A DNA stretch of 64,000 nucleotides from a virus. The stretch is taken from IMG/VR virus record IMGVR_UViG_3300045995_000722; one strand, given 5' to 3'. How positions within the stretch are numbered: the stretch's first letter is position 1; every line of letters starts with the position of its first letter. The notes beneath the pieces are model-generated. The model was given only the letters and a program-made list of their open reading frames with translations, had not been told where the DNA came from and made no database searches. The translations under genes were made by a program, and so were the position numbers. Of the stretch, positions 1-64,000 are shown in pieces.

Positions 1-1
1 A

Positions 2-181
2 TCATATAAAATTGGGGATACTGTTTCTATTCCTGATGGTGTATATATTGATTATGGTGCAGTTATAGTTATTAAGGATAGTATTTTTATAGCGGAATTT
101 GATGAATTAATTAATAAATATGGTAATGCAATACCAGCAGACCCAAGATTACATTTTGATTCTGGTAAAGAAGGATTTTAG
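2..181 (+). CDS. hypothetical protein, 5'-truncated by window
   Basis: Open frame from window start to TAG at 179-181. Confidence 0.5.
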   Translation, partial: SYKIGDTVSIPDGVYIDYGAVIVIKDSIFIAEFDELINKYGNAIPADPRLHFDSGKEGF

Positions 182-237
182 AAGTTCAACCCCGAAAATT
201 AGTATAATCAAAACTTACTAAGAAATGGGGTGATATC

Positions 238-573
238 ATGAAACACACAAAACACATAACAATGATAGTAGTTGCTATACTTCTTACCATAGCATTGCTT
301 CCTGCTGGAATAATGGCCAATAGTAGAAATGCTAAGAAAAATTTGGCTATTGGTTTAGGGGTAGCTTCTCTATACAGCTTGGGTAAAGGGAATACGGGAA
401 CTGGATTATTATTGGGTGCTGGGTCTTGGTATGAGTATAACCAATATAAAAAGAGCAACAAGAAACATTGTACTTATAAACAATGGCAACAGAGACATCG
501 AACTAACTGGAATCGTAATCACAGAAATAAAAACTGGAATCGTAATCACAGAAATAAAAACTGGAATAGATAG
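238..573 (+). CDS. secreted/membrane protein with C-terminal NWNRNHRNK repeats
   Basis: Signal-peptide-like N-terminus, Gly-rich hydrophobic core, 27-bp tandem repeat. Confidence 0.75.
   Translation: MKHTKHITMIVVAILLTIALLPAGIMANSRNAKKNLAIGLGVASLYSLGKGNTGTGLLLGAGSWYEYNQYKKSNKKHCTYKQWQQRHRTNWNRNHRNKNWNRNHRNKNWNR
505..567 (+). repeat. 27-bp tandem repeat, ~2.3 copies
   Basis: AACTGGAATCGTAATCACAGAAATAAA at 505 and 532, partial at 559. Confidence 0.95.
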
Positions 574-659
574 ATTTTGTAAGTGGGCAGGGGAAAATCC
601 TCTGTCCTTTTTTGGTTTTGACTTCTCCTGAATGGTATAGTATAATAGGGAGAAACAAA

Positions 660-986
660 ATGAAATGTCTACGTTGCGGATATTGTTGTTGTTTTCTTGA
701 TGTGATAATTATTTCTCCATCAGCTATTAAATTAGATGGTAGTGTTGATTTTGAAGATGAGAAAAACTACGAACATAAGCCGATGAATGTTGAATGTCCA
801 CATTTACATTGGGATGGGGATTTTGCTTCTTGCGGGATTCATCATTATTCTTGGTTCATTGATACTCCTTGCCATGCCTACACACAAATAGGAAAAGAAA
901 ATTCCCCATGTAGATCAGGCGAATATTTCCAGAAAATCAAAATGAATATTCGAGAAAGGTTTCAGAGGGTTAAAAATGAACAGTAA
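660..986 (+). CDS. YkgJ-like Cys-cluster (Fe-S/Zn) protein
   Basis: CxxCxxCC N-terminus, later C..L..CGIH..PC; follows repeat promoter. Confidence 0.6.
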   Translation: MKCLRCGYCCCFLDVIIISPSAIKLDGSVDFEDEKNYEHKPMNVECPHLHWDGDFASCGIHHYSWFIDTPCHAYTQIGKENSPCRSGEYFQKIKMNIRERFQRVKNEQ

Positions 987-1737
987 AATTATCCCCAACA
1001 TTAGTAATTTCAATTTTGATTATCGAGTAGTCCGTCATGTCAATGTTACATCTGATGGTAGGGCTATTATTATTGATGGAGAACTTGATACTTATTTGAA
1101 GATTCATGAAATTCATTTTGGAGCAGACGGGGAAATTGTTGCTTATATTAAAGAACCGGAATGTCCTTATGGGGATGATCTTGAGGGAATGACATATGAA
1201 CTTCTTGAATATATGGAAGCCCTCAAAAAACCTATTCTTAATTTTGAATTCGTAAAGGATCAGACAAAAAGAAGTTCCCGAAGAATGAAACGAAGATACA
1301 AAAAAGATATGGAACCAGAGTGTGATATTGAACAGGCAAGTAAATCTTTTAAGGATTATGAAAAAGGTGAGGGGGATTTTGTTTCTTGGGATGAAGTTAA
1401 AGAAAAACATGGTTGGATTGACCCTGTTTTTGAATATATACCAGTAAAAGAAGCAATTGAAAAATTCGAAATGAATAAATTTAAAAATGAAGAAGTGGAG
1501 CAAATCATGTATACAGTGTTTGAGCTAGAAAAATGCTTGATTCCTTTTAACGATTGGGAAAATCATTATAAATATTTACCGGATGATAAATTTATAATGT
1601 TAAGAGATTATAATCCTCAAGATGAAGGACCGATAGGATTGGGGCATCATACTATAGTGGGTTACTTCATATTGGCTTCTGGACAAGGACCATTTTTGGT
1701 GTGGGCTGAACATGAGGAATTTGTAGAGAAGAATTAG
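976..1737 (+). CDS. hypothetical protein
   Basis: 253-aa ORF, stop abuts next repeat element. Confidence 0.75.
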   Translation: MNSKIIPNISNFNFDYRVVRHVNVTSDGRAIIIDGELDTYLKIHEIHFGADGEIVAYIKEPECPYGDDLEGMTYELLEYMEALKKPILNFEFVKDQTKRSSRRMKRRYKKDMEPECDIEQASKSFKDYEKGEGDFVSWDEVKEKHGWIDPVFEYIPVKEAIEKFEMNKFKNEEVEQIMYTVFELEKCLIPFNDWENHYKYLPDDKFIMLRDYNPQDEGPIGLGHHTIVGYFILASGQGPFLVWAEHEEFVEKN

Positions 1738-1801
1738 TTTTTTGGTTTTCGTTTTTCGAGAAGGGTATAGTATAATAGAATACTTTTAGGAGGGCAAAAA
1801 A

Positions 1802-2719
1802 ATGAGTCACTTTTTGGTTGGTGTAATTGTTCCCAAGGATACAGAGAATATCGAGGGAACTATTGAAGATTTATTGAAACCTTATGATGAAAATCAAGAA
1901 GTTGAAGAATATGAGCGTCCTTGTCATTGTGTAGGACAAGTAGCGAGAAGGGATGCTGTTCAAGCTGCTATTAAAGAATGTGGTACTATAGAGGAACTTC
2001 GGAAACGATTTGATAAAGAAGTTAGACAACCTCTAGTTGAGAAAATCAAAGCTGAAAGAAATCTTACGACTGGTGAAGTTTTCAATTTGCTTAGTCCTTG
2101 GTCAGAGGAAGATGAAGCAGTAGAACTTGATGGAAAATGGAAAGAGTGTATTGCTTCATTTCAAAAAATCGAGAAAGAAACTTTCGAGAATCATCCTGAA
2201 AAAGATAATCCTGACCCCACTTGTGGTTTTTATTCTGGTGAACGCCAGGAGTGGTGGGAAGAGGATGCAAAAGAGGGTGATCGTTATAAGGATGGTGAAG
2301 GTTGCGGTGGTACTGGTGTATATATGAGTACCTATAATCCGAAATCCCAATGGGATTGGTGGAGAATCGGTGGACGTTGGAATGGGGCAATCAAAGGCAC
2401 TCCTGAAAATGATGATCATGGATTCAATTTTCCACCCGAATTCGAAAAACCCGAAAATAATACAACTGATGTTAATGATTTGCTTGCTTTTGAAAAAGCA
2501 ATTGATAACATTGAAAATGAAAAAGAGAGAAAAACTGCACTTAAGGAATCTAGGCTTCCCTATGCTCTTGTTACCCCTGAAGGCGAATGGATTGAGAAGG
2601 GTGAAATGGGTTGGTGGGGCATGTCAAGCAATGAAAAGGACAATTGGAGAGAGATTGCCCTTGGTGTTTTCGAGAAATATGCTGACTATCTTGTGGTAGG
2701 TGTGGACTGCCATATTTAA
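1802..2719 (+). CDS. conserved phage hypothetical protein
   Basis: 305 aa, MSHFLVGV...NPKSQWDWWRIGGRW motif; promoter and GGAGG upstream. Confidence 0.85.
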   Translation: MSHFLVGVIVPKDTENIEGTIEDLLKPYDENQEVEEYERPCHCVGQVARRDAVQAAIKECGTIEELRKRFDKEVRQPLVEKIKAERNLTTGEVFNLLSPWSEEDEAVELDGKWKECIASFQKIEKETFENHPEKDNPDPTCGFYSGERQEWWEEDAKEGDRYKDGEGCGGTGVYMSTYNPKSQWDWWRIGGRWNGAIKGTPENDDHGFNFPPEFEKPENNTTDVNDLLAFEKAIDNIENEKERKTALKESRLPYALVTPEGEWIEKGEMGWWGMSSNEKDNWREIALGVFEKYADYLVVGVDCHI

Positions 2720-2726
2720 AAAATAA

Positions 2727-2760
2727 AATGGGAGTAGAAAGATGACTTTCTACTCCCATT
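2727..2760 (+). terminator. intrinsic terminator hairpin
   Basis: AATGGGAGTAGAAAG / CTTTCTACTCCCATT 15-bp inverted repeat. Confidence 0.75.
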
Positions 2761-2769
2761 GGAGTTATT

Positions 2770-3006
2770 ATGGAAGTGGCTTGTTATAATATGGATTTGT
2801 ATTGTTCTTTCAAAAACAAAGAACATGAATGGAATGAATTCCCCCATAATTTCACTGGAAAATCAAGATTAACATGTGTAAGAGTAGCTAAAAAACGTGG
2901 GTGGAAATTTCATAGCAATGGTGATCATTCTTGCCCCAAGTGTTCTGGAATCAAAAATAAAGAAAAAAAGAATGATGATGAGATTTATAACTCTGGAATG
3001 ATTTAA
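2770..3006 (+). CDS. small Cys-rich hypothetical protein
   Basis: GGAG SD, CxxC. Confidence 0.65.
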   Translation: MEVACYNMDLYCSFKNKEHEWNEFPHNFTGKSRLTCVRVAKKRGWKFHSNGDHSCPKCSGIKNKEKKNDDEIYNSGMI

Positions 3007-3056
3007 TTGGTTTTGAACCCCCATAAAGGGTATAGTATAATAGGAGGAAAAACAAA

Positions 3057-3287
3057 ATGAAAGAACAAGTTTGTGTTATAGTTGTTGATAATAATGTTGT
3101 TGATGAATTGTGGGTTTTTGATTCTAACGAAAAAGCAGAAGAAAAATTCAAAAATGTTTGTAGTAAATATTCTAGGACTTGGGATACATATTCCGAAGAA
3201 GATATTGCTGCAACCCTTGATGATGGGTATGAAGAAATTCCCAATGGAAGTGTTTGTATAGTTCATCCTGGTCCTGAAGGAGAATAA
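3057..3287 (+). CDS. hypothetical protein
   Basis: After repeat promoter/SD. Confidence 0.8.
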   Translation: MKEQVCVIVVDNNVVDELWVFDSNEKAEEKFKNVCSKYSRTWDTYSEEDIAATLDDGYEEIPNGSVCIVHPGPEGE

Positions 3288-3288
3288 G

Positions 3289-3498
3289 ATGGAAACCACC
3301 AAATTGAGACAACCTGATGTTGATGAATTGCTTGAATTCCTCAATGATCTTGCAGAACATGGTTGGGATTGGTGGAAAACTCCTGAAGAAATTACATGGA
3401 GAAATCATTGTGCTAAAGAATCAGCAGAAAGATTTCAGGATATTGTTAAAGCGTCACAACGTTTAGTAAACATATGTAATAAGATATTAGGAAAATAA
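3289..3498 (+). CDS. hypothetical protein
   Basis: Tightly coupled ORF. Confidence 0.7.
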   Translation: METTKLRQPDVDELLEFLNDLAEHGWDWWKTPEEITWRNHCAKESAERFQDIVKASQRLVNICNKILGK

Positions 3499-3499
3499 A

Positions 3500-3730
3500 A
3501 TGCCAATGTATAGAGGATGTGACTGGGATATTGGGAATGGGAAGCGATGTGGTAGCATGGCTGATTATACATGTGGTTGTTGTGCTAATGATTATAAAGC
3601 TTGGAAACCTGGTGATCCTGGGCATCCTGTTAATTTGTGTTATTCTCATCATGATAAATATATGGAATATTGTGAAGAACAACAAATACTTGCAGCAGAA
3701 CAAAAGAATAAAGATGGGGATGGAATATAA
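3500..3730 (+). CDS. Cys-rich hypothetical protein
   Basis: Coupled ORF, multiple Cys/His. Confidence 0.7.
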   Translation: MPMYRGCDWDIGNGKRCGSMADYTCGCCANDYKAWKPGDPGHPVNLCYSHHDKYMEYCEEQQILAAEQKNKDGDGI

Positions 3731-3993
3731 TGGACGATCCAATTATACATTTAGTGGTTTTGGGAATAACTTCGGTATTAATTTTAATTCCGAGTATGTA
3801 TATATCTCATTTTTTAGTTCACCTATTGCATCCTCACAATATAATACTTGGGATAATAATTTCCATAGCTTCTATAATTTTTGGATTTTTGGCTGTAATA
3901 TTTGCGGGGATAATTATAGCTATAATTGTTGCAATAATTATGGAAATTTTTCATAAAATAAAAAGGAGAAAATCTGATGTTGTGGATTGCTAA
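3730..3993 (+). CDS. small membrane protein
   Basis: TAATG overlap, two hydrophobic segments. Confidence 0.65.
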   Translation: MDDPIIHLVVLGITSVLILIPSMYISHFLVHLLHPHNIILGIIISIASIIFGFLAVIFAGIIIAIIVAIIMEIFHKIKRRKSDVVDC

Positions 3994-4195
3994 TCTTATT
4001 GCTGGAATCATATGTGGAATTGCGGTATTGATAAATTGTTATACATTTAATAATTATCGATTGATGGGGTCAAAGAAAGGTATGTTTAACATAACTCTTC
4101 TTATTATTTTTATGATTTTTTTGACATGGTGGAATTTTCATTTAATGATGATAAATCTTCATCCTTCCCCGGTTAATACAATTCATCATATTTAA
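3977..4195 (+). CDS. small membrane protein
   Basis: Two hydrophobic segments. Confidence 0.6.
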   Translation: MLWIANLIAGIICGIAVLINCYTFNNYRLMGSKKGMFNITLLIIFMIFLTWWNFHLMMINLHPSPVNTIHHI

Positions 4196-4206
4196 GGAAA
4201 AATAAA

Positions 4207-4398
4207 ATGCACATACTTTGGATAGTTTTGATATTGATAATTGTCCCTGGGCTTATAGTAAACATTTATAATTTCCATAAATCTATAAAAGAACCAAATA
4301 ATCCCAAAAATTTACCTGTTTTTCTATTAATAATGATAATTCCAGTCAATATTGTTGGGCTTTTTTGTTGTTTATCAATGCTTTTTTCGGGGCATTAG
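4207..4398 (+). CDS. small membrane protein
   Basis: AAGGA SD, hydrophobic, stop abuts repeat. Confidence 0.65.
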   Translation: MHILWIVLILIIVPGLIVNIYNFHKSIKEPNNPKNLPVFLLIMIIPVNIVGLFCCLSMLFSGH

Positions 4399-4450
4399 TT
4401 TTTGGTTTTGGAAACTTCCATAAGGTATACTATACTAGGAGGGCAAGTAT

Positions 4451-5149
4451 ATGTTACTTTATCATGGAACTGGAGAAAGCCGATTAGATACCATTCGCAA
4501 AGAGGGCATTAAACCTCGCGGTGATCAACCTGGTCATTGGGAACATACCGTAGAATCTAATTCTCAATGCGTATACCTCACAGATATATACGCTGGTTAC
4601 TATGCCTATAACGCTGCCCGTGAAGAAAATGAGCGGTGGGCAATTATAGAAATAGATTCTAAGAGATTAAACCAAAAGTTATTTAGACCTGATGAAGATT
4701 TTGTTGCCCAATATCTTCATAGATTTGGTGATGAATTTTACAAAAAACTTAAATTGGTCGATCTAACTGAGATAATTCGTGATGATATTGATGTTTATAA
4801 AGATGCTTGGTCTGATAGTATTCGAGGATTAGGCACTGTTTGTTATAAAGGCATAATTCCAGTAAGAGCAATTACACGAATTTCCATCTATAATCCCAAA
4901 TCTAATTTTGAAATGACTATTACTGCTGGTGATCCAACCATAACATTGATGAACCACTACTTGATGGAAAAAAAATACCAACTTGTGACTCGTTGGTTAA
5001 TGGGGGAACATATTGATGCGAAAGAATATATGGAAAATGGATTATTTCTTCCCGAAGATATGGGTGGACCTACAGTAGAAGATATTCAGAAATCATTGGA
5101 TAACCAGGAAGTGAGACTAATTGGTTTTGAATCTCTTACCAGGGTATAG
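4451..5149 (+). CDS. ADP-ribosyltransferase-fold (Tpt1/KptA-like) protein
   Basis: LYHGT...I...GI.P...VYLT signature; C-terminus reads through a repeat copy. Confidence 0.55.
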   Translation: MLLYHGTGESRLDTIRKEGIKPRGDQPGHWEHTVESNSQCVYLTDIYAGYYAYNAAREENERWAIIEIDSKRLNQKLFRPDEDFVAQYLHRFGDEFYKKLKLVDLTEIIRDDIDVYKDAWSDSIRGLGTVCYKGIIPVRAITRISIYNPKSNFEMTITAGDPTITLMNHYLMEKKYQLVTRWLMGEHIDAKEYMENGLFLPEDMGGPTVEDIQKSLDNQEVRLIGFESLTRV

Positions 5150-5157
5150 TATAGCGG

Positions 5158-5490
5158 GTGAGTAAAATGAGTAAAATCACTAAAAAAATAGAGCGAGAAT
5201 ATCTCAAAAGCGGTAGTGCATGGACTTGCCCCTTTTGTGGAGAGTCGGAAGAAAGCGAATATGTAGAACTTGATTTAGATGATGGAAAAATCACATTTCG
5301 TTGCTTGAATACAGAATGTCTTGAACATTGGACAACTACAGTAAAAATTATTGGATTAGTTCGTACTCAAGAAGATAGAGATAAATGTGAAATAGAAACA
5401 AATAGACGAAAAGAGCAAATAAAAGAGCAAATAAAAGAGCATGAATATCGTATAAAAATATTAGAAATAAGACAAAAGGATAAAAAATGA
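5158..5490 (+). CDS. Zn-ribbon hypothetical protein
   Basis: CPFC...C...C, coiled-coil tail. Confidence 0.65.
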   Translation: MSKMSKITKKIEREYLKSGSAWTCPFCGESEESEYVELDLDDGKITFRCLNTECLEHWTTTVKIIGLVRTQEDRDKCEIETNRRKEQIKEQIKEHEYRIKILEIRQKDKK

Positions 5491-5999
5491 GAGAATTTGA
5501 TTTGAGTGACATCCTAACTGTTACTACTGGTAAATTGGTATCTACTCGTCATATTGATGGGGTATATGATATTCTCAATTATATGACTGGTGAAAATTTG
5601 TTCACCCACCAACTTCCAAGAGCAAGTGATGAATGTAAGCCTAGACTGGTTAGACAATACCCACATCTTAGTGAGGAAAGTCTTAAAGAAGAACTTACTA
5701 TCTTAAGTTTGCTTTTAAAAGATTGTTTTGACGAAACAAGCAGGAAACAAGTAGTTAATGATTGGCTTAAAGAATTAAAGGGAAGATTTGGAGAGACTCT
5801 TCCTGTTGAACCACTTGGTACTTCTGTTTTTATCAATCCGATTATTGAATTGGATCAGATGATTAATAAAATGCCCAATAAAGAGGAAAAACAGGTGATT
5901 GTAGTAGTAGCACCTAATGTGGCTACTGTCGATCTTGATTCTGCAACACCTGAAGAAATAGCAAACCAAATAGATAAAATGATTCGTGATTCTAAATAA
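5487..5999 (+). CDS. conserved phage hypothetical protein
   Basis: ATGA overlap; ILTVTTG.L...GVYDILNYMTGENLFTHQLPR. Confidence 0.8.
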   Translation: MREFDLSDILTVTTGKLVSTRHIDGVYDILNYMTGENLFTHQLPRASDECKPRLVRQYPHLSEESLKEELTILSLLLKDCFDETSRKQVVNDWLKELKGRFGETLPVEPLGTSVFINPIIELDQMINKMPNKEEKQVIVVVAPNVATVDLDSATPEEIANQIDKMIRDSK

Positions 6000-6015
6000 G
6001 AAAGGAACTATATAT

Positions 6016-6255
6016 ATGGAAAAAACATTTACCGAAGAATGGTGGGCTAAATTCGAAAAATCATTTAGAAAATCTGGTGGAAATATGAGAGATTTGCCCG
6101 ATCAAACAAAAATAGCTACTACATTATATGTAGCTGGTTGTGATGCTATTACGTCTGGGATCTTTTGTGCCTTTGCTATTCGCAAACAAAAACTTGCAGA
6201 AGATAACTATAATCGGATAGACGATTATGAGAGAGCCGTAGGAGTTGGTTGCTAA
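6016..6255 (+). CDS. hypothetical protein
   Basis: AAGGA SD. Confidence 0.65.
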   Translation: MEKTFTEEWWAKFEKSFRKSGGNMRDLPDQTKIATTLYVAGCDAITSGIFCAFAIRKQKLAEDNYNRIDDYERAVGVGC

Positions 6256-6327
6256 AGTTGTCAAAAATATTCTTGAGCTATAGGTGAGAATTTTGCTTTT
6301 GAAATCCATAAAATGGTATAGTATAGT

Positions 6328-7038
6328 ATGGAGGGCAAATCAGTGAAATTTTCACCTGTAGCTGTTATTCAAGGTTCGGAAAACAAAAAACTTTCTACTA
6401 ATCATAAGGTTAATGCGACATATGTTTCTCAGGCAACATGTCCTAAAACCTGTCCATTTTTCAATAAAGGCTGTTATGCCGAAACAGGATTGGTGGGATA
6501 TACAACCTTACGGTTGAATCGCTGTAAAGAACAACGCCCCACAAGAATAGCCAATTTAGAGGCTATGAAAATTCGAGAGGTCAAATCCTCTTATCCATTA
6601 AGACTTCATGTTGTTGGGGATTGTGCTTCACAAAAAGCTGCTAGGATTGTTTCGGAAGCTGCTAATGAGTATATCGAAAAGCATAATCAACCTGTTTGGG
6701 GATATACCCATAATAGGATTATTCCCCGTGATTGTTGGGGCAATATCTCTATTCTCCGTTCTTGTACAACAATAAAACAAGCACAAACCGCTCATGATGC
6801 TGGTTTTGCTGTAGCACTAATTGTTCCTGAATTCAAAAACAATAAAAGATACTATATCGGTAGAGGGTTGTATGGAATCCCTTGCCCTGTTCAAACAAAA
6901 ATGTCTAATAGTTGTGTGGATTGTAAACTTTGCATGAAAGATAAATTCTTGCAAGAACACAATTTGGTTATTTTGTTAGAAGCGCATGGTACTTTTAAGC
7001 ATAAAATCAAGGCACAATTAATTAATCAGAAGAATTAA
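6328..7038 (+). CDS. Gp88-like Cys-cluster phage protein
   Basis: TCPKTCPF..KGCYA, LRLHVVGD, C-terminal CP...C..C..C. Confidence 0.6.
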   Translation: MEGKSVKFSPVAVIQGSENKKLSTNHKVNATYVSQATCPKTCPFFNKGCYAETGLVGYTTLRLNRCKEQRPTRIANLEAMKIREVKSSYPLRLHVVGDCASQKAARIVSEAANEYIEKHNQPVWGYTHNRIIPRDCWGNISILRSCTTIKQAQTAHDAGFAVALIVPEFKNNKRYYIGRGLYGIPCPVQTKMSNSCVDCKLCMKDKFLQEHNLVILLEAHGTFKHKIKAQLINQKN

Positions 7039-7082
7039 TTTTTGGTTTTCGAGATTTAGAAATATAATAGGAGAAAAACACT

Positions 7083-7385
7083 ATGAGTTACGATAATGAT
7101 AATGATTCTGGGGAACTTATACTTGGGTTGATAATGCTTCCAATGGCTTTGCTTATTGATGGATTGGTAGTAATGCATTTGTGGAATTGGTTTATTCCCG
7201 TAATGTTCACCACTGTTAAAGCAATAAGTTTTGTTAAAGCTATAGGATTTTCATTAGTAGTAGGGTATTTAACCTATAAACCAGATATGTTGAGAGAAGA
7301 AAATAGAGCCAAAATAGCAGTAGCAACCATTGTATTGCCTTTCTGTTGGCTTCTAATTGGTTGGGTAATTCATCTGTTTATGTAA
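7083..7385 (+). CDS. membrane protein
   Basis: Three hydrophobic segments; GGAG SD. Confidence 0.75.
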   Translation: MSYDNDNDSGELILGLIMLPMALLIDGLVVMHLWNWFIPVMFTTVKAISFVKAIGFSLVVGYLTYKPDMLREENRAKIAVATIVLPFCWLLIGWVIHLFM

Positions 7386-7647
7386 ATTAATAAAAAATAT
7401 TTTTCTAAAAAGAAGGAATTTCGGAAAGGGATAATGAAAGGAATAAATGTGTTCGGAAGAGACACCTGTTTTGTTGATAATTTAATAGGTTAGTTAGTTA
7501 GTTGTTATTTTTACTGTGAAGGTAGTTTCTTCCGAACTTAATATATCTTCCCCTTAAAGACCGTAATTCCTAGTGGGTTACGGTTTTCTTTGTCTTCTTT
7601 TTGGTTTTCATTTTAGAAAAATGGTATAGTATAATGGAGGGCTAATT

Positions 7648-7932
7648 ATGCTTTACTGTTTCAAATATTGGGATTCCGTTTTTCCTATTAGTCATCAAGT
7701 TGTAGAAGCAGATTCTCAAATTGAAGCATTTAGGAAATTCGAGAAATCTCATGATAATGATGGATTTCTATTTATGGAACGACATTGCATTGAATGTAAA
7801 AAATGTGATCATAGATGTCTTGGATGCCAGTATGGTAGACATTACCAAATGTCCTGTGGAAGACTTTGGCCTGAATATTTGAGATATAGGAATGGATTGC
7901 AATGTCAACCAATGGAAGGACTAATAGGATGA
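7648..7932 (+). CDS. Cys-rich hypothetical protein
   Basis: After repeat promoter/SD. Confidence 0.75.
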   Translation: MLYCFKYWDSVFPISHQVVEADSQIEAFRKFEKSHDNDGFLFMERHCIECKKCDHRCLGCQYGRHYQMSCGRLWPEYLRYRNGLQCQPMEGLIG

Positions 7933-8507
7933 ATTATCAAGAACAGATTACAACTCGTGTTGGTTCAGATTATATTTGTAAGAGGGTTGATAACTCTCGA
8001 TTCAAAGGTACTAAGGAAACTTTTACCAATCTCAATAGGAATAAAGTGGATGTTTTTCGAGACGAACAGGGGAATGTATTTTCTATTGATGAATATCAAA
8101 CAGGGGAATTTGATGTTGTTGCCAAGTTGGGTGGAGTCTACGAAGTTCCAGAAGATCATCGTTTGCGTGATTGTGGTCAATGGCTTTTAGTTGAAAAACA
8201 AGCAGAAAGAACTGGGGCTAGTGGGCAATCATTGGGGAAACTTGATGAATATAGTATTCGAGTTTTTGCAAAATGTGATGATGATGGATTGGATGAAAGT
8301 ATTCTTGGAATTTCTGGTTGTGAACTTAGAGATATTGTCAAAGAACACAAAGAAAAGAATGATGATTGTTTTAATATGACTTTGCATTATCAACGAGGAA
8401 AACGAGGGGGACATTCAGGAGTCACAATATATAATGGATATCCTGTGAGGAATTACATTATATATGCTGGGGGAAATTCTCCTTTTTTGGTTTCTAAAAC
8501 TGAATAG
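7929..8507 (+). CDS. hypothetical protein
   Basis: ATGA overlap; ends inside a repeat copy. Confidence 0.75.
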   Translation: MNYQEQITTRVGSDYICKRVDNSRFKGTKETFTNLNRNKVDVFRDEQGNVFSIDEYQTGEFDVVAKLGGVYEVPEDHRLRDCGQWLLVEKQAERTGASGQSLGKLDEYSIRVFAKCDDDGLDESILGISGCELRDIVKEHKEKNDDCFNMTLHYQRGKRGGHSGVTIYNGYPVRNYIIYAGGNSPFLVSKTE

Positions 8508-8537
8508 GGGTATAGTATATCAGGAGGGTAAAAAAAG

Positions 8538-9131
8538 ATGAGTACACGTAGCACAGTTCGGATTTTTGACCAGTGGGATGAGGAATTGATGGCAAAAGGA
8601 GAAGAGGTCACTCCCATTCTCTTGTATCATCATTCGGACGGTTATCCTACCTTTATGGCTAGGAAAGTACATCGATTCATGAAGAAAGCCTATACGTATC
8701 TCAAACACGCTGGGTTTCCTTATTGGTGGGATACAGAGCGGGTTGCGGCTGTTCTTATTGCTTTGTCTCTTGATGATTATGAGAAGCCGATAGACCCCGC
8801 TGACAGCACAAAGAAATTTCGAGGTTCTTTCTTGGGGACCAGAAAGCGTCACGCTGTTTATGAGGAATATCGCCCCAAAGGTGGTGTTCCTGAGTTTGTT
8901 CCATGTGCTGCTCTTCATGGGGATTTGGAATATGTTTATGATGTATATTTGTCAAGAGAGCAGGGCAAGTATCGAGTAGAAGTAAGACGTTTTACTTCTA
9001 AGTATCCCGAAGATGGTTATGTATTGGGAGAACCAATTCTTGTTACTCCTAGCAATTGTGAAAAAGTTGAAAATCAATTACGGAGAGAATCTGTGAAAGA
9101 ATGGGAAGCAAAGAAACTGGTTAATGTTTAG
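8538..9131 (+). CDS. hypothetical protein
   Basis: MSTRS...LYHHSDGYP motif; GGAGG SD. Confidence 0.8.
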   Translation: MSTRSTVRIFDQWDEELMAKGEEVTPILLYHHSDGYPTFMARKVHRFMKKAYTYLKHAGFPYWWDTERVAAVLIALSLDDYEKPIDPADSTKKFRGSFLGTRKRHAVYEEYRPKGGVPEFVPCAALHGDLEYVYDVYLSREQGKYRVEVRRFTSKYPEDGYVLGEPILVTPSNCEKVENQLRRESVKEWEAKKLVNV

Positions 9132-9197
9132 TTTTGGTTTTGAAATGTGGCTTATGGTATAGTATATTGTAAGCCACATTGTTTTTGGAGGATTGAT

Positions 9198-9422
9198 ATG
9201 AATATCTACATTTACAAAACAGAAGAAATTGAGCATCATATAATTGTGGCTTCAAATGATAATGAAGCTATGGAATTGCTTTATAGTCATTTACTCAATT
9301 TGTGGGGGAAAGAAGAAGCTGATAGATTGATTAAATCTACTACAAATTGCCAAGTATGGTCTACAAATGAATCTGCTTATCTGAAAACCTATTATGAAGA
9401 AATTGAAATAAAAAACGTATAA
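9198..9422 (+). CDS. hypothetical protein
   Basis: GGAGG SD. Confidence 0.7.
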   Translation: MNIYIYKTEEIEHHIIVASNDNEAMELLYSHLLNLWGKEEADRLIKSTTNCQVWSTNESAYLKTYYEEIEIKNV

Positions 9423-9443
9423 TACCTATAGAGGTATTATATA

Positions 9444-9701
9444 ATGATAGAAGAACAAGAGTCAATTAGTGTTACTGGGGCAATTCTTGGTGATTGGATA
9501 GATGGAGATATTCCACCTCCCGATCATAGTTATTCTAAAGAAGAAATAGAATATCTCATGAGGCAAGCCCAAGAAAAGAAGAAAATCGAAGAAGAACAAA
9601 GACAAATTAGAATACCACCTAAACTTTATGAGATATTGCAAAATCGAATGAAACGACAAGCTAATGATCAAAAAAAGAAAAAAAATGGGAAAAAGAAATG
9701 A
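9444..9701 (+). CDS. basic hypothetical protein, paralog of 53210..53434
   Basis: WIDGDIPPP..YSKEEI vs WIEGPIPPP..YSKEEI. Confidence 0.75.
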   Translation: MIEEQESISVTGAILGDWIDGDIPPPDHSYSKEEIEYLMRQAQEKKKIEEEQRQIRIPPKLYEILQNRMKRQANDQKKKKNGKKK

Positions 9702-9853
9702 ATTGGGAAAAGTTTTTTGCGGGTATGGTATTCGGTTTTTTATATTTTTATTTTATCAGTAGATATATAAAAAGCTTCAAAATCCAATGTATTATATATG
9801 TTCCTTTGCTTATTGCATTTGGATTCATTTATAATTTAATTTTGCATAAATGA
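9698..9853 (+). CDS. small membrane protein (51 aa)
   Basis: Manually translated; ATGA overlap. Confidence 0.5.
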   Translation: MNWEKFFAGMVFGFLYFYFISRYIKSFKIQCIIYVPLLIAFGFIYNLILHK

Positions 9854-9918
9854 ATCCTCTATTTTTGGTTTTGGTTTTTGTTTTTGGGTATAGTATAATA
9901 GAAAGGAAGTGAATTCGA

Positions 9919-11031
9919 GTGTTCAAGGTTCAAGAATATCTTCGGTCCGGTAAGACTCTCGAAGATTTAGAAACTGAATATAGTGTTACTGGTAGTGTTA
10001 ATGAGCAGTTAGGTGTAGTTTCACTTAATTATTCTCAAATATCAAGTGACTTATCTCAAGAGATATGCCAAGAGTGCCGAGGGCTTATTCTTGAATTGAA
10101 TACTTGGAATGTTGCTTCCAGATCGTTCCATAAGTTTTTCAATTTAGAGGAACCACAAGGGCAATTAGTAAATGAAAGATTTGATTGGAATTCCGCTGTT
10201 GTTCTTGATAAGGTTGATGGTTCCTTGATTCAGATGTACCACTATAATGGTGATTGGCATGTAGCAACTAGAAAAGACCCTATGGCAAATGGTCCGGTTG
10301 GTTCATTTGAAACAACCTTTAGGGAACTTGTGTTTGCTACAATGGAAGAAATGAAGTTTTCTTTCGATGAATTGTCACCGGAATATTTTTATTCTTTTGA
10401 ATTAACTACTCCGTTGAATGTTATAGTTGTTCCTTATAATGGACATAATTTGACATTTTTGGCTGCTTGGAAGAGGGATACATTAGAAGAAGTTCCTTTA
10501 ATAGAAATGCCCGAATTGACAGCTAAGAAAGTTAAGAGATTGCCTTTAACCAATATAGATGAAGTGCTGAAGTATATAGAGGTTCTTTCTCCTGTTGATG
10601 GAGAAGGAGTTGTGCTTCTTGATAAGCATTTGAATCGAATAAAGGTTAAGTCTGCCGAATATCTTAAGGCATTTCGTGCAGTTATGACTGCTGAAGCATC
10701 ACCTAGAAATCGAGTAGAGATTCTACTTAGTGATTCCTATGATGATATATATGGTTTGTTACCTTCTGCTTTGCAGAAGCAGATGAGTGAATTGCAAGAA
10801 AAATTACAACGATTCTTGTATACTGTACAAGAAACATACAATCAATATAAGGATATAGAATCACAAAAAGATTTCGCTTTAGCAATAAAGCATCTTTTCT
10901 ATTCTTCTTGGTTGTTCAATCTTCGGAAGGGATTAGCTTTAGAAGAAGTGATAAAGAAGACTCATATCGATACTGTTGTTGGTATGTTGGAGAAATTTGA
11001 AATACCTATTGACACGATAGAGGATTCGTGA
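9919..11031 (+). CDS. T4 Rnl1-like RNA ligase
   Basis: ECRGLILE, SFHKFFNL, motif I KVDGSLI, FELTTP, EGVV, KVK. Confidence 0.85.
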   Translation: MFKVQEYLRSGKTLEDLETEYSVTGSVNEQLGVVSLNYSQISSDLSQEICQECRGLILELNTWNVASRSFHKFFNLEEPQGQLVNERFDWNSAVVLDKVDGSLIQMYHYNGDWHVATRKDPMANGPVGSFETTFRELVFATMEEMKFSFDELSPEYFYSFELTTPLNVIVVPYNGHNLTFLAAWKRDTLEEVPLIEMPELTAKKVKRLPLTNIDEVLKYIEVLSPVDGEGVVLLDKHLNRIKVKSAEYLKAFRAVMTAEASPRNRVEILLSDSYDDIYGLLPSALQKQMSELQEKLQRFLYTVQETYNQYKDIESQKDFALAIKHLFYSSWLFNLRKGLALEEVIKKTHIDTVVGMLEKFEIPIDTIEDS

Positions 11032-11275
11032 TACATTAATGGTAGATGGATGATAACCCCCCTCACATGGGAGATACCTTATCCCCAATAAGTTATCTCC
11101 CTGAAATTAAGTTGCAAAGTCCTTGTAGGATTTTGGTTTATTGAAATTTTACGCGACAGGGGAAGGAAAAAGGAGATATAGCCTACTTTATCTATGATAG
11201 AGTAGGCTATATTAACATGTTTTGGTTTTGAAAACCTATCCAGGGTATAGTATAGTGGAAAAGAAGGGAAATTAT

Positions 11276-11650
11276 ATGAACAAACAAGATATGGTAAAAA
11301 CATCCAGAGAATATTGGGACATGAGAGAAAAACTCAAAGCAGATGTTGAGTCATTGTGCAAAAATACTAAATTGCGTCATGACTTGCATCTGGAACAAGA
11401 TATTTATCTTAATTTTATTCGAGTAGAATCCGCATCCCCTGTTGTTCGATTAGATGGTTCTGTTATTATTGAATCTGTTTTAGTTATCCATATTGAACAA
11501 GAGGGACAAGAATTCCTCAATAGTCAAATATGTTGCAATTTCGATATGAATGAAGATGGGGAATTAACTCAAAATCTCGAAGCCTTTAGTGAAGACTTGA
11601 AATATGAATTAGAAGATTTGGGAATTATTTCCAAAGACGAAGATTTCTAA
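11276..11650 (+). CDS. hypothetical protein
   Basis: After repeat promoter. Confidence 0.75.
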   Translation: MNKQDMVKTSREYWDMREKLKADVESLCKNTKLRHDLHLEQDIYLNFIRVESASPVVRLDGSVIIESVLVIHIEQEGQEFLNSQICCNFDMNEDGELTQNLEAFSEDLKYELEDLGIISKDEDF

Positions 11651-11701
11651 TTTTGGTTTTCATTTCGGGATTGGGGTATAGTATAATGGAGGGCAAAGAA
11701 A

Positions 11702-12541
11702 ATGCGAGGGAAATCAGAGGGTCAATATATAACTGTTGGTGAATTTACTCCAGAAGATGTACTTCCCTATATTGGTAATGGAACACGAGATTATGTAGGC
11801 ACAGATGATAAAACTTATCATGTTGGTATGGGGAGCCAAAGATATATGGTTTTTGCCAAAAATCGAAGTTGTGTTTGTTGTGGATTGACCGGAACAATTA
11901 TGCTTCTTCAAATGGATAAAGCACAAGTTCAAGCAATTGAAGGGTCCAAAGCTCATTTCAATTTATACGCAAAAATCGAAGACAAACTTATCCTTATGAC
12001 AAAAGATCACATTGTAGCCAAGTCTAATGGGAATAACAATTCCCTAAAAAATCATCAAACAATGTGTTCTCATTGCAATAGAGTTAAAGCAAATCGAGAT
12101 ATTTCCCTTGAAGAACTACAAAAACAAATGAATGGGTGGGTTAATGTAGTTAAGAGCGGGAATAGTGATTTTATGAAACCATTGTTTCGAGTCCATTATC
12201 TCACAAAAGAACCTCAAGGTAATTATGTGATAATTCGACGTTGTCCCGAAAAAGAAATGTATCATATGATCATGAAGGAAATCGGGGAATGTTTTGCAGA
12301 ACAACGACCTTGGGAAGTTTATTGTTTTGAAACTTTAGTTGTTCAGACATTCAGAACTGCAATTGCCGAAGGTATTATAACTCCTGATAATATCAGATTC
12401 TATTATGACGATAAATTATTGGGAGTGGATGAAAATGGCAATATCAACGACCTTGAAAAACCAGGATTCCCTAGAGGGTTTTGTGATTTATCCCTAAATC
12501 TCTCAAGACGGATATTGGATGCAATTGCCAAAAAGGAATAG
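11702..12541 (+). CDS. HNH endonuclease-domain protein with extra C-terminal domain
   Basis: CVCCG...TKDHIVAKS.G.N...N.QTMC..CN..K. Confidence 0.75.
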   Translation: MRGKSEGQYITVGEFTPEDVLPYIGNGTRDYVGTDDKTYHVGMGSQRYMVFAKNRSCVCCGLTGTIMLLQMDKAQVQAIEGSKAHFNLYAKIEDKLILMTKDHIVAKSNGNNNSLKNHQTMCSHCNRVKANRDISLEELQKQMNGWVNVVKSGNSDFMKPLFRVHYLTKEPQGNYVIIRRCPEKEMYHMIMKEIGECFAEQRPWEVYCFETLVVQTFRTAIAEGIITPDNIRFYYDDKLLGVDENGNINDLEKPGFPRGFCDLSLNLSRRILDAIAKKE

Positions 12542-12590
12542 TTTTGGTTTTCAATCCTTGCTTCGGGTATAGTATAGTGGAGGTATTAAA

Positions 12591-12788
12591 ATGAAGAAAA
12601 TTAAAGTTCCCGTTGTTTGGAGTATGGTGGGAAATTATGAAATCGAGGTTGAAGATGATTTCAAGCTTGATGGGCATAATTACGATGAGTTTATGCAGAG
12701 ACTTTATCCTTTACCCCTCCCTACTGATGGAGAATATTTAGAGGATTCCTTGGAAATTGATACTGATTATGAGAATATTGGAAAATAA
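12591..12788 (+). CDS. hypothetical protein
   Basis: After repeat promoter/SD. Confidence 0.75.
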   Translation: MKKIKVPVVWSMVGNYEIEVEDDFKLDGHNYDEFMQRLYPLPLPTDGEYLEDSLEIDTDYENIGK

Positions 12789-12790
12789 TC

Positions 12791-12946
12791 ATGGCACAAA
12801 GAAAAGCCATTCTACAACATTGTGAGCTTTGCCAAAATAGGGAAGCAACTTTATATAGAAAAAATGGTGAAGAAACAATACATGTTTGTACCAAATGCAA
12901 TTTAAGGTATAATCTACAAATAATCACAAGGGGGGAAATATCATGA
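12791..12946 (+). CDS. small Zn-finger protein (51 aa)
   Basis: Manually translated; CxxC...CxxC. Confidence 0.55.
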   Translation: MAQRKAILQHCELCQNREATLYRKNGEETIHVCTKCNLRYNLQIITRGEIS

Positions 12947-13170
12947 GTACACAAAGAGAAAATATTGTAGTATGGTTAGAAAGAGGAAAAGTACAAGGGG
13001 CAACACATCTTATTGTGGTTTGTGATACTTTTGACCACGAAGATTATCCTGTTTTTGTTTCTCCTGATGAAAATGTGAGAGAAATAGCAAAGAAATATGA
13101 CGGAGTAAATATGCAAAGAATTATGGAAGTTTACTCCATCAATAAAGATTGGGAGACTCAACTTAGTTAA
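12943..13170 (+). CDS. conserved phage hypothetical protein
   Basis: GATHLIVVCDTFDHEDYPVFV motif; ATGA overlap. Confidence 0.75.
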   Translation: MSTQRENIVVWLERGKVQGATHLIVVCDTFDHEDYPVFVSPDENVREIAKKYDGVNMQRIMEVYSINKDWETQLS

Positions 13171-13275
13171 CATAGGGCATTTGATTATGACTAAGTATGG
13201 TGTTTGCAACGTCCTTATGGGGCGTTGGTTTATTGAAATGTGTTAGAATGATCTCAAAATAAAGAAAGGAAAACT

Positions 13276-13767
13276 ATGCAAATCTCAATTGAAACTCTGA
13301 ACAAGGCTGATGTTTTGGCTGCATTGTATAATGCGGCACGACCACAAGGAATGGGGTTCATGCAGTATAAACCAGAACCTATGACGAGGGAAGAAGCAGG
13401 GGGAATTCTTCAGAAATCAAAGTACTTTGATTATCTAGCTGGTAGGGTAATGAAAGTCAATCTGGAAGGTGATTCTTTCAACTCTAGTGGTTTCGACATG
13501 GATAATGGTGACGGGGCTGCGGCTCTGGTTGTTGAGTCTCTAAAGAATCACGGTGGAGATTCTGAGTCTGATGCTGTTAGGGCAATCACTCAGACTATTC
13601 ATAAGCAGGGTGTGGCTGATGCTGCTGTTCTTGCTCGTGAAATGATTGGGGAAGATTGTTCAACGGAAACTCATGAGAATATGACGGTATTCAAGTTGGG
13701 TCTTTCGGATATGGCTGGTGTTCTTTCTCCCAGGATAGATGCGGCAGAAAAAAACATCGAAGAATAA
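13276..13767 (+). CDS. conserved hypothetical protein
   Basis: VLAALYNAARPQGMG...YFDYL.GRVMKV motif; AAGGA SD. Confidence 0.8.
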   Translation: MQISIETLNKADVLAALYNAARPQGMGFMQYKPEPMTREEAGGILQKSKYFDYLAGRVMKVNLEGDSFNSSGFDMDNGDGAAALVVESLKNHGGDSESDAVRAITQTIHKQGVADAAVLAREMIGEDCSTETHENMTVFKLGLSDMAGVLSPRIDAAEKNIEE

Positions 13768-13771
13768 TCCC

Positions 13772-13819
13772 TAATTTTGTCCCCTTCTTGTATAAATATA
13801 TGAGAAGGGGACAAAATTA
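13772..13819 (+). promoter_or_regulatory. SD-sequestering hairpin with TATAAATA in its loop
   Basis: Perfect 17-bp IR 13772-13788/13803-13819; TATAAATA at 13791; start codon at 13820. Confidence 0.6.
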
Positions 13820-14779
13820 TTGAAAAATATTGTTATTGCTGGTGGTGCTGGTTTTATTGGTTCGCATTTAGTTGATTTATTCTTGAATGATAAAAACAAT
13901 AACATTATTGTTGTTGATAATCTCATTACTGGTAATAAAAACAACATAAAACATCATTTAGATAATCCCCATTTTACTTTTGTCGAACAGGATATCACTG
14001 AAACAATAGGACGTTTTGATTTTGGAACCCCTGAAATCCATGCTATTTTCCATCTTGCTTCTCCCGCAAGCCCTAAAGATTATATCAAATATCCTATTGA
14101 AACATTAGAAGTTAATTCATACGGAACACAGAATTTACTTGAATTGGCTAGAAGCACAAATGCTATATTTTTGTTTACTTCTACATCTGAAATATATGGG
14201 AATCCGTTAGTTCATCCACAACATGAAGAATATTGGGGAAATGTAAATAGTATAGGACCACGTTCGGTTTATGATGAAGGCAAAAGATACGCAGAATCAT
14301 TGATTATGGCTTATCATAGAAAATATGGACTTGATACTCGTATAGTTAGATTATTCAATACATTTGGTCCTAGAATGAAAATAGATGATGGAAGAATTGT
14401 TCCTAATCTTATAAAACAAGCATTAAATAATGATCCTTTAACTATTTATGGAGATGGAACACAAACTCGATGTTTTTGTTATGTAGATGATACTGTTGAC
14501 GGAATATTTAGATTGTATAATAGAAAATATAATTTCCCCATAAATATAGGGAGTACAAAAGAAATCACAATTTTAGAAATTGCACAAATAATCAAACAAA
14601 TTACGAATTCCAATAGTGATATTATTTTTGAACCCTTACCTGAAGATGACCCAGTGAAACGAAAACCCAATATAACAAAAGCTATGGATGTATTGGGTTG
14701 GGAATCCCATTGCTCACTAGAAGATGGATTATTAGATACAATTAAGTATTTTATGCCTTGTTTTACCCCCAAACCGTGA
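13820..14779 (+). CDS. UDP-glucuronate decarboxylase / NAD-dependent epimerase (extended SDR)
   Basis: GGAGFIG, HLASPASP, STSEIYG, YDEGKR, RLFNTFGP. Confidence 0.9.
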   Translation: MKNIVIAGGAGFIGSHLVDLFLNDKNNNIIVVDNLITGNKNNIKHHLDNPHFTFVEQDITETIGRFDFGTPEIHAIFHLASPASPKDYIKYPIETLEVNSYGTQNLLELARSTNAIFLFTSTSEIYGNPLVHPQHEEYWGNVNSIGPRSVYDEGKRYAESLIMAYHRKYGLDTRIVRLFNTFGPRMKIDDGRIVPNLIKQALNNDPLTIYGDGTQTRCFCYVDDTVDGIFRLYNRKYNFPINIGSTKEITILEIAQIIKQITNSNSDIIFEPLPEDDPVKRKPNITKAMDVLGWESHCSLEDGLLDTIKYFMPCFTPKP

Positions 14780-14943
14780 TAAAATGTCACGGGTTCAAAT
14801 GTGCGAACTGCCCCCCGATTGTAGCTTACTCAGTTTTTCAAAAATAAAACTGAAAATTTTTGTCCTTGAATCTCGAATTTTTGGTTTTTAGTTTTAGATT
14901 CGGGTATAGTATAATGTAAGAACAAATCTCTTAGGAGGGCAAG

Positions 14944-16281
14944 ATGGGTAAGAAGACAGTAATTGAAACCGAAGCACCGAATCCCGAAGTTTTTGGGGAA
15001 GAGACAGGTATGGTAACTAAGGGCAAGGCTGAAGTAAAGGATGGCGTACAATACAATGCCTTGGGTCTGGAGTCTACCGCTGACATGAAGCATGTTAGCA
15101 AAATCTGGCAGGACAAATGCACTCCGTTTTTGGATTTTGCAGAGCAGGTTCAGAGACGGCAGGGTGGCAAAGTCGATCTTTTGAAGTCGCAGGATTATGT
15201 TAGGGTTGATGATACCTTGCATCTTCCTACTGGTGAGGGATTTACTGAGTTTGGTATGTATTCCCTTGTGACAAAGTATTGTGATCTTCCCGTAGGAATG
15301 ACTCAGTTCCTTCGCTCTACAGAGTGGGGAAATGGAGACCCCAAGTCTCCCGAAATGGTTAAGAAGCATTGGTCTGACCTTGCTACTTATCTGAACTTCG
15401 CTCTTGAGCAGTCTAACTATCGCTGGGAAGATGCTAGGGATCGTGGCGATAAGACAAGAGATTTGCTTCTCAGAATTCGCCCTGATGAAGATGGAAACCC
15501 CGTCATCCGAATGGTTGGAAGTGACCGATATGGAATTCTGAATAACTATGAAGTGTTGGAAATGATTCAGAATGCACTTCCTGCCTCAGACATCGATAAG
15601 GCTCTTGCCTCTCATGTCTTTGACAATGGCGATGATATGAAGGGCAATATTCTTCTTCCCGATAATATGAAGAAGTTTCCCGATTCTGATTATGGGGTAG
15701 GGATTGCTTTTTCTAATTCTGAAATTGGAAAGAAGACCGTTGAAATCCATCCTTTCCTGTTTCGTGCAATCTGCTTGAATGGTTGCATTTGGGGACGCAG
15801 GAACATGACTCAGGGTGTTTCCAAGAAGCATCTTGGAGAAATGAATAAAGATGATATTGCCGAGCATGTCAAGTATGTTTGTCAGATTGCTCTTAGTGAA
15901 GGTCATTCACTTCTTGAACAAATGAATTTCTCTCGTGATGCTTCTGTTCCTGAAGATTTGGTTGGCAATGTGATTGCTTACCTTACTCGTGAGAATAAAA
16001 TGACTGTAGCCGAAGGTAAGGCTTGGTACAATGACTACCAGGTTGAACCTTATTCTTCCGGTTTCGGAATTGTGAATGGGCTTACAAGGGCAGCGCAGCG
16101 GTATGATGGAAACGACCGCTGGAATCTTGAGAATATCGCTGGTTCCATTTTGACCCCTTCTCTAACTGCAACCAAAGAGCAGGTTGTAAACCGATGGGAC
16201 AAGGTAGTTGAAAGAGCCTCAGAGCTTGAGGAAAAGACTGTCAAGCAGTATCTTCGTGAAATTGAGCCTGTTACCAATTAA
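14944..16281 (+). CDS. DUF932-like protein
   Basis: SDRY..L.N..V, GIAFSNSEIG, FRAICLNG. Confidence 0.65.
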   Translation: MGKKTVIETEAPNPEVFGEETGMVTKGKAEVKDGVQYNALGLESTADMKHVSKIWQDKCTPFLDFAEQVQRRQGGKVDLLKSQDYVRVDDTLHLPTGEGFTEFGMYSLVTKYCDLPVGMTQFLRSTEWGNGDPKSPEMVKKHWSDLATYLNFALEQSNYRWEDARDRGDKTRDLLLRIRPDEDGNPVIRMVGSDRYGILNNYEVLEMIQNALPASDIDKALASHVFDNGDDMKGNILLPDNMKKFPDSDYGVGIAFSNSEIGKKTVEIHPFLFRAICLNGCIWGRRNMTQGVSKKHLGEMNKDDIAEHVKYVCQIALSEGHSLLEQMNFSRDASVPEDLVGNVIAYLTRENKMTVAEGKAWYNDYQVEPYSSGFGIVNGLTRAAQRYDGNDRWNLENIAGSILTPSLTATKEQVVNRWDKVVERASELEEKTVKQYLREIEPVTN

Positions 16282-16294
16282 CTAGCCCAAGGAA

Positions 16295-16326
16295 AAGATA
16301 GCCCACCTGGAAAGGTGGGCTATCTT
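16295..16326 (+). terminator. intrinsic terminator
   Basis: AAGATAGCCCACC / GGTGGGCTATCTT. Confidence 0.8.
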
Positions 16327-16399
16327 GCTTTTTGGTTTTGAATGGGGTAAAATGGTATACTATATTGGGGATGAATCCCCAAAAACACGGAGGAACCTC

Positions 16400-16639
16400 A
16401 TGGAACTGGTAACTAAAGCTGATGGTTGTGCCTGGTATGTTGACCCGGAAACTCTACCGGAAACACGAGAAAGAGTTGAAAAGGCGATTGAAGTGGCAGG
16501 GAAAACAAAAGTAGATATTCATATCGAATCTACTCCGCACAATCAGTATCCTACTCTGGAAGCGGCAATTAAAGCCTCAACCTGTGAAGTGATTGTTATT
16601 GAGGATACTGATCGTTCCTGCCGATATTACGCTGCATAG
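16400..16639 (+). CDS. hypothetical protein
   Basis: GGAGG SD. Confidence 0.75.
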   Translation: MELVTKADGCAWYVDPETLPETRERVEKAIEVAGKTKVDIHIESTPHNQYPTLEAAIKASTCEVIVIEDTDRSCRYYAA

Positions 16640-16814
16640 ATTTTGAAAAAGAATGGGTAAGGAGATGTCTTCTTGCCCATTCTTTCTGTTGATTATCTGC
16701 GAACTACCCCGATTTTTTTGATATTCAGTTTTATTTCTTTTTTTGGTTTTCAATTCCAATTCCTAGTATAATATAATAGTTACCCGATTAGGGATAAAAC
16801 AAGGAGAGAGCAAA

Positions 16815-17240
16815 ATGCGTGAGGGAACGGGAACAGTAACACTATATAATAGTTGGGGGGTTATAGCCTATCAAGGTCCAGGTTCTTTCAGCTATTTCCG
16901 ACATGATGATCGGGCTTCGGTAGAAATAAAGATACCGAAAGTTATCATGAGGGATGGCGTTTTCACCGCCGAATGTGTTTATGATAATCAGACAATGGTT
17001 ACAAGAGTTGAAATGGCTCATTTTTGGATGGATCAGGGAAATACTACTTTCAAGAATGAAAAGAGAGAAAACGGTAAAAGGATATATGCTGGTTATCCTG
17101 TTAGTTTCAATCCGTTGACTAAGCGACCTATCATAGATACTATAACTCCTGCTGTTAAGGGAGTTGCTGATAGAGTGACAAAGAGATTCATGGAATTGAT
17201 TGATAAAACTAAAGAAAAAGTAAATAGTTTTTCCAAGTAA
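16815..17240 (+). CDS. hypothetical protein
   Basis: AAGGAG SD after repeat promoter. Confidence 0.75.
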   Translation: MREGTGTVTLYNSWGVIAYQGPGSFSYFRHDDRASVEIKIPKVIMRDGVFTAECVYDNQTMVTRVEMAHFWMDQGNTTFKNEKRENGKRIYAGYPVSFNPLTKRPIIDTITPAVKGVADRVTKRFMELIDKTKEKVNSFSK

Positions 17241-17311
17241 AATCATTTTTGTTTTTGGTTTTCAATCTCAAGTTTGGGTATAATATAGTGTAAGTACTAT
17301 TCACTTAAGGA

Positions 17312-18049
17312 GTGTCTAAAATTATGACAACGGCAAGAGTAACAACGACTGTAGAGGTAGAGCCGCTTCGGGCTATAAGCCTTCGGGCTTCTGAGCTTGC
17401 ATTTGATTATGACAAATGCCCCCGATGTTTCTATCTAAAGGCTGTGGAAGGGGTTGATACCCCGCAAGGTATTTTCTCTGGTTTAAATTCCAAGCTGGAT
17501 TCTCTGACTAGAGAATACTTTAAGAACAAGGGTTCTTTCTGTTCTGATGCCCCGAAAGGTGAGATTGTCAAATCCAATTATAAGGTTATAGCAGAGCCAA
17601 TGATTTTTGCTGATTATAATTTGGAAATCACTTTGAGTGGAATGATTGACAATCTCGTTAGACTTGAGGGGGATGAAGAATCTTGGGCGATTATCGCCAC
17701 AAAGAACAGTGACCCTGCCAAGCATCTTTCTCAATATACCAGACAAGCAAACGCTTACAAGTATATGCTTGAACATGCGATTAAGCCTGAGCTTCGTAGA
17801 ACTCCAGTCACAAGGCTTGGAATTGTAGTTTTTGATGCCATTGAATTCATTCAGGGCAAGATCAATTCCGACAATTTCTTCAAGTGGGTTGAGCTTGATT
17901 GTGATGCTGATGATTTTCAGGCTTATATGGAAGTCGTTGCTGAGTCTCTTGCCTCTGAAAAGGTTCCTGCTTTCAGTGAAGATAAGGATTGCTCTTATTG
18001 CAAGAGAGACAGGGCTTTGCTTGCAAGGTATGAGATTCAGATAGACTAG
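17312..18049 (+). CDS. Cas4/RecB-like PD-(D/E)XK family protein with atypical motif III
   Basis: CPRCFYL, GMIDNL, IIATK (in place of D/E-x-K), QANAY, CSYC. Confidence 0.7.
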   Translation: MSKIMTTARVTTTVEVEPLRAISLRASELAFDYDKCPRCFYLKAVEGVDTPQGIFSGLNSKLDSLTREYFKNKGSFCSDAPKGEIVKSNYKVIAEPMIFADYNLEITLSGMIDNLVRLEGDEESWAIIATKNSDPAKHLSQYTRQANAYKYMLEHAIKPELRRTPVTRLGIVVFDAIEFIQGKINSDNFFKWVELDCDADDFQAYMEVVAESLASEKVPAFSEDKDCSYCKRDRALLARYEIQID

Positions 18050-18056
18050 ATAGGTC

Positions 18057-18092
18057 TTCGGGCAGGAACATGGGGATATGTTCCTGCCCGAA
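18057..18092 (+). terminator. intrinsic terminator
   Basis: TTCGGGCAGGAACAT / ATGTTCCTGCCCGAA. Confidence 0.8.
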
Positions 18093-18157
18093 ATTCATAT
18101 TGTAGTTTTGGTTTTGAAACTAGAAAAATGATATAGTATAGTGGAGGGCAAAACCAA

Positions 18158-18841
18158 TTGAAAAAACTTACTGAAGAAATGGGCTATGAAGAAGTAAAAG
18201 AAGAATTGATGAGTCGATTCTTTCATACCGAAGATGAACGACACAAAATGATTTGTCCGGTGTGTGGTCTTCATAGTATTGTTTTTGATTCTTTTGAAAC
18301 ATATGAAACAGGCACAGAACATTGTTTTGATGTCAACTGTGAAGACGGCTATCGACCATTAAGACCAACTCTCGTTTGTTGCAACAAGATTTGTAGGGCT
18401 TATGGTAAGGGTTTCTGGTCTGAATCGGAACTTGGCTGGTATTCTTTCTATAAGGATAATGAGAAGTTGATTGGTGAACCCCTTCCCTATAGCTGGTATC
18501 CTGCTGATATTCAGTGGAGAAAAGACTACATTCGGTTTGAATATAGGAAGGGTGTCTATATCGGACCCAATCGGATTTCCAAGGCTTTTAAGTTTTATCA
18601 GGAAAGAATATATGTCTATCGATGGCGAATCCCTTGGTTCCTCAAATGGACAAGCAATCGCTGTTTTCATACCGCATATATTCTACCCGATTACTATGAT
18701 GATGCTATGGTTAAGAAGATGAAGTATTTCAGCAATAAGCATTTTCATACAAAGTATGAATTGCCTGAGCATTATATCAGATTCCGTGAGAGACAAAGAG
18801 AAACAAAGAAATTCAAAAAGGGTGTAAAGGTAGAAATCTAA
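18158..18841 (+). CDS. Zn-finger hypothetical protein
   Basis: CPVC, C...C; after repeat promoter/SD. Confidence 0.75.
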   Translation: MKKLTEEMGYEEVKEELMSRFFHTEDERHKMICPVCGLHSIVFDSFETYETGTEHCFDVNCEDGYRPLRPTLVCCNKICRAYGKGFWSESELGWYSFYKDNEKLIGEPLPYSWYPADIQWRKDYIRFEYRKGVYIGPNRISKAFKFYQERIYVYRWRIPWFLKWTSNRCFHTAYILPDYYDDAMVKKMKYFSNKHFHTKYELPEHYIRFRERQRETKKFKKGVKVEI

Positions 18842-18842
18842 A

Positions 18843-19058
18843 ATGATTAAGTCAAGTCAAAGAATATTCACATTAGTAGTCATATTGGGTTTTTGTTTCG
18901 CATTTTGGAATTTGTCCGATATGGTTGCAACAGTTACATTTATGTCTACAAAGCCATGCCCAATAGGAATATTCATTATGTTTTATGGTATGTTAGCTGT
19001 TGCGTTCTGGGCTGCTGTCCAAGTAATAGTTAATATTTTGAAATACCCTCTTTGGTGA
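18843..19058 (+). CDS. small membrane protein
   Basis: Two hydrophobic segments. Confidence 0.65.
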   Translation: MIKSSQRIFTLVVILGFCFAFWNLSDMVATVTFMSTKPCPIGIFIMFYGMLAVAFWAAVQVIVNILKYPLW

Positions 19059-19160
19059 GAAACAAATTCAACCCTTGAAAAAGCCTAAGTCTTGAGGGGG
19101 GCTTAGGCTTTTTATTTGCCCCAAAATCCCCAGTTCGCACATTCTTGTATAATCAATTTT

Positions 19161-19634
19161 ATGAGAGAATATGCGTCAAAAATAATAAAACTTCCTGAAT
19201 TGCTTTCAGAAATACATACCAAAGGTATTGTTGTTTTTACTAATGGATGTTTTGATATCGTTCATTCGGCCCATGTAAAATATTTACAACAAGCACGATT
19301 ATTAGGGAATTATTTAATTGTGGCCGTAAATGGTGATTTATCTGTTAAACGATTAAAAGGGAAAGATCGTCCTATTATAAATGAACAAAATCGTATGGAA
19401 TTAATAGCTGCTTTAGAATGTGTGGATTATGTTATATTGATGGAAGATGATTTACCAAATAATCTGATTGCTGCTATTAAACCACATATTCATTGTAAGG
19501 GTGGGGATTATACGATAGAAACAATGCCTGAAACACAAACTGTGATAAATAATGGTGGAATGGTTAAGATAATTCCCTATATTGAAAACAATTCAACGAC
19601 TGATATAATTAATAAGATAAAACTGAGTATATGA
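19161..19634 (+). CDS. RfaE domain II-type (heptose-1-phosphate adenylyltransferase / cytidylyltransferase family) protein
   Basis: VFTNGCFDIVH..H..YL..A..LG..L.VAVN.D.SVKRLKG..RPI; KGGDY; STT.II.KI. Confidence 0.9.
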   Translation: MREYASKIIKLPELLSEIHTKGIVVFTNGCFDIVHSAHVKYLQQARLLGNYLIVAVNGDLSVKRLKGKDRPIINEQNRMELIAALECVDYVILMEDDLPNNLIAAIKPHIHCKGGDYTIETMPETQTVINNGGMVKIIPYIENNSTTDIINKIKLSI

Positions 19635-19665
19635 AATTGTGCGAACTAGGATTCTGATATGTCGC

Positions 19666-19698
19666 AATGTCCGTAGTTATCGACTAACTACGGACATT
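19666..19698. terminator. bidirectional terminator between convergent blocks
   Basis: 14-bp IR AATGTCCGTAGTTA / TAACTACGGACATT. Confidence 0.75.
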
Positions 19699-19704
19699 TT
19701 GGGA

Positions 19705-28333: not shown

Positions 28334-28615
28334 TTAACCAGTGATATCCCAAGTTCCTGTACAATCTCGACATTCTCTAATATGCAGTAAGAGATTCATT
28401 ATAGTATTGCCACTGCCGCAATAAGGGCATTTCCCCATTCCTGTAACTATTTTCTTTTCTTCTTTTTTCTTCTTCCTATCTGCTACTCTTTTCTTTAGGG
28501 CTTCCCCGAATACAATATGGATTTCGTCTCCCTCTCCTATGTATTCAGTAGAATCATGTGTTTCCCAAAACTCTATTTCTTCTTCTTCAGTTTGAAAATC
28601 AGGGATTTTCTTCAT
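28334..28615 (-). CDS. CopG/BrnA-antitoxin-like N-terminus fused to Zn ribbon
   Basis: IPDFQTEEEEIEFWETHDSTEY; CPYC...CRDC. Confidence 0.6.
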   Translation of the reverse strand: MKKIPDFQTEEEEIEFWETHDSTEYIGEGDEIHIVFGEALKKRVADRKKKKEEKKIVTGMGKCPYCGSGNTIMNLLLHIRECRDCTGTWDITG

Positions 28616-28812
28616 TCCTTAACCACCCAATCTCGGACAGAAGGGGAATTAAGGTGTTTGTAATATAGATGAACTATGACTCCTTGTAGTCCAAAGATAT
28701 CAGAAAATATAGGATTTTCAGATTTATATGTTTCTAATAAACTATTTTTAGCCTCTGCATCAGATGCAATAACTTGAACCCCTGACTCTACTTCCTGAAT
28801 TTCAATTTTCAT
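28612..28812 (-). CDS. hypothetical protein
   Basis: Coupled ORF. Confidence 0.65.
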   Translation of the reverse strand: MKIEIQEVESGVQVIASDAEAKNSLLETYKSENPIFSDIFGLQGVIVHLYYKHLNSPSVRDWVVKE

Positions 28813-28815
28813 TTC

Positions 28816-29061
28816 TTAGTCACCCATCACATATTTTCTGATTTTGGTAACATTGATCCCAGTAGAATCATAACTGGCATTCGAGCAAATAACAGAACTG
28901 AGATATGCCATTACAAGTTCCTTGTCAGAACATTCCTCAAGGCTAGGTTTTGAGTCCATTGAGATTATTCCAGAGGGAGTTCCATCGAACCCGTTTTCCC
29001 CTAGTATCTCAATCAATTCTTCCCTGTCTATATCATTTTCCATTTCGATTACGAATTTCAT
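28816..29061 (-). CDS. hypothetical protein
   Basis: After repeat promoter/SD. Confidence 0.75.
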   Translation of the reverse strand: MKFVIEMENDIDREELIEILGENGFDGTPSGIISMDSKPSLEECSDKELVMAYLSSVICSNASYDSTGINVTKIRKYVMGD

Positions 29062-29113
29062 TTAGTTTCTCCTCCATTATACTATACCGGAAAGAGAGAT
29101 TGAAAACCAAGAA

Positions 29114-29341
29114 TCATTTCATTCCCCATAAAGTTCCATAATCAGTTTCAATGAAGTAGATGTATCCCGGTGTAGATAAATCTACTTCAACAATATCATA
29201 TTCAAGGTTTTTCCATTCCTCTATTCTTGTTGGCTCGTCTCTTTCTAAACCTTCAAACATTACTGATAATACATCTGATTCTTTCTCAGCAATAACAAAG
29301 GCTGCATATTCTAATTTATGAACAACTCTAAAGAGCTTCAT
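29114..29341 (-). CDS. hypothetical protein
   Basis: TAATG overlap. Confidence 0.7.
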   Translation of the reverse strand: MKLFRVVHKLEYAAFVIAEKESDVLSVMFEGLERDEPTRIEEWKNLEYDIVEVDLSTPGYIYFIETDYGTLWGMK

Positions 29342-29709
29342 TATCTTGCTCCCTCTAAATCCTTAATACATCTTCGTATATCTTTCAAAAGATTTTTTTC
29401 TAATCGTTCTTTATACAAATCCATATCTAAATCAAAGAGTTTATCAATAATTGTGATATAATATCTTAAATCATATTCCAACTCTTTTAGATATGATACA
29501 CAAAGAACCATCATTGTAAGTTCTGGAGATTCACAAATAGGAAAATCATAAGTTGTTGTTTCTCCACTATCTTTGGAAAGAATTGTTCTCCAAGCGGGAG
29601 GTTCTTGACCTGGATTGATAAATGATTTGTCTACTTTGGAATAACCTTCCAAATATCGATCTATCATCCATTTTGCCCATTTGTTTATCTCTTTATTCAT
29701 GTTGTTCAT
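29341..29709 (-). CDS. hypothetical protein
   Basis: GAGG SD; start uncertain. Confidence 0.65.
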   Translation of the reverse strand: MNNMNKEINKWAKWMIDRYLEGYSKVDKSFINPGQEPPAWRTILSKDSGETTTYDFPICESPELTMMVLCVSYLKELEYDLRYYITIIDKLFDLDMDLYKERLEKNLLKDIRRCIKDLEGAR

Positions 29710-30043
29710 GATTTTCCTCGTTTTCAAATAACTTATACCACGCTTCAAGTGCTTCTTCTCTTGTTTCCCAAACTTTACAGCGTTTATATCTCCAACAACC
29801 ATCAGGATTTAGATAGTAATAATCTGGTGGACAACAAGGATAAATACTTTGGGCTTCAATGACCCAACCATCTTCTTCCAATATTTGGTTAATACATGAA
29901 CTATGCGAAATAGAAATAGGACAAGTTTTCATCATTGAGGTTTGTCCTTCAACACTACCGGTTTCCTCTAGTTCTATTTTCCAACCACCCAAAAAAAATC
30001 TTCTACCCATTTCTATTAATTGTTCGTTTGTATATTTATCCAT
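29693..30043 (-). CDS. hypothetical protein
   Basis: Coupled ORF. Confidence 0.65.
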   Translation of the reverse strand: MDKYTNEQLIEMGRRFFLGGWKIELEETGSVEGQTSMMKTCPISISHSSCINQILEEDGWVIEAQSIYPCCPPDYYYLNPDGCWRYKRCKVWETREEALEAWYKLFENEENHEQHE

Positions 30044-30044
30044 T

Positions 30045-30281
30045 TTATTTTTCCAATTCTTCTGGGACATATAAAGGCCATTCTATCCATTTGTTAGGAG
30101 TTTTCTTTGCTTTTTCAAATAAGTCTTTAATATCCCTATCTCTTATAAGGAAATCAACATGATTTTCGTGTATTACGGTTTCTTGTCTATTATACTTAAA
30201 ATGATAACCTGCATGAATATATCCCTTCAAATCTGGATAACGCCTAAAATACATGATTTTTGGAATTATTGCTGCCATCAT
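30045..30281 (-). CDS. hypothetical protein
   Basis: ATGA overlap. Confidence 0.6.
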   Translation of the reverse strand: MMAAIIPKIMYFRRYPDLKGYIHAGYHFKYNRQETVIHENHVDFLIRDRDIKDLFEKAKKTPNKWIEWPLYVPEELEK

Positions 30282-30460
30282 TTTCTCTCTTTTGATTTTT
30301 CAGTAACATCTTCAATAGTCCAGACAATTTCTTTGATGTTGTCTGTATTTCCTGTTAGAAGTGCTTCACCTAACAATTGTATGAAATCTCCACGATCAAT
30401 TTGCACACCATGTTTTGGTGTTACTTTTATGGTCAGTTCAATGGAATTATCAGCCATCAT
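30278..30460 (-). CDS. hypothetical protein
   Basis: GGAG SD after tRNA-Lys. Confidence 0.65.
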   Translation of the reverse strand: MMADNSIELTIKVTPKHGVQIDRGDFIQLLGEALLTGNTDNIKEIVWTIEDVTEKSKERK

Positions 30461-30476
30461 TTTCTCCAGAAAAGTT

Positions 30477-30552
30477 TGGTGGGACCGGTGGGAATCGGAC
30501 CCACGACTCCCTGCTTAAAAGGCAGGTGCTCTAACCCCTGAGCTACGATCCC
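30477..30552 (-). tRNA. trnK: tRNA-Lys(TTT)
   Basis: Full cloverleaf CCTGC-CTTTTAA-GCAGG, encoded CCA; T loop TCCGATT (C55). Confidence 0.93.
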
Positions 30553-30601
30553 AAGTTTCTTCTACTATACTATACCACAAATGGGAATTGAAAACCAAAA
30601 A

Positions 30602-30862
30602 CTATACTGGAATCCAAACTCCACCAGGATTTGCACAAACACAGCAAATACTTACATTGTGTTCATGTTCACTTTGATAAGCAGGAAATTTGATTTCTTG
30701 CTTTACCCATCTTCCACAGCATCCACAATGCCAGCCAGGAATGGTTTTCATAGGCTTTCCTGATCGAATCCATTTGATATGAGCAATAGCCCTGATTATA
30801 TCAAATTTGATTCTATAATACTTCCGCTTAAAAAATCCATCCAGATATATTACTTCCCCCAT
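30602..30862 (-). CDS. Cys-rich hypothetical protein
   Basis: GGAGG SD. Confidence 0.7.
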   Translation of the reverse strand: MGEVIYLDGFFKRKYYRIKFDIIRAIAHIKWIRSGKPMKTIPGWHCGCCGRWVKQEIKFPAYQSEHEHNVSICCVCANPGGVWIPV

Positions 30863-30989
30863 TTTATCCTCCCAAAAATCCTTTCTATTATACTATACCT
30901 GAATCTAAGAGTCAAAACCAAATTTGGTTTTTGGTTTTCGTTTTTCTGTTGGGGTATAATATAATGGATTAATTGGAAGGAGAGGAAAG

Positions 30990-31139
30990 ATGCAAAGGGA
31001 CGTAACCGGAAAACTTAGACGAAGAACAACTATAACTGAAAAACGGGCAAAAGAGTCGGTAATCTATAAAATGGACATGATTGAAATTATGGCAAGAACA
31101 TTTCCTCAAAAACAATCAAATCCCCAAAATTCAAATTGA
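30990..31139 (+). CDS. hypothetical protein (49 aa)
   Basis: Manually translated; GGAGAGG SD. Confidence 0.55.
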   Translation: MQRDVTGKLRRRTTITEKRAKESVIYKMDMIEIMARTFPQKQSNPQNSN

Positions 31140-31191
31140 TCTTTGGTTTTCGTTTTTCTATTGGGGTATACTATAGTAGGAGGGCAAAGAA

Positions 31192-31494
31192 ATGAGCGTA
31201 AAAGTCATAGAAGTGCAAAGGATTCTGAATACGATTGATAATCCTGATGAATTGAGAATGGTATCAGATATTCTTCGGGATAGATTCCGCACAGTCCATA
31301 CAATCAAAGACCTACAAAGCAAAGGGAAGTGGACTGTAAATGATGATGCTTCTTACAAAGGAAAGTATGGAGTTCAGCATAATTGTAAGATTGTCAAAAT
31401 CAATCGCACAACCGCAACTGTGAGAAACACTTTTGGTGAGTTGTGGAGAATTCCCCTTGGAAATTTACTTCCCCCGATGCCAAAGAACGATTAA
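31192..31494 (+). CDS. hypothetical protein (SH3-like C-terminus)
   Basis: KIVKINRTTATV...WRIP; after repeat/SD. Confidence 0.75.
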   Translation: MSVKVIEVQRILNTIDNPDELRMVSDILRDRFRTVHTIKDLQSKGKWTVNDDASYKGKYGVQHNCKIVKINRTTATVRNTFGELWRIPLGNLLPPMPKND

Positions 31495-31505
31495 GAGGGA
31501 TAAAA

Positions 31506-31667
31506 ATGACACGTAGAGAAAAACAATTAAGGAAGGAAATACAAACCTTTCAAAGCCAATTGGATATCTTTGAACCTGAAACCAAAAGACTTAGGAATTT
31601 GCTTCGGTTAAAAAGAAATGATTTGAGTCAATTGCTAGAAATACCAAGGGGAGTGGGACTTTTCTAA
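31506..31667 (+). CDS. hypothetical coiled-coil protein
   Basis: GAGGG SD. Confidence 0.6.
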   Translation: MTRREKQLRKEIQTFQSQLDIFEPETKRLRNLLRLKRNDLSQLLEIPRGVGLF

Positions 31668-31888
31668 TGAAATCAATGCTTGTAGTTAAAAACAAAATAC
31701 ATTGTGCATTTTTTGAAATGAATCAAGCAAAGGAAGCTAGGGCTTTTAGGGCTTCTGATTCAAGATTGAAATTTGCAAAGATTCATTCTATTATACAAGG
31801 ATATCCCAGTAAAATAGAAATTGGCGAAATTTATCATTGTGGTACTTTCAAGGGAATTCCCCAAGCAGAAAAGTGCGATTGTAAATGA
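31667..31888 (+). CDS. hypothetical protein
   Basis: TAATG overlap. Confidence 0.6.
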   Translation: MKSMLVVKNKIHCAFFEMNQAKEARAFRASDSRLKFAKIHSIIQGYPSKIEIGEIYHCGTFKGIPQAEKCDCK

Positions 31889-31939
31889 TTTCTGGTTTTC
31901 ATTCTCAATAATGGGTATAGTATAATGGAGGAAATTGAA

Positions 31940-32152
31940 ATGGAAAAAAATACCGAATCCGCAAAGAACATAGAGTATTCAGCCCTTAACTTTGTTTTCG
32001 TTGATAGGTTGTATGAAGATTGTCCAACTTGCAAAGCCCCGCTTGCCACAATTCAGAATAAGACATTTGTTCTTGAAGTGAGAACTAAAAGTGGGGAGTT
32101 AGTAAATACTCGATGTCCCACTTGTAGGGGAACAATAATCCAAAAGGGTTAA
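31940..32152 (+). CDS. Zn-ribbon protein
   Basis: CPTC...CPTC; after repeat/SD. Confidence 0.75.
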   Translation: MEKNTESAKNIEYSALNFVFVDRLYEDCPTCKAPLATIQNKTFVLEVRTKSGELVNTRCPTCRGTIIQKG

Positions 32153-32229
32153 AGGATTTTCTGGTTTTGAAACTGAATAAATGATATAATATAATGTAAG
32201 GAAACTTCCAAACAAGGAGCTAGAAAGAA

Positions 32230-32436
32230 ATGGGACGGAAATGGACGGAAAAAAGGATGGATCAGGTGGAGCTTATGAGCCACATGCCAAGTCCTGTAGC
32301 ACGAGCGGCTTTCAAGACTGGTAACGCCGCTGGTGTTCATGGTGAAGGAAAGAATCTGAGCAAGATTAACCGACACCAGACCCGCAACGAAGAGCGGCTT
32401 GCTAATCGTGGTGATTACGAAGATAACGACGATTAG
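32230..32436 (+). CDS. hypothetical protein
   Basis: AAGGAG SD. Confidence 0.7.
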   Translation: MGRKWTEKRMDQVELMSHMPSPVARAAFKTGNAAGVHGEGKNLSKINRHQTRNEERLANRGDYEDNDD

Positions 32437-32604
32437 ATTGTAGATAACTTGAAGGAGTATGACTTCCTCACCTCCACTATACTAAGTCATACTCCTTCAC
32501 CCCCCTTAACCCAAATGCGAACTACCCTGCTTTTCGAGATATTCTATTTTTATTTTTTGGTTTTGATTCTCCATAAATGGTATAGTATAATGGAGGAAAT
32601 CAAA

Positions 32605-33261
32605 ATGGGATATTCACATTACTGGTACCGAAAACCTGAACTAGACAAAGAGCAGTTTCGCCAATTTTCTGAAGATTGCCAGAAATTAGCTGATGCTTAT
32701 GAAGGCATGGGTTTGAAACTTGGGAATGGTGATGGAGAAGGTAGACCTAAATTTACTCCTGACCTTGTAGATTTTAATGGTTCTCAAAATTGTGGGCACA
32801 AGAAAAATGATCTTATCTCTATTCCTTGGCCTACAGCTAATGCTGGTGGGATAAACCCCGAAGGTGACGCTACAGGAGAATGGGGTGGACCTATTTCAGA
32901 AATGTTTGGTGTTACTCTTGCGTCTTTAGATTCTCGTGTTTGCAATGGGGATTGTAGTTATGAAGGCTTTCAAATTCCACAAGTAAAGAAATTATCAGAA
33001 TATGATAAAGATGGTATGGTTTTCGACTGTTGCAAAACTGCTTTTCGACCTTATGATTTATTGGTGATTGCTTGTTTAATAGCAGCAAAATATCACTTTG
33101 GTCACAATTTCAAAGTATCTAGTGACGGTGAAGACCAGCATTGGTTTGATGGAAAAATGCTTTGCAGTCAAGTGTTGGGATATGGGCTATCCCTTAAGAT
33201 AAATGAAGAGTGTGAACTCGTAAATGAAACAGTGGAAGCCCCTGCTTGGTTCCCAAAGTAA
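32605..33261 (+). CDS. conserved hypothetical protein
   Basis: MGYSHYW...FDCCKTAFRPYD..V.ACLI. Confidence 0.8.
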   Translation: MGYSHYWYRKPELDKEQFRQFSEDCQKLADAYEGMGLKLGNGDGEGRPKFTPDLVDFNGSQNCGHKKNDLISIPWPTANAGGINPEGDATGEWGGPISEMFGVTLASLDSRVCNGDCSYEGFQIPQVKKLSEYDKDGMVFDCCKTAFRPYDLLVIACLIAAKYHFGHNFKVSSDGEDQHWFDGKMLCSQVLGYGLSLKINEECELVNETVEAPAWFPK

Positions 33262-33312
33262 TTTTTGGTTTTCAATTCTCTTTTGGGATATAGTATAATA
33301 GAGGGAATCGAA

Positions 33313-33561
33313 ATGAATTATTATCAACTGCTAGAAACCCGATTTGTAGATAAAGGATACGGGTTTGGTGGTGAAACAACTAGAGACCAAGTCTATTCTG
33401 AAGAAGAAATCAAAATAGATTATCCAATACTTGCTGATAAATTATCAGATGTTGATGGATTTGTGGTTGTTGGTTTGGAAGTTGTTATTGGAGATAATAC
33501 TGTTAAGGTTGAAAGAATTCCTCAAAAGACTTATGAGTGGAAAAAATGCCAGAACAAATAA
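33313..33561 (+). CDS. hypothetical protein
   Basis: After repeat/SD. Confidence 0.7.
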   Translation: MNYYQLLETRFVDKGYGFGGETTRDQVYSEEEIKIDYPILADKLSDVDGFVVVGLEVVIGDNTVKVERIPQKTYEWKKCQNK

Positions 33562-33755
33562 CAGATCATTCAAAATGCAAATTTTCCACAGGAATACATG
33601 ATGGAATAACCGCAGGACAAGGGAAACTTGATTTTTATGGTTTTTGGGAATTCCCTTGTCCCGAATGTGCTACAAAAGCTCAAAAAGAGTATGATGAAGC
33701 TATGCTTTTAGAAGATAAAACCTTAGCTCTAACTGAACATCCAGATGATTTATAG
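33537..33755 (+). CDS. hypothetical protein
   Basis: STGIHDGITAG.GKLD..GFWEFPC. Confidence 0.65.
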   Translation: MEKMPEQITDHSKCKFSTGIHDGITAGQGKLDFYGFWEFPCPECATKAQKEYDEAMLLEDKTLALTEHPDDL

Positions 33756-33803
33756 TTTTTGGTTTTGAATTTCAACTTCAGGTATAGTATAATGGAGGGC
33801 GAA

Positions 33804-34076
33804 ATGTTCAAGAAAAGCAGATTGAATCCCAAGGCAAAGAGATTGAATCCCCGTGATTGGGTTAAGGCAAAAAGAACACTTGACAACTACAATCCTCCAT
33901 TGAATCCTTTGGAAACGCTTAAAATAGAATCGATTTCAAACGGAATAGCTCATTGTGATAGGGTTGATCGGAAGGATTCATACGCTGACATACCTTGTTC
34001 TGATCTTGAACTAGTGGAAACCGATGAACAATATTCCGAATATGTTGCCGCAAAAATGGCAGGAGAATTGGATTGA
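33804..34076 (+). CDS. hypothetical protein
   Basis: After repeat/SD. Confidence 0.75.
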   Translation: MFKKSRLNPKAKRLNPRDWVKAKRTLDNYNPPLNPLETLKIESISNGIAHCDRVDRKDSYADIPCSDLELVETDEQYSEYVAAKMAGELD

Positions 34077-34273
34077 ATAAAACAGTTTTCTATATCTATG
34101 CTATTATGATGATAGCAATAACTGCGATTTATTGGGTTCGCCCTGATTGGATGCTTTTTGTTTATGCAAAAGAGTATAGACATTTTTATCTGGTTATGGG
34201 AAGATGGGGGACCAGTATTGCTACTTTGATTTATCTTGTAGCAGGAATATCTTGTAAGTTTTATAAGGACTGA
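34073..34273 (+). CDS. small membrane protein
   Basis: GGAG SD, hydrophobic. Confidence 0.6.
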   Translation: MNKTVFYIYAIMMIAITAIYWVRPDWMLFVYAKEYRHFYLVMGRWGTSIATLIYLVAGISCKFYKD

Positions 34274-34275
34274 AA

Positions 34276-34503
34276 ATGGAACGAATGAATTATCGGGAAC
34301 CCACACATAATAGACAGCTTCAAGCTGATTTTGATTTTTCTACGGGAAAATATGGAACCTTTTGTATTTATAAAATGGAAAGTGAAGGTGGTTTTCGATA
34401 TGCCACCAAAGCCATGCCTGATGTTGATAATTTGTGGATTGCACAAACAAATCTTGATGAATATGCCAAGAAGAAAGGACTAAAGAAAGCATCATGGATT
34501 TGA
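34276..34503 (+). CDS. hypothetical protein
   Basis: AAGGA SD. Confidence 0.65.
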   Translation: MERMNYREPTHNRQLQADFDFSTGKYGTFCIYKMESEGGFRYATKAMPDVDNLWIAQTNLDEYAKKKGLKKASWI

Positions 34504-34647
34504 AAACCCTTGAAAAATGGAGAGTCCCACAAACAAGTATTGCGATAATCTTGAATATCATCATTTGTACCCTTTTGAAACTCGATTGGGATATATTCTT
34601 GATGATGTGTTTTGGTTCTATTGCGTTTCAAATTGGATGCATGATAT

Positions 34648-34869
34648 ATGATACCAAAAAAGCTAATTGAAATAATAGAAAAAATGGCATCATGGGGTGA
34701 TAGTAAGTGGTATGATCCCATTGTTATCGTTTCTATGATCGTAATTGTTTTGTTTGTTGTTCGTTTTGTTGCAAAATGCCCCCTTGATTTTTCTTTAGTC
34801 TTAGTGACTATAATTTGGTGCCCCATAGCTTATTATATTATTGCCTTTTTCCAAAGTAGATGGGGATAA
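34648..34869 (+). CDS. small membrane protein
   Basis: Hydrophobic; stop abuts repeat. Confidence 0.6.
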   Translation: MIPKKLIEIIEKMASWGDSKWYDPIVIVSMIVIVLFVVRFVAKCPLDFSLVLVTIIWCPIAYYIIAFFQSRWG

Positions 34870-34917
34870 TTGGTTTTGATTCTAGTTCCCGGGTATAGTA
34901 TAGTGGAGGGCAAAACA

Positions 34918-35229
34918 ATGAAACTGGAATATATAATTCAAGGTATTTTTTGTATCCCTGTTTTCATAGGGGCAATTTGGTTTGTATGTTATGGAGTAAA
35001 GAATTTAATCAAACAAGACAAACAAAACAAAAGAACTCCCACGTATTTGATTCGATTTGTTTATCGTGATGAATATAGTCACCGTCTACATTCTTGGTTA
35101 GAAGCTCGTTCTTTTGAAAGAATTTCTGAAAAGATTAAAGAAATTAAGATTATTTATGATGAAGCCGAAATTGCTTCTATAGATAAAATATATCCATTCA
35201 CACTAAAAGAAATGGAATCATTTATATAA
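34918..35229 (+). CDS. membrane-anchored hypothetical protein
   Basis: After repeat/SD. Confidence 0.7.
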   Translation: MKLEYIIQGIFCIPVFIGAIWFVCYGVKNLIKQDKQNKRTPTYLIRFVYRDEYSHRLHSWLEARSFERISEKIKEIKIIYDEAEIASIDKIYPFTLKEMESFI

Positions 35230-35284
35230 GATTAGTTTTGGTTTTCATTTCTAGTTTCGGGTATAGTATAGTGGAGGAACTGAA

Positions 35285-35482
35285 ATGTTTAAGAATCTAA
35301 AAATAGCATTGAAACATACAGACCCAGTAATAATAACTATTGCAATATGCGTTTGGGTGATAGTTTGTAGCACATTGGGATTTTGTGGAGTGCATATTTA
35401 TCCCCTAACTGTTATTCTTATAATCCCAGGTGTTTTTACGGGACATATTGTTGCCAATTATCTAATATACAAGGAAAAATAA
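35285..35482 (+). CDS. small membrane protein
   Basis: After repeat/SD. Confidence 0.7.
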   Translation: MFKNLKIALKHTDPVIITIAICVWVIVCSTLGFCGVHIYPLTVILIIPGVFTGHIVANYLIYKEK

Positions 35483-35486
35483 AACA

Positions 35487-35690
35487 ATGATAAGCTTTAG
35501 AGACCTTGCAAAAATCATAGATGGAATGACTGATGAGCAAAAGGATGATATGGTTTCAATCTATAACCAAGAAATAGATGAATACTTTTCTGCTCAGGGG
35601 GTTGGGGTAACTCTTGAAGAAGATGACGTTCTTGATAAGGGACATCAATTTATCATATTCCCTGATTTGCCAAATGCAAAATTGTATTGA
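35487..35690 (+). CDS. hypothetical protein
   Basis: AAGGA SD. Confidence 0.7.
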   Translation: MISFRDLAKIIDGMTDEQKDDMVSIYNQEIDEYFSAQGVGVTLEEDDVLDKGHQFIIFPDLPNAKLY

Positions 35691-35754
35691 TTTTTGGTCG
35701 TTCAATTTGGTTTTCATTTCTCTTTTCGGGTATAGTATAGTGGAGGGCAATCCA

Positions 35755-36000
35755 ATGAGATTCACAATATCATATCACACAAGCCTTTACATGGTGACTC
35801 CACATGACAAGTTAGCAAAGATGTGGATCACTAACAATGTCCCCGATCCTCAGTATTTGGGAAATTCTTTCGCTGTAGAACCCCGTTACATTCAGCAGTT
35901 AGCTTATGGTATGCTTACAGATGGATGTAAGGTTGATATGGACGGTAAAACCCTGATTCTCGGTCCACAAGCAGAAGTTGTCTTTGCTACAGTAAATTAG
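35755..36000 (+). CDS. hypothetical protein
   Basis: After repeat/SD. Confidence 0.75.
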   Translation: MRFTISYHTSLYMVTPHDKLAKMWITNNVPDPQYLGNSFAVEPRYIQQLAYGMLTDGCKVDMDGKTLILGPQAEVVFATVN

Positions 36001-36038
36001 TTTTGGTTTTCAATTCTCCTTTCGGGGGTGGAAAAAAT

Positions 36039-36308
36039 ATGAGATATTTTGTCCAAGAGAATATATGTGAAACGGATACTCCTCTTTGGGTGGATGCGGA
36101 AAATGAACATAACGGGAAAATGGAAAAAGTTAGTTTTCCTCCCTATAACAAATTTGTCATGGGGATGTTTGTTACCGCAATAGATTTGGAAACTGCATTA
36201 GAAATAAATAAACACCGAGTCATTGCACGTAAAGACTGGTATAATTTCGGCAAGGTTCGTGAATGGGTAATTTATGCCCCGAAGGTCAAAGAAAAAGAGG
36301 AAACATAA
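36039..36308 (+). CDS. hypothetical protein
   Basis: After left-half-only repeat. Confidence 0.65.
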   Translation: MRYFVQENICETDTPLWVDAENEHNGKMEKVSFPPYNKFVMGMFVTAIDLETALEINKHRVIARKDWYNFGKVREWVIYAPKVKEKEET

Positions 36309-36539
36309 ATGTCCAAACAAAAAATACGAAAATATACATACGTTGTTATGCGGGATGTTTTCATTTTTGAAAAAGAATGTGACAGTATGAAAGAAGCAGA
36401 AAAATATGCCGAATACTGTCAAAGAAATTATCAGGGGGGATTTATCGCCAAAAGAGTATTGGAAACAAGTTTTTGTGAAATGCTTGATTGTATCGACAAA
36501 CCCGAATTTATGACTCAAGTTGGTTCTGCTCTTAGATAG
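36309..36539 (+). CDS. hypothetical protein
   Basis: GAGG SD. Confidence 0.65.
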   Translation: MSKQKIRKYTYVVMRDVFIFEKECDSMKEAEKYAEYCQRNYQGGFIAKRVLETSFCEMLDCIDKPEFMTQVGSALR

Positions 36540-36556
36540 TATTCAAGGAAGTCAAA

Positions 36557-36778
36557 ATGGAAAATACAAGCCCGGTTCTTATAGTTCTTACAGACCGCGA
36601 AAAAGAAGTTCTCCAATTGATTTTTGATGGTAATTCAACTAGACAAACTGCTGTTCTTTTGTATTGTAGTAAAAGAACCATAGATTTCCATTTAGCCAAA
36701 ATATATGAAAAATTGCAGGTCTCGAATCGGGTACAAGCTTTGCGTCGTGTAGTACAATTGGGATTACTGGCATTCTGA
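36557..36778 (+). CDS. stand-alone LuxR-family HTH regulator
   Basis: LTDREKEVLQL...G.S....A..L..SKRTIDFHLAKIYEKLQVSNRVQA. Confidence 0.9.
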   Translation: MENTSPVLIVLTDREKEVLQLIFDGNSTRQTAVLLYCSKRTIDFHLAKIYEKLQVSNRVQALRRVVQLGLLAF

Positions 36779-36848
36779 TTTTTTGGTCGCCCAAATTGGT
36801 TTTGATATCCCGAAAGGGATATAGTATAATAGAGCAAGGAGAAAAACA

Positions 36849-37007
36849 ATGAAAATCGAACTGATTGAAAAGCAAACAGGAGAAAGTCACGGTGAACTGG
36901 AAGTTCAAAATCGAGAGACATTTCAGATGAAGGACAGGGAAGTTAGGGAACTCACCAATGGAGAGTTTCTATATAAGCCAGTCAAGAGAGAAACTGACAA
37001 CAATTAG
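36849..37007 (+). CDS. 52-aa protein, paralog of 42450..42602
   Basis: Manually translated MKIELIEKQTGESHGELEV... Confidence 0.7.
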   Translation: MKIELIEKQTGESHGELEVQNRETFQMKDREVRELTNGEFLYKPVKRETDNN

Positions 37008-37166
37008 ATGTGGTAGCCCACCTACCCGGTGCGCAACAAAGTGTGTGGGGCTGTCTAGGGAAGCCAAAGCCTAGCGGTAAGCAATCACCTGAAAATTGCC
37101 CTTGTGAGTGAGGCGGTTAAACTCTCAAAAGAAAGACTCTAGGATTTCCCCTAGAGCTTTTCTTTT
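37008..37166 (+). ncRNA. candidate structured RNA ending in a terminator
   Basis: GC-richer ORF-free stretch with several hairpins; terminator CTCTAGG/CCTAGAG-TTTT. Confidence 0.35.
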
Positions 37167-37237
37167 GTCTGAAATCCGCTAGTTCGCACAATTATTTTAT
37201 TCAGTTTTATACTATAATATTGATAAGGTGGAAAATA

Positions 37238-37573
37238 ATGTATGAAATTTTAACAGCTATTTTTATTGTGTTTATAACTCAAATACTTCATCATATTTTA
37301 TTCCCAACAAAGAGATCAAAAGAAGATGTAGATTGGGAAGTAAAAAAAATGTTAGAATTAGTTCCACTTAAAAATGTCCATATAATGTTGTGTGTAATAA
37401 TGTGCATGATGATGATAGTTGGACTTGCCGAAACTACTATTATAGCATTTATATTACAATCAATTGGATTACCAGTTAGTATCTTATTGTGTTTATTATT
37501 CTGTTTTATTTATTTTATAGGAATAAGTATTGTGTTTTTTCAATTGCAATGGAAAGAATATTTTAAGAACTAG
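37238..37573 (+). CDS. membrane protein
   Basis: Three hydrophobic segments. Confidence 0.65.
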   Translation: MYEILTAIFIVFITQILHHILFPTKRSKEDVDWEVKKMLELVPLKNVHIMLCVIMCMMMIVGLAETTIIAFILQSIGLPVSILLCLLFCFIYFIGISIVFFQLQWKEYFKN

Positions 37574-37635
37574 TTTTTTGGTTTTGAGATTGGTTTTGAG
37601 GTATATTATACTAGAGCTATACATGGAGGTGTACT

Positions 37636-38298
37636 TTGAGAACCGCATTGGGTGAAATGGTGGGAATGCGTGGGGTCTTTTCAGGGATTGTTGATCAAGT
37701 CGCAAAAGCCAAAGGGTCAAAAAACAAAACCACTATTTGTCTAGTGAATGTTAAAGACGCAAACGAACAAGAAATAACCGATCATGTTTGGATCAAACCC
37801 GGTAGAAACGTCATTCATAATATCAACCCCAAAAAAGACGATTTTTTTGTGTTTGAAGCTATTGTAATAGAATATCCGAGACTTGGTTATTTTAGTTTCG
37901 GTGAGATCAATTATGAGTTTGGAGATGTAAAGGTTGTAGAATATATACAATCTGCTGAAAGAAGAAATCGAAAACAACAAATAGAAATACAACGACAAAG
38001 AGAAGAAGAAAAAAGAAAGATAAAACAGGCTAAATTGGATGCCGTAAAGCCTGTGGTTCCCAAAATCGAAGCGGTTCCCAAACCGATTATTCCTATAACA
38101 CAAAATGAATGGGAAGAATCTCACAAGGAACATATCTTTGATATAATAGCCAGAGAAAGTGCGAGATTACCTGTGACTTGGGAAGAGCATGAGATTGCAA
38201 GAAGATGGAGAGATAATCAACGCACTCAAGCCAGAAAGAAAAGAAAAAAAGAAAGAGAACGATCAAATATTGGTTTTGAGGTTGGTTCCAAGGTATAG
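37636..38298 (+). CDS. hypothetical protein
   Basis: GGAGGT SD; ends within a repeat copy. Confidence 0.75.
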   Translation: MRTALGEMVGMRGVFSGIVDQVAKAKGSKNKTTICLVNVKDANEQEITDHVWIKPGRNVIHNINPKKDDFFVFEAIVIEYPRLGYFSFGEINYEFGDVKVVEYIQSAERRNRKQQIEIQRQREEEKRKIKQAKLDAVKPVVPKIEAVPKPIIPITQNEWEESHKEHIFDIIARESARLPVTWEEHEIARRWRDNQRTQARKKRKKERERSNIGFEVGSKV

Positions 38299-38433
38299 TA
38301 TAATAGAGAAATAGTTTTCGTCGGGTCGCCTCCAGACGCAGCCAGAGGGGACGAAGTCCTCGACCTCCTTCGTCCCCTCCTCCCATTTTTGGTTTTGAAA
38401 ATCGAAAAGGGGTATAATATAATGGAGAAACCG

Positions 38434-38634
38434 ATGAAAATTTATGATATGTTCGTATTTAGTCGAAAATTTACTGTGCTTGCCAATACAGAATATAAGG
38501 CAAGAGAGTATATTATCGATTATTACAGTAAAAAACAACCATCAATCACAGTAAGAGTAAGAGATATTCAGCTTATCGATTGTCATCCTGTGAAAGCTGG
38601 AGTAGTTAATGATTCTGGTGATTTGACTGATTAA
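38434..38634 (+). CDS. hypothetical protein
   Basis: After repeat/SD. Confidence 0.7.
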   Translation: MKIYDMFVFSRKFTVLANTEYKAREYIIDYYSKKQPSITVRVRDIQLIDCHPVKAGVVNDSGDLTD

Positions 38635-38649
38635 CAAAGGAGAATAAAA

Positions 38650-38934
38650 ATGTTCATATTTTATTTTTTGATGGCTATGGTGTTAGTCCTTATTGGATGC
38701 GTAATATATGGCATCCGTAATGATAAAGTGTGTGCATATCGTATTTCTTTGATTGATAAAATGTATGAAGCCACTAATATAGAATGGAATACATTGGAAT
38801 CAAGTTATCATTCAAAAAGAGACGAAATATTTGAAAGTATCTCTTATGATGCAATGTGGCTTAAATGCTGGAAGCGTTTTGATTCTTTTTACACCAAGGA
38901 AGAAATGGACTTCATGATAACCCCCCCAAAATAA
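38650..38934 (+). CDS. membrane-anchored hypothetical protein
   Basis: AAGGAG SD. Confidence 0.7.
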   Translation: MFIFYFLMAMVLVLIGCVIYGIRNDKVCAYRISLIDKMYEATNIEWNTLESSYHSKRDEIFESISYDAMWLKCWKRFDSFYTKEEMDFMITPPK

Positions 38935-39006
38935 AATTGTCCCCTAATACCTTTAGTTTTGGTTTTCAATTCCATTGTCGGGTATAGTATAATGGAGGAA
39001 ATCGAA

Positions 39007-39237
39007 ATGTCTAAATTTATGATGTATAGTGAATGTTCCAAGTGTAAGAAAAAGTTTCCCACATTTTATCATTATGGGACTTGGTATTCTCTTGTTGATA
39101 TATGTCCAAAATGTGGTGACATAAAACAAAATTTCAGGATGGTATCTGCTAAGAAACTTACTCATTGGTATTCCCCTTGGACTTGGTTCAAAAAAGAAAA
39201 ATGGGAAGTTACTGGTAAATACTATTATAAGTATTAG
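39007..39237 (+). CDS. Zn-ribbon protein
   Basis: CSKC...CPKC; flanked by repeats. Confidence 0.75.
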   Translation: MSKFMMYSECSKCKKKFPTFYHYGTWYSLVDICPKCGDIKQNFRMVSAKKLTHWYSPWTWFKKEKWEVTGKYYYKY

Positions 39238-39285
39238 TTTTGGTTTTCAATCCTCTTATCGGGTATAGTATAGTAGGGTACGATA

Positions 39286-39483
39286 ATGCAAATCAACAAT
39301 CTCAAAATCAAAGAATACAAACATCCTTTTTTGGACACAGTATTTCAAGTAATTTCTCCTGATGGTAGAACCCTTGAACAATTCTTTTGGAAAATCGATG
39401 CCGAACGTTGGGCACGTAGTACTCGTGATTTTGTCTCTGAAAGAACCAGGAAAAGATTGGAAAAAGAAGATGCTGCAAGTTGA
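39286..39483 (+). CDS. hypothetical protein
   Basis: After repeat. Confidence 0.7.
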   Translation: MQINNLKIKEYKHPFLDTVFQVISPDGRTLEQFFWKIDAERWARSTRDFVSERTRKRLEKEDAAS

Positions 39484-39682
39484 TATGATAACAAGTTCTA
39501 TGTATGAGCGAGATAAGAAGTATGGTCAAACAGAACAAGAGTTTTTCTGTAAGAAACTCACTGACCATCTTAATTATCTTGAGCAGCAAGGATGTTCAAT
39601 AATTAGTGTTGGGTTTAGTGATAAAACCTATACTAACAGTAGTTTTGCGGGTCTGATAACCTATAGAGAATCAGAAGATTAG
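39470..39682 (+). CDS. hypothetical protein
   Basis: Stop abuts repeat. Confidence 0.6.
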   Translation: MLQVDMITSSMYERDKKYGQTEQEFFCKKLTDHLNYLEQQGCSIISVGFSDKTYTNSSFAGLITYRESED

Positions 39683-39732
39683 TTTTGGTTTTCAATTCCT
39701 CTATTGGGTATAGTATAGTGGAGGAAATCGAA

Positions 39733-40053
39733 ATGAGTTGGAACCCAAGATACGTTATATATGCCTATGCTCATGATAAAAGAACTCCCGAAGAAATGGG
39801 AGACTTTGATCGTGAAAGATATCCCGGTGGATGTATGACCGGATTCATTTTGTGGATGGATGAACAGTGGGCAGAATTCCGCAAGTTTTTCGGATGTAAA
39901 AGAGAATTTCAAACTGGTTTTCAAAATGAGTTTGATGCATGGTTAATCGAGCATCAATACCCCGAATATCCACAAACTGATTATCATAGGGGTTTTATGG
40001 ATTGGTTGAGAGGAAATCCCTCTTTCGATTTTACAGGGAAACTAAAACAATGA
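39733..40053 (+). CDS. hypothetical protein
   Basis: After repeat/SD. Confidence 0.75.
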   Translation: MSWNPRYVIYAYAHDKRTPEEMGDFDRERYPGGCMTGFILWMDEQWAEFRKFFGCKREFQTGFQNEFDAWLIEHQYPEYPQTDYHRGFMDWLRGNPSFDFTGKLKQ

Positions 40054-40220
40054 ATGAAACTAAAACAAAAACAATATCAGTATCAGACCTAATGAAAGAA
40101 GTTAGATCGATGGTGGATGATCTTGAAGGTTATCTCTCAGAACATGATAGAGAAGGAGCAAAATCTGAGTGCATAGCCTTAATATATAAGCTTGATTGGA
40201 TCAAAAGCAAGGTAAGTTGA
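40050..40220 (+). CDS. hypothetical protein
   Basis: ATGA overlap. Confidence 0.6.
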   Translation: MNETKTKTISVSDLMKEVRSMVDDLEGYLSEHDREGAKSECIALIYKLDWIKSKVS

Positions 40221-40336
40221 TATGGAAATAAATATTAATATTCCTTGTCTTGTTGTTTCTTTGTTGTTTCTTCCTTGTTCAGTTCTTACAATAAATAAAG
40301 CTGAACAATTAATAAAGAAGTGGATGGGAAAATAAA

Positions 40337-40534
40337 ATGTTAAATCGTGATGATATTGATTGTGATGTATTAGATGATATCGAAAGCAACCTAGAAGGAA
40401 CAGGAAAAGAAGTCGAAAATCTCACAGTTGAACAGGCTTTCGAGGCGTTCCTTACTTGGAATGGCATTATAGGATATTGTCATACAATAATCGATGCTCT
40501 TGATTCTCTGAGGAATGCAGAAATCAAGTCTTAG
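40337..40534 (+). CDS. hypothetical protein
   Basis: Stop abuts repeat; EAFL.WNGIIGY resembles 56123..56449 region. Confidence 0.7.
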   Translation: MLNRDDIDCDVLDDIESNLEGTGKEVENLTVEQAFEAFLTWNGIIGYCHTIIDALDSLRNAEIKS

Positions 40535-40585
40535 TTTTGGTTTTCGATTTACCTTTCGGGTATAGTATAATAGAGGATAAAGAAA

Positions 40586-40738
40586 ATGAATGGAATTTAC
40601 ATTGCTAAATCTATTGTTGGGGCTGCTGGTTTGCTTGCTTGTGCTGTAGTTGCATTCTCCCCAATTTCAAATGATATGAAAATCTCCGCTATTCTTATAG
40701 TGGCTGGTTGCACAAGTGTTTGTGTACTTTTCTTGTAG
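40586..40738 (+). CDS. small membrane protein (50 aa)
   Basis: Manually translated; after repeat/SD. Confidence 0.6.
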   Translation: MNGIYIAKSIVGAAGLLACAVVAFSPISNDMKISAILIVAGCTSVCVLFL

Positions 40739-40749
40739 GAGAAAATATC

Positions 40750-40959
40750 ATGTCTATTTGGGGTGGATTTAATGACGAATATAGTGGAGAAGATAAAGGG
40801 GATGTAGTGAATATCCCGCTTCCTCATGCCGATCCCCATAATCTTGATTCTTGTCCAGAATGTGCAAGACAACGAATGAAGAAAGCAAAGAAACATGGGG
40901 AAACTGCCGATATGCACGATGCCGTGACCCTCAAAAATCATTATGGGGGCTATTGGTAA
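40750..40959 (+). CDS. hypothetical protein
   Basis: GGAG SD. Confidence 0.6.
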   Translation: MSIWGGFNDEYSGEDKGDVVNIPLPHADPHNLDSCPECARQRMKKAKKHGETADMHDAVTLKNHYGGYW

Positions 40960-40983
40960 ATCCAAAGAAAGACAAATTGAAAA

Positions 40984-41145
40984 ATGATAATTGTTGAAGA
41001 CATGAGTGATGGGCAAGAAATAGTAACAGAGGATGAAATTAACATTCTCTTGCGAGCGGGTTGTGTGGAAGAACGCTATCCCGATATCTATGTTTATGAT
41101 GGGTTAATAGATGATAACTTTTTTGATTTGATCGGAAGAGATTAG
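40984..41145 (+). CDS. acidic hypothetical protein (53 aa)
   Basis: Manually translated; TAG is the repeat's TAG. Confidence 0.55.
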   Translation: MIIVEDMSDGQEIVTEDEINILLRAGCVEERYPDIYVYDGLIDDNFFDLIGRD

Positions 41146-41195
41146 TTTTGGTTTTCAATTCTTCAATCGGGTATAGTATAATGGAGGAAATTGAA

Positions 41196-41582
41196 ATGGA
41201 ATATAAAGCCACTGCAAAAGATAGACGAACGGTAGAATCCTTGCTTGAACATGTTGCCGATAGAGTTGTATGTCATCGTGATGGTACAATCAGTGCCAAG
41301 CGTGGATTCTTTTACAAACACGGGCAAACCTCTGAAGGATTCGCCAACAAAGTGATTAAGACTATAACTGGTATTTCATTGGTTGAGCATTTTGAGGATT
41401 GGAATGCTTGGCCGAAGGATAGCTGGTTTGTGGTCAAGTTCAAGATTGATCGCCCTATAACCATTGAAGACGAAAATAATGAGTGGAGTGATTGCCCTGC
41501 TTGTGGGGTCAATAAAACGCAAACTATTCTTTGCCCAACTTGTACAGATAGACGGATAAAGGATGTGCTGGGAGAACCTTAG
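41196..41582 (+). CDS. hypothetical protein with C-terminal Zn finger
   Basis: Flanked by repeats. Confidence 0.75.
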   Translation: MEYKATAKDRRTVESLLEHVADRVVCHRDGTISAKRGFFYKHGQTSEGFANKVIKTITGISLVEHFEDWNAWPKDSWFVVKFKIDRPITIEDENNEWSDCPACGVNKTQTILCPTCTDRRIKDVLGEP

Positions 41583-41632
41583 TTTTGGTTTTCAATTCCT
41601 CATTAGGGTATAGTATAATGGAGGAAACACCC

Positions 41633-41953
41633 ATGTCTGAATATTGCTGGAAACTAACTGCATCAGAATTGGAAAAGTTGGGGGAACAGGGTCTTATTTA
41701 TTTTCACCAAATTGATAAGATTCTTGAAACTTCACGCAAGCGAAAACCAGATACTTTCGCCAAAGAAGTTGTTAGATTCTACTTGAATAAAGCCCAAACT
41801 ATTTGGGTTCAATCCATCAATTATTATGGTGGGGAGAACTTCAAAGAACCCTATCACTTCTTAGCAGAAATCAAACACACAACAACTAATAGTGCATTTT
41901 CTAGTTTTTTCAACAAATACAGTCTTCCCAAAAGGATTGCATTTACTTACTAG
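41633..41953 (+). CDS. hypothetical protein
   Basis: Flanked by repeats. Confidence 0.75.
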   Translation: MSEYCWKLTASELEKLGEQGLIYFHQIDKILETSRKRKPDTFAKEVVRFYLNKAQTIWVQSINYYGGENFKEPYHFLAEIKHTTTNSAFSSFFNKYSLPKRIAFTY

Positions 41954-42003
41954 TTTTGGTTTTCAATTCTTCAATCGGGTATAGTATAGTGGAGGAAATA
42001 GAA

Positions 42004-42198
42004 ATGAGTGCCATCAAGATAGAACTGAACAAAAGAGAAAACTTGGAAGCATTGCTTGAAACCATCGAAACAGCTATTCATTATGCTGTATCTGTCGATG
42101 CGGATTGGGAAGTATATGCTGAAAAACTGAGAGCAATGAGATTTGAAACATTGCGAAGACTTGAGGATTTGCCAGCAACAATAAAGCGGGAAGAATAA
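42004..42198 (+). CDS. hypothetical protein
   Basis: After repeat/SD. Confidence 0.75.
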   Translation: MSAIKIELNKRENLEALLETIETAIHYAVSVDADWEVYAEKLRAMRFETLRRLEDLPATIKREE

Positions 42199-42207
42199 GG
42201 AACCATA

Positions 42208-42387
42208 ATGCCATTTATTGAAGTGAAAGTCCGAATAAGATACAAGGAACAAAAGGCTGTGTCTTTGAAAGACAAGAAAATAATCCTAGAAGCCATTCAG
42301 AGTGATTGTGAGCGTACTTTTCTGGAAGGTGATCTTAACTATCCTCTTGAGATAGAAGTCACAAAGATAGATGTGGACCCGAATTGA
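42208..42387 (+). CDS. hypothetical protein (59 aa)
   Basis: Manually translated; AAGGA SD, stop abuts repeat. Confidence 0.65.
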   Translation: MPFIEVKVRIRYKEQKAVSLKDKKIILEAIQSDCERTFLEGDLNYPLEIEVTKIDVDPN

Positions 42388-42449
42388 TTTTTGGTTTTCA
42401 ATTCTCATTTCGGGTATAGTATAATGGAAGTAATCTATAGGAGGGTAAG

Positions 42450-42602
42450 ATGCAAATTGAATTGATTGATACCAAAACAGGCAGAGTTTATGGTGAATTG
42501 GACGTTCGCACTCGTGAGCTTTTTCGCCAGAAGAATCGGGACGTAAAGGCCGCAACGAACGAGCGTTTCAAGTATCGCCAGAAGCCCGAAGACAGAAATT
42601 AG
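42450..42602 (+). CDS. 50-aa protein, paralog of 36849..37007
   Basis: Manually translated MQIELIDTKTGRVYGELDV...; GGAGG SD. Confidence 0.75.
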   Translation: MQIELIDTKTGRVYGELDVRTRELFRQKNRDVKAATNERFKYRQKPEDRN

Positions 42603-42766
42603 GGCAAGGGGAAAGAGACCTCTATGGACAGATGGATGGGGGGGGTCTCTTTCCTTTTTGTGTTTTAGGGGTGGTTCGCACAATTATTTTTATTCAGTTT
42701 TGGTTTTGAGATTTATTTTCTGGTATAGTATAATAGGAAATAATCCCATTGTGGAGGAATAAAAGA

Positions 42767-43654
42767 TTGAAGAATTTCAGAATTGAGAATGCAGGGGAAA
42801 CATTCACTATTAATGCTTATGATGATTGGAATATTGCCCATATTTTGATTGGTCGTCATACTGGGGCACCACGCAAAACCATAGATGATATGATGGTTTT
42901 TGCTTTCGATCATCCCAATGTGGCTTTTTCTATCAATTGTCACAGTAAAACTTCCAAAATCACTGTTGTTGATGATTCTTTTCCTGTTCGTTTTCCCGAA
43001 ATTGGCAGTATTGTAAGACACAATAATGCTATGGGGAAGGTATCAAGTAGGCATTATGGAGGATGTTTCCTAGAAACCCTGGGAAATAGCAATCTTCTAT
43101 ATTGTCCAGATCATGAAGTGAAAATTCTTGCAAGTGCCTATTCTCCTTTGGCTATTACTTTTGGAAAGCTTCAGTATGCAATTTTTAACACAATCACTGA
43201 GTCACCTGAATCTTTGATAGAGAATCATCTTGTTATCAATAAGAATCAGCTTTCCACTCATTGCACATACAATGCTGTCATGGCTCAGTATAAATGGAAA
43301 GAAAAAGAAATCTCTCATTTTGTTTGCTTTGTTTTGAGTCAAAAGGGACATACTCTTTACGAAATGAATAAGAATGGTGATAATTTTACCCTACAGAAGA
43401 AGCCATTTTTTGGAATGGGCGACCTTGTAATGTGGGGTGGGAATTTCGGGGAAATCTATGATGGGAATTCATGGACTGAAGAAGCAACAATAAGTTTGCC
43501 CTTTGGTTGGAATATTGGTAAGGACAGGGAAAAAGTGAATGTTTCCATTTATAACCTGACAAAGATTTGCACTTGGAGAAGCACCCAAGTTAAGGAAGCT
43601 TACAACCAACTGAAGAGAGATTATGACAATATCTTTCCCACGAAAAGGTTCTAG
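42767..43654 (+). CDS. hypothetical protein
   Basis: TTG start after GGAGG; stop abuts repeat. Confidence 0.75.
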   Translation: MKNFRIENAGETFTINAYDDWNIAHILIGRHTGAPRKTIDDMMVFAFDHPNVAFSINCHSKTSKITVVDDSFPVRFPEIGSIVRHNNAMGKVSSRHYGGCFLETLGNSNLLYCPDHEVKILASAYSPLAITFGKLQYAIFNTITESPESLIENHLVINKNQLSTHCTYNAVMAQYKWKEKEISHFVCFVLSQKGHTLYEMNKNGDNFTLQKKPFFGMGDLVMWGGNFGEIYDGNSWTEEATISLPFGWNIGKDREKVNVSIYNLTKICTWRSTQVKEAYNQLKRDYDNIFPTKRF

Positions 43655-43725
43655 TTTTGGTTTTCAATCATACCTTCGGGTATAGTATAATGTAAGTCAA
43701 TAAATCCAGAAGGAGACAGACAAGA

Positions 43726-44181
43726 ATGAAGACTGTGCTGAATATCACATTGGAGAAGGTTCCTTGCTGTGGAACACCGCGTACCCTGAATCTTGGGGAG
43801 AAAATGATTGAGACAATCAAGGAAATACGGGTCGCTACGGGTTGTGGACTAAAGGAAGCAAAGGACTTCTTTGATATGGTTCGTAATAACGCAGGGAATG
43901 GCGTGAAGTATTCCATGAATGGAAGGGACGGAAGTGCTTCCCTGAAGATAAGCAAAACCGAACTCCGTTTCGGAAATGGTTCTCTCGTCAAGAACATCAG
44001 CAATGGTTGTTATGCCCTTGTCAAACTGGAAACTCAGAGTGAGTTTAGAGTGCAGTATTTGGGGAAAACACAAGAAACCATCGGGTACTTCAATGACTTC
44101 ACCCTTGTTGCAGAGGTTGACACTGACACTGTAGACACATATCTGAGCTTGCAGAGAAAACTGACTCCTTCTCGCTGGTAG
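43726..44181 (+). CDS. protein with ribosomal bL12 (L7/L12) C-terminal-like motif
   Basis: MIETIKEIRVATGCGLKEAKDFFD matches KI..IK.VR..TGLGLKEAK..V. Confidence 0.6.
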   Translation: MKTVLNITLEKVPCCGTPRTLNLGEKMIETIKEIRVATGCGLKEAKDFFDMVRNNAGNGVKYSMNGRDGSASLKISKTELRFGNGSLVKNISNGCYALVKLETQSEFRVQYLGKTQETIGYFNDFTLVAEVDTDTVDTYLSLQRKLTPSRW

Positions 44182-44347
44182 TCCGAAGATTCGAGTATAA
44201 AGAAAAGGCAGGGGCGAAAAATCCCCTGTTTTTTCTTTGCCACAAATCTCTAGTTCGCACATTTCTATTTATTCAGTTTTTTGGTTTTGATTTTCGATTC
44301 CAGGTATAGTATAATAGAATTACTTCTATAGACGGAAAGGGATAAAA

Positions 44348-44884
44348 ATGAGGATTTTTCTGGTTGTTCTAGTTTTGCTTTTGATGGTATCTCCCGTAGT
44401 TGCACAGCAAACCCAAGCAACGGATGATGAGACTATCACAGTCAAGAAGTCATCGCTTTCTCCTGGTGAGTTGAGTAAGCTGGAGACACAGGAGAAAATC
44501 GAAAGCTATGGTAAGTGGGTTGGAATGGGGAATGAAGTCGGCAAAGCAGTTAATTCTTCATTAGGTGCCCTTACAACCAATGCAGATAAATTCGCCAAAA
44601 CCGGTGTAGGCAAGTTCACTATGTTCATGGTTGCCTGGAAGGTTTTGGGGGCCGATCTTATTCAATTGCTTATTGGACTATTGCTTTTTGTCGTTGGATT
44701 GCCAATATTGCTGTGGATATACAAAACGTCGGTGTGTGGGCATAGTGTTCTCGATAAGATTCTTGCTGATGGAACCAAAGTATATAAGTATTGGGAACCT
44801 GACCGAGATTCTTACAGGCTAATTGGTTTCAGTGTAGCCACATTTATATGGGGTCTAGCAACTCTGATAACCATATTTGCGTAA
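44348..44884 (+). CDS. secreted/membrane protein
   Basis: Signal peptide plus TM segments. Confidence 0.8.
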   Translation: MRIFLVVLVLLLMVSPVVAQQTQATDDETITVKKSSLSPGELSKLETQEKIESYGKWVGMGNEVGKAVNSSLGALTTNADKFAKTGVGKFTMFMVAWKVLGADLIQLLIGLLLFVVGLPILLWIYKTSVCGHSVLDKILADGTKVYKYWEPDRDSYRLIGFSVATFIWGLATLITIFA

Positions 44885-44978
44885 AGACAAACCAAAAACC
44901 CCTTGAGATTTCCACCTTAAGGGGTTTTTGGTTTTGATTCTTGATTCCGGGTATAGTATAGTGGAGGCGAGAAAAACC

Positions 44979-45497
44979 ATGAAAACACCTGTAGAAGAAA
45001 AAACCATTGTAGTGAATGATAGGGAATTTGGGGTTAGCATATCTGTGCAGCAACACCCCAACTACTCAGATTATAATGGTTTTAATCGTCCCGATATTCT
45101 GTATAAGCAGGCATTGAAAGAATATCGAAAATTCGACAAAATGAGAATATATATCTCCGGTGGGATATATGATGATTTTGTTACAGTTGCCCATCCTCAA
45201 GCAACCGATTTTCCACACTTGAATTTGGAACATATCTATACTAAGCGTGGAGACTTCCCTGAAGTTGACAAAGCATGGGACAAATACAATCGCTCGATTG
45301 TCAAGGCTGAAAGAATATTTGTTGACACTGTTCGTGAACAACTGCTTAAAGACACAATGGGAAAAGCAAAGTGGAGCAAAAAAGCAGGATGTTTTTGTGG
45401 ATGCTCACCAGGTTGGATTGTTGATGGTGAAGAACTGCGGAGACATTCAATCCAGGTTTTCATACCGAAACAACTCAAATTGAAACTGGAAGACTAA
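44979..45497 (+). CDS. hypothetical protein
   Basis: WSKKAGC.CGCSPGW motif; after repeat/SD. Confidence 0.8.
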   Translation: MKTPVEEKTIVVNDREFGVSISVQQHPNYSDYNGFNRPDILYKQALKEYRKFDKMRIYISGGIYDDFVTVAHPQATDFPHLNLEHIYTKRGDFPEVDKAWDKYNRSIVKAERIFVDTVREQLLKDTMGKAKWSKKAGCFCGCSPGWIVDGEELRRHSIQVFIPKQLKLKLED

Positions 45498-45656
45498 GAT
45501 GTTACACGGGGGTTAAGAGTGGGTTGAGGTAATAGAAACTCCACTAAACACCCCCGTTTCATATTGTACTATTGTGCGAACTACCCCAATTTCCCTAATA
45601 TTCAATTTTTTGGTTTTGATTCTTGATTCCGGGTATAGTATAGTGGAGGAAATCCC

Positions 45657-46376
45657 ATGAAAATCAACTCTATGGAACAACTGAAAACCCTTCCGGTGGG
45701 CAAGACATTCATTGGCACAATCACAATGAATGGAAGAGAACAAAGGGCAAGAATTGGTATTGAAAATGATTCCTTTTTTATCTATGCAAGAAAAAAAAGG
45801 TATAATGGATATCGTTATTCTTCTTTCAATCAAGTAACCAGCTTTACAATTCCAGATGTAACTGAAGAAGAAACCTGGAAGAAAAGCTGGAAGAAAGTAT
45901 TGAAAATGCTTGAAGAAAGCGGATTGTGGGAAAATATGAAGTCCGATGTTGAGATGGCTTTATCTATTGGCTATGAGAAAATCAAAAAAGCCTATAATGC
46001 AACACATGAATATGATCGTGATCATGAAAAAGAAATAGAAGTGATCAGGGCTATTGATGAAAGACTTATCGAAAAATCTCCTGAAGGCAAGGAATATTAT
46101 GATACCAGTATTATCTGGTACATGCATATTCCCGCCAAAGTCAAAACAATGTATTTTGGTAAATACTATAATAAACATCATCTTGCTAGTATAGCTTTAG
46201 CTATGAAAGAAAATCGAAAATTCACGGCTTCAGAAGAAGTTAATTATGACGTGAGTTTCGAGTATAATCCTGAAGCAAACAAGGCTTGGTATTCAGAGGA
46301 ATTTAGAGGATGCGGCAGTGGGCATTATTATCTTGCTCTAAATTCCACACATGCCCTATTCTATGAAGATGATTAG
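45657..46376 (+). CDS. conserved phage hypothetical protein
   Basis: AWYSEEFRGCGSGHYYLAL; flanked by repeats. Confidence 0.8.
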   Translation: MKINSMEQLKTLPVGKTFIGTITMNGREQRARIGIENDSFFIYARKKRYNGYRYSSFNQVTSFTIPDVTEEETWKKSWKKVLKMLEESGLWENMKSDVEMALSIGYEKIKKAYNATHEYDRDHEKEIEVIRAIDERLIEKSPEGKEYYDTSIIWYMHIPAKVKTMYFGKYYNKHHLASIALAMKENRKFTASEEVNYDVSFEYNPEANKAWYSEEFRGCGSGHYYLALNSTHALFYEDD

Positions 46377-46426
46377 TTTTGGTTTTCAATTCTCGAATCA
46401 GGTATAGTATAGTGGAGGAACCTGAA

Positions 46427-46819
46427 ATGCCTTATGGAGTCGGGGATAAAATGACACTTGAAAAAGCCCTGAAAATATCCGACGATCTCTCCCCTAAGTG
46501 TTTGAGAGGAGAAAGATTAACAGATGAGGAATGGGCTGTTAGATGTCTCGCGGGTTTCTACCGAAGAGAACGAACTATCACAATGCTTCTTAGAAGCAAA
46601 TTGCGATGTAATGACCGGGTTAGACTCACGCAAGAAGGGTTGAGAACTGTTGCGTCTGGTCCGGTAAAACTAGTAATGACCAATATGGCTAATGTTACCG
46701 GAACTCTCTCTCAAATGGATGATGACGGCTATCAAGTTTTGTGGGATAATGGAATGTCCACTATTCACAAAAACCACAAAGACCTTCGGAAAATGAGAAC
46801 CAAGAAAAGAAGGCAATAA
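46427..46819 (+). CDS. hypothetical protein
   Basis: After repeat/SD. Confidence 0.75.
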   Translation: MPYGVGDKMTLEKALKISDDLSPKCLRGERLTDEEWAVRCLAGFYRRERTITMLLRSKLRCNDRVRLTQEGLRTVASGPVKLVMTNMANVTGTLSQMDDDGYQVLWDNGMSTIHKNHKDLRKMRTKKRRQ

Positions 46820-46822
46820 AAA

Positions 46823-47017
46823 ATGACAAACAAACAAGCATCAATTTTGTATTGGGTACTTACGATTGTTTGGGCATTAATAGCTATAATACAAGTAGGA
46901 AAATGGTTTTTCCTTCACCCTAATGGTAGTAATCATCTTCTTTGGGCAGGGATTGCTCTTTGTGGGGCTTTTATTTGCCGCTATCGGGCATTGTATCATG
47001 AGGGCAAGTATCTTTGA
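46823..47017 (+). CDS. small membrane protein
   Basis: Hydrophobic; stop abuts repeat. Confidence 0.65.
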   Translation: MTNKQASILYWVLTIVWALIAIIQVGKWFFLHPNGSNHLLWAGIALCGAFICRYRALYHEGKYL

Positions 47018-47067
47018 TTTTTGGTTTTCAATTCCTCATTAGGGTATAATATAGTGGAGGAAGTTCA

Positions 47068-47592
47068 ATGGAAACAAAATGCTTGTGCTGTGATAAACCA
47101 CTGAATGCCGATGGCAATCACCCAGCAGAAACATATGCTGGAACATACAATGGATTATGTTATTCTTGCACCCTCAAAGGAAAGTTCATACAAAGAACTT
47201 ATGAGGATGGGGCAAGAATCATCAATTTTCCTCCTCATTGTCCCTCTTGGCGACGTGATCGTGAAACCTACATTGGATATGAAGGTTGTGAGAAATGTAA
47301 GGGACTTGGAAGAATTATGATTTTCCGCCCTGACAGTCGTGGTGGAGATTATCCGCAACAGTGTAAATTGTGTAGTGACCAGTACTACAATAATCCCATT
47401 AGATCAGAACTGCGATATAGTTTTGATAAAGAGTGGAAAGAATTTGAAGAAGCCTGGAGAAATACACCCTATACACAAGAGAATGTTGATAATTGGATGG
47501 TTGCTCAGGATGCAATCCAAAGGAAACATGCCGAAGAAAATAAGAAAGTAGAGATCAAGTTGGGGGCAAAGGAAGTCCGTATCCCTCTTTGA
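47068..47592 (+). CDS. Cys-rich hypothetical protein
   Basis: Flanked by repeats. Confidence 0.8.
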   Translation: METKCLCCDKPLNADGNHPAETYAGTYNGLCYSCTLKGKFIQRTYEDGARIINFPPHCPSWRRDRETYIGYEGCEKCKGLGRIMIFRPDSRGGDYPQQCKLCSDQYYNNPIRSELRYSFDKEWKEFEEAWRNTPYTQENVDNWMVAQDAIQRKHAEENKKVEIKLGAKEVRIPL

Positions 47593-47643
47593 TTTTTGGT
47601 TTTCATTTCCTTGTTAGGGTATAGTATAGTGGAGGGCAATCGA

Positions 47644-47820
47644 ATGACACAGGAACATTATCTTGTAACCATGCTGTTTCGTGAAGATACTGCCAAGACC
47701 GTCGCTCTTGGTTATAGTTCTTCCCCTGCTAAAATGTCAGATGAAGTCTATAGGGCATTGACTCCTAACCAGAAGACTTTATTGATTTCCATGACTACAG
47801 AAGTTGTGAAGACGATATAA
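47644..47820 (+). CDS. hypothetical protein
   Basis: After repeat/SD. Confidence 0.65.
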   Translation: MTQEHYLVTMLFREDTAKTVALGYSSSPAKMSDEVYRALTPNQKTLLISMTTEVVKTI

Positions 47821-47830
47821 GGGAACAAAA

Positions 47831-48112
47831 ATGGACAAAATTGATACTTCAAAAATGGTTACTGGTCAATTGTTCTTTAGGGGAACAAGACGGGAATGTT
47901 TGAATAAAGATGGGCGAAAACTCATGATGGTTGTTGGTGTAATTGCCGTCCCCGATAACTTTGCAATGAAAGAAGAACATCAGTATGTTGTTAGTGGTTT
48001 GGGACCAGGCACAATTCTCATAGTTGATCCTGAAACCGGAATAGATTATACAGACCTTGCTAGGGGTCTCGCTTTGGGGCAGCTTGTTACAGAACCCATT
48101 TGGAGAACTTAA
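47831..48112 (+). CDS. hypothetical protein
   Basis: Stop abuts repeat. Confidence 0.7.
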   Translation: MDKIDTSKMVTGQLFFRGTRRECLNKDGRKLMMVVGVIAVPDNFAMKEEHQYVVSGLGPGTILIVDPETGIDYTDLARGLALGQLVTEPIWRT

Positions 48113-48161
48113 TTTTTGGTTTTCAATTGCTTTTCTGGGTATAGTATAGTGGAGGAACATT

Positions 48162-48428
48162 ATGTCTGAATCTTCTTTCTTGGATGATTGTTATAGCCAC
48201 AAAGTTGTCCTTCTTGATAAGGATGAAAAGGTCATCGATAAACGAGGGTTTTTCTGTTTTGATGATGCTTTTAGAACATATGTTCATGCTCTAAGACCTC
48301 AAATTTCCCCTCAGTTTCATTCTGTAAGACTTTACGGGAAAGATACAGATGGGTCTTGGATAATCCTTAAACCAGATGATTTGGTGGGATCAGGAACAAG
48401 AACCTGTAGTTTTGGTTTTCGGAATTAG
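48162..48428 (+). CDS. hypothetical protein
   Basis: After repeat/SD; reads into next repeat. Confidence 0.7.
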   Translation: MSESSFLDDCYSHKVVLLDKDEKVIDKRGFFCFDDAFRTYVHALRPQISPQFHSVRLYGKDTDGSWIILKPDDLVGSGTRTCSFGFRN

Positions 48429-48460
48429 GAATTGATATAGTATAGTGGAGGAAAACCACA

Positions 48461-48658
48461 GTGTATATTTTTCAATCCGGTCGTGATGAAGTAGAGTTTG
48501 TACTTGTGGGGGGAACCCCAAGAAGTCGAAGACAATATCGTCATGATCACTATCCATTGTATGCATGGCAAACCACACAGGAAGGTCTGAGTCTCAATAC
48601 GTATACTCAGTTCATTGATCTTCCCGAAAAAGATTCAAACGGGAAACCTCTTGAATAA
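48461..48658 (+). CDS. hypothetical protein
   Basis: GTG start; flanked by repeats. Confidence 0.7.
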   Translation: MYIFQSGRDEVEFVLVGGTPRSRRQYRHDHYPLYAWQTTQEGLSLNTYTQFIDLPEKDSNGKPLE

Positions 48659-48802
48659 TTGGTTTTCAGTTTTCCATTAAGGTATAGTATAGTGGAGGAA
48701 CCGAAAATGGATAACATGACGGAATTAGAATTCCTTTGGGATTGCGAAGCAGCCTATATGGAAGATACAGAACCCCCTTACGAGTATGGAGTATAAATCC
48801 AA

Positions 48803-49006
48803 ATGATAACCGGATGGTCTGGACAAATCTGTGATATCAATGATTGTCATAAAATGGCCCCCAATGTAGAGGATCATGTTTTGTCCCTACCTGAAGAATG
48901 GAAGTTCATTGAGTGGGAAAAAGTCCCTACTGAAATGCGTCCCCAAAGATGGGCAAAAAAACTCGCTCTTTGTCCTGAATGTTTGAGTCGCATTGGAGTT
49001 GAATAA
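48803..49006 (+). CDS. Cys-rich hypothetical protein
   Basis: GGAG SD. Confidence 0.65.
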   Translation: MITGWSGQICDINDCHKMAPNVEDHVLSLPEEWKFIEWEKVPTEMRPQRWAKKLALCPECLSRIGVE

Positions 49007-49225
49007 ATGGAAGCAAAAGAAGCACGAAAGATAACAAATGAAGTTATTTCCGAAGGGGTATCAAGTATACTTGAAGGTATATTTGAAGATATCCAAAAAG
49101 CCGCTGAAGATGGGAAATCAAAGATAACAAGATGTCGAATCCACAATAAAGTAAAAGACACTCTTGTTGAATTGGGATATCACGTAGATATTCAGGCGAA
49201 TCTCGAATCTACAATTTCCTGGTAG
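49007..49225 (+). CDS. hypothetical protein
   Basis: Stop abuts repeat. Confidence 0.7.
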   Translation: MEAKEARKITNEVISEGVSSILEGIFEDIQKAAEDGKSKITRCRIHNKVKDTLVELGYHVDIQANLESTISW

Positions 49226-49275
49226 TTTTTGGTTTTCAATCTCCTTATCGGGTATAGTATAGTGGAGGAAGTCCA

Positions 49276-49593
49276 ATGGAACACTCAGTAATATGTGAGG
49301 TATGCGGCAAACAGAATGCAGTGAAGAGATGCTGGTATTGCGGCAAAAATATGTGTTTGGATTGTTTGTCGAATCCAGTAGTCCCCGATCAAGAATGTGG
49401 ACATGCGAAATGCGTTCTTTGCAATAAGTCAAACGAAACAAAGGGTTTTGATGAGAAATACCTTGCACTTCTTGAGGATTTGAAGGACAAAGCAGTAAAA
49501 AAGCATGAGAAAATCCTAGCAGAACTCAACGATAATGGTAGTTATATTCTTATGCTCAAAAAAGATATTGAGAGATTGAGAAATCCCAAGTAA
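49276..49593 (+). CDS. Zn-finger coiled-coil protein
   Basis: Multiple CxxC; flanked by repeats. Confidence 0.75.
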   Translation: MEHSVICEVCGKQNAVKRCWYCGKNMCLDCLSNPVVPDQECGHAKCVLCNKSNETKGFDEKYLALLEDLKDKAVKKHEKILAELNDNGSYILMLKKDIERLRNPK

Positions 49594-49643
49594 TTTTTGG
49601 TTTTGATACCCTGAAAGGGGTATAGTATAGTGGAGGAAAAGGA

Positions 49644-49799
49644 ATGTTAGCTTATTTCATAAGCGTGATATGGATAATCTGCACCATAGTTCTTGGGGGA
49701 CATTATATGTCTCATTCTCCATATTCAGTAACAATTCCCATTTGTGTTATGTCTGGTATTTTTGGATATGCACTAGGGGTCATAATAGAAAAACAATAA
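49644..49799 (+). CDS. small membrane protein (51 aa)
   Basis: Manually translated; after repeat/SD. Confidence 0.6.
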   Translation: MLAYFISVIWIICTIVLGGHYMSHSPYSVTIPICVMSGIFGYALGVIIEKQ

Positions 49800-49914
49800 G
49801 ATTTTGCACGGGGCACCTCCACAGCACGGCAAAAGAGAAAGCGGGGACGATTACTTCCCCGCTTTCTCTGATTTTGGTTTTGAGAGTTATAATGTGGTAT
49901 AATATAATAGACTA

Positions 49915-50027
49915 GGGGCCGAAACATATAATCCCTATGGGCTGGACTAGAGAGCCAGCACCCACTAACTGGGGTCAAACGGGCTAGTTAGGCACAAAAG
50001 AGATCACCTGTGTAGGTGGTCTTTTTT
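49915..50027 (+). ncRNA. candidate small RNA cassette
   Basis: Repeat promoter without SD, no ORF, internal hairpins, terminator GATCACCT/AGGTGGTC-T6. Confidence 0.55.
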
Positions 50028-50189
50028 GTTACTCAAAATACTCCAGTTCGCACAATTCTACTTATTCATTTTTGATATGTGCGACCTGCCCACTCTCTTC
50101 CCTTTATTCAGTTTTGATTTTAGATTTTTGGTTTTGAAACCCCATTCTTGGTATAATATAATAGAAGAAATCCTGTGGAGGGAAATCAA

Positions 50190-51101
50190 ATGGCAAATGA
50201 AAAAGCAAGAGCCGAAGTAACAAAGGGAATTTTGGAAGCACTTGACAATGGATTGGTTCCTTGGAATCAACCCTGGCAAAATATGTTCCCCATGAATGTT
50301 TCCGGTAGACCTTACCGGGGAGTTAATCGTTTCATGCTTTCTTTAGTTGGTGGGGAATATGTTTCCAAACCTGATGAAAAAGACGAATTTGTTCCCTTCA
50401 AAGATAACCGATACATCACCTTCAACAAGTGCAAAGAAATGGGTGGAAGTGTGATGAAAGGGAAACACGGTTTCCTGGTTATCTTCTGGACCCAATACCA
50501 GACAGAAGACGAAAACGGGAAACCCAAAACAATTCCTTATGCTAAACCTTGGAAGATTTTCAATGTTGAGCAGTGTCAAGGTTTAGACCTTCCACCAATT
50601 AAGGGACTGGACTTCAAACCCATCGACAAAGCACAAGAAATTGTCGATAATTGGTTGGATAAACCGGAAATTATTCACGGTGGAAACGGGGCTGGATATT
50701 CTGTAACAGCCGATAAGATTTATATGCCTAATCGTGAAACATTCGATAGCGAAGAAGCATATTATGCCACCTTGTTCCATGAACTGGGTCATTCAACCAG
50801 ACATGAAAAAAGATTGAATCGAATCAGAGAAGGGGACACAAGTTTAGAGAAATATAGCAAAGAAGAACTTGTTGCCGAAATGATATCAGCTTTTCTTTGT
50901 GCTGAAGCTCATATCACTTCCAGTTCACAAATTCAGCAGTCAGCAGCTTATATCGCAGGTTGGAAAAAAAGAATACAAGAAGATGATGGACTTGTGATGT
51001 CAGCAGCAAGTAAAGCACAGTATGCGGTCGATTTGATTCTTGGAATAAACGTCAAAGCAGTACCCGAAGGGGAACCCGAAGCGGAATTAGTTGCCGCATA
51101 A
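50190..51101 (+). CDS. ardC: ArdC-like ssDNA-binding antirestriction protein
   Basis: PW.QPW...PMN..G.PYRG.N, ..FNVEQC, YYATLFHELGH.T, YSKEELVAE. Confidence 0.9.
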   Translation: MANEKARAEVTKGILEALDNGLVPWNQPWQNMFPMNVSGRPYRGVNRFMLSLVGGEYVSKPDEKDEFVPFKDNRYITFNKCKEMGGSVMKGKHGFLVIFWTQYQTEDENGKPKTIPYAKPWKIFNVEQCQGLDLPPIKGLDFKPIDKAQEIVDNWLDKPEIIHGGNGAGYSVTADKIYMPNRETFDSEEAYYATLFHELGHSTRHEKRLNRIREGDTSLEKYSKEELVAEMISAFLCAEAHITSSSQIQQSAAYIAGWKKRIQEDDGLVMSAASKAQYAVDLILGINVKAVPEGEPEAELVAA

Positions 51102-51357
51102 TTGGTTTTGAGACCCCAATCCGGGTATAGTATAATAGTGATGCTTGTTTTCATTTTCTGATTCTCTTGGAAGCCTACCTGCCCTTGTAGTTTCGATTGC
51201 TATGGGTAAGGTAGGCGATTTTTTTGTCCCAATAATTGTGCGAACTACGGACATTTTCTTTTTATTCAATTTTCCTCAACTATCCGGTATTACCGGACAG
51301 TTCATTTTTGGTTTTCAATCTTTATTTAGGGTATAGTATAATGGAAGGGAACTAAAA

Positions 51358-51609
51358 ATGTATTACATCATAGTAGAACCACGGCATTTCGGCAAGATAG
51401 CTATTGTTGCTGACGAAGTCTCAGCAGATAAATGGATCAGAAATCACATTGATGAACTTAACCATAGTGGTTCATTGTGTCTTATTTGTTCCGAAGAACT
51501 CCGTGATGATTATTGTGAATTATCTGCAATGAAACGCTATCGTTGGGTAAATCGCAAAATCAATACGGAAACATATACCCGTGAACCTGATACCCAATTT
51601 GAGGGATAA
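51358..51609 (+). CDS. hypothetical protein
   Basis: After repeat. Confidence 0.7.
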   Translation: MYYIIVEPRHFGKIAIVADEVSADKWIRNHIDELNHSGSLCLICSEELRDDYCELSAMKRYRWVNRKINTETYTREPDTQFEG

Positions 51610-51664
51610 TTCCATTTTTGGTTTTCAATTTCTTTTCCAGGTATAATATAATGGAGGAAAACCA

Positions 51665-51859
51665 ATGACACCAGAAAACACAAGAAAGATACGGGAAATA
51701 GCACAAGATATTTCCTCGAATGATGGTACATTAACTACAAGAGAAAAGGCGTTAATGGAAATCCTTGTCAGAACTTTCAATGGGATGTCTTGTTCCGAAT
51801 CTCTTAAGGAAGCGGCAGGATTTGGTCAACGATCAAGTGAGGGATTCGGCAGTATCTAG
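51665..51859 (+). CDS. hypothetical protein
   Basis: Flanked by repeats. Confidence 0.75.
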   Translation: MTPENTRKIREIAQDISSNDGTLTTREKALMEILVRTFNGMSCSESLKEAAGFGQRSSEGFGSI

Positions 51860-51909
51860 TTTTGGTTTTCAATATCCTTTCCGGGTATAATATAATGGAG
51901 GAAAATTCG

Positions 51910-52374
51910 ATGGCAGCTTTTCAAATAAACAAAGTCTTTAAGTGGGATGTTACACATCTGTTTGATATAGAAACACAGATGCTTCCCAAATATAACATGA
52001 ACGAACGGGCAAAACTAATTTTCGTATGTTTTGAACCCGTTGTTGGTAAGGGTATTGGAATTCATGTCTGGTTAGAACGTGTTCTTGGATTGGAAATAAC
52101 CAACACAACTGACAATGAAGTAAGATGGATCGATTCCACTCGAAAGGTACAGGGGTCTGATGGATATATTCAAATAAGTGATATGTCAAGAAGTGCGGCT
52201 CTTGTTAGAGGATTAGATCGTGGTGAAATTCTCGGAAATGCGGCTGAAAACGCTGTATCTGATATAATGTTTGATCATGCTCTTGATTGGTATAAGAGAT
52301 TTGTTCCGAAGCATCATGCTTACCTAATCGAACTTGGGGCGATCAAGAAAGATGGAACCCATAAGAAAAGATAG
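51910..52374 (+). CDS. hypothetical protein
   Basis: Flanked by repeats. Confidence 0.75.
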   Translation: MAAFQINKVFKWDVTHLFDIETQMLPKYNMNERAKLIFVCFEPVVGKGIGIHVWLERVLGLEITNTTDNEVRWIDSTRKVQGSDGYIQISDMSRSAALVRGLDRGEILGNAAENAVSDIMFDHALDWYKRFVPKHHAYLIELGAIKKDGTHKKR

Positions 52375-52415
52375 TTTTTGGTTTTCAATTTCTTTTCAGG
52401 GTATAGTATAATGTC

Positions 52416-52649
52416 ATGAATAAACAAGAGAATCTAACGAAAATAGTTGAGGGATTGAAACGACAATCTTTATTGATCGGTCCTGAAGGCTATCGTGGGA
52501 ATACAGATTATGAAAAAGCTATTATAGCTCTTAATCTTGGTATTCAAACCCATGAGTCCGATCTAAAAACCTTTCTACAGATTGGTGTGGATCATGGTGA
52601 CTTTTCACAGAAATCGGCTGAACGGGTTTTGAGAAATTGGGAAACATAA
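52416..52649 (+). CDS. hypothetical protein, apparently leaderless
   Basis: ATG 3 nt after TATAAT, no SD. Confidence 0.7.
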   Translation: MNKQENLTKIVEGLKRQSLLIGPEGYRGNTDYEKAIIALNLGIQTHESDLKTFLQIGVDHGDFSQKSAERVLRNWET

Positions 52650-52761
52650 TCTATTTATGGTTTCCCCCTTCCATTAGTATGCGAACTATCCCCAATTCTC
52701 CCTTATTCAATTTTTGGTTTTCATTCCTATTTTTTGGTATAGTATAGTGGAGGAAAACCCA

Positions 52762-53082
52762 ATGACCAATATACCAATGAATACACCGTGGGGAATTGCT
52801 CAGACCCAAGATAAGGTTGCGGAAGGAATTATTTTCGTAACTACTGCAAGTCATGGGGGATTCTGTATTTCTCCTGAAGTTCATGCAAAAATGCCAAAGG
52901 CTTATCAGTCTACTTTTGCTCATGCTCCCAATAGGGACAAGAATTTCTGGTATGAGGAAGACTGCGATTATGCCAAGGTTATTCTGAGCTTCCCTGATAT
53001 GTTCATGGCAAAGGAAGTAGAAGTAGCCAAGAAAATGATAGAACAATATTTCCCTGAATCCCACATTGCCGCTAAGGGATAA
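52762..53082 (+). CDS. conserved mobile-element hypothetical protein
   Basis: TPWG.AQ......GI.FV.TASHGG....WYEEDC. Confidence 0.8.
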   Translation: MTNIPMNTPWGIAQTQDKVAEGIIFVTTASHGGFCISPEVHAKMPKAYQSTFAHAPNRDKNFWYEEDCDYAKVILSFPDMFMAKEVEVAKKMIEQYFPESHIAAKG

Positions 53083-53117
53083 TTGGTTTTCATTTCTATT
53101 TTTTGGTATAATATAAT

Positions 53118-53195
53118 GTGAGAGGTTCCCATAGGGAAGGCAACTGGTTAAAGGAGACGTGGTGCCCTGCTCCGGGCTAAATCCCATCCTCTCAC
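53118..53195 (+). promoter_or_regulatory. structured 5' leader (riboswitch-like)
   Basis: GTGAGAGG/CCTCTCAC closing stem, TTCCC/GGGAA, GGCAAC..GGTGCC. Confidence 0.45.
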
Positions 53196-53209
53196 TTAGG
53201 GAGAAATCA

Positions 53210-53434
53210 ATGTCAATCAAAACAAGAATTAGACCCCAAGTAAATGATGGTTGGATTGAAGGACCAATTCCTCCTCCTACTCGTCAATATTCCAAAGAGG
53301 AAATTGATGATCTGATTGTCCAAGCAAAAGTAAGGAGAATCAAGAGACAGCAAATTTCCCCTAAGATTCTTGCAATGTTGGATGAAAAGAGAAGAAGAGA
53401 AGCCAATTTCCAGAAGAAGAAGAAACGGAGATAA
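53210..53434 (+). CDS. basic hypothetical protein, paralog of 9444..9701
   Basis: GGGAG SD; shared IPPP..YSKEEI motif. Confidence 0.75.
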   Translation: MSIKTRIRPQVNDGWIEGPIPPPTRQYSKEEIDDLIVQAKVRRIKRQQISPKILAMLDEKRRREANFQKKKKRR

Positions 53435-53436
53435 TC

Positions 53437-53646
53437 ATGGGGAAGATAGATGAAAGATATTTCACGGAAATGGAAAAGGCAATAGATAATGCCAGCATAG
53501 AAACAATCAGAACCATGAAAGAATTGGAATCCAGGAATGTTGGGGCAGAAATATATATGCCCTATGTTATGACTGGTTTGGCTTCAATCATGCAGACACA
53601 GTTGGGAATAATCAAATTCCTAAAGTTGATGAACGAAAATGAATAA
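53437..53646 (+). CDS. hypothetical protein
   Basis: GGAG SD. Confidence 0.7.
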   Translation: MGKIDERYFTEMEKAIDNASIETIRTMKELESRNVGAEIYMPYVMTGLASIMQTQLGIIKFLKLMNENE

Positions 53647-53818
53647 AGAAATAAAAGAGATAACATCAGAACTCCAAGACTTGATACAAAGAGTACGAGG
53701 AATTGCATTGAGAATTGGTGATTATGAAATTGTGGATAAAATGGATGACTTATCTAAAGAAGCAGAAGAATCAAGACTGCATATGGAATTCCATTTATCA
53801 GGTCAAAATGATGATTGA
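53639..53818 (+). CDS. hypothetical protein (59 aa)
   Basis: Manually translated. Confidence 0.55.
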   Translation: MNKEIKEITSELQDLIQRVRGIALRIGDYEIVDKMDDLSKEAEESRLHMEFHLSGQNDD

Positions 53819-53943
53819 TCGTTAGGGCAAATTGCCCCAACGATATAATGCGAACTAACCCCATTTTTTTGATATTCAATTTTTTGGTTGCCCAATTGGT
53901 TTTCATTTCTTATTTTTGGTATAGTATAATGGAGGGAATCCAA

Positions 53944-54204
53944 ATGTTCTACGATGAAAACCTTTTCAGTGGTTTGTGGGTTGAAGATGAAACCCGGAAT
54001 ATGTGGATTATTCCCGATGCTGTTAATTCGGGAGGAATGGGCATAGAAGGCCCAGATATTCCACAAATCATCGATAAACTTTACCAGATTCGTTCTGATA
54101 ATGGGGGGATCGTGGAAAGAAGAGATGTGGAAAAACTCGGTCTTTTTGTTGTTGATGATTGTTTGAAAAGATACAACGAAATAGACGGATATTATCACGC
54201 CTGA
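53944..54204 (+). CDS. hypothetical protein
   Basis: Flanked by repeats. Confidence 0.75.
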   Translation: MFYDENLFSGLWVEDETRNMWIIPDAVNSGGMGIEGPDIPQIIDKLYQIRSDNGGIVERRDVEKLGLFVVDDCLKRYNEIDGYYHA

Positions 54205-54258
54205 TTTTGGTTTTCAATCTTGAAACCAGGTATAATATAATAGATAGGAGGTGACATA

Positions 54259-54426
54259 ATGAGTGATTCTAATTCTGGTCTTAGTATTGGAGCAATAGTT
54301 GGCATGGGTCTTGCGGCTTGGATTTCTTGGACAAATGTCCCGTCTGTTTTTTGGGCAATTTTCCACGGTGTCTTTGGTTGGCTTTACGTCATCTATGCCT
54401 TTATTGTGGGTAAAGTTCATTTCTAA
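54259..54426 (+). CDS. small membrane protein (55 aa)
   Basis: Manually translated; GGAGGT SD; ISW..SVFWAIFHG.FGWLYVIY. Confidence 0.7.
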   Translation: MSDSNSGLSIGAIVGMGLAAWISWTNVPSVFWAIFHGVFGWLYVIYAFIVGKVHF

Positions 54427-54442
54427 GAAAAGGAAATATATC

Positions 54443-54616
54443 ATGTCTATTATAAAACTTAGTGTTGATCTGGATAAAGCCAATGATCCAGAACAGATAT
54501 TGCGGCTTTTATCTGCATTGCCATTTGACGATCACATGTCATTGATTGTTATAAATAATGGTAAAAGGACAAGCGTACATCCCCATGAATTATCAAATGA
54601 AGCTTGCAAGGACTAA
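54443..54616 (+). CDS. hypothetical protein
   Basis: AAGGA SD. Confidence 0.6.
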   Translation: MSIIKLSVDLDKANDPEQILRLLSALPFDDHMSLIVINNGKRTSVHPHELSNEACKD

Positions 54617-54673
54617 TTTCTAGTTTTGGTTTTCAAACCCCCATTTAGGTATAATATAATGGAGGGAACTACC

Positions 54674-54970
54674 ATGAACTACATAGAACAAAATTGCACA
54701 ATTGTACATGATGGACAGAAATTCACAGCAAGTGGGGCAATTGTGAATGATATTTTTGTCATTGCTTACTTAGGTAAGAATGGGGAACTGAATAATTGTC
54801 ATGGGACACCAAGTGGAACTTATCGAATAACTTCCACTTGGAAAACACCCCGCAGTTATATATCTAATGTAATGTGTCAAGTTGAAGCCAAAATTGATGG
54901 GGTGATTTACACGGGACGCTCCTGTGGAATTGGAATGGCTTTCAAAGGAAAAAGGAAATCCCGGAACTAG
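54674..54970 (+). CDS. hypothetical protein
   Basis: Flanked by repeats. Confidence 0.75.
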   Translation: MNYIEQNCTIVHDGQKFTASGAIVNDIFVIAYLGKNGELNNCHGTPSGTYRITSTWKTPRSYISNVMCQVEAKIDGVIYTGRSCGIGMAFKGKRKSRN

Positions 54971-55022
54971 TTTTGGTTTTCAAACTTACTTTAGGGTATA
55001 GTATAGTGGAGGAACCCGAACA

Positions 55023-55397
55023 ATGAAAACAGCAACAGAAATTCAAAGCGAACTGGGACAATTCTACGGAACAGAAGGTTATGTCCGGTGGTCTCCCCTA
55101 TTCCGAAACTGTCTTCTGACCGATGGGGCACACTTCATCGCTGAATCTTGTGGGGCTTATTGGCTCATGGATGCAATCGCTTCCTATTTGCCGAAAGCCA
55201 AGAACGACGGCATGATGTTTGCAGAGTTGAAAGTCAAGGACAATTCCGCAACTCTGACCCTTCACGATGGCAGGAAACCCCGGAAAGTCTACGCAACACA
55301 AGTGATTGAGTATACAGACTTTCCTCTGCCCGAAATCACAATATGGGCAGAGTATGACGGGGAAAAGTGGGTACTCTTGCTCCCCTCGGAACATTAA
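55023..55397 (+). CDS. conserved mobile-element hypothetical protein (DUF6876-like)
   Basis: FYGTE.Y......LLTDG..F.A..CGAYWL.D.IAS...Q.IEYTDFPL.EI. Confidence 0.8.
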   Translation: MKTATEIQSELGQFYGTEGYVRWSPLFRNCLLTDGAHFIAESCGAYWLMDAIASYLPKAKNDGMMFAELKVKDNSATLTLHDGRKPRKVYATQVIEYTDFPLPEITIWAEYDGEKWVLLLPSEH

Positions 55398-55544
55398 GAG
55401 GGGAAACGAATAAAAGGGGGCGAAAGCCCCCTTACCCCCCCCCCACTAATATGCGAACTACACTAACTTTTCTAATACTCAGTTTTTTGGTTGCCTATTT
55501 TGGTTTTCAATCTTAAAATTTGGTATAGTATAATGGAGATAATC

Positions 55545-55883
55545 ATGGATATCGGTATAGCTTTAATTCGTGTTGTTGGTGATCCCACTTCTACTGAGCA
55601 AATGCTTAGTAAGATAGCGGCTTGTTTCCCTGGTCCTACCACAAAGATATATGAAACAAATCAAGCTGTGTCGTTCAGGAAGGACTTATTATTTTCTGAA
55701 GTTTACCCTGCATTGCACTTGATAGGTATCGATATTGTTGATAATGATAATATCATAGTGTATACAGAAGAAGGGGAACAACAGGGAATAAGGCCAATAA
55801 GTAAAAAGGCTATGAAAGCCACTGAAATATATGACTCTTTTGCGTCTCTTCAACATTATCAAGATGAGCTTTTGAATTCTTAG
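55545..55883 (+). CDS. hypothetical protein
   Basis: Flanked by repeats. Confidence 0.75.
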   Translation: MDIGIALIRVVGDPTSTEQMLSKIAACFPGPTTKIYETNQAVSFRKDLLFSEVYPALHLIGIDIVDNDNIIVYTEEGEQQGIRPISKKAMKATEIYDSFASLQHYQDELLNS

Positions 55884-55932
55884 TTTTGGTTTTCAATCCT
55901 CATTTCTGGTATAGTATAGTGGAGGAACCCGA

Positions 55933-56136
55933 ATGGCTAAAGATAAATTCCAGACCTGGCTTGAAAACCGCATTAAGATGCTAGAAAAGGAATCTGGCAA
56001 TCGTAGTCATGGTTATGCAACCAGAGCGGGTATCGGACAAAAAGTTGGTGAAGCCACAACAATTCTTGAAGCATATATCAAACACATCGATGGGGAACAT
56101 AATATAGTGGAGGAACCCGAAAATGAAGAGAGTTGA
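55933..56136 (+). CDS. hypothetical protein, paralog of 58451..58663
   Basis: DKF.TWLE.RIKML.KE..NRSHG..TRAGIGQKVGEA; reads through a half repeat. Confidence 0.75.
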   Translation: MAKDKFQTWLENRIKMLEKESGNRSHGYATRAGIGQKVGEATTILEAYIKHIDGEHNIVEEPENEES

Positions 56137-56449
56137 CACAAGCAAAGTAGACCCCAAAATTCTCGCTGATATACGGGAAATGACTGGGTTGAAGTTGGAA
56201 GACAATTACACCGAAGACGAACTGCTCACCCTTTACCTTCGGTATGTCTGTGATATAGTGAAGGTGGATCATATTCTCGCCGCTATTGCCAACATCCATG
56301 AAGCGGCAAAAGAAAATCAGTATATAATTCATTGGTTGTCTGGACCTGATACAGAAATCAGTGGATATGACCAGGCTGATGCTTTTCGTAAAGCAGGAAT
56401 AGGGGCAGGGGCAATTCCCGCTGTGGATTGGGTTGAAGAAGTAAAGTAG
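56123..56449 (+). CDS. hypothetical protein
   Basis: After right-half-only repeat. Confidence 0.75.
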   Translation: MKRVDTSKVDPKILADIREMTGLKLEDNYTEDELLTLYLRYVCDIVKVDHILAAIANIHEAAKENQYIIHWLSGPDTEISGYDQADAFRKAGIGAGAIPAVDWVEEVK

Positions 56450-56499
56450 TTTTGGTTTTCAATCCTCATTTCTGGTATAATATAGTGGAGGAACCCGAA

Positions 56500-56688
56500 A
56501 TGTGGCTTATAGATGATCTTGGTTATCGTGTTCAGCGTGTCAATAGCAATGGGGAAAGATATGTAGTTTTTGACACATATCGCCCTACTAGTAGTTGGTA
56601 CTGTTCCCAACCACTGAATACCCCACAAGAGGCTTTTGACTACATCTTGAGCCTTGCGGGGTATGATGGATGTGATATGCGGATATAG
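56500..56688 (+). CDS. hypothetical protein
   Basis: After repeat/SD. Confidence 0.7.
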   Translation: MWLIDDLGYRVQRVNSNGERYVVFDTYRPTSSWYCSQPLNTPQEAFDYILSLAGYDGCDMRI

Positions 56689-56693
56689 GGAGT

Positions 56694-56888
56694 ATGATTG
56701 AAATGGCAAAAGATAAAGTGATGGAAGAAATAGGGAAACTCAATGGGATGATTTATGATCTTGCAAAAGATGAATCATTACCCCATCATGCCCATAATGA
56801 TGTTGTGGATTTGATGGTTCAACTCAATAGTGTTCTTCGTTCAATGTCAGAAAGAACAGCGGAAGAGTTGGCGAGTTTGAGATCATAG
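56694..56888 (+). CDS. hypothetical protein
   Basis: GGAG SD. Confidence 0.65.
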   Translation: MIEMAKDKVMEEIGKLNGMIYDLAKDESLPHHAHNDVVDLMVQLNSVLRSMSERTAEELASLRS

Positions 56889-57004
56889 GGATTTTATCCC
56901 TTTTATTTATATGCGAACTACTCCAGATTTTCCGATACTCAGTTTTTGATCGCCCAATTTGGTTTTCAATCTTAAAATTTGGTATAGTATAATGGAGCAA
57001 ACAA

Positions 57005-57295
57005 ATGGTGTCACTAAAGGAAAAAGTAGGACAAATGAATGGGTTGGGAATCAAACTCGCCAATACCATTGAACATAATCCCGATCTATTTGAGTTGTTG
57101 ACTTCTGACGAAACAGATACTATTTATGGTGTTGCTGATGGACTCACGGAAGAATTTGTCATGCAACGCATAGAAGGTCGTTGTTCCTTACAAGCAATGT
57201 TAGATTGGTCTTGTGATAAATTGGAAGGTTTTGTTGATACTCGTTTGAAAGAATTGCATAACATAGGGGAAAAACTACTTCTGGGGAATTCCTAG
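57005..57295 (+). CDS. hypothetical protein
   Basis: Flanked by repeats. Confidence 0.75.
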   Translation: MVSLKEKVGQMNGLGIKLANTIEHNPDLFELLTSDETDTIYGVADGLTEEFVMQRIEGRCSLQAMLDWSCDKLEGFVDTRLKELHNIGEKLLLGNS

Positions 57296-57363
57296 TTTTG
57301 GTTTTCAATCCTTGTTTCTGGTATAGTATAATGTAAGCCAAATACCTTGGAGGAGGTCAAGAA

Positions 57364-57777
57364 ATGATTCGTGGTATGGATTGTCAGTCACCCGCAATAT
57401 GTGTTTTATCCGAATCTCCTGAAGTGTTTTATCTTACTGGTAGCCGCTTCTTCGGAACGGAGGCAGAATTCTCTGACTACGATTTTTTCGTCCAGCGGGC
57501 AGCAATGGGGACAAGTGAGCGACATCTAGTAAGGAACGGTTTTCGGTTGGATAGTGACACCCGGTATTCTGACAAGGTTTACATTCGGGACAATGTCCAT
57601 GTTCAGATAGTGGGAAACGCCCCACTGAAGAACCGAATTCAAGACCTCATGAAGAGGATGTTGCCAAAAGAAGACTTGCGGCTTCTCCTTACCGATAAGG
57701 TCAGAGCACGACGATTGTGGTCGCTATTCAATAGTCTGGTGATGGTCGATCCAACAAAACCGGAAAGAGCTTGGTAG
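57364..57777 (+). CDS. minimal nucleotidyltransferase (Pol-beta superfamily)
   Basis: YLTGSRFFG....SDYDFF. Confidence 0.7.
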   Translation: MIRGMDCQSPAICVLSESPEVFYLTGSRFFGTEAEFSDYDFFVQRAAMGTSERHLVRNGFRLDSDTRYSDKVYIRDNVHVQIVGNAPLKNRIQDLMKRMLPKEDLRLLLTDKVRARRLWSLFNSLVMVDPTKPERAW

Positions 57778-57939
57778 GTTAAGTAAGGACAGGGCAGGGG
57801 AACTCCACAAAGGGAAATCTCATCTACGGTAGGATGGGGTTTCCCACTTTATTTGATATGCGAACTACACCAATTTTATTGTTATTCAATTTTGGTTTTG
57901 AATTCTTAATATTGGTATAATATAGTGGAGGAACTGAAA

Positions 57940-58155
57940 ATGCTGATATTTAATATAACTCCACAACCGCAACTCCAAGAAAGATATCCCATGTTTAAGG
58001 TGGAACCTCAAACAGAAGAAAGCAAGAATTGGCTTCGACTCCACCCTGAATATAATAGGGATTTTCTTGACATATTCTATCTTCAAGGGTTCATATTTGA
58101 TGTGGAAGTGTCCAGTGGAAATGTCCTTGAAAATGGGGTCAAACAGTTCGTTTGA
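57940..58155 (+). CDS. hypothetical protein
   Basis: Flanked by repeats. Confidence 0.7.
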   Translation: MLIFNITPQPQLQERYPMFKVEPQTEESKNWLRLHPEYNRDFLDIFYLQGFIFDVEVSSGNVLENGVKQFV

Positions 58156-58207
58156 TTCTTGGTTTTCAATCCCCAACTAGGGTATATTATAGTAGTGGAG
58201 GGACAAG

Positions 58208-58375
58208 ATGGAAACAGTTGAATACAGAGTCCGTGAGTTTGAGAAGGTTTCTACCCCATACGTAGAATTCCCAGCGAAGATCAAAATCATAAAACCAGAT
58301 GGCGAAACTAACTGGTTAGATATTACTGAAGATGAGCTTTCCCGTATCCGTGAATTACTTTGCACTGTGAAGTAG
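58208..58375 (+). CDS. hypothetical protein (55 aa)
   Basis: Manually translated; after repeat/SD. Confidence 0.7.
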   Translation: METVEYRVREFEKVSTPYVEFPAKIKIIKPDGETNWLDITEDELSRIRELLCTVK

Positions 58376-58450
58376 GGGATTTCCCCTTTTTATTTTAATG
58401 CGAACTAACCCGAAAACAAAAATAATCAGTTTTAAGATTAGTGATATGAA

Positions 58451-58663
58451 CTATCTCATTAGATGTGTGATCGGTGAGTATGGATGTGGTGTTTTTGGCG
58501 TTTTTTGTGATTGAATATTGTCATATTTCTCAAGAATCAACATAGCTTCACCAACTTTTTGCCCGATACCTGCTCTGGTTTCATCGCCATGACTGCGATT
58601 ATCAGCCTCTTTCTTTAACATCTTGATTCGTTCTTCAAGCCATGTTTTGAATTTATCTTCCAT
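58451..58663 (-). CDS. hypothetical protein, paralog of 55933..56136
   Basis: High similarity; after repeat/SD. Confidence 0.75.
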   Translation of the reverse strand: MEDKFKTWLEERIKMLKKEADNRSHGDETRAGIGQKVGEAMLILEKYDNIQSQKTPKTPHPYSPITHLMR

Positions 58664-58786
58664 TGGGGTTTCCTCCATTACTATACCCAAACTAGAATTA
58701 TAAAACCAAAACTAGTAAGTGGTATTATTTATATTCTCTCAACCACCAATAGAAAACCTTCAAAGTCTATGGTGAAACCCCTGGTT

Positions 58787-59017
58787 TTATGCTTCTTGTG
58801 TTCCGCACTTACAATATATCCAAATTCCTCCAACATCTATGCAAGCAGTAAAAGTGGCTATTTCTCCGCACCTGGAGCATTTGATGGTTCCTCTTGCTGA
58901 TCTTCCTTGTTCATTTACTCTGAAAGATATTAGAGAACTACCAAGATGATTTTTCAGCATTGATTCTATCATTTGGGTTTTCTCCAAAATGGATTTGGTG
59001 AGAACCATACGGTTCAT
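58787..59017 (-). CDS. Zn-ribbon protein
   Basis: CSRC...CKC. Confidence 0.65.
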   Translation of the reverse strand: MNRMVLTKSILEKTQMIESMLKNHLGSSLISFRVNEQGRSARGTIKCSRCGEIATFTACIDVGGIWIYCKCGTQEA

Positions 59018-59082
59018 CTTTAATCACGGGCTAGTGAACCAAACCATTATATTATACCACAAAAAGAGTTTCAAAACCAAAA

Positions 59083-59442
59083 CTAGTAAGTGGTAACATC
59101 TACAAGTGACTTCAAATGATCGGGACATCTGCCAGGTGTCCACTTGCCACAGAATTGATAAGCCTCTGGCTTTTCAACTTCCTTGAGAAGTTTTACCTGG
59201 TTGTAGTAGGGGCGAACCCTGAAAACACAACAATCAATAATGAAGTCAACACAGAGGAATTCTTGTGGTCCAGGTCTTGCAAAAACACAAGGAACATTAA
59301 TAGCCCCAACCAAACCAACCATACCAGGTGTTATGGTCACGGTTTTCTTGCCCCTCATATGTTCACCCGAACAAGACTTATCAGAACATATCATTTCCTC
59401 AGTAAGAGTTACGGTGTCCCCAACTTTTATCTTTTTATTCAT
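59083..59442 (-). CDS. Cys-containing hypothetical protein
   Basis: TAATG overlap; TAG abuts repeat. Confidence 0.7.
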   Translation of the reverse strand: MNKKIKVGDTVTLTEEMICSDKSCSGEHMRGKKTVTITPGMVGLVGAINVPCVFARPGPQEFLCVDFIIDCCVFRVRPYYNQVKLLKEVEKPEAYQFCGKWTPGRCPDHLKSLVDVTTY

Positions 59443-59666
59443 TATAATGCCTTCAATGGAAAATCAGGGTGAGTATCACACCACAATTTGATGTCAGCAA
59501 GTTTTGCGGGGAGTAAACGATCAAAATACTTAATCCCCTTTTCTGCTGCTCTCTTGTGAGGTTCACTATCTACTCTAACCCGAAATACAACTCTTGCATC
59601 ATTTTGCCAAGAACCATACTGAGCCACATAAAATCTGAACCGACCATCACCAAATCTGAATGTCAT
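59442..59666 (-). CDS. hypothetical protein
   Basis: After repeat/SD. Confidence 0.7.
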   Translation of the reverse strand: MTFRFGDGRFRFYVAQYGSWQNDARVVFRVRVDSEPHKRAAEKGIKYFDRLLPAKLADIKLWCDTHPDFPLKAL

Positions 59667-59764
59667 CTCATCCCTCTATTATATTATACCCTAAACCAAT
59701 AATCAAAACCAAAACTGAATAACCGATAAATCTGCGGTAGTTCGCATTATCTTTCACCCCAAAA

Positions 59765-59804
59765 TAGACAAAGGACATGGAAGTGATCCCATGTCCTTTG
59801 TCTA
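59765..59804 (-). terminator. intrinsic terminator
   Basis: 16-bp IR TAGACAAAGGACATGG / CCATGTCCTTTGTCTA. Confidence 0.8.
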
Positions 59805-59982
59805 CTAACTTATTTTAGGTTGTATTATACCTTGATGATAGTTGTAGAGTTTCCCCCGCCACAGGCTAGGATTCACAAGTCCCCCCGCTTTAAGCTAGGA
59901 TTCTCACCATCATTGTTGGCTTGGTGGAGGAAATTCCATACTAAACAACCCCGGAAGTTGGTGACATATCATATCTCTCTCC
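59765..59982 (-). ncRNA. candidate ncRNA cassette A
   Basis: Repeat promoter, no substantial ORF, internal tandem GTG(A)GAATCCTAGC..GCGGGGG, strong terminator. Confidence 0.4.
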
Positions 59983-60139
59983 ACCATTATATTATACCAC
60001 AAACCAAGAATCAAAACCAAATTGAACGATCAAAAACTGAATAATCCCCAATCCTTCCTAGTTCGCATTTCCCCCAAATGCAAAACCGGTGCGAACTCTT
60101 GCCGCACCAGGTCTTGCCACTCTACTATTCTATACCTTT

Positions 60140-60405
60140 TTTCAATATACTATGAATTGGTAGTCTGTTTTACTCCTCCTCGACTACTTGGGTTAAACCC
60201 AATATCAAGCAAGGCTTTCAGACAGGTTTAATTCTGAACTCTGAGATTTGGTCATGACTTCCATCCTCAGTACCAACCCGTAGGGCATAAATTTTAGCAT
60301 AACACTTTGCCAGTTTGTTATACTAAGTGGAGGAGATTCCATACCACTAGCCAGGGAGCGAACCTTTCGTTAGTGGACTTTGGATTCTCACGTCGCTCTC
60401 TTCAC
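60140..60405 (-). ncRNA. candidate ncRNA cassette B (paralog of A); a 45-codon ORF is an alternative
   Basis: Near-identical promoter to A; shares GTATGGAATYTCCTCCAC and GTGAGAATCC. Confidence 0.35.
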
Positions 60406-60668
60406 CACCATTATACTATACCACAAACCAAGAATCAAAACCAAATTCCTGACAGATCATAAGAAAATTTCCCTAGTTCGCACATTCCCCATACTCAATT
60501 TTTCAGGGGCAGCTAGTTACACCTTGTAACCAACTGCCCCATTCAAGTGTGATCAAAAAAAATAAATAATTTTATTTTGTGTTTTTTGACTCTACTTCAT
60601 GACTACTTCCCAACCTTTCTCACTAGATAGTCGTTGCAAAAAATAAATAAAGGTTCATTGCTCAGATG

Positions 60669-60860
60669 TTACGCTGTAGCTTTTCCCTCCCCTTTTGACC
60701 CCAGTATTTCAGAAAGACGCTTGGGCTTAAGCCCCACAATAACAGATTCCCCGTCAGCTTGTATCTCATCCCATAAGGAATTGCGGAGAGAATCTTCTAT
60801 GAATTCACGGGTTGTTTTGCTTGGATTTCCAGTGAAAAAAGCTCGTCTTGATTTCAGCAT
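60669..60860 (-). CDS. hypothetical protein
   Basis: After repeat/SD. Confidence 0.65.
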   Translation of the reverse strand: MLKSRRAFFTGNPSKTTREFIEDSLRNSLWDEIQADGESVIVGLKPKRLSEILGSKGEGKATA

Positions 60861-60909
60861 CGGACTTCCTCCACTATACTATACCAATAACTAGAAATGA
60901 AAACCAAAA

Positions 60910-61383
60910 CTAATACCGGGTTTTGACCTTGAATGTTCGGTTATCAGTTGCATTCGGCACTGAATTAACCATAGCAGGAGAAAGAGCAGTATATACCCTT
61001 CCATTTCCCATTGCGGTCATTTTTTCCGCTAATTCTTTTACCCAGCGTTCTGCATCAAAAAAATTGGTGGCAGAAACCAACTGAGTTTCCCATTGTTCTT
61101 CTTCTTTTTCTCCATCTTTACACATAAAAACAACAGAATAAAGGTGAAGGGATTCTTTCTTATGGGTCAACTTCCCCGCCATTTCTAGGGAATCTTCGTT
61201 TGCCTCAAGCAAAGTTTCAACCAAGGCATGTATGTCATGAGTGTCCATGTGTGGAATATAAGGAGCAGTATCCATGTGGAAGTATACTCCATCTTTGTAG
61301 GAGTCTACTTGAACTATTCCTTTGTCCATTACAGCTTCTTGAACAAAAAATCCCATTCCACATCGTTTCTTGAATCTGAGCAT
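60910..61383 (-). CDS. hypothetical protein
   Basis: Flanked by repeats. Confidence 0.75.
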   Translation of the reverse strand: MLRFKKRCGMGFFVQEAVMDKGIVQVDSYKDGVYFHMDTAPYIPHMDTHDIHALVETLLEANEDSLEMAGKLTHKKESLHLYSVVFMCKDGEKEEEQWETQLVSATNFFDAERWVKELAEKMTAMGNGRVYTALSPAMVNSVPNATDNRTFKVKTRY

Positions 61384-61690
61384 CGGACTTCCTCCATTAT
61401 ACTATACCCGGAAATTGGAATCAAAACCAAAAAACTGATTATCTCTAAATCCCCGATAGTTCGCATAATAATGAGAACAAGAAAAGCACGGTGGAATCGG
61501 AAGTCACGATCTTCCGATGTAATCTGCCCCGTGCTTTTCCTGCGTCCCTGCCCTGTCGTCCGAAATCTACTTGGGTAGCATCAGTATCCAGATGCACAAC
61601 CCGAAGCAAATGAAAAATCCTGTATTAGCGGTAGCATCCAAAATCCGTTCTTTCATTGTTGTCTCCACTATATTATACCCGGAAGAAGGT

Positions 61691-61882
61691 TTAGAAACCA
61701 AATTCTTCTTCTTCTTCATTCCGTGTAGCTTTTGAATTAGCAGGTTGAATATCCCACTGCTCGGGGACTTTGTCTCCTACCTCCAGTCCAAAACAAGCAT
61801 TGGGGGCTTCTACAAAGTAATAGTTATCCCCTATTCTCTCAGCTATTCCTCCACCTTGGGTTCCGTATACAGGATTACTCAT
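61691..61882 (-). CDS. hypothetical protein
   Basis: After repeat/SD. Confidence 0.75.
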   Translation of the reverse strand: MSNPVYGTQGGGIAERIGDNYYFVEAPNACFGLEVGDKVPEQWDIQPANSKATRNEEEEEFGF

Positions 61883-61931
61883 TGGACTTCCTCCATTATA
61901 CTATACCTAGTTCGAGTATTCAAAACCAAAA

Positions 61932-62150
61932 CTAAATACAATGGGCGTATTCTACCCCTTGGGATTCTACCAAAAGATCAGCAAAAAAATCCAAAGCATC
62001 AGCAGCATTATGGAAATTCACGGATTTGCTAATCAAAACTTCTGCATCAGGGGCATATAAGTATACCAATCTATACTTGAAAGGATTTGGCTTCTTATCC
62101 CAACAAGTTAGTTTGATCCCAAAAGTTTCAAGCAGTGTACGAGTTTTCAT
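61932..62150 (-). CDS. hypothetical protein
   Basis: Flanked by repeats. Confidence 0.7.
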   Translation of the reverse strand: MKTRTLLETFGIKLTCWDKKPNPFKYRLVYLYAPDAEVLISKSVNFHNAADALDFFADLLVESQGVEYAHCI

Positions 62151-62258
62151 TGGTTTCCCCTCTACTATACTATACCAGAAAACCAAATTCAAAACCAAAA
62201 CTGAATAATCTAAAACCCCTATTAGTTCGCACATTAGAATAAGGGGAAAAATTTCCCC

Positions 62259-62627
62259 TTATTCAGCAAAAGTTCTGATCTCGTCACCAGTCAAACCCAA
62301 TCCCCATATTTCATTATAGTCCTGCAAAACAGCTATCTTACAATCGATAGGCAACTTGGCAAAGTTGATTTTCTTTCCAAGGTGACTATAGGTAGGTCGA
62401 TCAATCTGTGTTGGGGACTCCCCATGTTGTCCTATCCCCTGCGGGTGAAACGGCGAAGCGTTCATGCCTAAGTATTGAAACCAACCATCTCTTTCTCGGT
62501 AATTTCCCGTATAAACCACGGTGTAACGATCCATAGCCCCATCTGGTCCAGAATCATATACCCGTATATTTTTCGGCTGGTTGTCAGGCAACAAACTTTC
62601 TCGTCTTTCCTCTTGTCTCTTGGTCAT
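62259..62627 (-). CDS. conserved phage hypothetical protein
   Basis: YD.G....DRYTVVY...M.A.PFHPQG.GQ.G...HLGK.I.F.KLP..C. Confidence 0.8.
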   Translation of the reverse strand: MTKRQEERRESLLPDNQPKNIRVYDSGPDGAMDRYTVVYTGNYRERDGWFQYLGMNASPFHPQGIGQHGESPTQIDRPTYSHLGKKINFAKLPIDCKIAVLQDYNEIWGLGLTGDEIRTFAE

Positions 62628-62881
62628 GTGATTTCCCTCTACTATACTATACCCAGAAACTAAATTCAAAACCAAAAAACTGAATAAACCAAAATTCCCC
62701 TTAGTTCGCATTATTCCCATAATAAACAATGAGGGGGCAGGAAACCGGTTTCCTCCCCCTCTGTTGCAGTTCAAAAATTAAATTAAAAGTGTATTAGTTT
62801 TGTATTGTTTACGCGATAACCACCCTCTTTCTTGTTTTCTTCTATTATACTATACCGGGTTCGGGGTTTCAAAACCAAAAA

Positions 62882-63487
62882 CTAATCAAGCCTTCCATCG
62901 GCGTGTGCCCTGATTCCTGCCTCTGCCAAAACACCCGCGTAAGCTCTAGCCCAAGCCATTTTACGCTCGTATGACTGGCTACGATCACGAGGGTAAATAA
63001 TCATAGCCCTCTGATAATCGCTATAACCTCCCCCATGATGCTTCTTGGCATAGTTCGCCGCTTGGGAATTTGCTGGGCGAATTGTTACCCAACCGAACCC
63101 ACAAACTCCTTCGGGAACATGCCATTCTTGTTTAACCCGTGAATTATCATCTAACGGGTTGACATGTTGCTGTACAATCATAGGAATAGGTGTCACCGCG
63201 TCATACGCCTCTTTCCCTGCCTTCTCAGCGGCAAGGAATAGCTTTCGCAATTCAACCTTCCCAAAGTGAGGGTTTGCCTCTTTCATGGTTTGTGGCAACT
63301 TATCCAGAGTATGAAAAGTTGAAACCCCATGTAAGTTGGCATACTCATGAGTGATTGGCTCTTCGGTTTCGGTCCAAGGTCGCTCACCTTCTGAACGAGT
63401 TCTGAGCCAATAGGACTTTGACTTGGTACTTGTCACAATCACAAAAGGCTCTTTGTTTCTTGGGTGAAATTCTCGTTTCCAGTTCAT
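62882..63487 (-). CDS. conserved phage hypothetical protein
   Basis: GVCGFGWV.I.PA...SQSYERK.A.A.AYA.VL...GI.A....RLD. Confidence 0.85.
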   Translation of the reverse strand: MNWKREFHPRNKEPFVIVTSTKSKSYWLRTRSEGERPWTETEEPITHEYANLHGVSTFHTLDKLPQTMKEANPHFGKVELRKLFLAAEKAGKEAYDAVTPIPMIVQQHVNPLDDNSRVKQEWHVPEGVCGFGWVTIRPANSQAANYAKKHHGGGYSDYQRAMIIYPRDRSQSYERKMAWARAYAGVLAEAGIRAHADGRLD

Positions 63488-63619
63488 CGGGGTTTCCTCC
63501 ATTATACTATACCCAAAACAATAATTGAAAACCAAAGTTGGGCGCCCAAAACTGAAAGTAAAACTGAATAAAATAATTGGGGGCTTAGTTCGCATATAAA
63601 ATTAGGGGGCGATTTGCCC

Positions 63620-63829
63620 CTAGTACTCGGTGGTCTCGGATTCGTGAAGGTCTCTCACAAATTCATAACCGATTCCATCGATAACAAGTACCCAACCTGA
63701 ATAATGATCGTTTTGCTGGTACAGTTCGTAATTATCAAGAGAAGGATTAAAGATCACAGCACTTCCATTTGATCTTTTTTCGACCAACTCATAATCAGAA
63801 TCTTCGATTTTTTCTCTGTTTTGACTCAT
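63620..63829 (-). CDS. hypothetical protein
   Basis: TAATG overlap. Confidence 0.7.
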   Translation of the reverse strand: MSQNREKIEDSDYELVEKRSNGSAVIFNPSLDNYELYQQNDHYSGWVLVIDGIGYEFVRDLHESETTEY

Positions 63830-63999
63830 TATGGAATCCTTTGCGGAACGCCTACAAACACAGGTTCGGAATTGGTGATGCCCAGAAACATAGGTCTGAT
63901 GTAAAGCCCGTTATCGTCCAGAGCCTTGCGAGTAGTGGGATCAATTTCGATCAAAGTGACGGTAAACAGCGGCTTTCCACCAAACTCTCCATGATACTT
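63829..63999 (-). CDS. hypothetical protein, 5'-truncated by window
   Basis: Open frame from window end to TAA. Confidence 0.55.
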   Translation of the reverse strand, partial: KYHGEFGGKPLFTVTLIEIDPTTRKALDDNGLYIRPMFLGITNSEPVFVGVPQRIP

Positions 64000-64000
64000 C

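Follow-up and report, generated by a model that had tools for sequence, protein, structure and literature searches.

The 64-kb window analyzed here, which is the whole stretch of 64,000 nucleotides taken from IMG/VR record IMGVR_UViG_3300045995_000722, carries 98 full copies of a composite element, each of which probably serves a large uncultured phage as a compact module for starting transcription and translation. Its behaviour probably resembles that of the promoter-early stem-loops (PeSLs) of the T4-like phages RB49/phi1, T4/PST and KVP40/nt-1, including a role as recombination homology (PMC2839356, PMC4122927). The repeat itself is confirmed in copy number, geometry and orientation. The anatomy of the copies supports a promoter fused to an SD sequence, and a function as recombination joint is plausible, with indirect support from footprints within the genome. 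Promoter activity, the position of the start site, early timing and recombination-driven turnover of cassettes we infer from the sequence.

Full elements consist of the box TTGGTTTT, a gap of 14 nt and the 13-mer GGTATARTATART. The gap was exactly 14 nt in every full element and no spacing variants were detected; the box was exact in 93 elements and had one mismatch in five. With up to two mismatches allowed, the 13-mer gave 107 matches compared with 7.0 ± 2.6 in shuffled sequence, which bears out the earlier estimate of about 100 copies. The mean element interval was 653 bp and the median unit was 566 bp. The array runs past both window ends, with six extra copies on the left (L045) and two on the right (L033/L047), so that at least 106 copies are present including the flanks; the sequence covered was the window plus short flanks, about 70 kb of its own 75,960-bp contig. 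Independent JGI and Logan assemblies from other samples were 100% identical over stretches of 1.4-9.9 kb, and therefore the array is not an assembly artefact.

A purine directly followed the 13-mer in all 98 copies. GGAGG was found at positions +13 to +17 in 44 copies and a near variant in most of the others, while six copies displayed GTAAG at these positions and a separate SD after it. GKARG was retained even where the real SD sits further downstream. Position 0 of the 13-mer was G in all copies and position 1 allowed A, as would be expected for the extended -10 G before TATART. The conserved information, summed from the position table, was about 50 bits per element. A C/G variant at -14 occurred in blocks along the genome.

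The window separates into four strand blocks (+ at 1-19.7k, - at 19.7-30.9k, + at 30.9-58.4k and - at 58.4-64k), and the same blocks are marked by GC skew. The orientation of the copies follows the blocks, and the sole off-block copy (26295, + strand) faces a tRNA-Gln. Elements were found at the heads of strand blocks and as divergent pairs. All 98 copies faced their downstream feature (gene, tRNA or ORF-free unit), in agreement with the earlier note that the element always points to the gene behind it.

In 49 of the 98 copies the stop codon of the upstream ORF was located 0-6 nt before TTGGTTTT (TAG 28, TAA 11, TGA 10), and in 62 copies a start codon followed the 13-mer by 10-16 nt. Since half of the copies begin at the previous stop, the stop-to-start distance is only about 50 bp. 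Nine of the ten stop codons listed in the earlier note do abut an element; the tenth, at 36000, belongs to a half-element without the 13-mer. The same note saw no terminator before such copies, which is true of dozens of them, but about 15% of the copies come after a terminator-like hairpin. Such hairpins were located within 130 nt upstream of 15 of the 98 elements, compared with 5% at random positions, and are ordinary terminators with a GC stem and a T tail. Among the 97 units, 53 encoded one ORF, 27 encoded two and 14 encoded three to eight, so that the description as single-gene cassettes fits 53 of the units only. An own copy of the element was found for 83 of about 182 ORFs, and copies precede about half of the approximately 170 small genes. 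The cargo was mostly ORFans, plus ArdC, RNA ligases, an HNH nuclease and tRNAs; the ORFans are presumed to have early or accessory functions. Elements also head tRNA-Glu, tRNA-Lys and several ORF-free units, and therefore the element probably acts at the level of transcription and is more than a ribosome site. The features are listed in the table.

Coordinates of the putative promoter/SD elements and associated features in the window
Feature	Coordinates	Strand	Remarks
Array of 98 full putative promoter/SD elements	612..63535	that of the genes headed	box TTGGTTTT, N14, GGTATARTATART, then RKARG
Typical compact unit	41143..41198	+	TAG stop 41143-41145, box 41148-41155, 13-mer 41170-41182, GGAGG 41183-41187, ATG 41196
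Element driving tRNA-Glu (predicted), no ORF	26124..26241	-	mature tRNA 5' end 6 nt after 13-mer
Element driving tRNA-Lys (predicted)	30477..30598	-	tRNA begins 11 nt after 13-mer
Back-to-back divergent element pair at -/+ strand switch	30887..30965	.	boxes form an 18-bp palindrome (30914-30931); extra tandem box
Half-element	35998..36041	+	TAG stop, box and spacer intact; 13-mer absent; spacer continues straight into SD-like GGGGTGG, then ATG
Terminator hairpin and element	49834..50027	+	hairpin 49834-49869, T tail merging into box; 13-mer 49896-49908; next ~110 nt without ORF and without GGAGG
Long composite A1	55410..55547	+	GC hairpin with T tail 55414-55433, TGCGAACTA 55452-55460, TACTCAG, a partial extra box, then full element (13-mer 55522-55534)
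Element B1	55881..55935	+	~55 bp from stop to ATG nearly identical to next element B2; spacer identity 14/14
Element B2, twin of B1	56447..56502	+	spacer identity 14/14
Long composite A2	56887..57007	+	hairpin 56887-56901, TGCGAACTA 56912-56920, 13-mer 56981-56993
Two adjoining ORF-poor units	59910..60445	-	elements with identical spacers; 13-mers end at 59998 and 60422

According to the reading we prefer, an RNA polymerase holoenzyme would recognize a two-part promoter in which the invariant TTGGTTTT is followed after 14 bp by GGTATA(R)T. Transcription would most likely start at the invariant purine directly past the 13-mer, which would place GGAGG at the extreme 5' end of the mRNA in most copies, 7-9 nt before the start codon. 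In phage-sigma promoters with a GTATA-type core the start lies 6-9 bp downstream (PMC8948821), and at that distance the start here would fall at the invariant purine. Transcription would thus be re-initiated before about every second small gene, with few terminators between, and the copies would serve both as expression plugs and as about 50 bp of homology for insertion, loss and reordering of genes, as in PeSL cassettes. Two sigma70 registers fitted by sequence, TTGGTT-18-TATART and TTSAWT-17-TATART. However, neither accounts for the 21 invariant positions, the best-conserved box is not TTGACA-like, and relatives fit sigma70 registers poorly. In the register originally proposed, TTSAWN-17-TATAAT, the key third base of the -35 is split 52:45 between C and G, and the register fails in the relatives. 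Therefore, it does not stand alone and is unlikely to be the best choice.

Comparison with distant relatives provided new information in this respect. The layout box-N14-SGTA was found ahead of small genes in 12 copies in relative L036 and in 25 copies within 21 kb in relative L162, and the boxes differed by phage: TTGGTTTT in the window, TTsGkTyT in L036 and TYCCCAATT in L162. In addition, L037 carries TTTGGTAAATT at N13-15 and L035 carries TTCTACCTG-N17-GGTATA. That distant relatives keep the geometry, each with its own box, hints at phage-specific promoter recognition. It is quite possible that the same module is read by a phage-specific factor such as a phage sigma, a MotA/AsiA-like sigma-appropriation pair or a phage RNA polymerase, the invariant box being the private recognition site of that factor. 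The box is invariant within the genome though it adjoins a variable spacer, and it differs among relatives at the same position, where recognition by a bacterial primary sigma would call for TTGACA in every phage. The L162 core (CGTAta..AAT) does not fit a sigma70 -10 in any register, and the approximately 50 conserved bits are far above the roughly 11 bits needed for 100 sites. There is also a precedent in the related phages phiEco32 and 7-11, whose motifs differ along with their diverged sigmas; for one of these motifs, tAATGTAtA, the start is 6-8 bp downstream (PMC8948821). However, domains of a sigma, an RNA polymerase or a MotA-like protein were not detected in the window's 30 largest ORFs. 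Moreover, regions of many small ORFans usually consist of early genes that rely on the host enzyme for transcription, the element of the window has good sigma70-type hexamers at 17-18 bp, and the L036 box is only loosely conserved. A broader version, with a private promoter code across a phage clade, a fast-evolving phage-encoded factor and a recombination-built accessory library of about 100 units, is rather unlikely; if true, such a library could be expressed only by that phage.

Under the preferred reading, the copies would be homologous by descent, with sequence passing between neighbouring copies through duplication, gene conversion or unequal crossing-over, which we consider probable as part of the explanation as a whole. 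Spacers of neighbouring elements had 7.16 of 14 bases in common versus 6.09 expected (0 of 5000 permutations, p<0.0002), and five of the six identical-spacer pairs lay within 1.5 kb. The identity of twin elements ends at the stop codon on one side and at the ATG on the other. B1 and B2 bracket two ORFs, and A1 and A2, with 88% identity over 90 bp, sit outside them in a nested A-B-B-A order. Half-elements and tandem box duplications were also present. Only four paralogue pairs were found, all weak, and therefore the main process is not a tandem duplication of genes. Gene conversion by itself, with no movement of cassettes, could explain the spacer sharing between neighbours.

No close relative or strain variant was found in any collection searched, the nearest having at most 58% protein identity, and the 90% protein clusters were singletons. 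All other assemblies of the phage were 100% identical and the population was clonal across five river samples. The apparent 'joints' in reads and public contigs were rejected as repeat cross-mapping, those in the contigs having sides of 35-47 nt. Homologous genes in relatives sit behind each relative's own promoter version, which indicates that between distant phages a gene is not passed on along with its promoter. The element may be a promoter only, the copies resembling each other because one strong promoter is selected for and is occasionally duplicated locally, while genes turn over elsewhere by illegitimate recombination; we regard this as rather unlikely. The clonal population and the relatives' own promoter versions are in accordance with it, as is the absence from the other assemblies, public contigs and reads of any indel, circle or junction bounded by the element. 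However, the preferential sharing of spacers between neighbours, the sharp identity limits, the half-elements and the nested twin pairs need recombination or copying between elements, and recombination at PeSLs was experimentally demonstrated in RB49/phi1 (PMC2839356).

It is very improbable that the element instead acts mainly as a repressor operator or an RNA processing site that cuts long transcripts into single-gene messages. The 'stoperators' of cluster A mycobacteriophages are the repressor-operator comparison for such a repeat. The repeat is located at stop codons and oriented with transcription, and the few terminators make long read-through transcripts likely. Nevertheless, the two boxes stand at a promoter-like distance and are followed by a purine and an SD, copies occur at block heads, in divergent pairs and before tRNAs, where there is no upstream transcript, and an RNA family search detected none.

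The 9-bp motif TGCGAACTA occurred about 25 times at unit boundaries, between the terminator hairpin and the promoter, and was present in either orientation, which is unusual for part of a promoter. Terminator hairpins ahead of elements often lie within a second motif pair, TGCGAACTA-N15-TATTCAG. A true integron-like site-specific system, with a recombinase excising and inserting cassettes at the element or at this motif, could draw on such boundary copies but is the least likely of all, because TGCGAACTA goes with only about 18 of the 98 elements, attC-like imperfect inverted repeats are absent, each unit has its own promoter rather than one shared Pc, and no integrase or recombinase domain (IntI-type included) was found in the 30 largest ORFs, as the earlier note had also recognised no integrase. 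Its term 'integron-like' is suitable only as an analogy, one made for PeSLs before (PMC2839356), not in the sense of an integrase, an attC-like site and a single common promoter.

The phage appears to compress its gene boundaries so that stop, promoter, ribosome site and start lie within about 50 bp. To our knowledge, few natural promoter arrays are as dense and uniform as this one, with about one copy per 650 bp. It may carry the PeSL principle of expression plug plus recombination joint over to an uncultured freshwater phage that is either unrelated or only very distantly related, and to a stem-loop-free form. The same geometry with different boxes in relatives is a concrete lead to a new promoter-specificity system, and the 98 natural variants of one putative promoter, with differing spacers, are a ready series for studies of promoter strength. 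The approximately 170 mostly unknown small proteins, including ArdC and RNA-repair enzymes, are a likely source of proteins for host takeover and anti-defence.

Among known systems, integron arrays are similar in being long series of small, mostly single-gene units of unknown function with a recurring boundary sequence. They differ in needing the IntI integrase, attI/attC and one common promoter Pc, whereas the unit boundaries here are direct-repeat putative promoters, one per unit. The phage-sigma promoters of phiEco32 (tAATGTAtA) and 7-11 (GTAAtg-16-aCTA) likewise have non-canonical motifs that are highly conserved and yet vary from one related phage to another (PMC8948821). However, the count there is 6-8 middle or late promoters in a genome compared with about 100 before small accessory genes here, and those phages encode the sigma, none being found among the window's 30 largest ORFs.

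T4 middle promoters combine a MotA box near -30 with a sigma70 -10. They resemble the element in that a conserved box of about 9-10 bp near -30 replaces the canonical -35 and is joined by a TA-rich -10. However, the MotA box is TGCTT compared with TTGGTTTT, in the array about 3 bp more lie between box and -10, and no MotA-like domain was found in the six window ORFs of 197-227 aa that were scanned. In nt-1, middle promoters with a MotA box and a sigma70 -10 occur as repeated cassettes, the 'PmSLs' (PMC4122927).

The closest agreement is with PeSLs. In each case composite units are repeated, have an SD and start codon at their 3' end and cluster among ORFans, the region here being ORFan-rich and accessory, and the consensus is genome-specific and conserved well beyond the needs of a promoter. 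Half or degraded copies occur in both, 'degraded PeSLs' having been reported by Comeau 2014 (PMC4122927). Both were proposed as joints for homologous recombination; this idea is not new, having been put forward in Arbiol 2010 and Comeau 2014 as the PeSL model, and the precedent includes mini-circles and the integron analogy (PMC2839356). In contrast to PeSLs, about 85% of the array copies have no stem-loop directly upstream and half abut a stop codon instead, the boxes are invariant with an upstream box that is not TTGACA-like, and the predicted start site is joined directly to the SD. Copies are also far more numerous and denser here, with 98 in 64 kb, whereas the densest case in the two PeSL papers is eight in about 5 kb (PMC2839356, PMC4122927). 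The sole T4-like link is a DUF932 gene whose 42%-identical homologue lies beside rIIA/rIIB on a 180-kb contig, and the window has no T4 core genes. The array is an extreme, mostly hairpin-less version of the PeSL cassettes of T4-like phages.

A total of 107 matches to the 13-mer GGTATARTATART were detected in the window at two mismatches or fewer, compared with 7.0 +/- 2.6 in shuffles. Among these, 98 were full elements, each carrying the upstream box TTGGTTTT exactly 14 nt upstream, with no spacing variants, which agrees with the earlier note's estimate of about 100 recurring copies. Six further copies were located within 4.8 kb to the left of the window and two to the right, giving at least 106. 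The consensus was (TAG)TT-TTGGTTTT-(C/G)A(A/T)TYYYNNWWYNK-GGTATA(G/A)TATA(A/G)T-(G/A)(G/T)A(G/A)G, with 21 invariant positions. Summed over all positions, the conserved information came to about 50 bits; specifying 100 sites in DNA of this size would take about 11 bits. An assembly artefact was rejected, as independent assemblies were 100% identical.

All copies lay on the strand of whatever came downstream, and in 49 of them the stop codon of the upstream ORF was found 0-6 nt 5' of the box (TAG 28, TAA 11, TGA 10), so that both the orientation and the dozens of abutting stop codons claimed previously were confirmed. TAG, which makes up 32% of all stops, was over-represented here. A purine directly followed the 13-mer in 98/98 copies. 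GGAGG, a predicted ribosome site at an ideal distance from ATG, stood directly 3' of the 13-mer in 44 copies and a near variant in most of the remaining ones, while six copies displayed GTAAG and a separate SD further downstream. In 62 copies a start codon followed 10-16 nt past the 13-mer. Stop codon, predicted promoter and SD are fused into about 50 bp.

The window is about 85% coding with 35-41% GC, and its roughly 170-180 small ORFs are arranged in four strand blocks (runs of genes on one strand), which are also marked by GC skew. The DNA originated from river metagenomes and the window's own contig is 75,960 bp. The recognizable products (see the table) are typical of accessory or early regions of a large phage; nearly all other ORFs were ORFans. 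For a 151-aa ORF (43726-44181), Pfam gave a short hit to PF00542, the L7/L12 ribosomal protein C-terminal domain (E=6e-6, slightly over the cut-off).

Features of the window and promoter-like repeats of its distant relatives
Feature	Position	Strand	Copies	Remark
Divergent element pair	30887-30965			
Half-element	35998-36041			box and spacer, without 13-mer
Partial element	7042-7085			box with partial -10
Partial element	23060-23094	-		box with partial -10
Element variant	58663-58716	-		13-mer with 2-bp deletion (11-mer), still before GGAGG and ATG
Tandem box duplications	9871, 30924, 37590, 62186			
TGCGAACTA, example sites	55452-55460, 56912-56920, 57859-57867			
TGCGAACTA, example site	62702-62710	-		
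TGCGAACTA, inverted	44251-44259, 42673-42680, 37180-37188, 50044-50052, 19131-19139		5	
Rnl1-type RNA ligase	9919-11031			
Second ligase-like protein	20322-20942			
Nucleotide-sugar epimerase	in window			
DUF932 protein	in window			
HNH nuclease	in window			
PD-(D/E)XK nuclease	in window			
ArdC-type anti-restriction protein	in window			
Cytidylyltransferase	in window			
tRNAs	in window		3	
Repeat of L036	JGI contig, 15.6 kb, same sample		12	TTsGkTyT-N14-(T)GGTATATAGTAGT
Repeat of L162	ENA contig, 21 kb		25 in 21 kb	TYCCCAATT-N14-CGTAta..AAT
Repeat of L035			5-6	TTCTACCTG-N17-GGTATA
Repeat of L037			about 5	TTTGGTAAATT-N13-15-TATAGTA-type core

The 97 units were analyzed with our own simple ORF calls (at least 40 aa). 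One ORF was found in 53 units, two in 27, three to eight in 14 and none in three, and only 83 of about 182 ORFs had an element copy of their own. The earlier description as single-gene cassettes is thus correct for 53 units but not for the rest. It had also been stated that, in dozens of cases, the previous stop codon abuts the element with no terminator. Terminators were indeed rare, but a GC hairpin followed by a T tail occurred within 130 nt upstream of 15/98 elements, compared with 5% at random positions, and in four of these 15 the box's own T run served as the T tail.

The only element outside the orientation of its block (26295, +) faces tRNA-Gln. Between the two, about 275 nt (26308-26582) had no convincing ORF and no match in Rfam, which detected the three tRNAs and nothing else in the window. 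Five further tRNA genes (Ser x3, Cys, Gly) were found at L045:4055-5365, directly outside the window start, and the tRNA-Ser at L045:4055 begins 9 nt past an element copy.

A predicted promoter is the only reading that fits all features of the element, because it accounts for the geometry of the two boxes and the strictly kept orientation, as well as for the copies at the heads of strand blocks, in divergent pairs, and before tRNAs and units without ORFs. Two sigma70-type registers match the sequence. The sigma70 geometry of the earlier note, TTSAWT-17-TATART (register A), fits and would place the start about 6-7 nt past the 13-mer, downstream of the SD. TTGGTT-18-TATA(G/A)T (register B), with the invariant G in front of it as part of an extended -10, also fits and would place the start at the purine that always follows the 13-mer. 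We favor register B, without regarding it as proven, because the SD would then stay in the mRNA, it would be clear why G never varies at position 0 and why A is tolerated at position 1, the most critical -35 base of register A is split 52:45 between C and G, and the tRNA-Glu body starts only 6 nt past the 13-mer. None of the RNA runs contained the phage. A single-subunit (T7-like) polymerase promoter was set aside: the predicted start is 28-35 bp downstream of the conserved box, and such polymerases do not contact DNA that far upstream.

No DNA-level relative was found among GenBank phages, IMG/VR or JGI metagenomes. Megablast against GenBank phages returned a tRNA match only, and exact-pattern scans for the element in IMG/VR and JGI metagenomes gave only single, chance-level matches. 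The closest protein relatives were 42-58% identical, and their contigs had only a few genes in common with the window, arranged in shuffled order. These relatives bear their own dense promoter-like repeats; in L162, recurring spacers (gaacgataat) are common to different copies. The box-N14-SGTA core layout is shared, while the box itself is genome-specific. A primary bacterial sigma would be expected to require an identical -35 in each genome, and the core of L162 matches no sigma70 -10; this points towards a phage-lineage-specific factor reading the box, although it falls short of proof. A precedent exists in phiEco32 and 7-11, whose sigma factors have diverged and have different motifs (PMC8948821). 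No sigma, polymerase or MotA-like domain was detected in the 30 largest window ORFs, a search that covered the smaller part of the genome. L036 encodes a 515-aa Ro60/TROVE + vWA protein (L036:2312-3859, precomputed Pfam hits), which may bear on those units of the window that have no ORF and look like structured RNA.

About 18 elements displayed a longer 5' module, arranged as hairpin, TGCGAACTA, N15, TATTCAG and box. TGCGAACTA has about 25 sites in the window, mostly between the terminator hairpin and TATTCAG (with the fixed N15), just 5' of the promoter box. The five inverted copies lie 9 nt from TATTCAG, and at two sites (26669 and 58399) the pair occurs without a promoter. As it occurs in either orientation, TGCGAACTA is a candidate protein-binding site and probably not part of the promoter.

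The repeat had also been proposed to serve as a recombination joint. No strain variants were found, as contigs of the phage from other assemblies and samples were all 100% identical; apparent gene-list differences among assemblies were gene-calling differences only. In 90% protein clusters the phage proteins were singletons, with no neighbors at 90% identity or above. When public contigs from four river runs were aligned on window positions 41000-60999, the many apparent joints proved to be cross-mapping of the 45-bp repeat. Excision or deletion was rejected for these joints, whose sides were 35-47 nt long and whose loose ends matched other element copies inside or outside the window. An apparent deletion junction at 41142 was likewise spurious, because its true locus (40501-40559) sat just outside the aligned stretch.

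Footprints were found within the genome itself. Spacer likeness between adjacent elements was 7.16 of 14 variable positions, compared with 6.09 expected (0/5000 permutations), and persisted at rank distance 2 (p=0.008). Five of the six identical-spacer pairs lay within 1.5 kb. In twin elements the identity spans about 55 bp, with the stop codon and the ATG as its exact limits. One set has a nested A-B-B-A order (55522, 55908, 56474, 56981), and the C/G variant at -14 is arranged in blocks along the genome. Twin elements flanking one or two genes are what circle insertion by homologous recombination within the element would leave behind, as would unequal exchange or gene conversion between neighbors. 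Such footprints show sequence exchange between copies, not gain or loss of cassettes. Homologous genes in L036 stand behind L036-type promoters. As each relative has its own box, element homology could be used only for intragenomic events or exchange among close kin. Tandem gene duplication as source of the array was rejected, with only four weak paralogue pairs found. Gene copying within the array is clearest for the pair 55933-56136 (+) and 58451-58663 (-), 78% identical over 45 aa on opposite strands, each behind an element copy or variant.

PeSLs (promoter-early stem-loop cassettes) are composite units that combine an early promoter with a stem-loop and an SD. Found in hyperplastic regions of T4-like phages, they are linked to indels between close relatives, form mini-circles and include degraded half copies (PMC2839356, PMC4122927). 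The recombination-joint idea and the integron analogy correspond to this already published PeSL model (PMC2839356, PMC4122927). The degraded and variant elements of the window resemble 'half PeSLs', which have been described close to indels in T4-like phages. A literature search on the 11-mer returned no relevant paper. The only link to T4 was a DUF932 homologue, 42% identical, beside rIIA/rIIB on a 180-kb contig, which does not prove T4-like ancestry. The array is not an integron but a functionally PeSL-like regulatory cassette array. The stem-loop is defining for PeSLs, whereas about 85% of the window copies have none. The array is distinguished by its scale (98 copies in 64 kb), by its 21 invariant positions, by having stop codon, promoter and SD fused, and by a non-canonical upstream box whose sequence differs between phages while the geometry stays fixed.

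Follow-up and report, generated by a model that had tools for sequence, protein, structure and literature searches.

Promoters read by phage sigma factors, such as the gp28 and gp33/34 classes of SPO1, consist of two non-canonical boxes at sigma-like spacing; they are highly conserved within one phage, absent from host genomes, and define a temporal class. The -10 element of sigma-70 needs an A at position -11 and a T at -7, at a spacing of 17 +/- 1 bp from a -35 hexamer like TTGACA, and promoters of the ECF/RpoE type follow the consensus GGAACTT, about 16 bp, TCAAA. In the middle promoters of phage T4, a MotA box, (a/t)(a/t)(a/t)TGCTTtA, stands in place of the -35 element, 12 +/- 1 bp from an excellent -10 element; stacking with other promoter classes is established, and the activator, a monomer, binds DNA with one half and sigma with the other (PMC2988021). 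A different kind of dispersed phage site, the stoperator of Cluster A phages (L5 gp71 type), is recognized by a monomeric protein that has two DNA-binding domains (PMC9283540).

Here, we analyze a two-box module in IMGVR_UViG_3300045995_000722, an uncultivated river phage whose DNA comes from a river metagenome. The available genome amounts to only ~70 kb, and the window, meaning the whole stretch of DNA that was analyzed, is 64,000 nt long. It contains 26 modules with strict spacing, 19 of type I and 7 of type II, located just past terminators and 5' of ordinary gene promoters. Judged from its sequence, the module most likely represents a second phage-specific promoter class or the site of a regulator.

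The likeness to T4 middle promoters lies in a 9-bp phage box (box A) that starts with TGC, ends with TA and replaces the -35 element, in the fixed short spacer to a hexamer beginning with TA (in box B), and in the dozens of copies, often stacked with other promoter classes. The differences are in the box itself (TGCGAACTA versus TGCTTtA) and in the spacer (15-17 bp versus 12 +/- 1), the pattern here being TGCGAACYA, 15-17 bp, TAnTCA. In addition, box B has no T at -7, which T4 middle promoters need, 14 bp flanking box A are conserved, and the box also occurs inverted. A Pfam scan restricted to 80 window proteins, to the exclusion of ~55 small ORFs and of the remaining genome, found no sigma factor, MotA or AsiA. 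Like SPO1-type promoters, the module has two non-canonical boxes at a sigma-like spacing that are conserved in the phage and absent from host genomes, and it would likewise define a temporal class, but no sigma gene was found among the window proteins scanned, and the inverted upstream box is unreadable by sigma region 4. There is also some resemblance to the ECF/RpoE type, since box A contains GAACT and box B TCA(A/G); however, AAC and TCA stand 20 bp apart rather than ~18 bp, conservation is not confined to the ECF elements but reaches far past them, the search for an ECF sigma gene was negative, and an exact-pattern scan of 185,579 species genomes gave only chance matches. [quoted passage not shown] The stoperators, however, are single 13-mers that lost function on reversal and act in lysogeny, whereas here two boxes stand 15 bp apart, of which the upstream one can be reversed; the sequences are dissimilar, and the window phage shows no sign of a temperate life style.

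Anatomy of the module

Box A occurs in 21 exact copies in the window against 0.19 expected, a number reached in 0 of 100 shuffles, and box B (TAYTCARTTTT) in 22 exact copies against 0.83 expected. The combined pattern A-N13..18-TAYTCARTTTT gave 14 exact copies (0.00 expected), every one with a spacer of N15 or N16, so that the two-box motif and the strict spacing of the original prediction are genuine. With one mismatch tolerated per box, the census is 26, where about 24 copies had been claimed, and includes one at 19619-19648 that had not been listed; neither box is ever present without the other. In type I (n = 19), box A is followed after 15-16 bp by TAYTCARTTTT, with N15 in 16 copies and N16 in three (14802, 59738 and the degenerate 50080, with TGCGACCTG). 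In type II (n = 7; 19131, 19619-19648, 37180, 42672, 44251, 50044 and 60474), an inverted A stands 9-10 bp from B, with N9 at 37180 and 60474 and N10 in the remaining copies; an eighth copy (L050:75) is located outside the window, ~5.4 kb to its left. No additional copies emerged from a search with a type I profile HMM, and none within 1-14 kb. The modules are as follows:

14802..14837, +: type I, A variant TGCGAACTG, N16, B TACTCAGTTTT; core promoter after another 65 nt
16698..16732, +: type I, N15
19131..19160, +: type II, inverted A, N10, B variant TAATCAATTTT; ATG directly after B, no core, no SD
19619..19648, -: type II, B on minus strand, convergent junction
26669..26703, +: type I orphan; 9 nt past tRNA-Gln, then hairpin and tail of minus-strand block
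32516..32550, +: type I, B variant TATTCTATTTT; preceded by 15-bp hairpin
37180..37208, +: type II, N9; then TATAAT and SD gene, without standard core
42672..42701, +: type II (TGGTTCGCA), N10; B merged into core
44251..44280, +: type II, N10; B merged into core
45575..45609, +: type I, N15; heads operon of the 239-aa gene used as query for finding relatives
50044..50073, +: type II, N10, B variant TATTCATTTTT; upstream of ardC
50080..50115, +: degenerate type I (TGCGACCTG, N16); in tandem behind type II copy 50044..50073
51239..51273, +: type I, N15; small hairpin between B and core
52680..52714, +: type I, N15; merged with core
53849..53883, +: type I, N15; then palindrome-like element, then core
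55452..55486, +: type I, N15; then degenerate palindrome, then core
56912..56946, +: type I, N15; then palindrome-like element, then core
57859..57893, +: type I, N15; merged with core, 73 bp from A to GGAGG
58399..58433, +: type I orphan, convergent junction, B variant TAATCAGTTTT; stop codon of minus-strand gene 17 nt past B
59711..59746, -: type I, N16; merged with core
60033..60067, -: type I, N15; then palindrome-like element, then core; heads non-coding cassette
60474..60502, +: type II, N9; B directed against minus-strand block, A faces core at 60422(-)
61431..61465, -: type I, N15, B variant TAATCAGTTTT
62197..62231, -: type I, N15; merged with core
62676..62710, -: type I, N15; merged with core
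63560..63594, -: type I, N15; then perfect palindrome TTGGGCGCCCAA, then core

The full box A covers ~23 bp (WWTR-TGCGAACTA-SSSS-N3-TTT), including the conserved flanks. In type II, this entire element is inverted in place and occupies the same bases relative to B (about -28 to -6), the conserved part of the spacer moving together with the box, which accounts for the apparent "different spacing" of this type. The same box had been said to occur in both orientations at different spacing; the two orientations hold, but two spacing rules are not needed.

Since the A-B spacing is strict while the distance from B to the core promoter varies (in the window 9-11 or 23-26 bp, at most ~50 bp), A-B is a separate unit. 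The module RNA has no structure of its own (mean MFE -1.1 versus -2.0 kcal/mol for shuffles) and matched no Rfam family, and the element does not contain the GC-rich hairpin and U-run of an intrinsic terminator, the hairpins lying upstream of box A. The exact pattern was found twice in the scan of species genomes, which is chance level, and three times in IMG/VR, in coding regions.

Genomic context and related phages

As had been proposed, the modules stand at the head of cassette groups and largely follow terminator hairpins. The 60 nt on their 5' side fold with a mean of -17.0 kcal/mol, versus -8.6 +/- 4.6 for random windows, and most modules begin 10-25 nt past a stable hairpin; the exceptions are 45575, 61457, 60474 and 26669, the last behind tRNA-Gln. 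The merging of the T-tract into the core to give a full version of ~75 bp was likewise found, with 9-11 bp from the start of B to TTGGTTTT in the merged copies. At 51239 and 14802 a hairpin intervenes between B and core, and the standard core is missing behind the modules of genes 19161 and 37238. The two copies reported as orphans (26669 and 58399), and the one against block polarity (60474), are indeed so placed. Module-bearing operons are located at 14.8-19.6 kb and above all at 42-64 kb, that of ardC included. The genome has roughly 90 core promoters, which are sigma-70-like. The module at 19131..19160 stands at the start of a cytidylyltransferase-like gene (19161-19634).

Two related phages were recovered from the same river samples, with a GC content of 50% and 42% versus 37% in the window and with proteins only ~46-51% identical to those of the window phage. 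Both boxes are kept at 15-17 bp, as is the spacer pattern (S-run, then ATTTT), whereas spacers and flanks differ and the core promoter is altered in its upstream half. This persistence of boxes and spacing amid differing spacers, flanks and core promoter supports the view that the module is maintained by selection. One relative (L041) carries 8 modules, with 23-65 bp from B to core; the other (L039) carries a single one, in the order tRNA, hairpin, A-B, 28 nt, AGGAGG, ATG of an 81-aa gene, with no core-type or other promoter-like sequence between module and gene. From the original proposal of a two-site protein-binding element, a two-part cis element with constrained geometry, kept in relatives, survives.

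A possible second promoter class

For large uncultivated phages, little more than gene lists is available, and the motif together with the core promoters provides a readable regulatory map of which operons share a second control input, among them those with ardC, an anti-restriction gene, and with other genes that plasmid leading regions typically carry. We put the probability at roughly 0.45, somewhat short of even, that the A-B module is a second, phage-specific promoter class, placed in tandem 5' of the sigma-70-like cassette core at a subset of operon heads. Anatomy, spacing, context and conservation in relatives are established, and from them we infer polymerase binding, a start site and the identity of a factor as follows. 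Box B (TAnTCA, a purine, then TTTT) would be the part for melting and initiation and would set the direction. If TAnTCA is the -10 element, positions of about -40 to -18 would fall to the extended 23-bp box A (WWTR-TGCGAACYA-SSSS-N3-TTT), which would be the docking site for a specificity factor that is absent from ordinary host promoters. Candidates for this factor are a phage sigma factor or a MotA-like activator that works with the host polymerase; type II, in which the 23-bp element is inverted in place, would fit a flexibly tethered activator and not direct reading by region 4 of sigma. Operons with the module would then have stacked promoters, comparable to the early plus middle stacking of T4, and with this second class would be expressed in an extra time window or condition. 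A promoter class would imply an undiscovered phage specificity factor and would offer a compact 40-bp part with an upstream half that tolerates inversion.

The original prediction had considered a promoter unlikely, but this reading accounts for slightly more of the data. Two asymmetric boxes stand 15 bp apart, with +1 in the window and up to +2 in a relative, a tolerance typical of -35/-10-type recognition. The module is co-directional with local transcription in all type I copies of the window (19/19), in L041 (8/8) and in L039 (1/1), it is independent of the core promoter, at variable distance, and it is the only promoter-like signal of the 81-aa gene in L039. The chance-level genome matches argue that it is not a common host promoter. 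The conservation in the relatives, the lack of RNA structure and the established stacking in T4 also speak for a promoter.

Several observations count against a promoter. GCGAAC agrees with TTGACA at 2 of 6 positions and stands 17 bp 5' of TAYTCA, which has T-12 and A-11 but an A at -7 in nearly all copies, and a generic sigma-70 scan picks the core elements, not the modules. Both type I orphans, and three of the eight type II copies, have a B that faces a terminator or points antisense into a different operon, and at 51239 and 14802 the hairpin behind B likewise counts against a promoter. Furthermore, the modules could owe their shared orientation to hitch-hiking, because most copies have a B that physically overlaps the core. 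While type I presents GCGAAC, 17-18 bp and TAYTCA, with all copies co-directional, type II has the upstream box inverted and points away from genes in 3 of 8 cases, which is incompatible with a plain -35/-10 promoter; the conserved spacer inverts along with box A, for which sigma region 4 would not account.

Operator, terminator or recombination site

The main alternative, which we consider unlikely, is an operator at which a phage regulator binds A and B and controls the adjacent core and/or stops terminator read-through. This regulator would be a repressor or a switch protein, perhaps made of two subunits or of a single chain that carries two DNA-binding domains. The arrangement would be comparable to phiC31 with its conserved inverted repeats, or to Cluster A mycobacteriophages, whose repressor sites are many and dispersed. 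A 23-bp A in either orientation at the same place is expected of a bound protein rather than of a sigma contact; A is never without B, the 26 dispersed intergenic copies mark a regulon-like subset of operons, and a single copy per convergent junction would be enough as a two-way block. Asymmetric sites that occupy more than 20 intergenic places and are recognized by a two-domain monomer have a precedent in Cluster A phages, but the L5-type stoperators are inactive when reversed (PMC9283540), while box A is reversed in 8 conserved copies. Moreover, the module lies upstream of the core at variable distance, without overlapping it, which is a poor place for repression, it is the sole signal ahead of the gene in L039, and the Pfam scan of 80 window proteins offered no candidate repressor. 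An operator would mark the regulon of a single phage regulator; whether operator or promoter class, the motif is a conserved marker by which this phage group can be recognized in metagenomes.

It is rather doubtful that the module is a promoter for a phage-directed transcription machinery whose 23-bp upstream element works in either orientation at a fixed position. An activator would in that case bring polymerase to the unusual TAnTCA/RTTTT start region whatever its own orientation, and modules at the borders of blocks would drive antisense transcription into convergent operons, shutting these off at a set time.

We regard it as improbable that the module belongs to the upstream transcription unit, as a sequence-specific pause, termination or insulation element backing the hairpin terminators. 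The usual position 10-25 nt past a stable hairpin, the orphans at block ends with no gene behind them, and the several hairpins without a U-tract in the GC-rich relative would suit such a role. However, the L041 modules at 4907 and 11432 come after a stop codon without a hairpin, no module accompanies the terminators at 1-14 kb and 20-31 kb, convergent junctions carry one on a single strand only, and box A is invertible in an element devoid of RNA structure.

A recombination or mobility site (terminal repeats, crossover) that shuffles or inverts cassettes, or a selfish non-regulatory repeat, is very improbable: two type II modules (19131-19160 and 19619-19648) do flank gene 19161-19634 in inverted orientation, the inferred inversion junctions at 19.65, 26.70 and 58.43 kb each directly adjoin a module, and module-to-gene pairing differs between relatives, but the window is reproduced exactly by contigs of four river samples and by JGI assemblies, none of which shows another junction at a module, box A has no target-site-like duplication (similarity of own flank versus own spacer 5.22 versus 5.06 between copies, permutation p = 0.30), no recombinase was among the proteins scanned, and strict internal spacing with conservation amid diverged flanks argues for a function read by protein. 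The recombination or architectural role in the original prediction is accordingly not upheld.

The LuxR/GerE protein had also been put forward as the binder of box A, but no tie was found, and a GerE homologue (41% identity) is present in a relative without the motif. The palindrome-like third element occurs at the operon promoter of the LuxR/GerE gene itself and is a better candidate for the LuxR/GerE site than box A.

Abundance and anatomy of the two-box module

The 9-mer TGCGAACTA (box A, TGCGAACYA) is present in 21 exact copies in the window, where 0.19 are expected, and TAYTCARTTTT (box B) in 22, where 0.83 are expected. With a gap of 13-18 bp allowed between the two, 14 exact A-B composites are found against 0.00 expected, and the gap is always 15 or 16 bp. 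The abundance of the module is far above the chance level, and box A or box B is essentially never found without the other.

A census that allowed at most one mismatch per box, cross-checked with a profile HMM, separates two arrangements in the window. In type I (n = 19), A and B lie on the same strand, with a spacer of 15 bp in 16 copies and 16 bp in 3; in type II (n = 7), the reverse complement of A is followed by B after 9 or 10 bp. The six flipped copies in the original prediction are all correct, and the following can be added:

19619-19648, B on the minus strand: seventh type II module, absent from those six
L050:75, about 5.4 kb left of the window: eighth type II module

How can one box occur in two orientations at two spacings? 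When the A copies are aligned in the orientation of A, 25 of 25 show WWTR before the 9-mer, four G/C after it and TTT at +16 to +18, and the inverted box carries these flanks along. Because the flanks are conserved and inverted together with the 9-mer, the extended box A measures about 23 bp. Counted from the first base of B, this element spans -28 to -6 in type I, and -29 to -7 (N10) or -28 to -6 (N9) in type II; the near-identical span indicates that the spacing difference is the result of in-place inversion of a single 23-bp element, with the pivot near the 3' end of the 9-mer. The predicted flipped copies thus exist, while the different spacing claimed for them is not a separate rule. Insertion of box A with a target duplication was tested and rejected.

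Box B reads T-A-(Y/A)-T-C-A-R-T-T-T-T, often with GA just 5' and with A or C after the T-run. As RNA the module is unstructured (mean MFE -1.1 kcal/mol versus -2.0 for shuffles), which rules out an internal RNA hairpin, and it matches no Rfam family; the sole matches to known RNA families are the three tRNAs.

Modules, core promoters and operons

The window encodes about 138 small genes and has 92 copies of the core, an ordinary sigma-70-like cassette promoter element laid out as TTTTGGTTTT(G/C)A, about 12 nt, GGTATAGTATARTGGAGG, 7-9 nt and ATG. Cores at operon heads are mostly TTTTGGTTTTGA, read by a generic promoter scan as TTGAnn, 17 bp, TATAAT, while those of internal cassettes are mostly TTTTGGTTTTCA; given this difference, the internal copies may act as weaker promoters or serve chiefly as signals for translation. 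A Bacteroidota-type -33/-7 promoter was considered, prompted by TAGTTTTG of the internal cassettes, which matches TAnnTTTG. It was not retained as the main reading, given the GGAGG Shine-Dalgarno sequence of every gene and the TTGAnn-17-TATAAT of operon heads. An archaeal host was set aside, since ArdC, GerE, the L7/L12-like domain and the T4-type RNA ligase belong to bacterial or phage families.

Modules are located at operon heads, and most start 10-25 nt past a stable hairpin. The 60 nt upstream fold at a mean of -17.0 kcal/mol, versus -8.6 +/- 4.6 for random windows, which bears out for most copies the earlier statement that the module follows a terminator hairpin. Only a subset of operons is marked: almost all heads within 42-64 kb, with four further modules within 14.8-19.6 kb and one each at 26.7, 32.5 and 37.2 kb. 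The profile HMM gives no copy in 1-14 kb, and the interior of the minus-strand block at 20-31 kb has none. Proteins encoded in the module-rich part include ArdC, DUF6876, DUF7007 and DUF932 members. ArdC (50190-51101), DUF7007 and DUF6876 fall in 42000-58000 and DUF932 earlier in the window, a set such as plasmid leading regions and anti-defence islands typically carry.

B is 9-11 bp from the core in copies whose T-run passes directly into TTTTGGTTTT, 23-26 bp from it in those with a palindrome-like element in between, and as much as about 50 bp from it in the others. With A-B spacing strict and B-to-core distance variable, A-B is a unit of its own. Several modules are exceptional in their surroundings:

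26669: orphan module after tRNA-Gln and before a hairpin, with no gene behind it
58399: orphan module with no gene behind it
19619-19648: orphan module with B pointing antisense or away from the block
60474: the same
L050:75: the same

The orphans may be operon heads severed by segment inversions. The minus-strand block that follows 26703 ends at core 30899 (-), which diverges from plus-strand core 30953; reversing that inversion would restore an A-B-core order at one end and terminator-core at the other end. Both minus-strand blocks, 19649-26254 and 26704-30925, resemble segment inversions: in each, the tail end carries a beheaded A(-B) module and the head core diverges from a neighbouring plus-strand core (26219/26295 and 30899/30953). 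A cytidylyltransferase-like gene (19161-19634) is flanked by two type II modules inverted to each other (19131-19648); it opens right after box B with neither Shine-Dalgarno sequence nor core, so its start may be leaderless or nearly so. Left of the window, a minus-strand gene and the plus block are separated by about 1 kb of non-coding, AT-rich sequence (L132:352-1330). Two to three units in it resemble degenerate type II modules, a CCCTGGG-type palindrome accompanying each of them, and the region could be an origin or have a control function.

Source of the DNA and distribution of the motif

The window DNA occurs in riverine metagenome runs only, none of them on record as RNA. Contigs of four river runs and of JGI assemblies are identical to it and broken at repeats; no population variants, breakpoints or alternative junctions are visible in these identical, repeat-fragmented contigs. 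There is no near-identical DNA among INPHARED phages and nothing similar to the window among IMG/VR and GTDB genomes. The exact composite motif has 3 matches in IMG/VR and 2 in GTDB, attributable to chance because all are within coding sequence or isolated, and the core pattern yields single chance matches only (IMG/VR, JGI metagenomes, GTDB). Searching the literature for the 9-mer yielded nothing beyond unrelated primers and operators. The epimerase gene is uninformative as to the host, its identity being about 55% for many phyla alike.

Other contigs from the same river samples encode homologues, at 48-51% identity, of the 239-aa protein behind module 45575. One contig of a related phage, L041 (12.9 kb, GC 50%), shares three proteins with the window at 46-51% identity and a fourth at 25%, and has eight modules. 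Six read TGCGAAC(C/T)A, N15-17, TAnT(C/A)(A/G)RTTTT, and the other two have TGCGTTCTA at N15:

L041, 8863-8897: only the central tetranucleotide of TGCGAACTA reversed, at the normal 15-bp spacing
L041, 9914-9948: the same

All eight are co-directional with genes, and 23-65 bp downstream of each comes a core that retains GGTATA...TGGAGG and differs from the window core in its upstream half; two modules come after a stop codon without a hairpin. The contig of a second related phage, L039 (GC 42%), has a single module, preceded by a tRNA and a hairpin. The AGGAGG and ATG of an 81-aa gene follow after 28 nt, and the interval holds no core-type promoter. Relatives at 41-46% identity are without the motif, and the module HMM matches none of 29 IMG/VR loci carrying the 239-aa family. 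Kept in a few relatives and absent from the others searched, the motif is conserved by selection within, and specific to, a small phage group. The IMG/VR relatives L135, L145-L148, L150, L151 and L156 are large phage contigs with the same 239-aa family and dense intergenic repeats of their own, several of the Bacteroidota -7 type (GTAYCTTTGCA); one such contig has a hairpin and ATTCTGGAACTTGA ahead of start codons.

A possible promoter class and its alternatives

As a sequence, the motif is new among the collections searched; in kind, as a class-specific promoter or regulator site belonging to a large phage, it is known. What is unusual is an upstream element inverted in place in conserved copies. 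Our tentative reading, at a probability of roughly 0.45, is that the A-B module is a phage-specific promoter class. If TAnTCA served as a -10 element, the 9-mer would span -36 to -28, within a 23-bp element covering -40 to -18. GCGAAC agrees with the housekeeping -35 at 2 of 6 positions, and box B has A at -7; as the boxes depart from the housekeeping consensus while the cores fit it, a different specificity factor is implied. This could be a phage sigma factor, or an activator that substitutes for the -35 contact, in the manner of MotA at T4 middle promoters (PMC2988021). The conserved A flanks and the inversion in place favor a separate DNA-binding protein over sigma region 4.

A promoter would explain why the spacing of two asymmetric boxes tolerates just +1 to +2 bp, why type I orientation strictly matches transcription, and why modules sit at operon heads, independent of the core promoter; in L039 the module is the sole candidate signal ahead of a gene. 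However, several modules point into hairpins or antisense, co-orientation could be hitch-hiking since box B overlaps the core, and no factor gene was found in 80 proteins scanned, the available sequence being about 70 kb of a genome that is probably much larger.

The main rival, which we consider unlikely, is an operator for a dispersed-site regulator like that of Cluster A mycobacteriophages (PMC9283540). It accounts for the orientation tolerance of box A and for single copies at convergent junctions, but agrees poorly with the L039 arrangement and with modules lying upstream of the core at varying distances. A terminator-side insulator is improbable, and a recombination site (as the original prediction entertained) or selfish repeat even more so; a small share of the probability is assigned to none of these readings. 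The likenesses to an IHF site, Tus-Ter and the ComX cin-box are partial, and none fits across module copies.

Could the GerE-family protein (73 aa, 36557-36778) bind box A, as proposed for this LuxR-type protein? No link between the two is demonstrable, and a homologue (41% identity) occurs in a relative with neither the two-box motif nor the third element listed next. This third, palindrome-like element, TTG(G/A)NCGNYCAA, has 17 matches at no more than one mismatch versus 5.05 expected. At seven to eight promoters it occupies the interval from box B to the core:

26243 (-): third element
35694: third element
36783: third element
53884: third element
55487: third element
56946: third element
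60022 (-): third element
63538: third element, perfect form TTGGGCGCCCAA

Its dyad makes it a more natural LuxR-type dimer site than box A. Since the GerE/LuxR operon promoter and the one after it each have a copy, it may be an operator of that protein.
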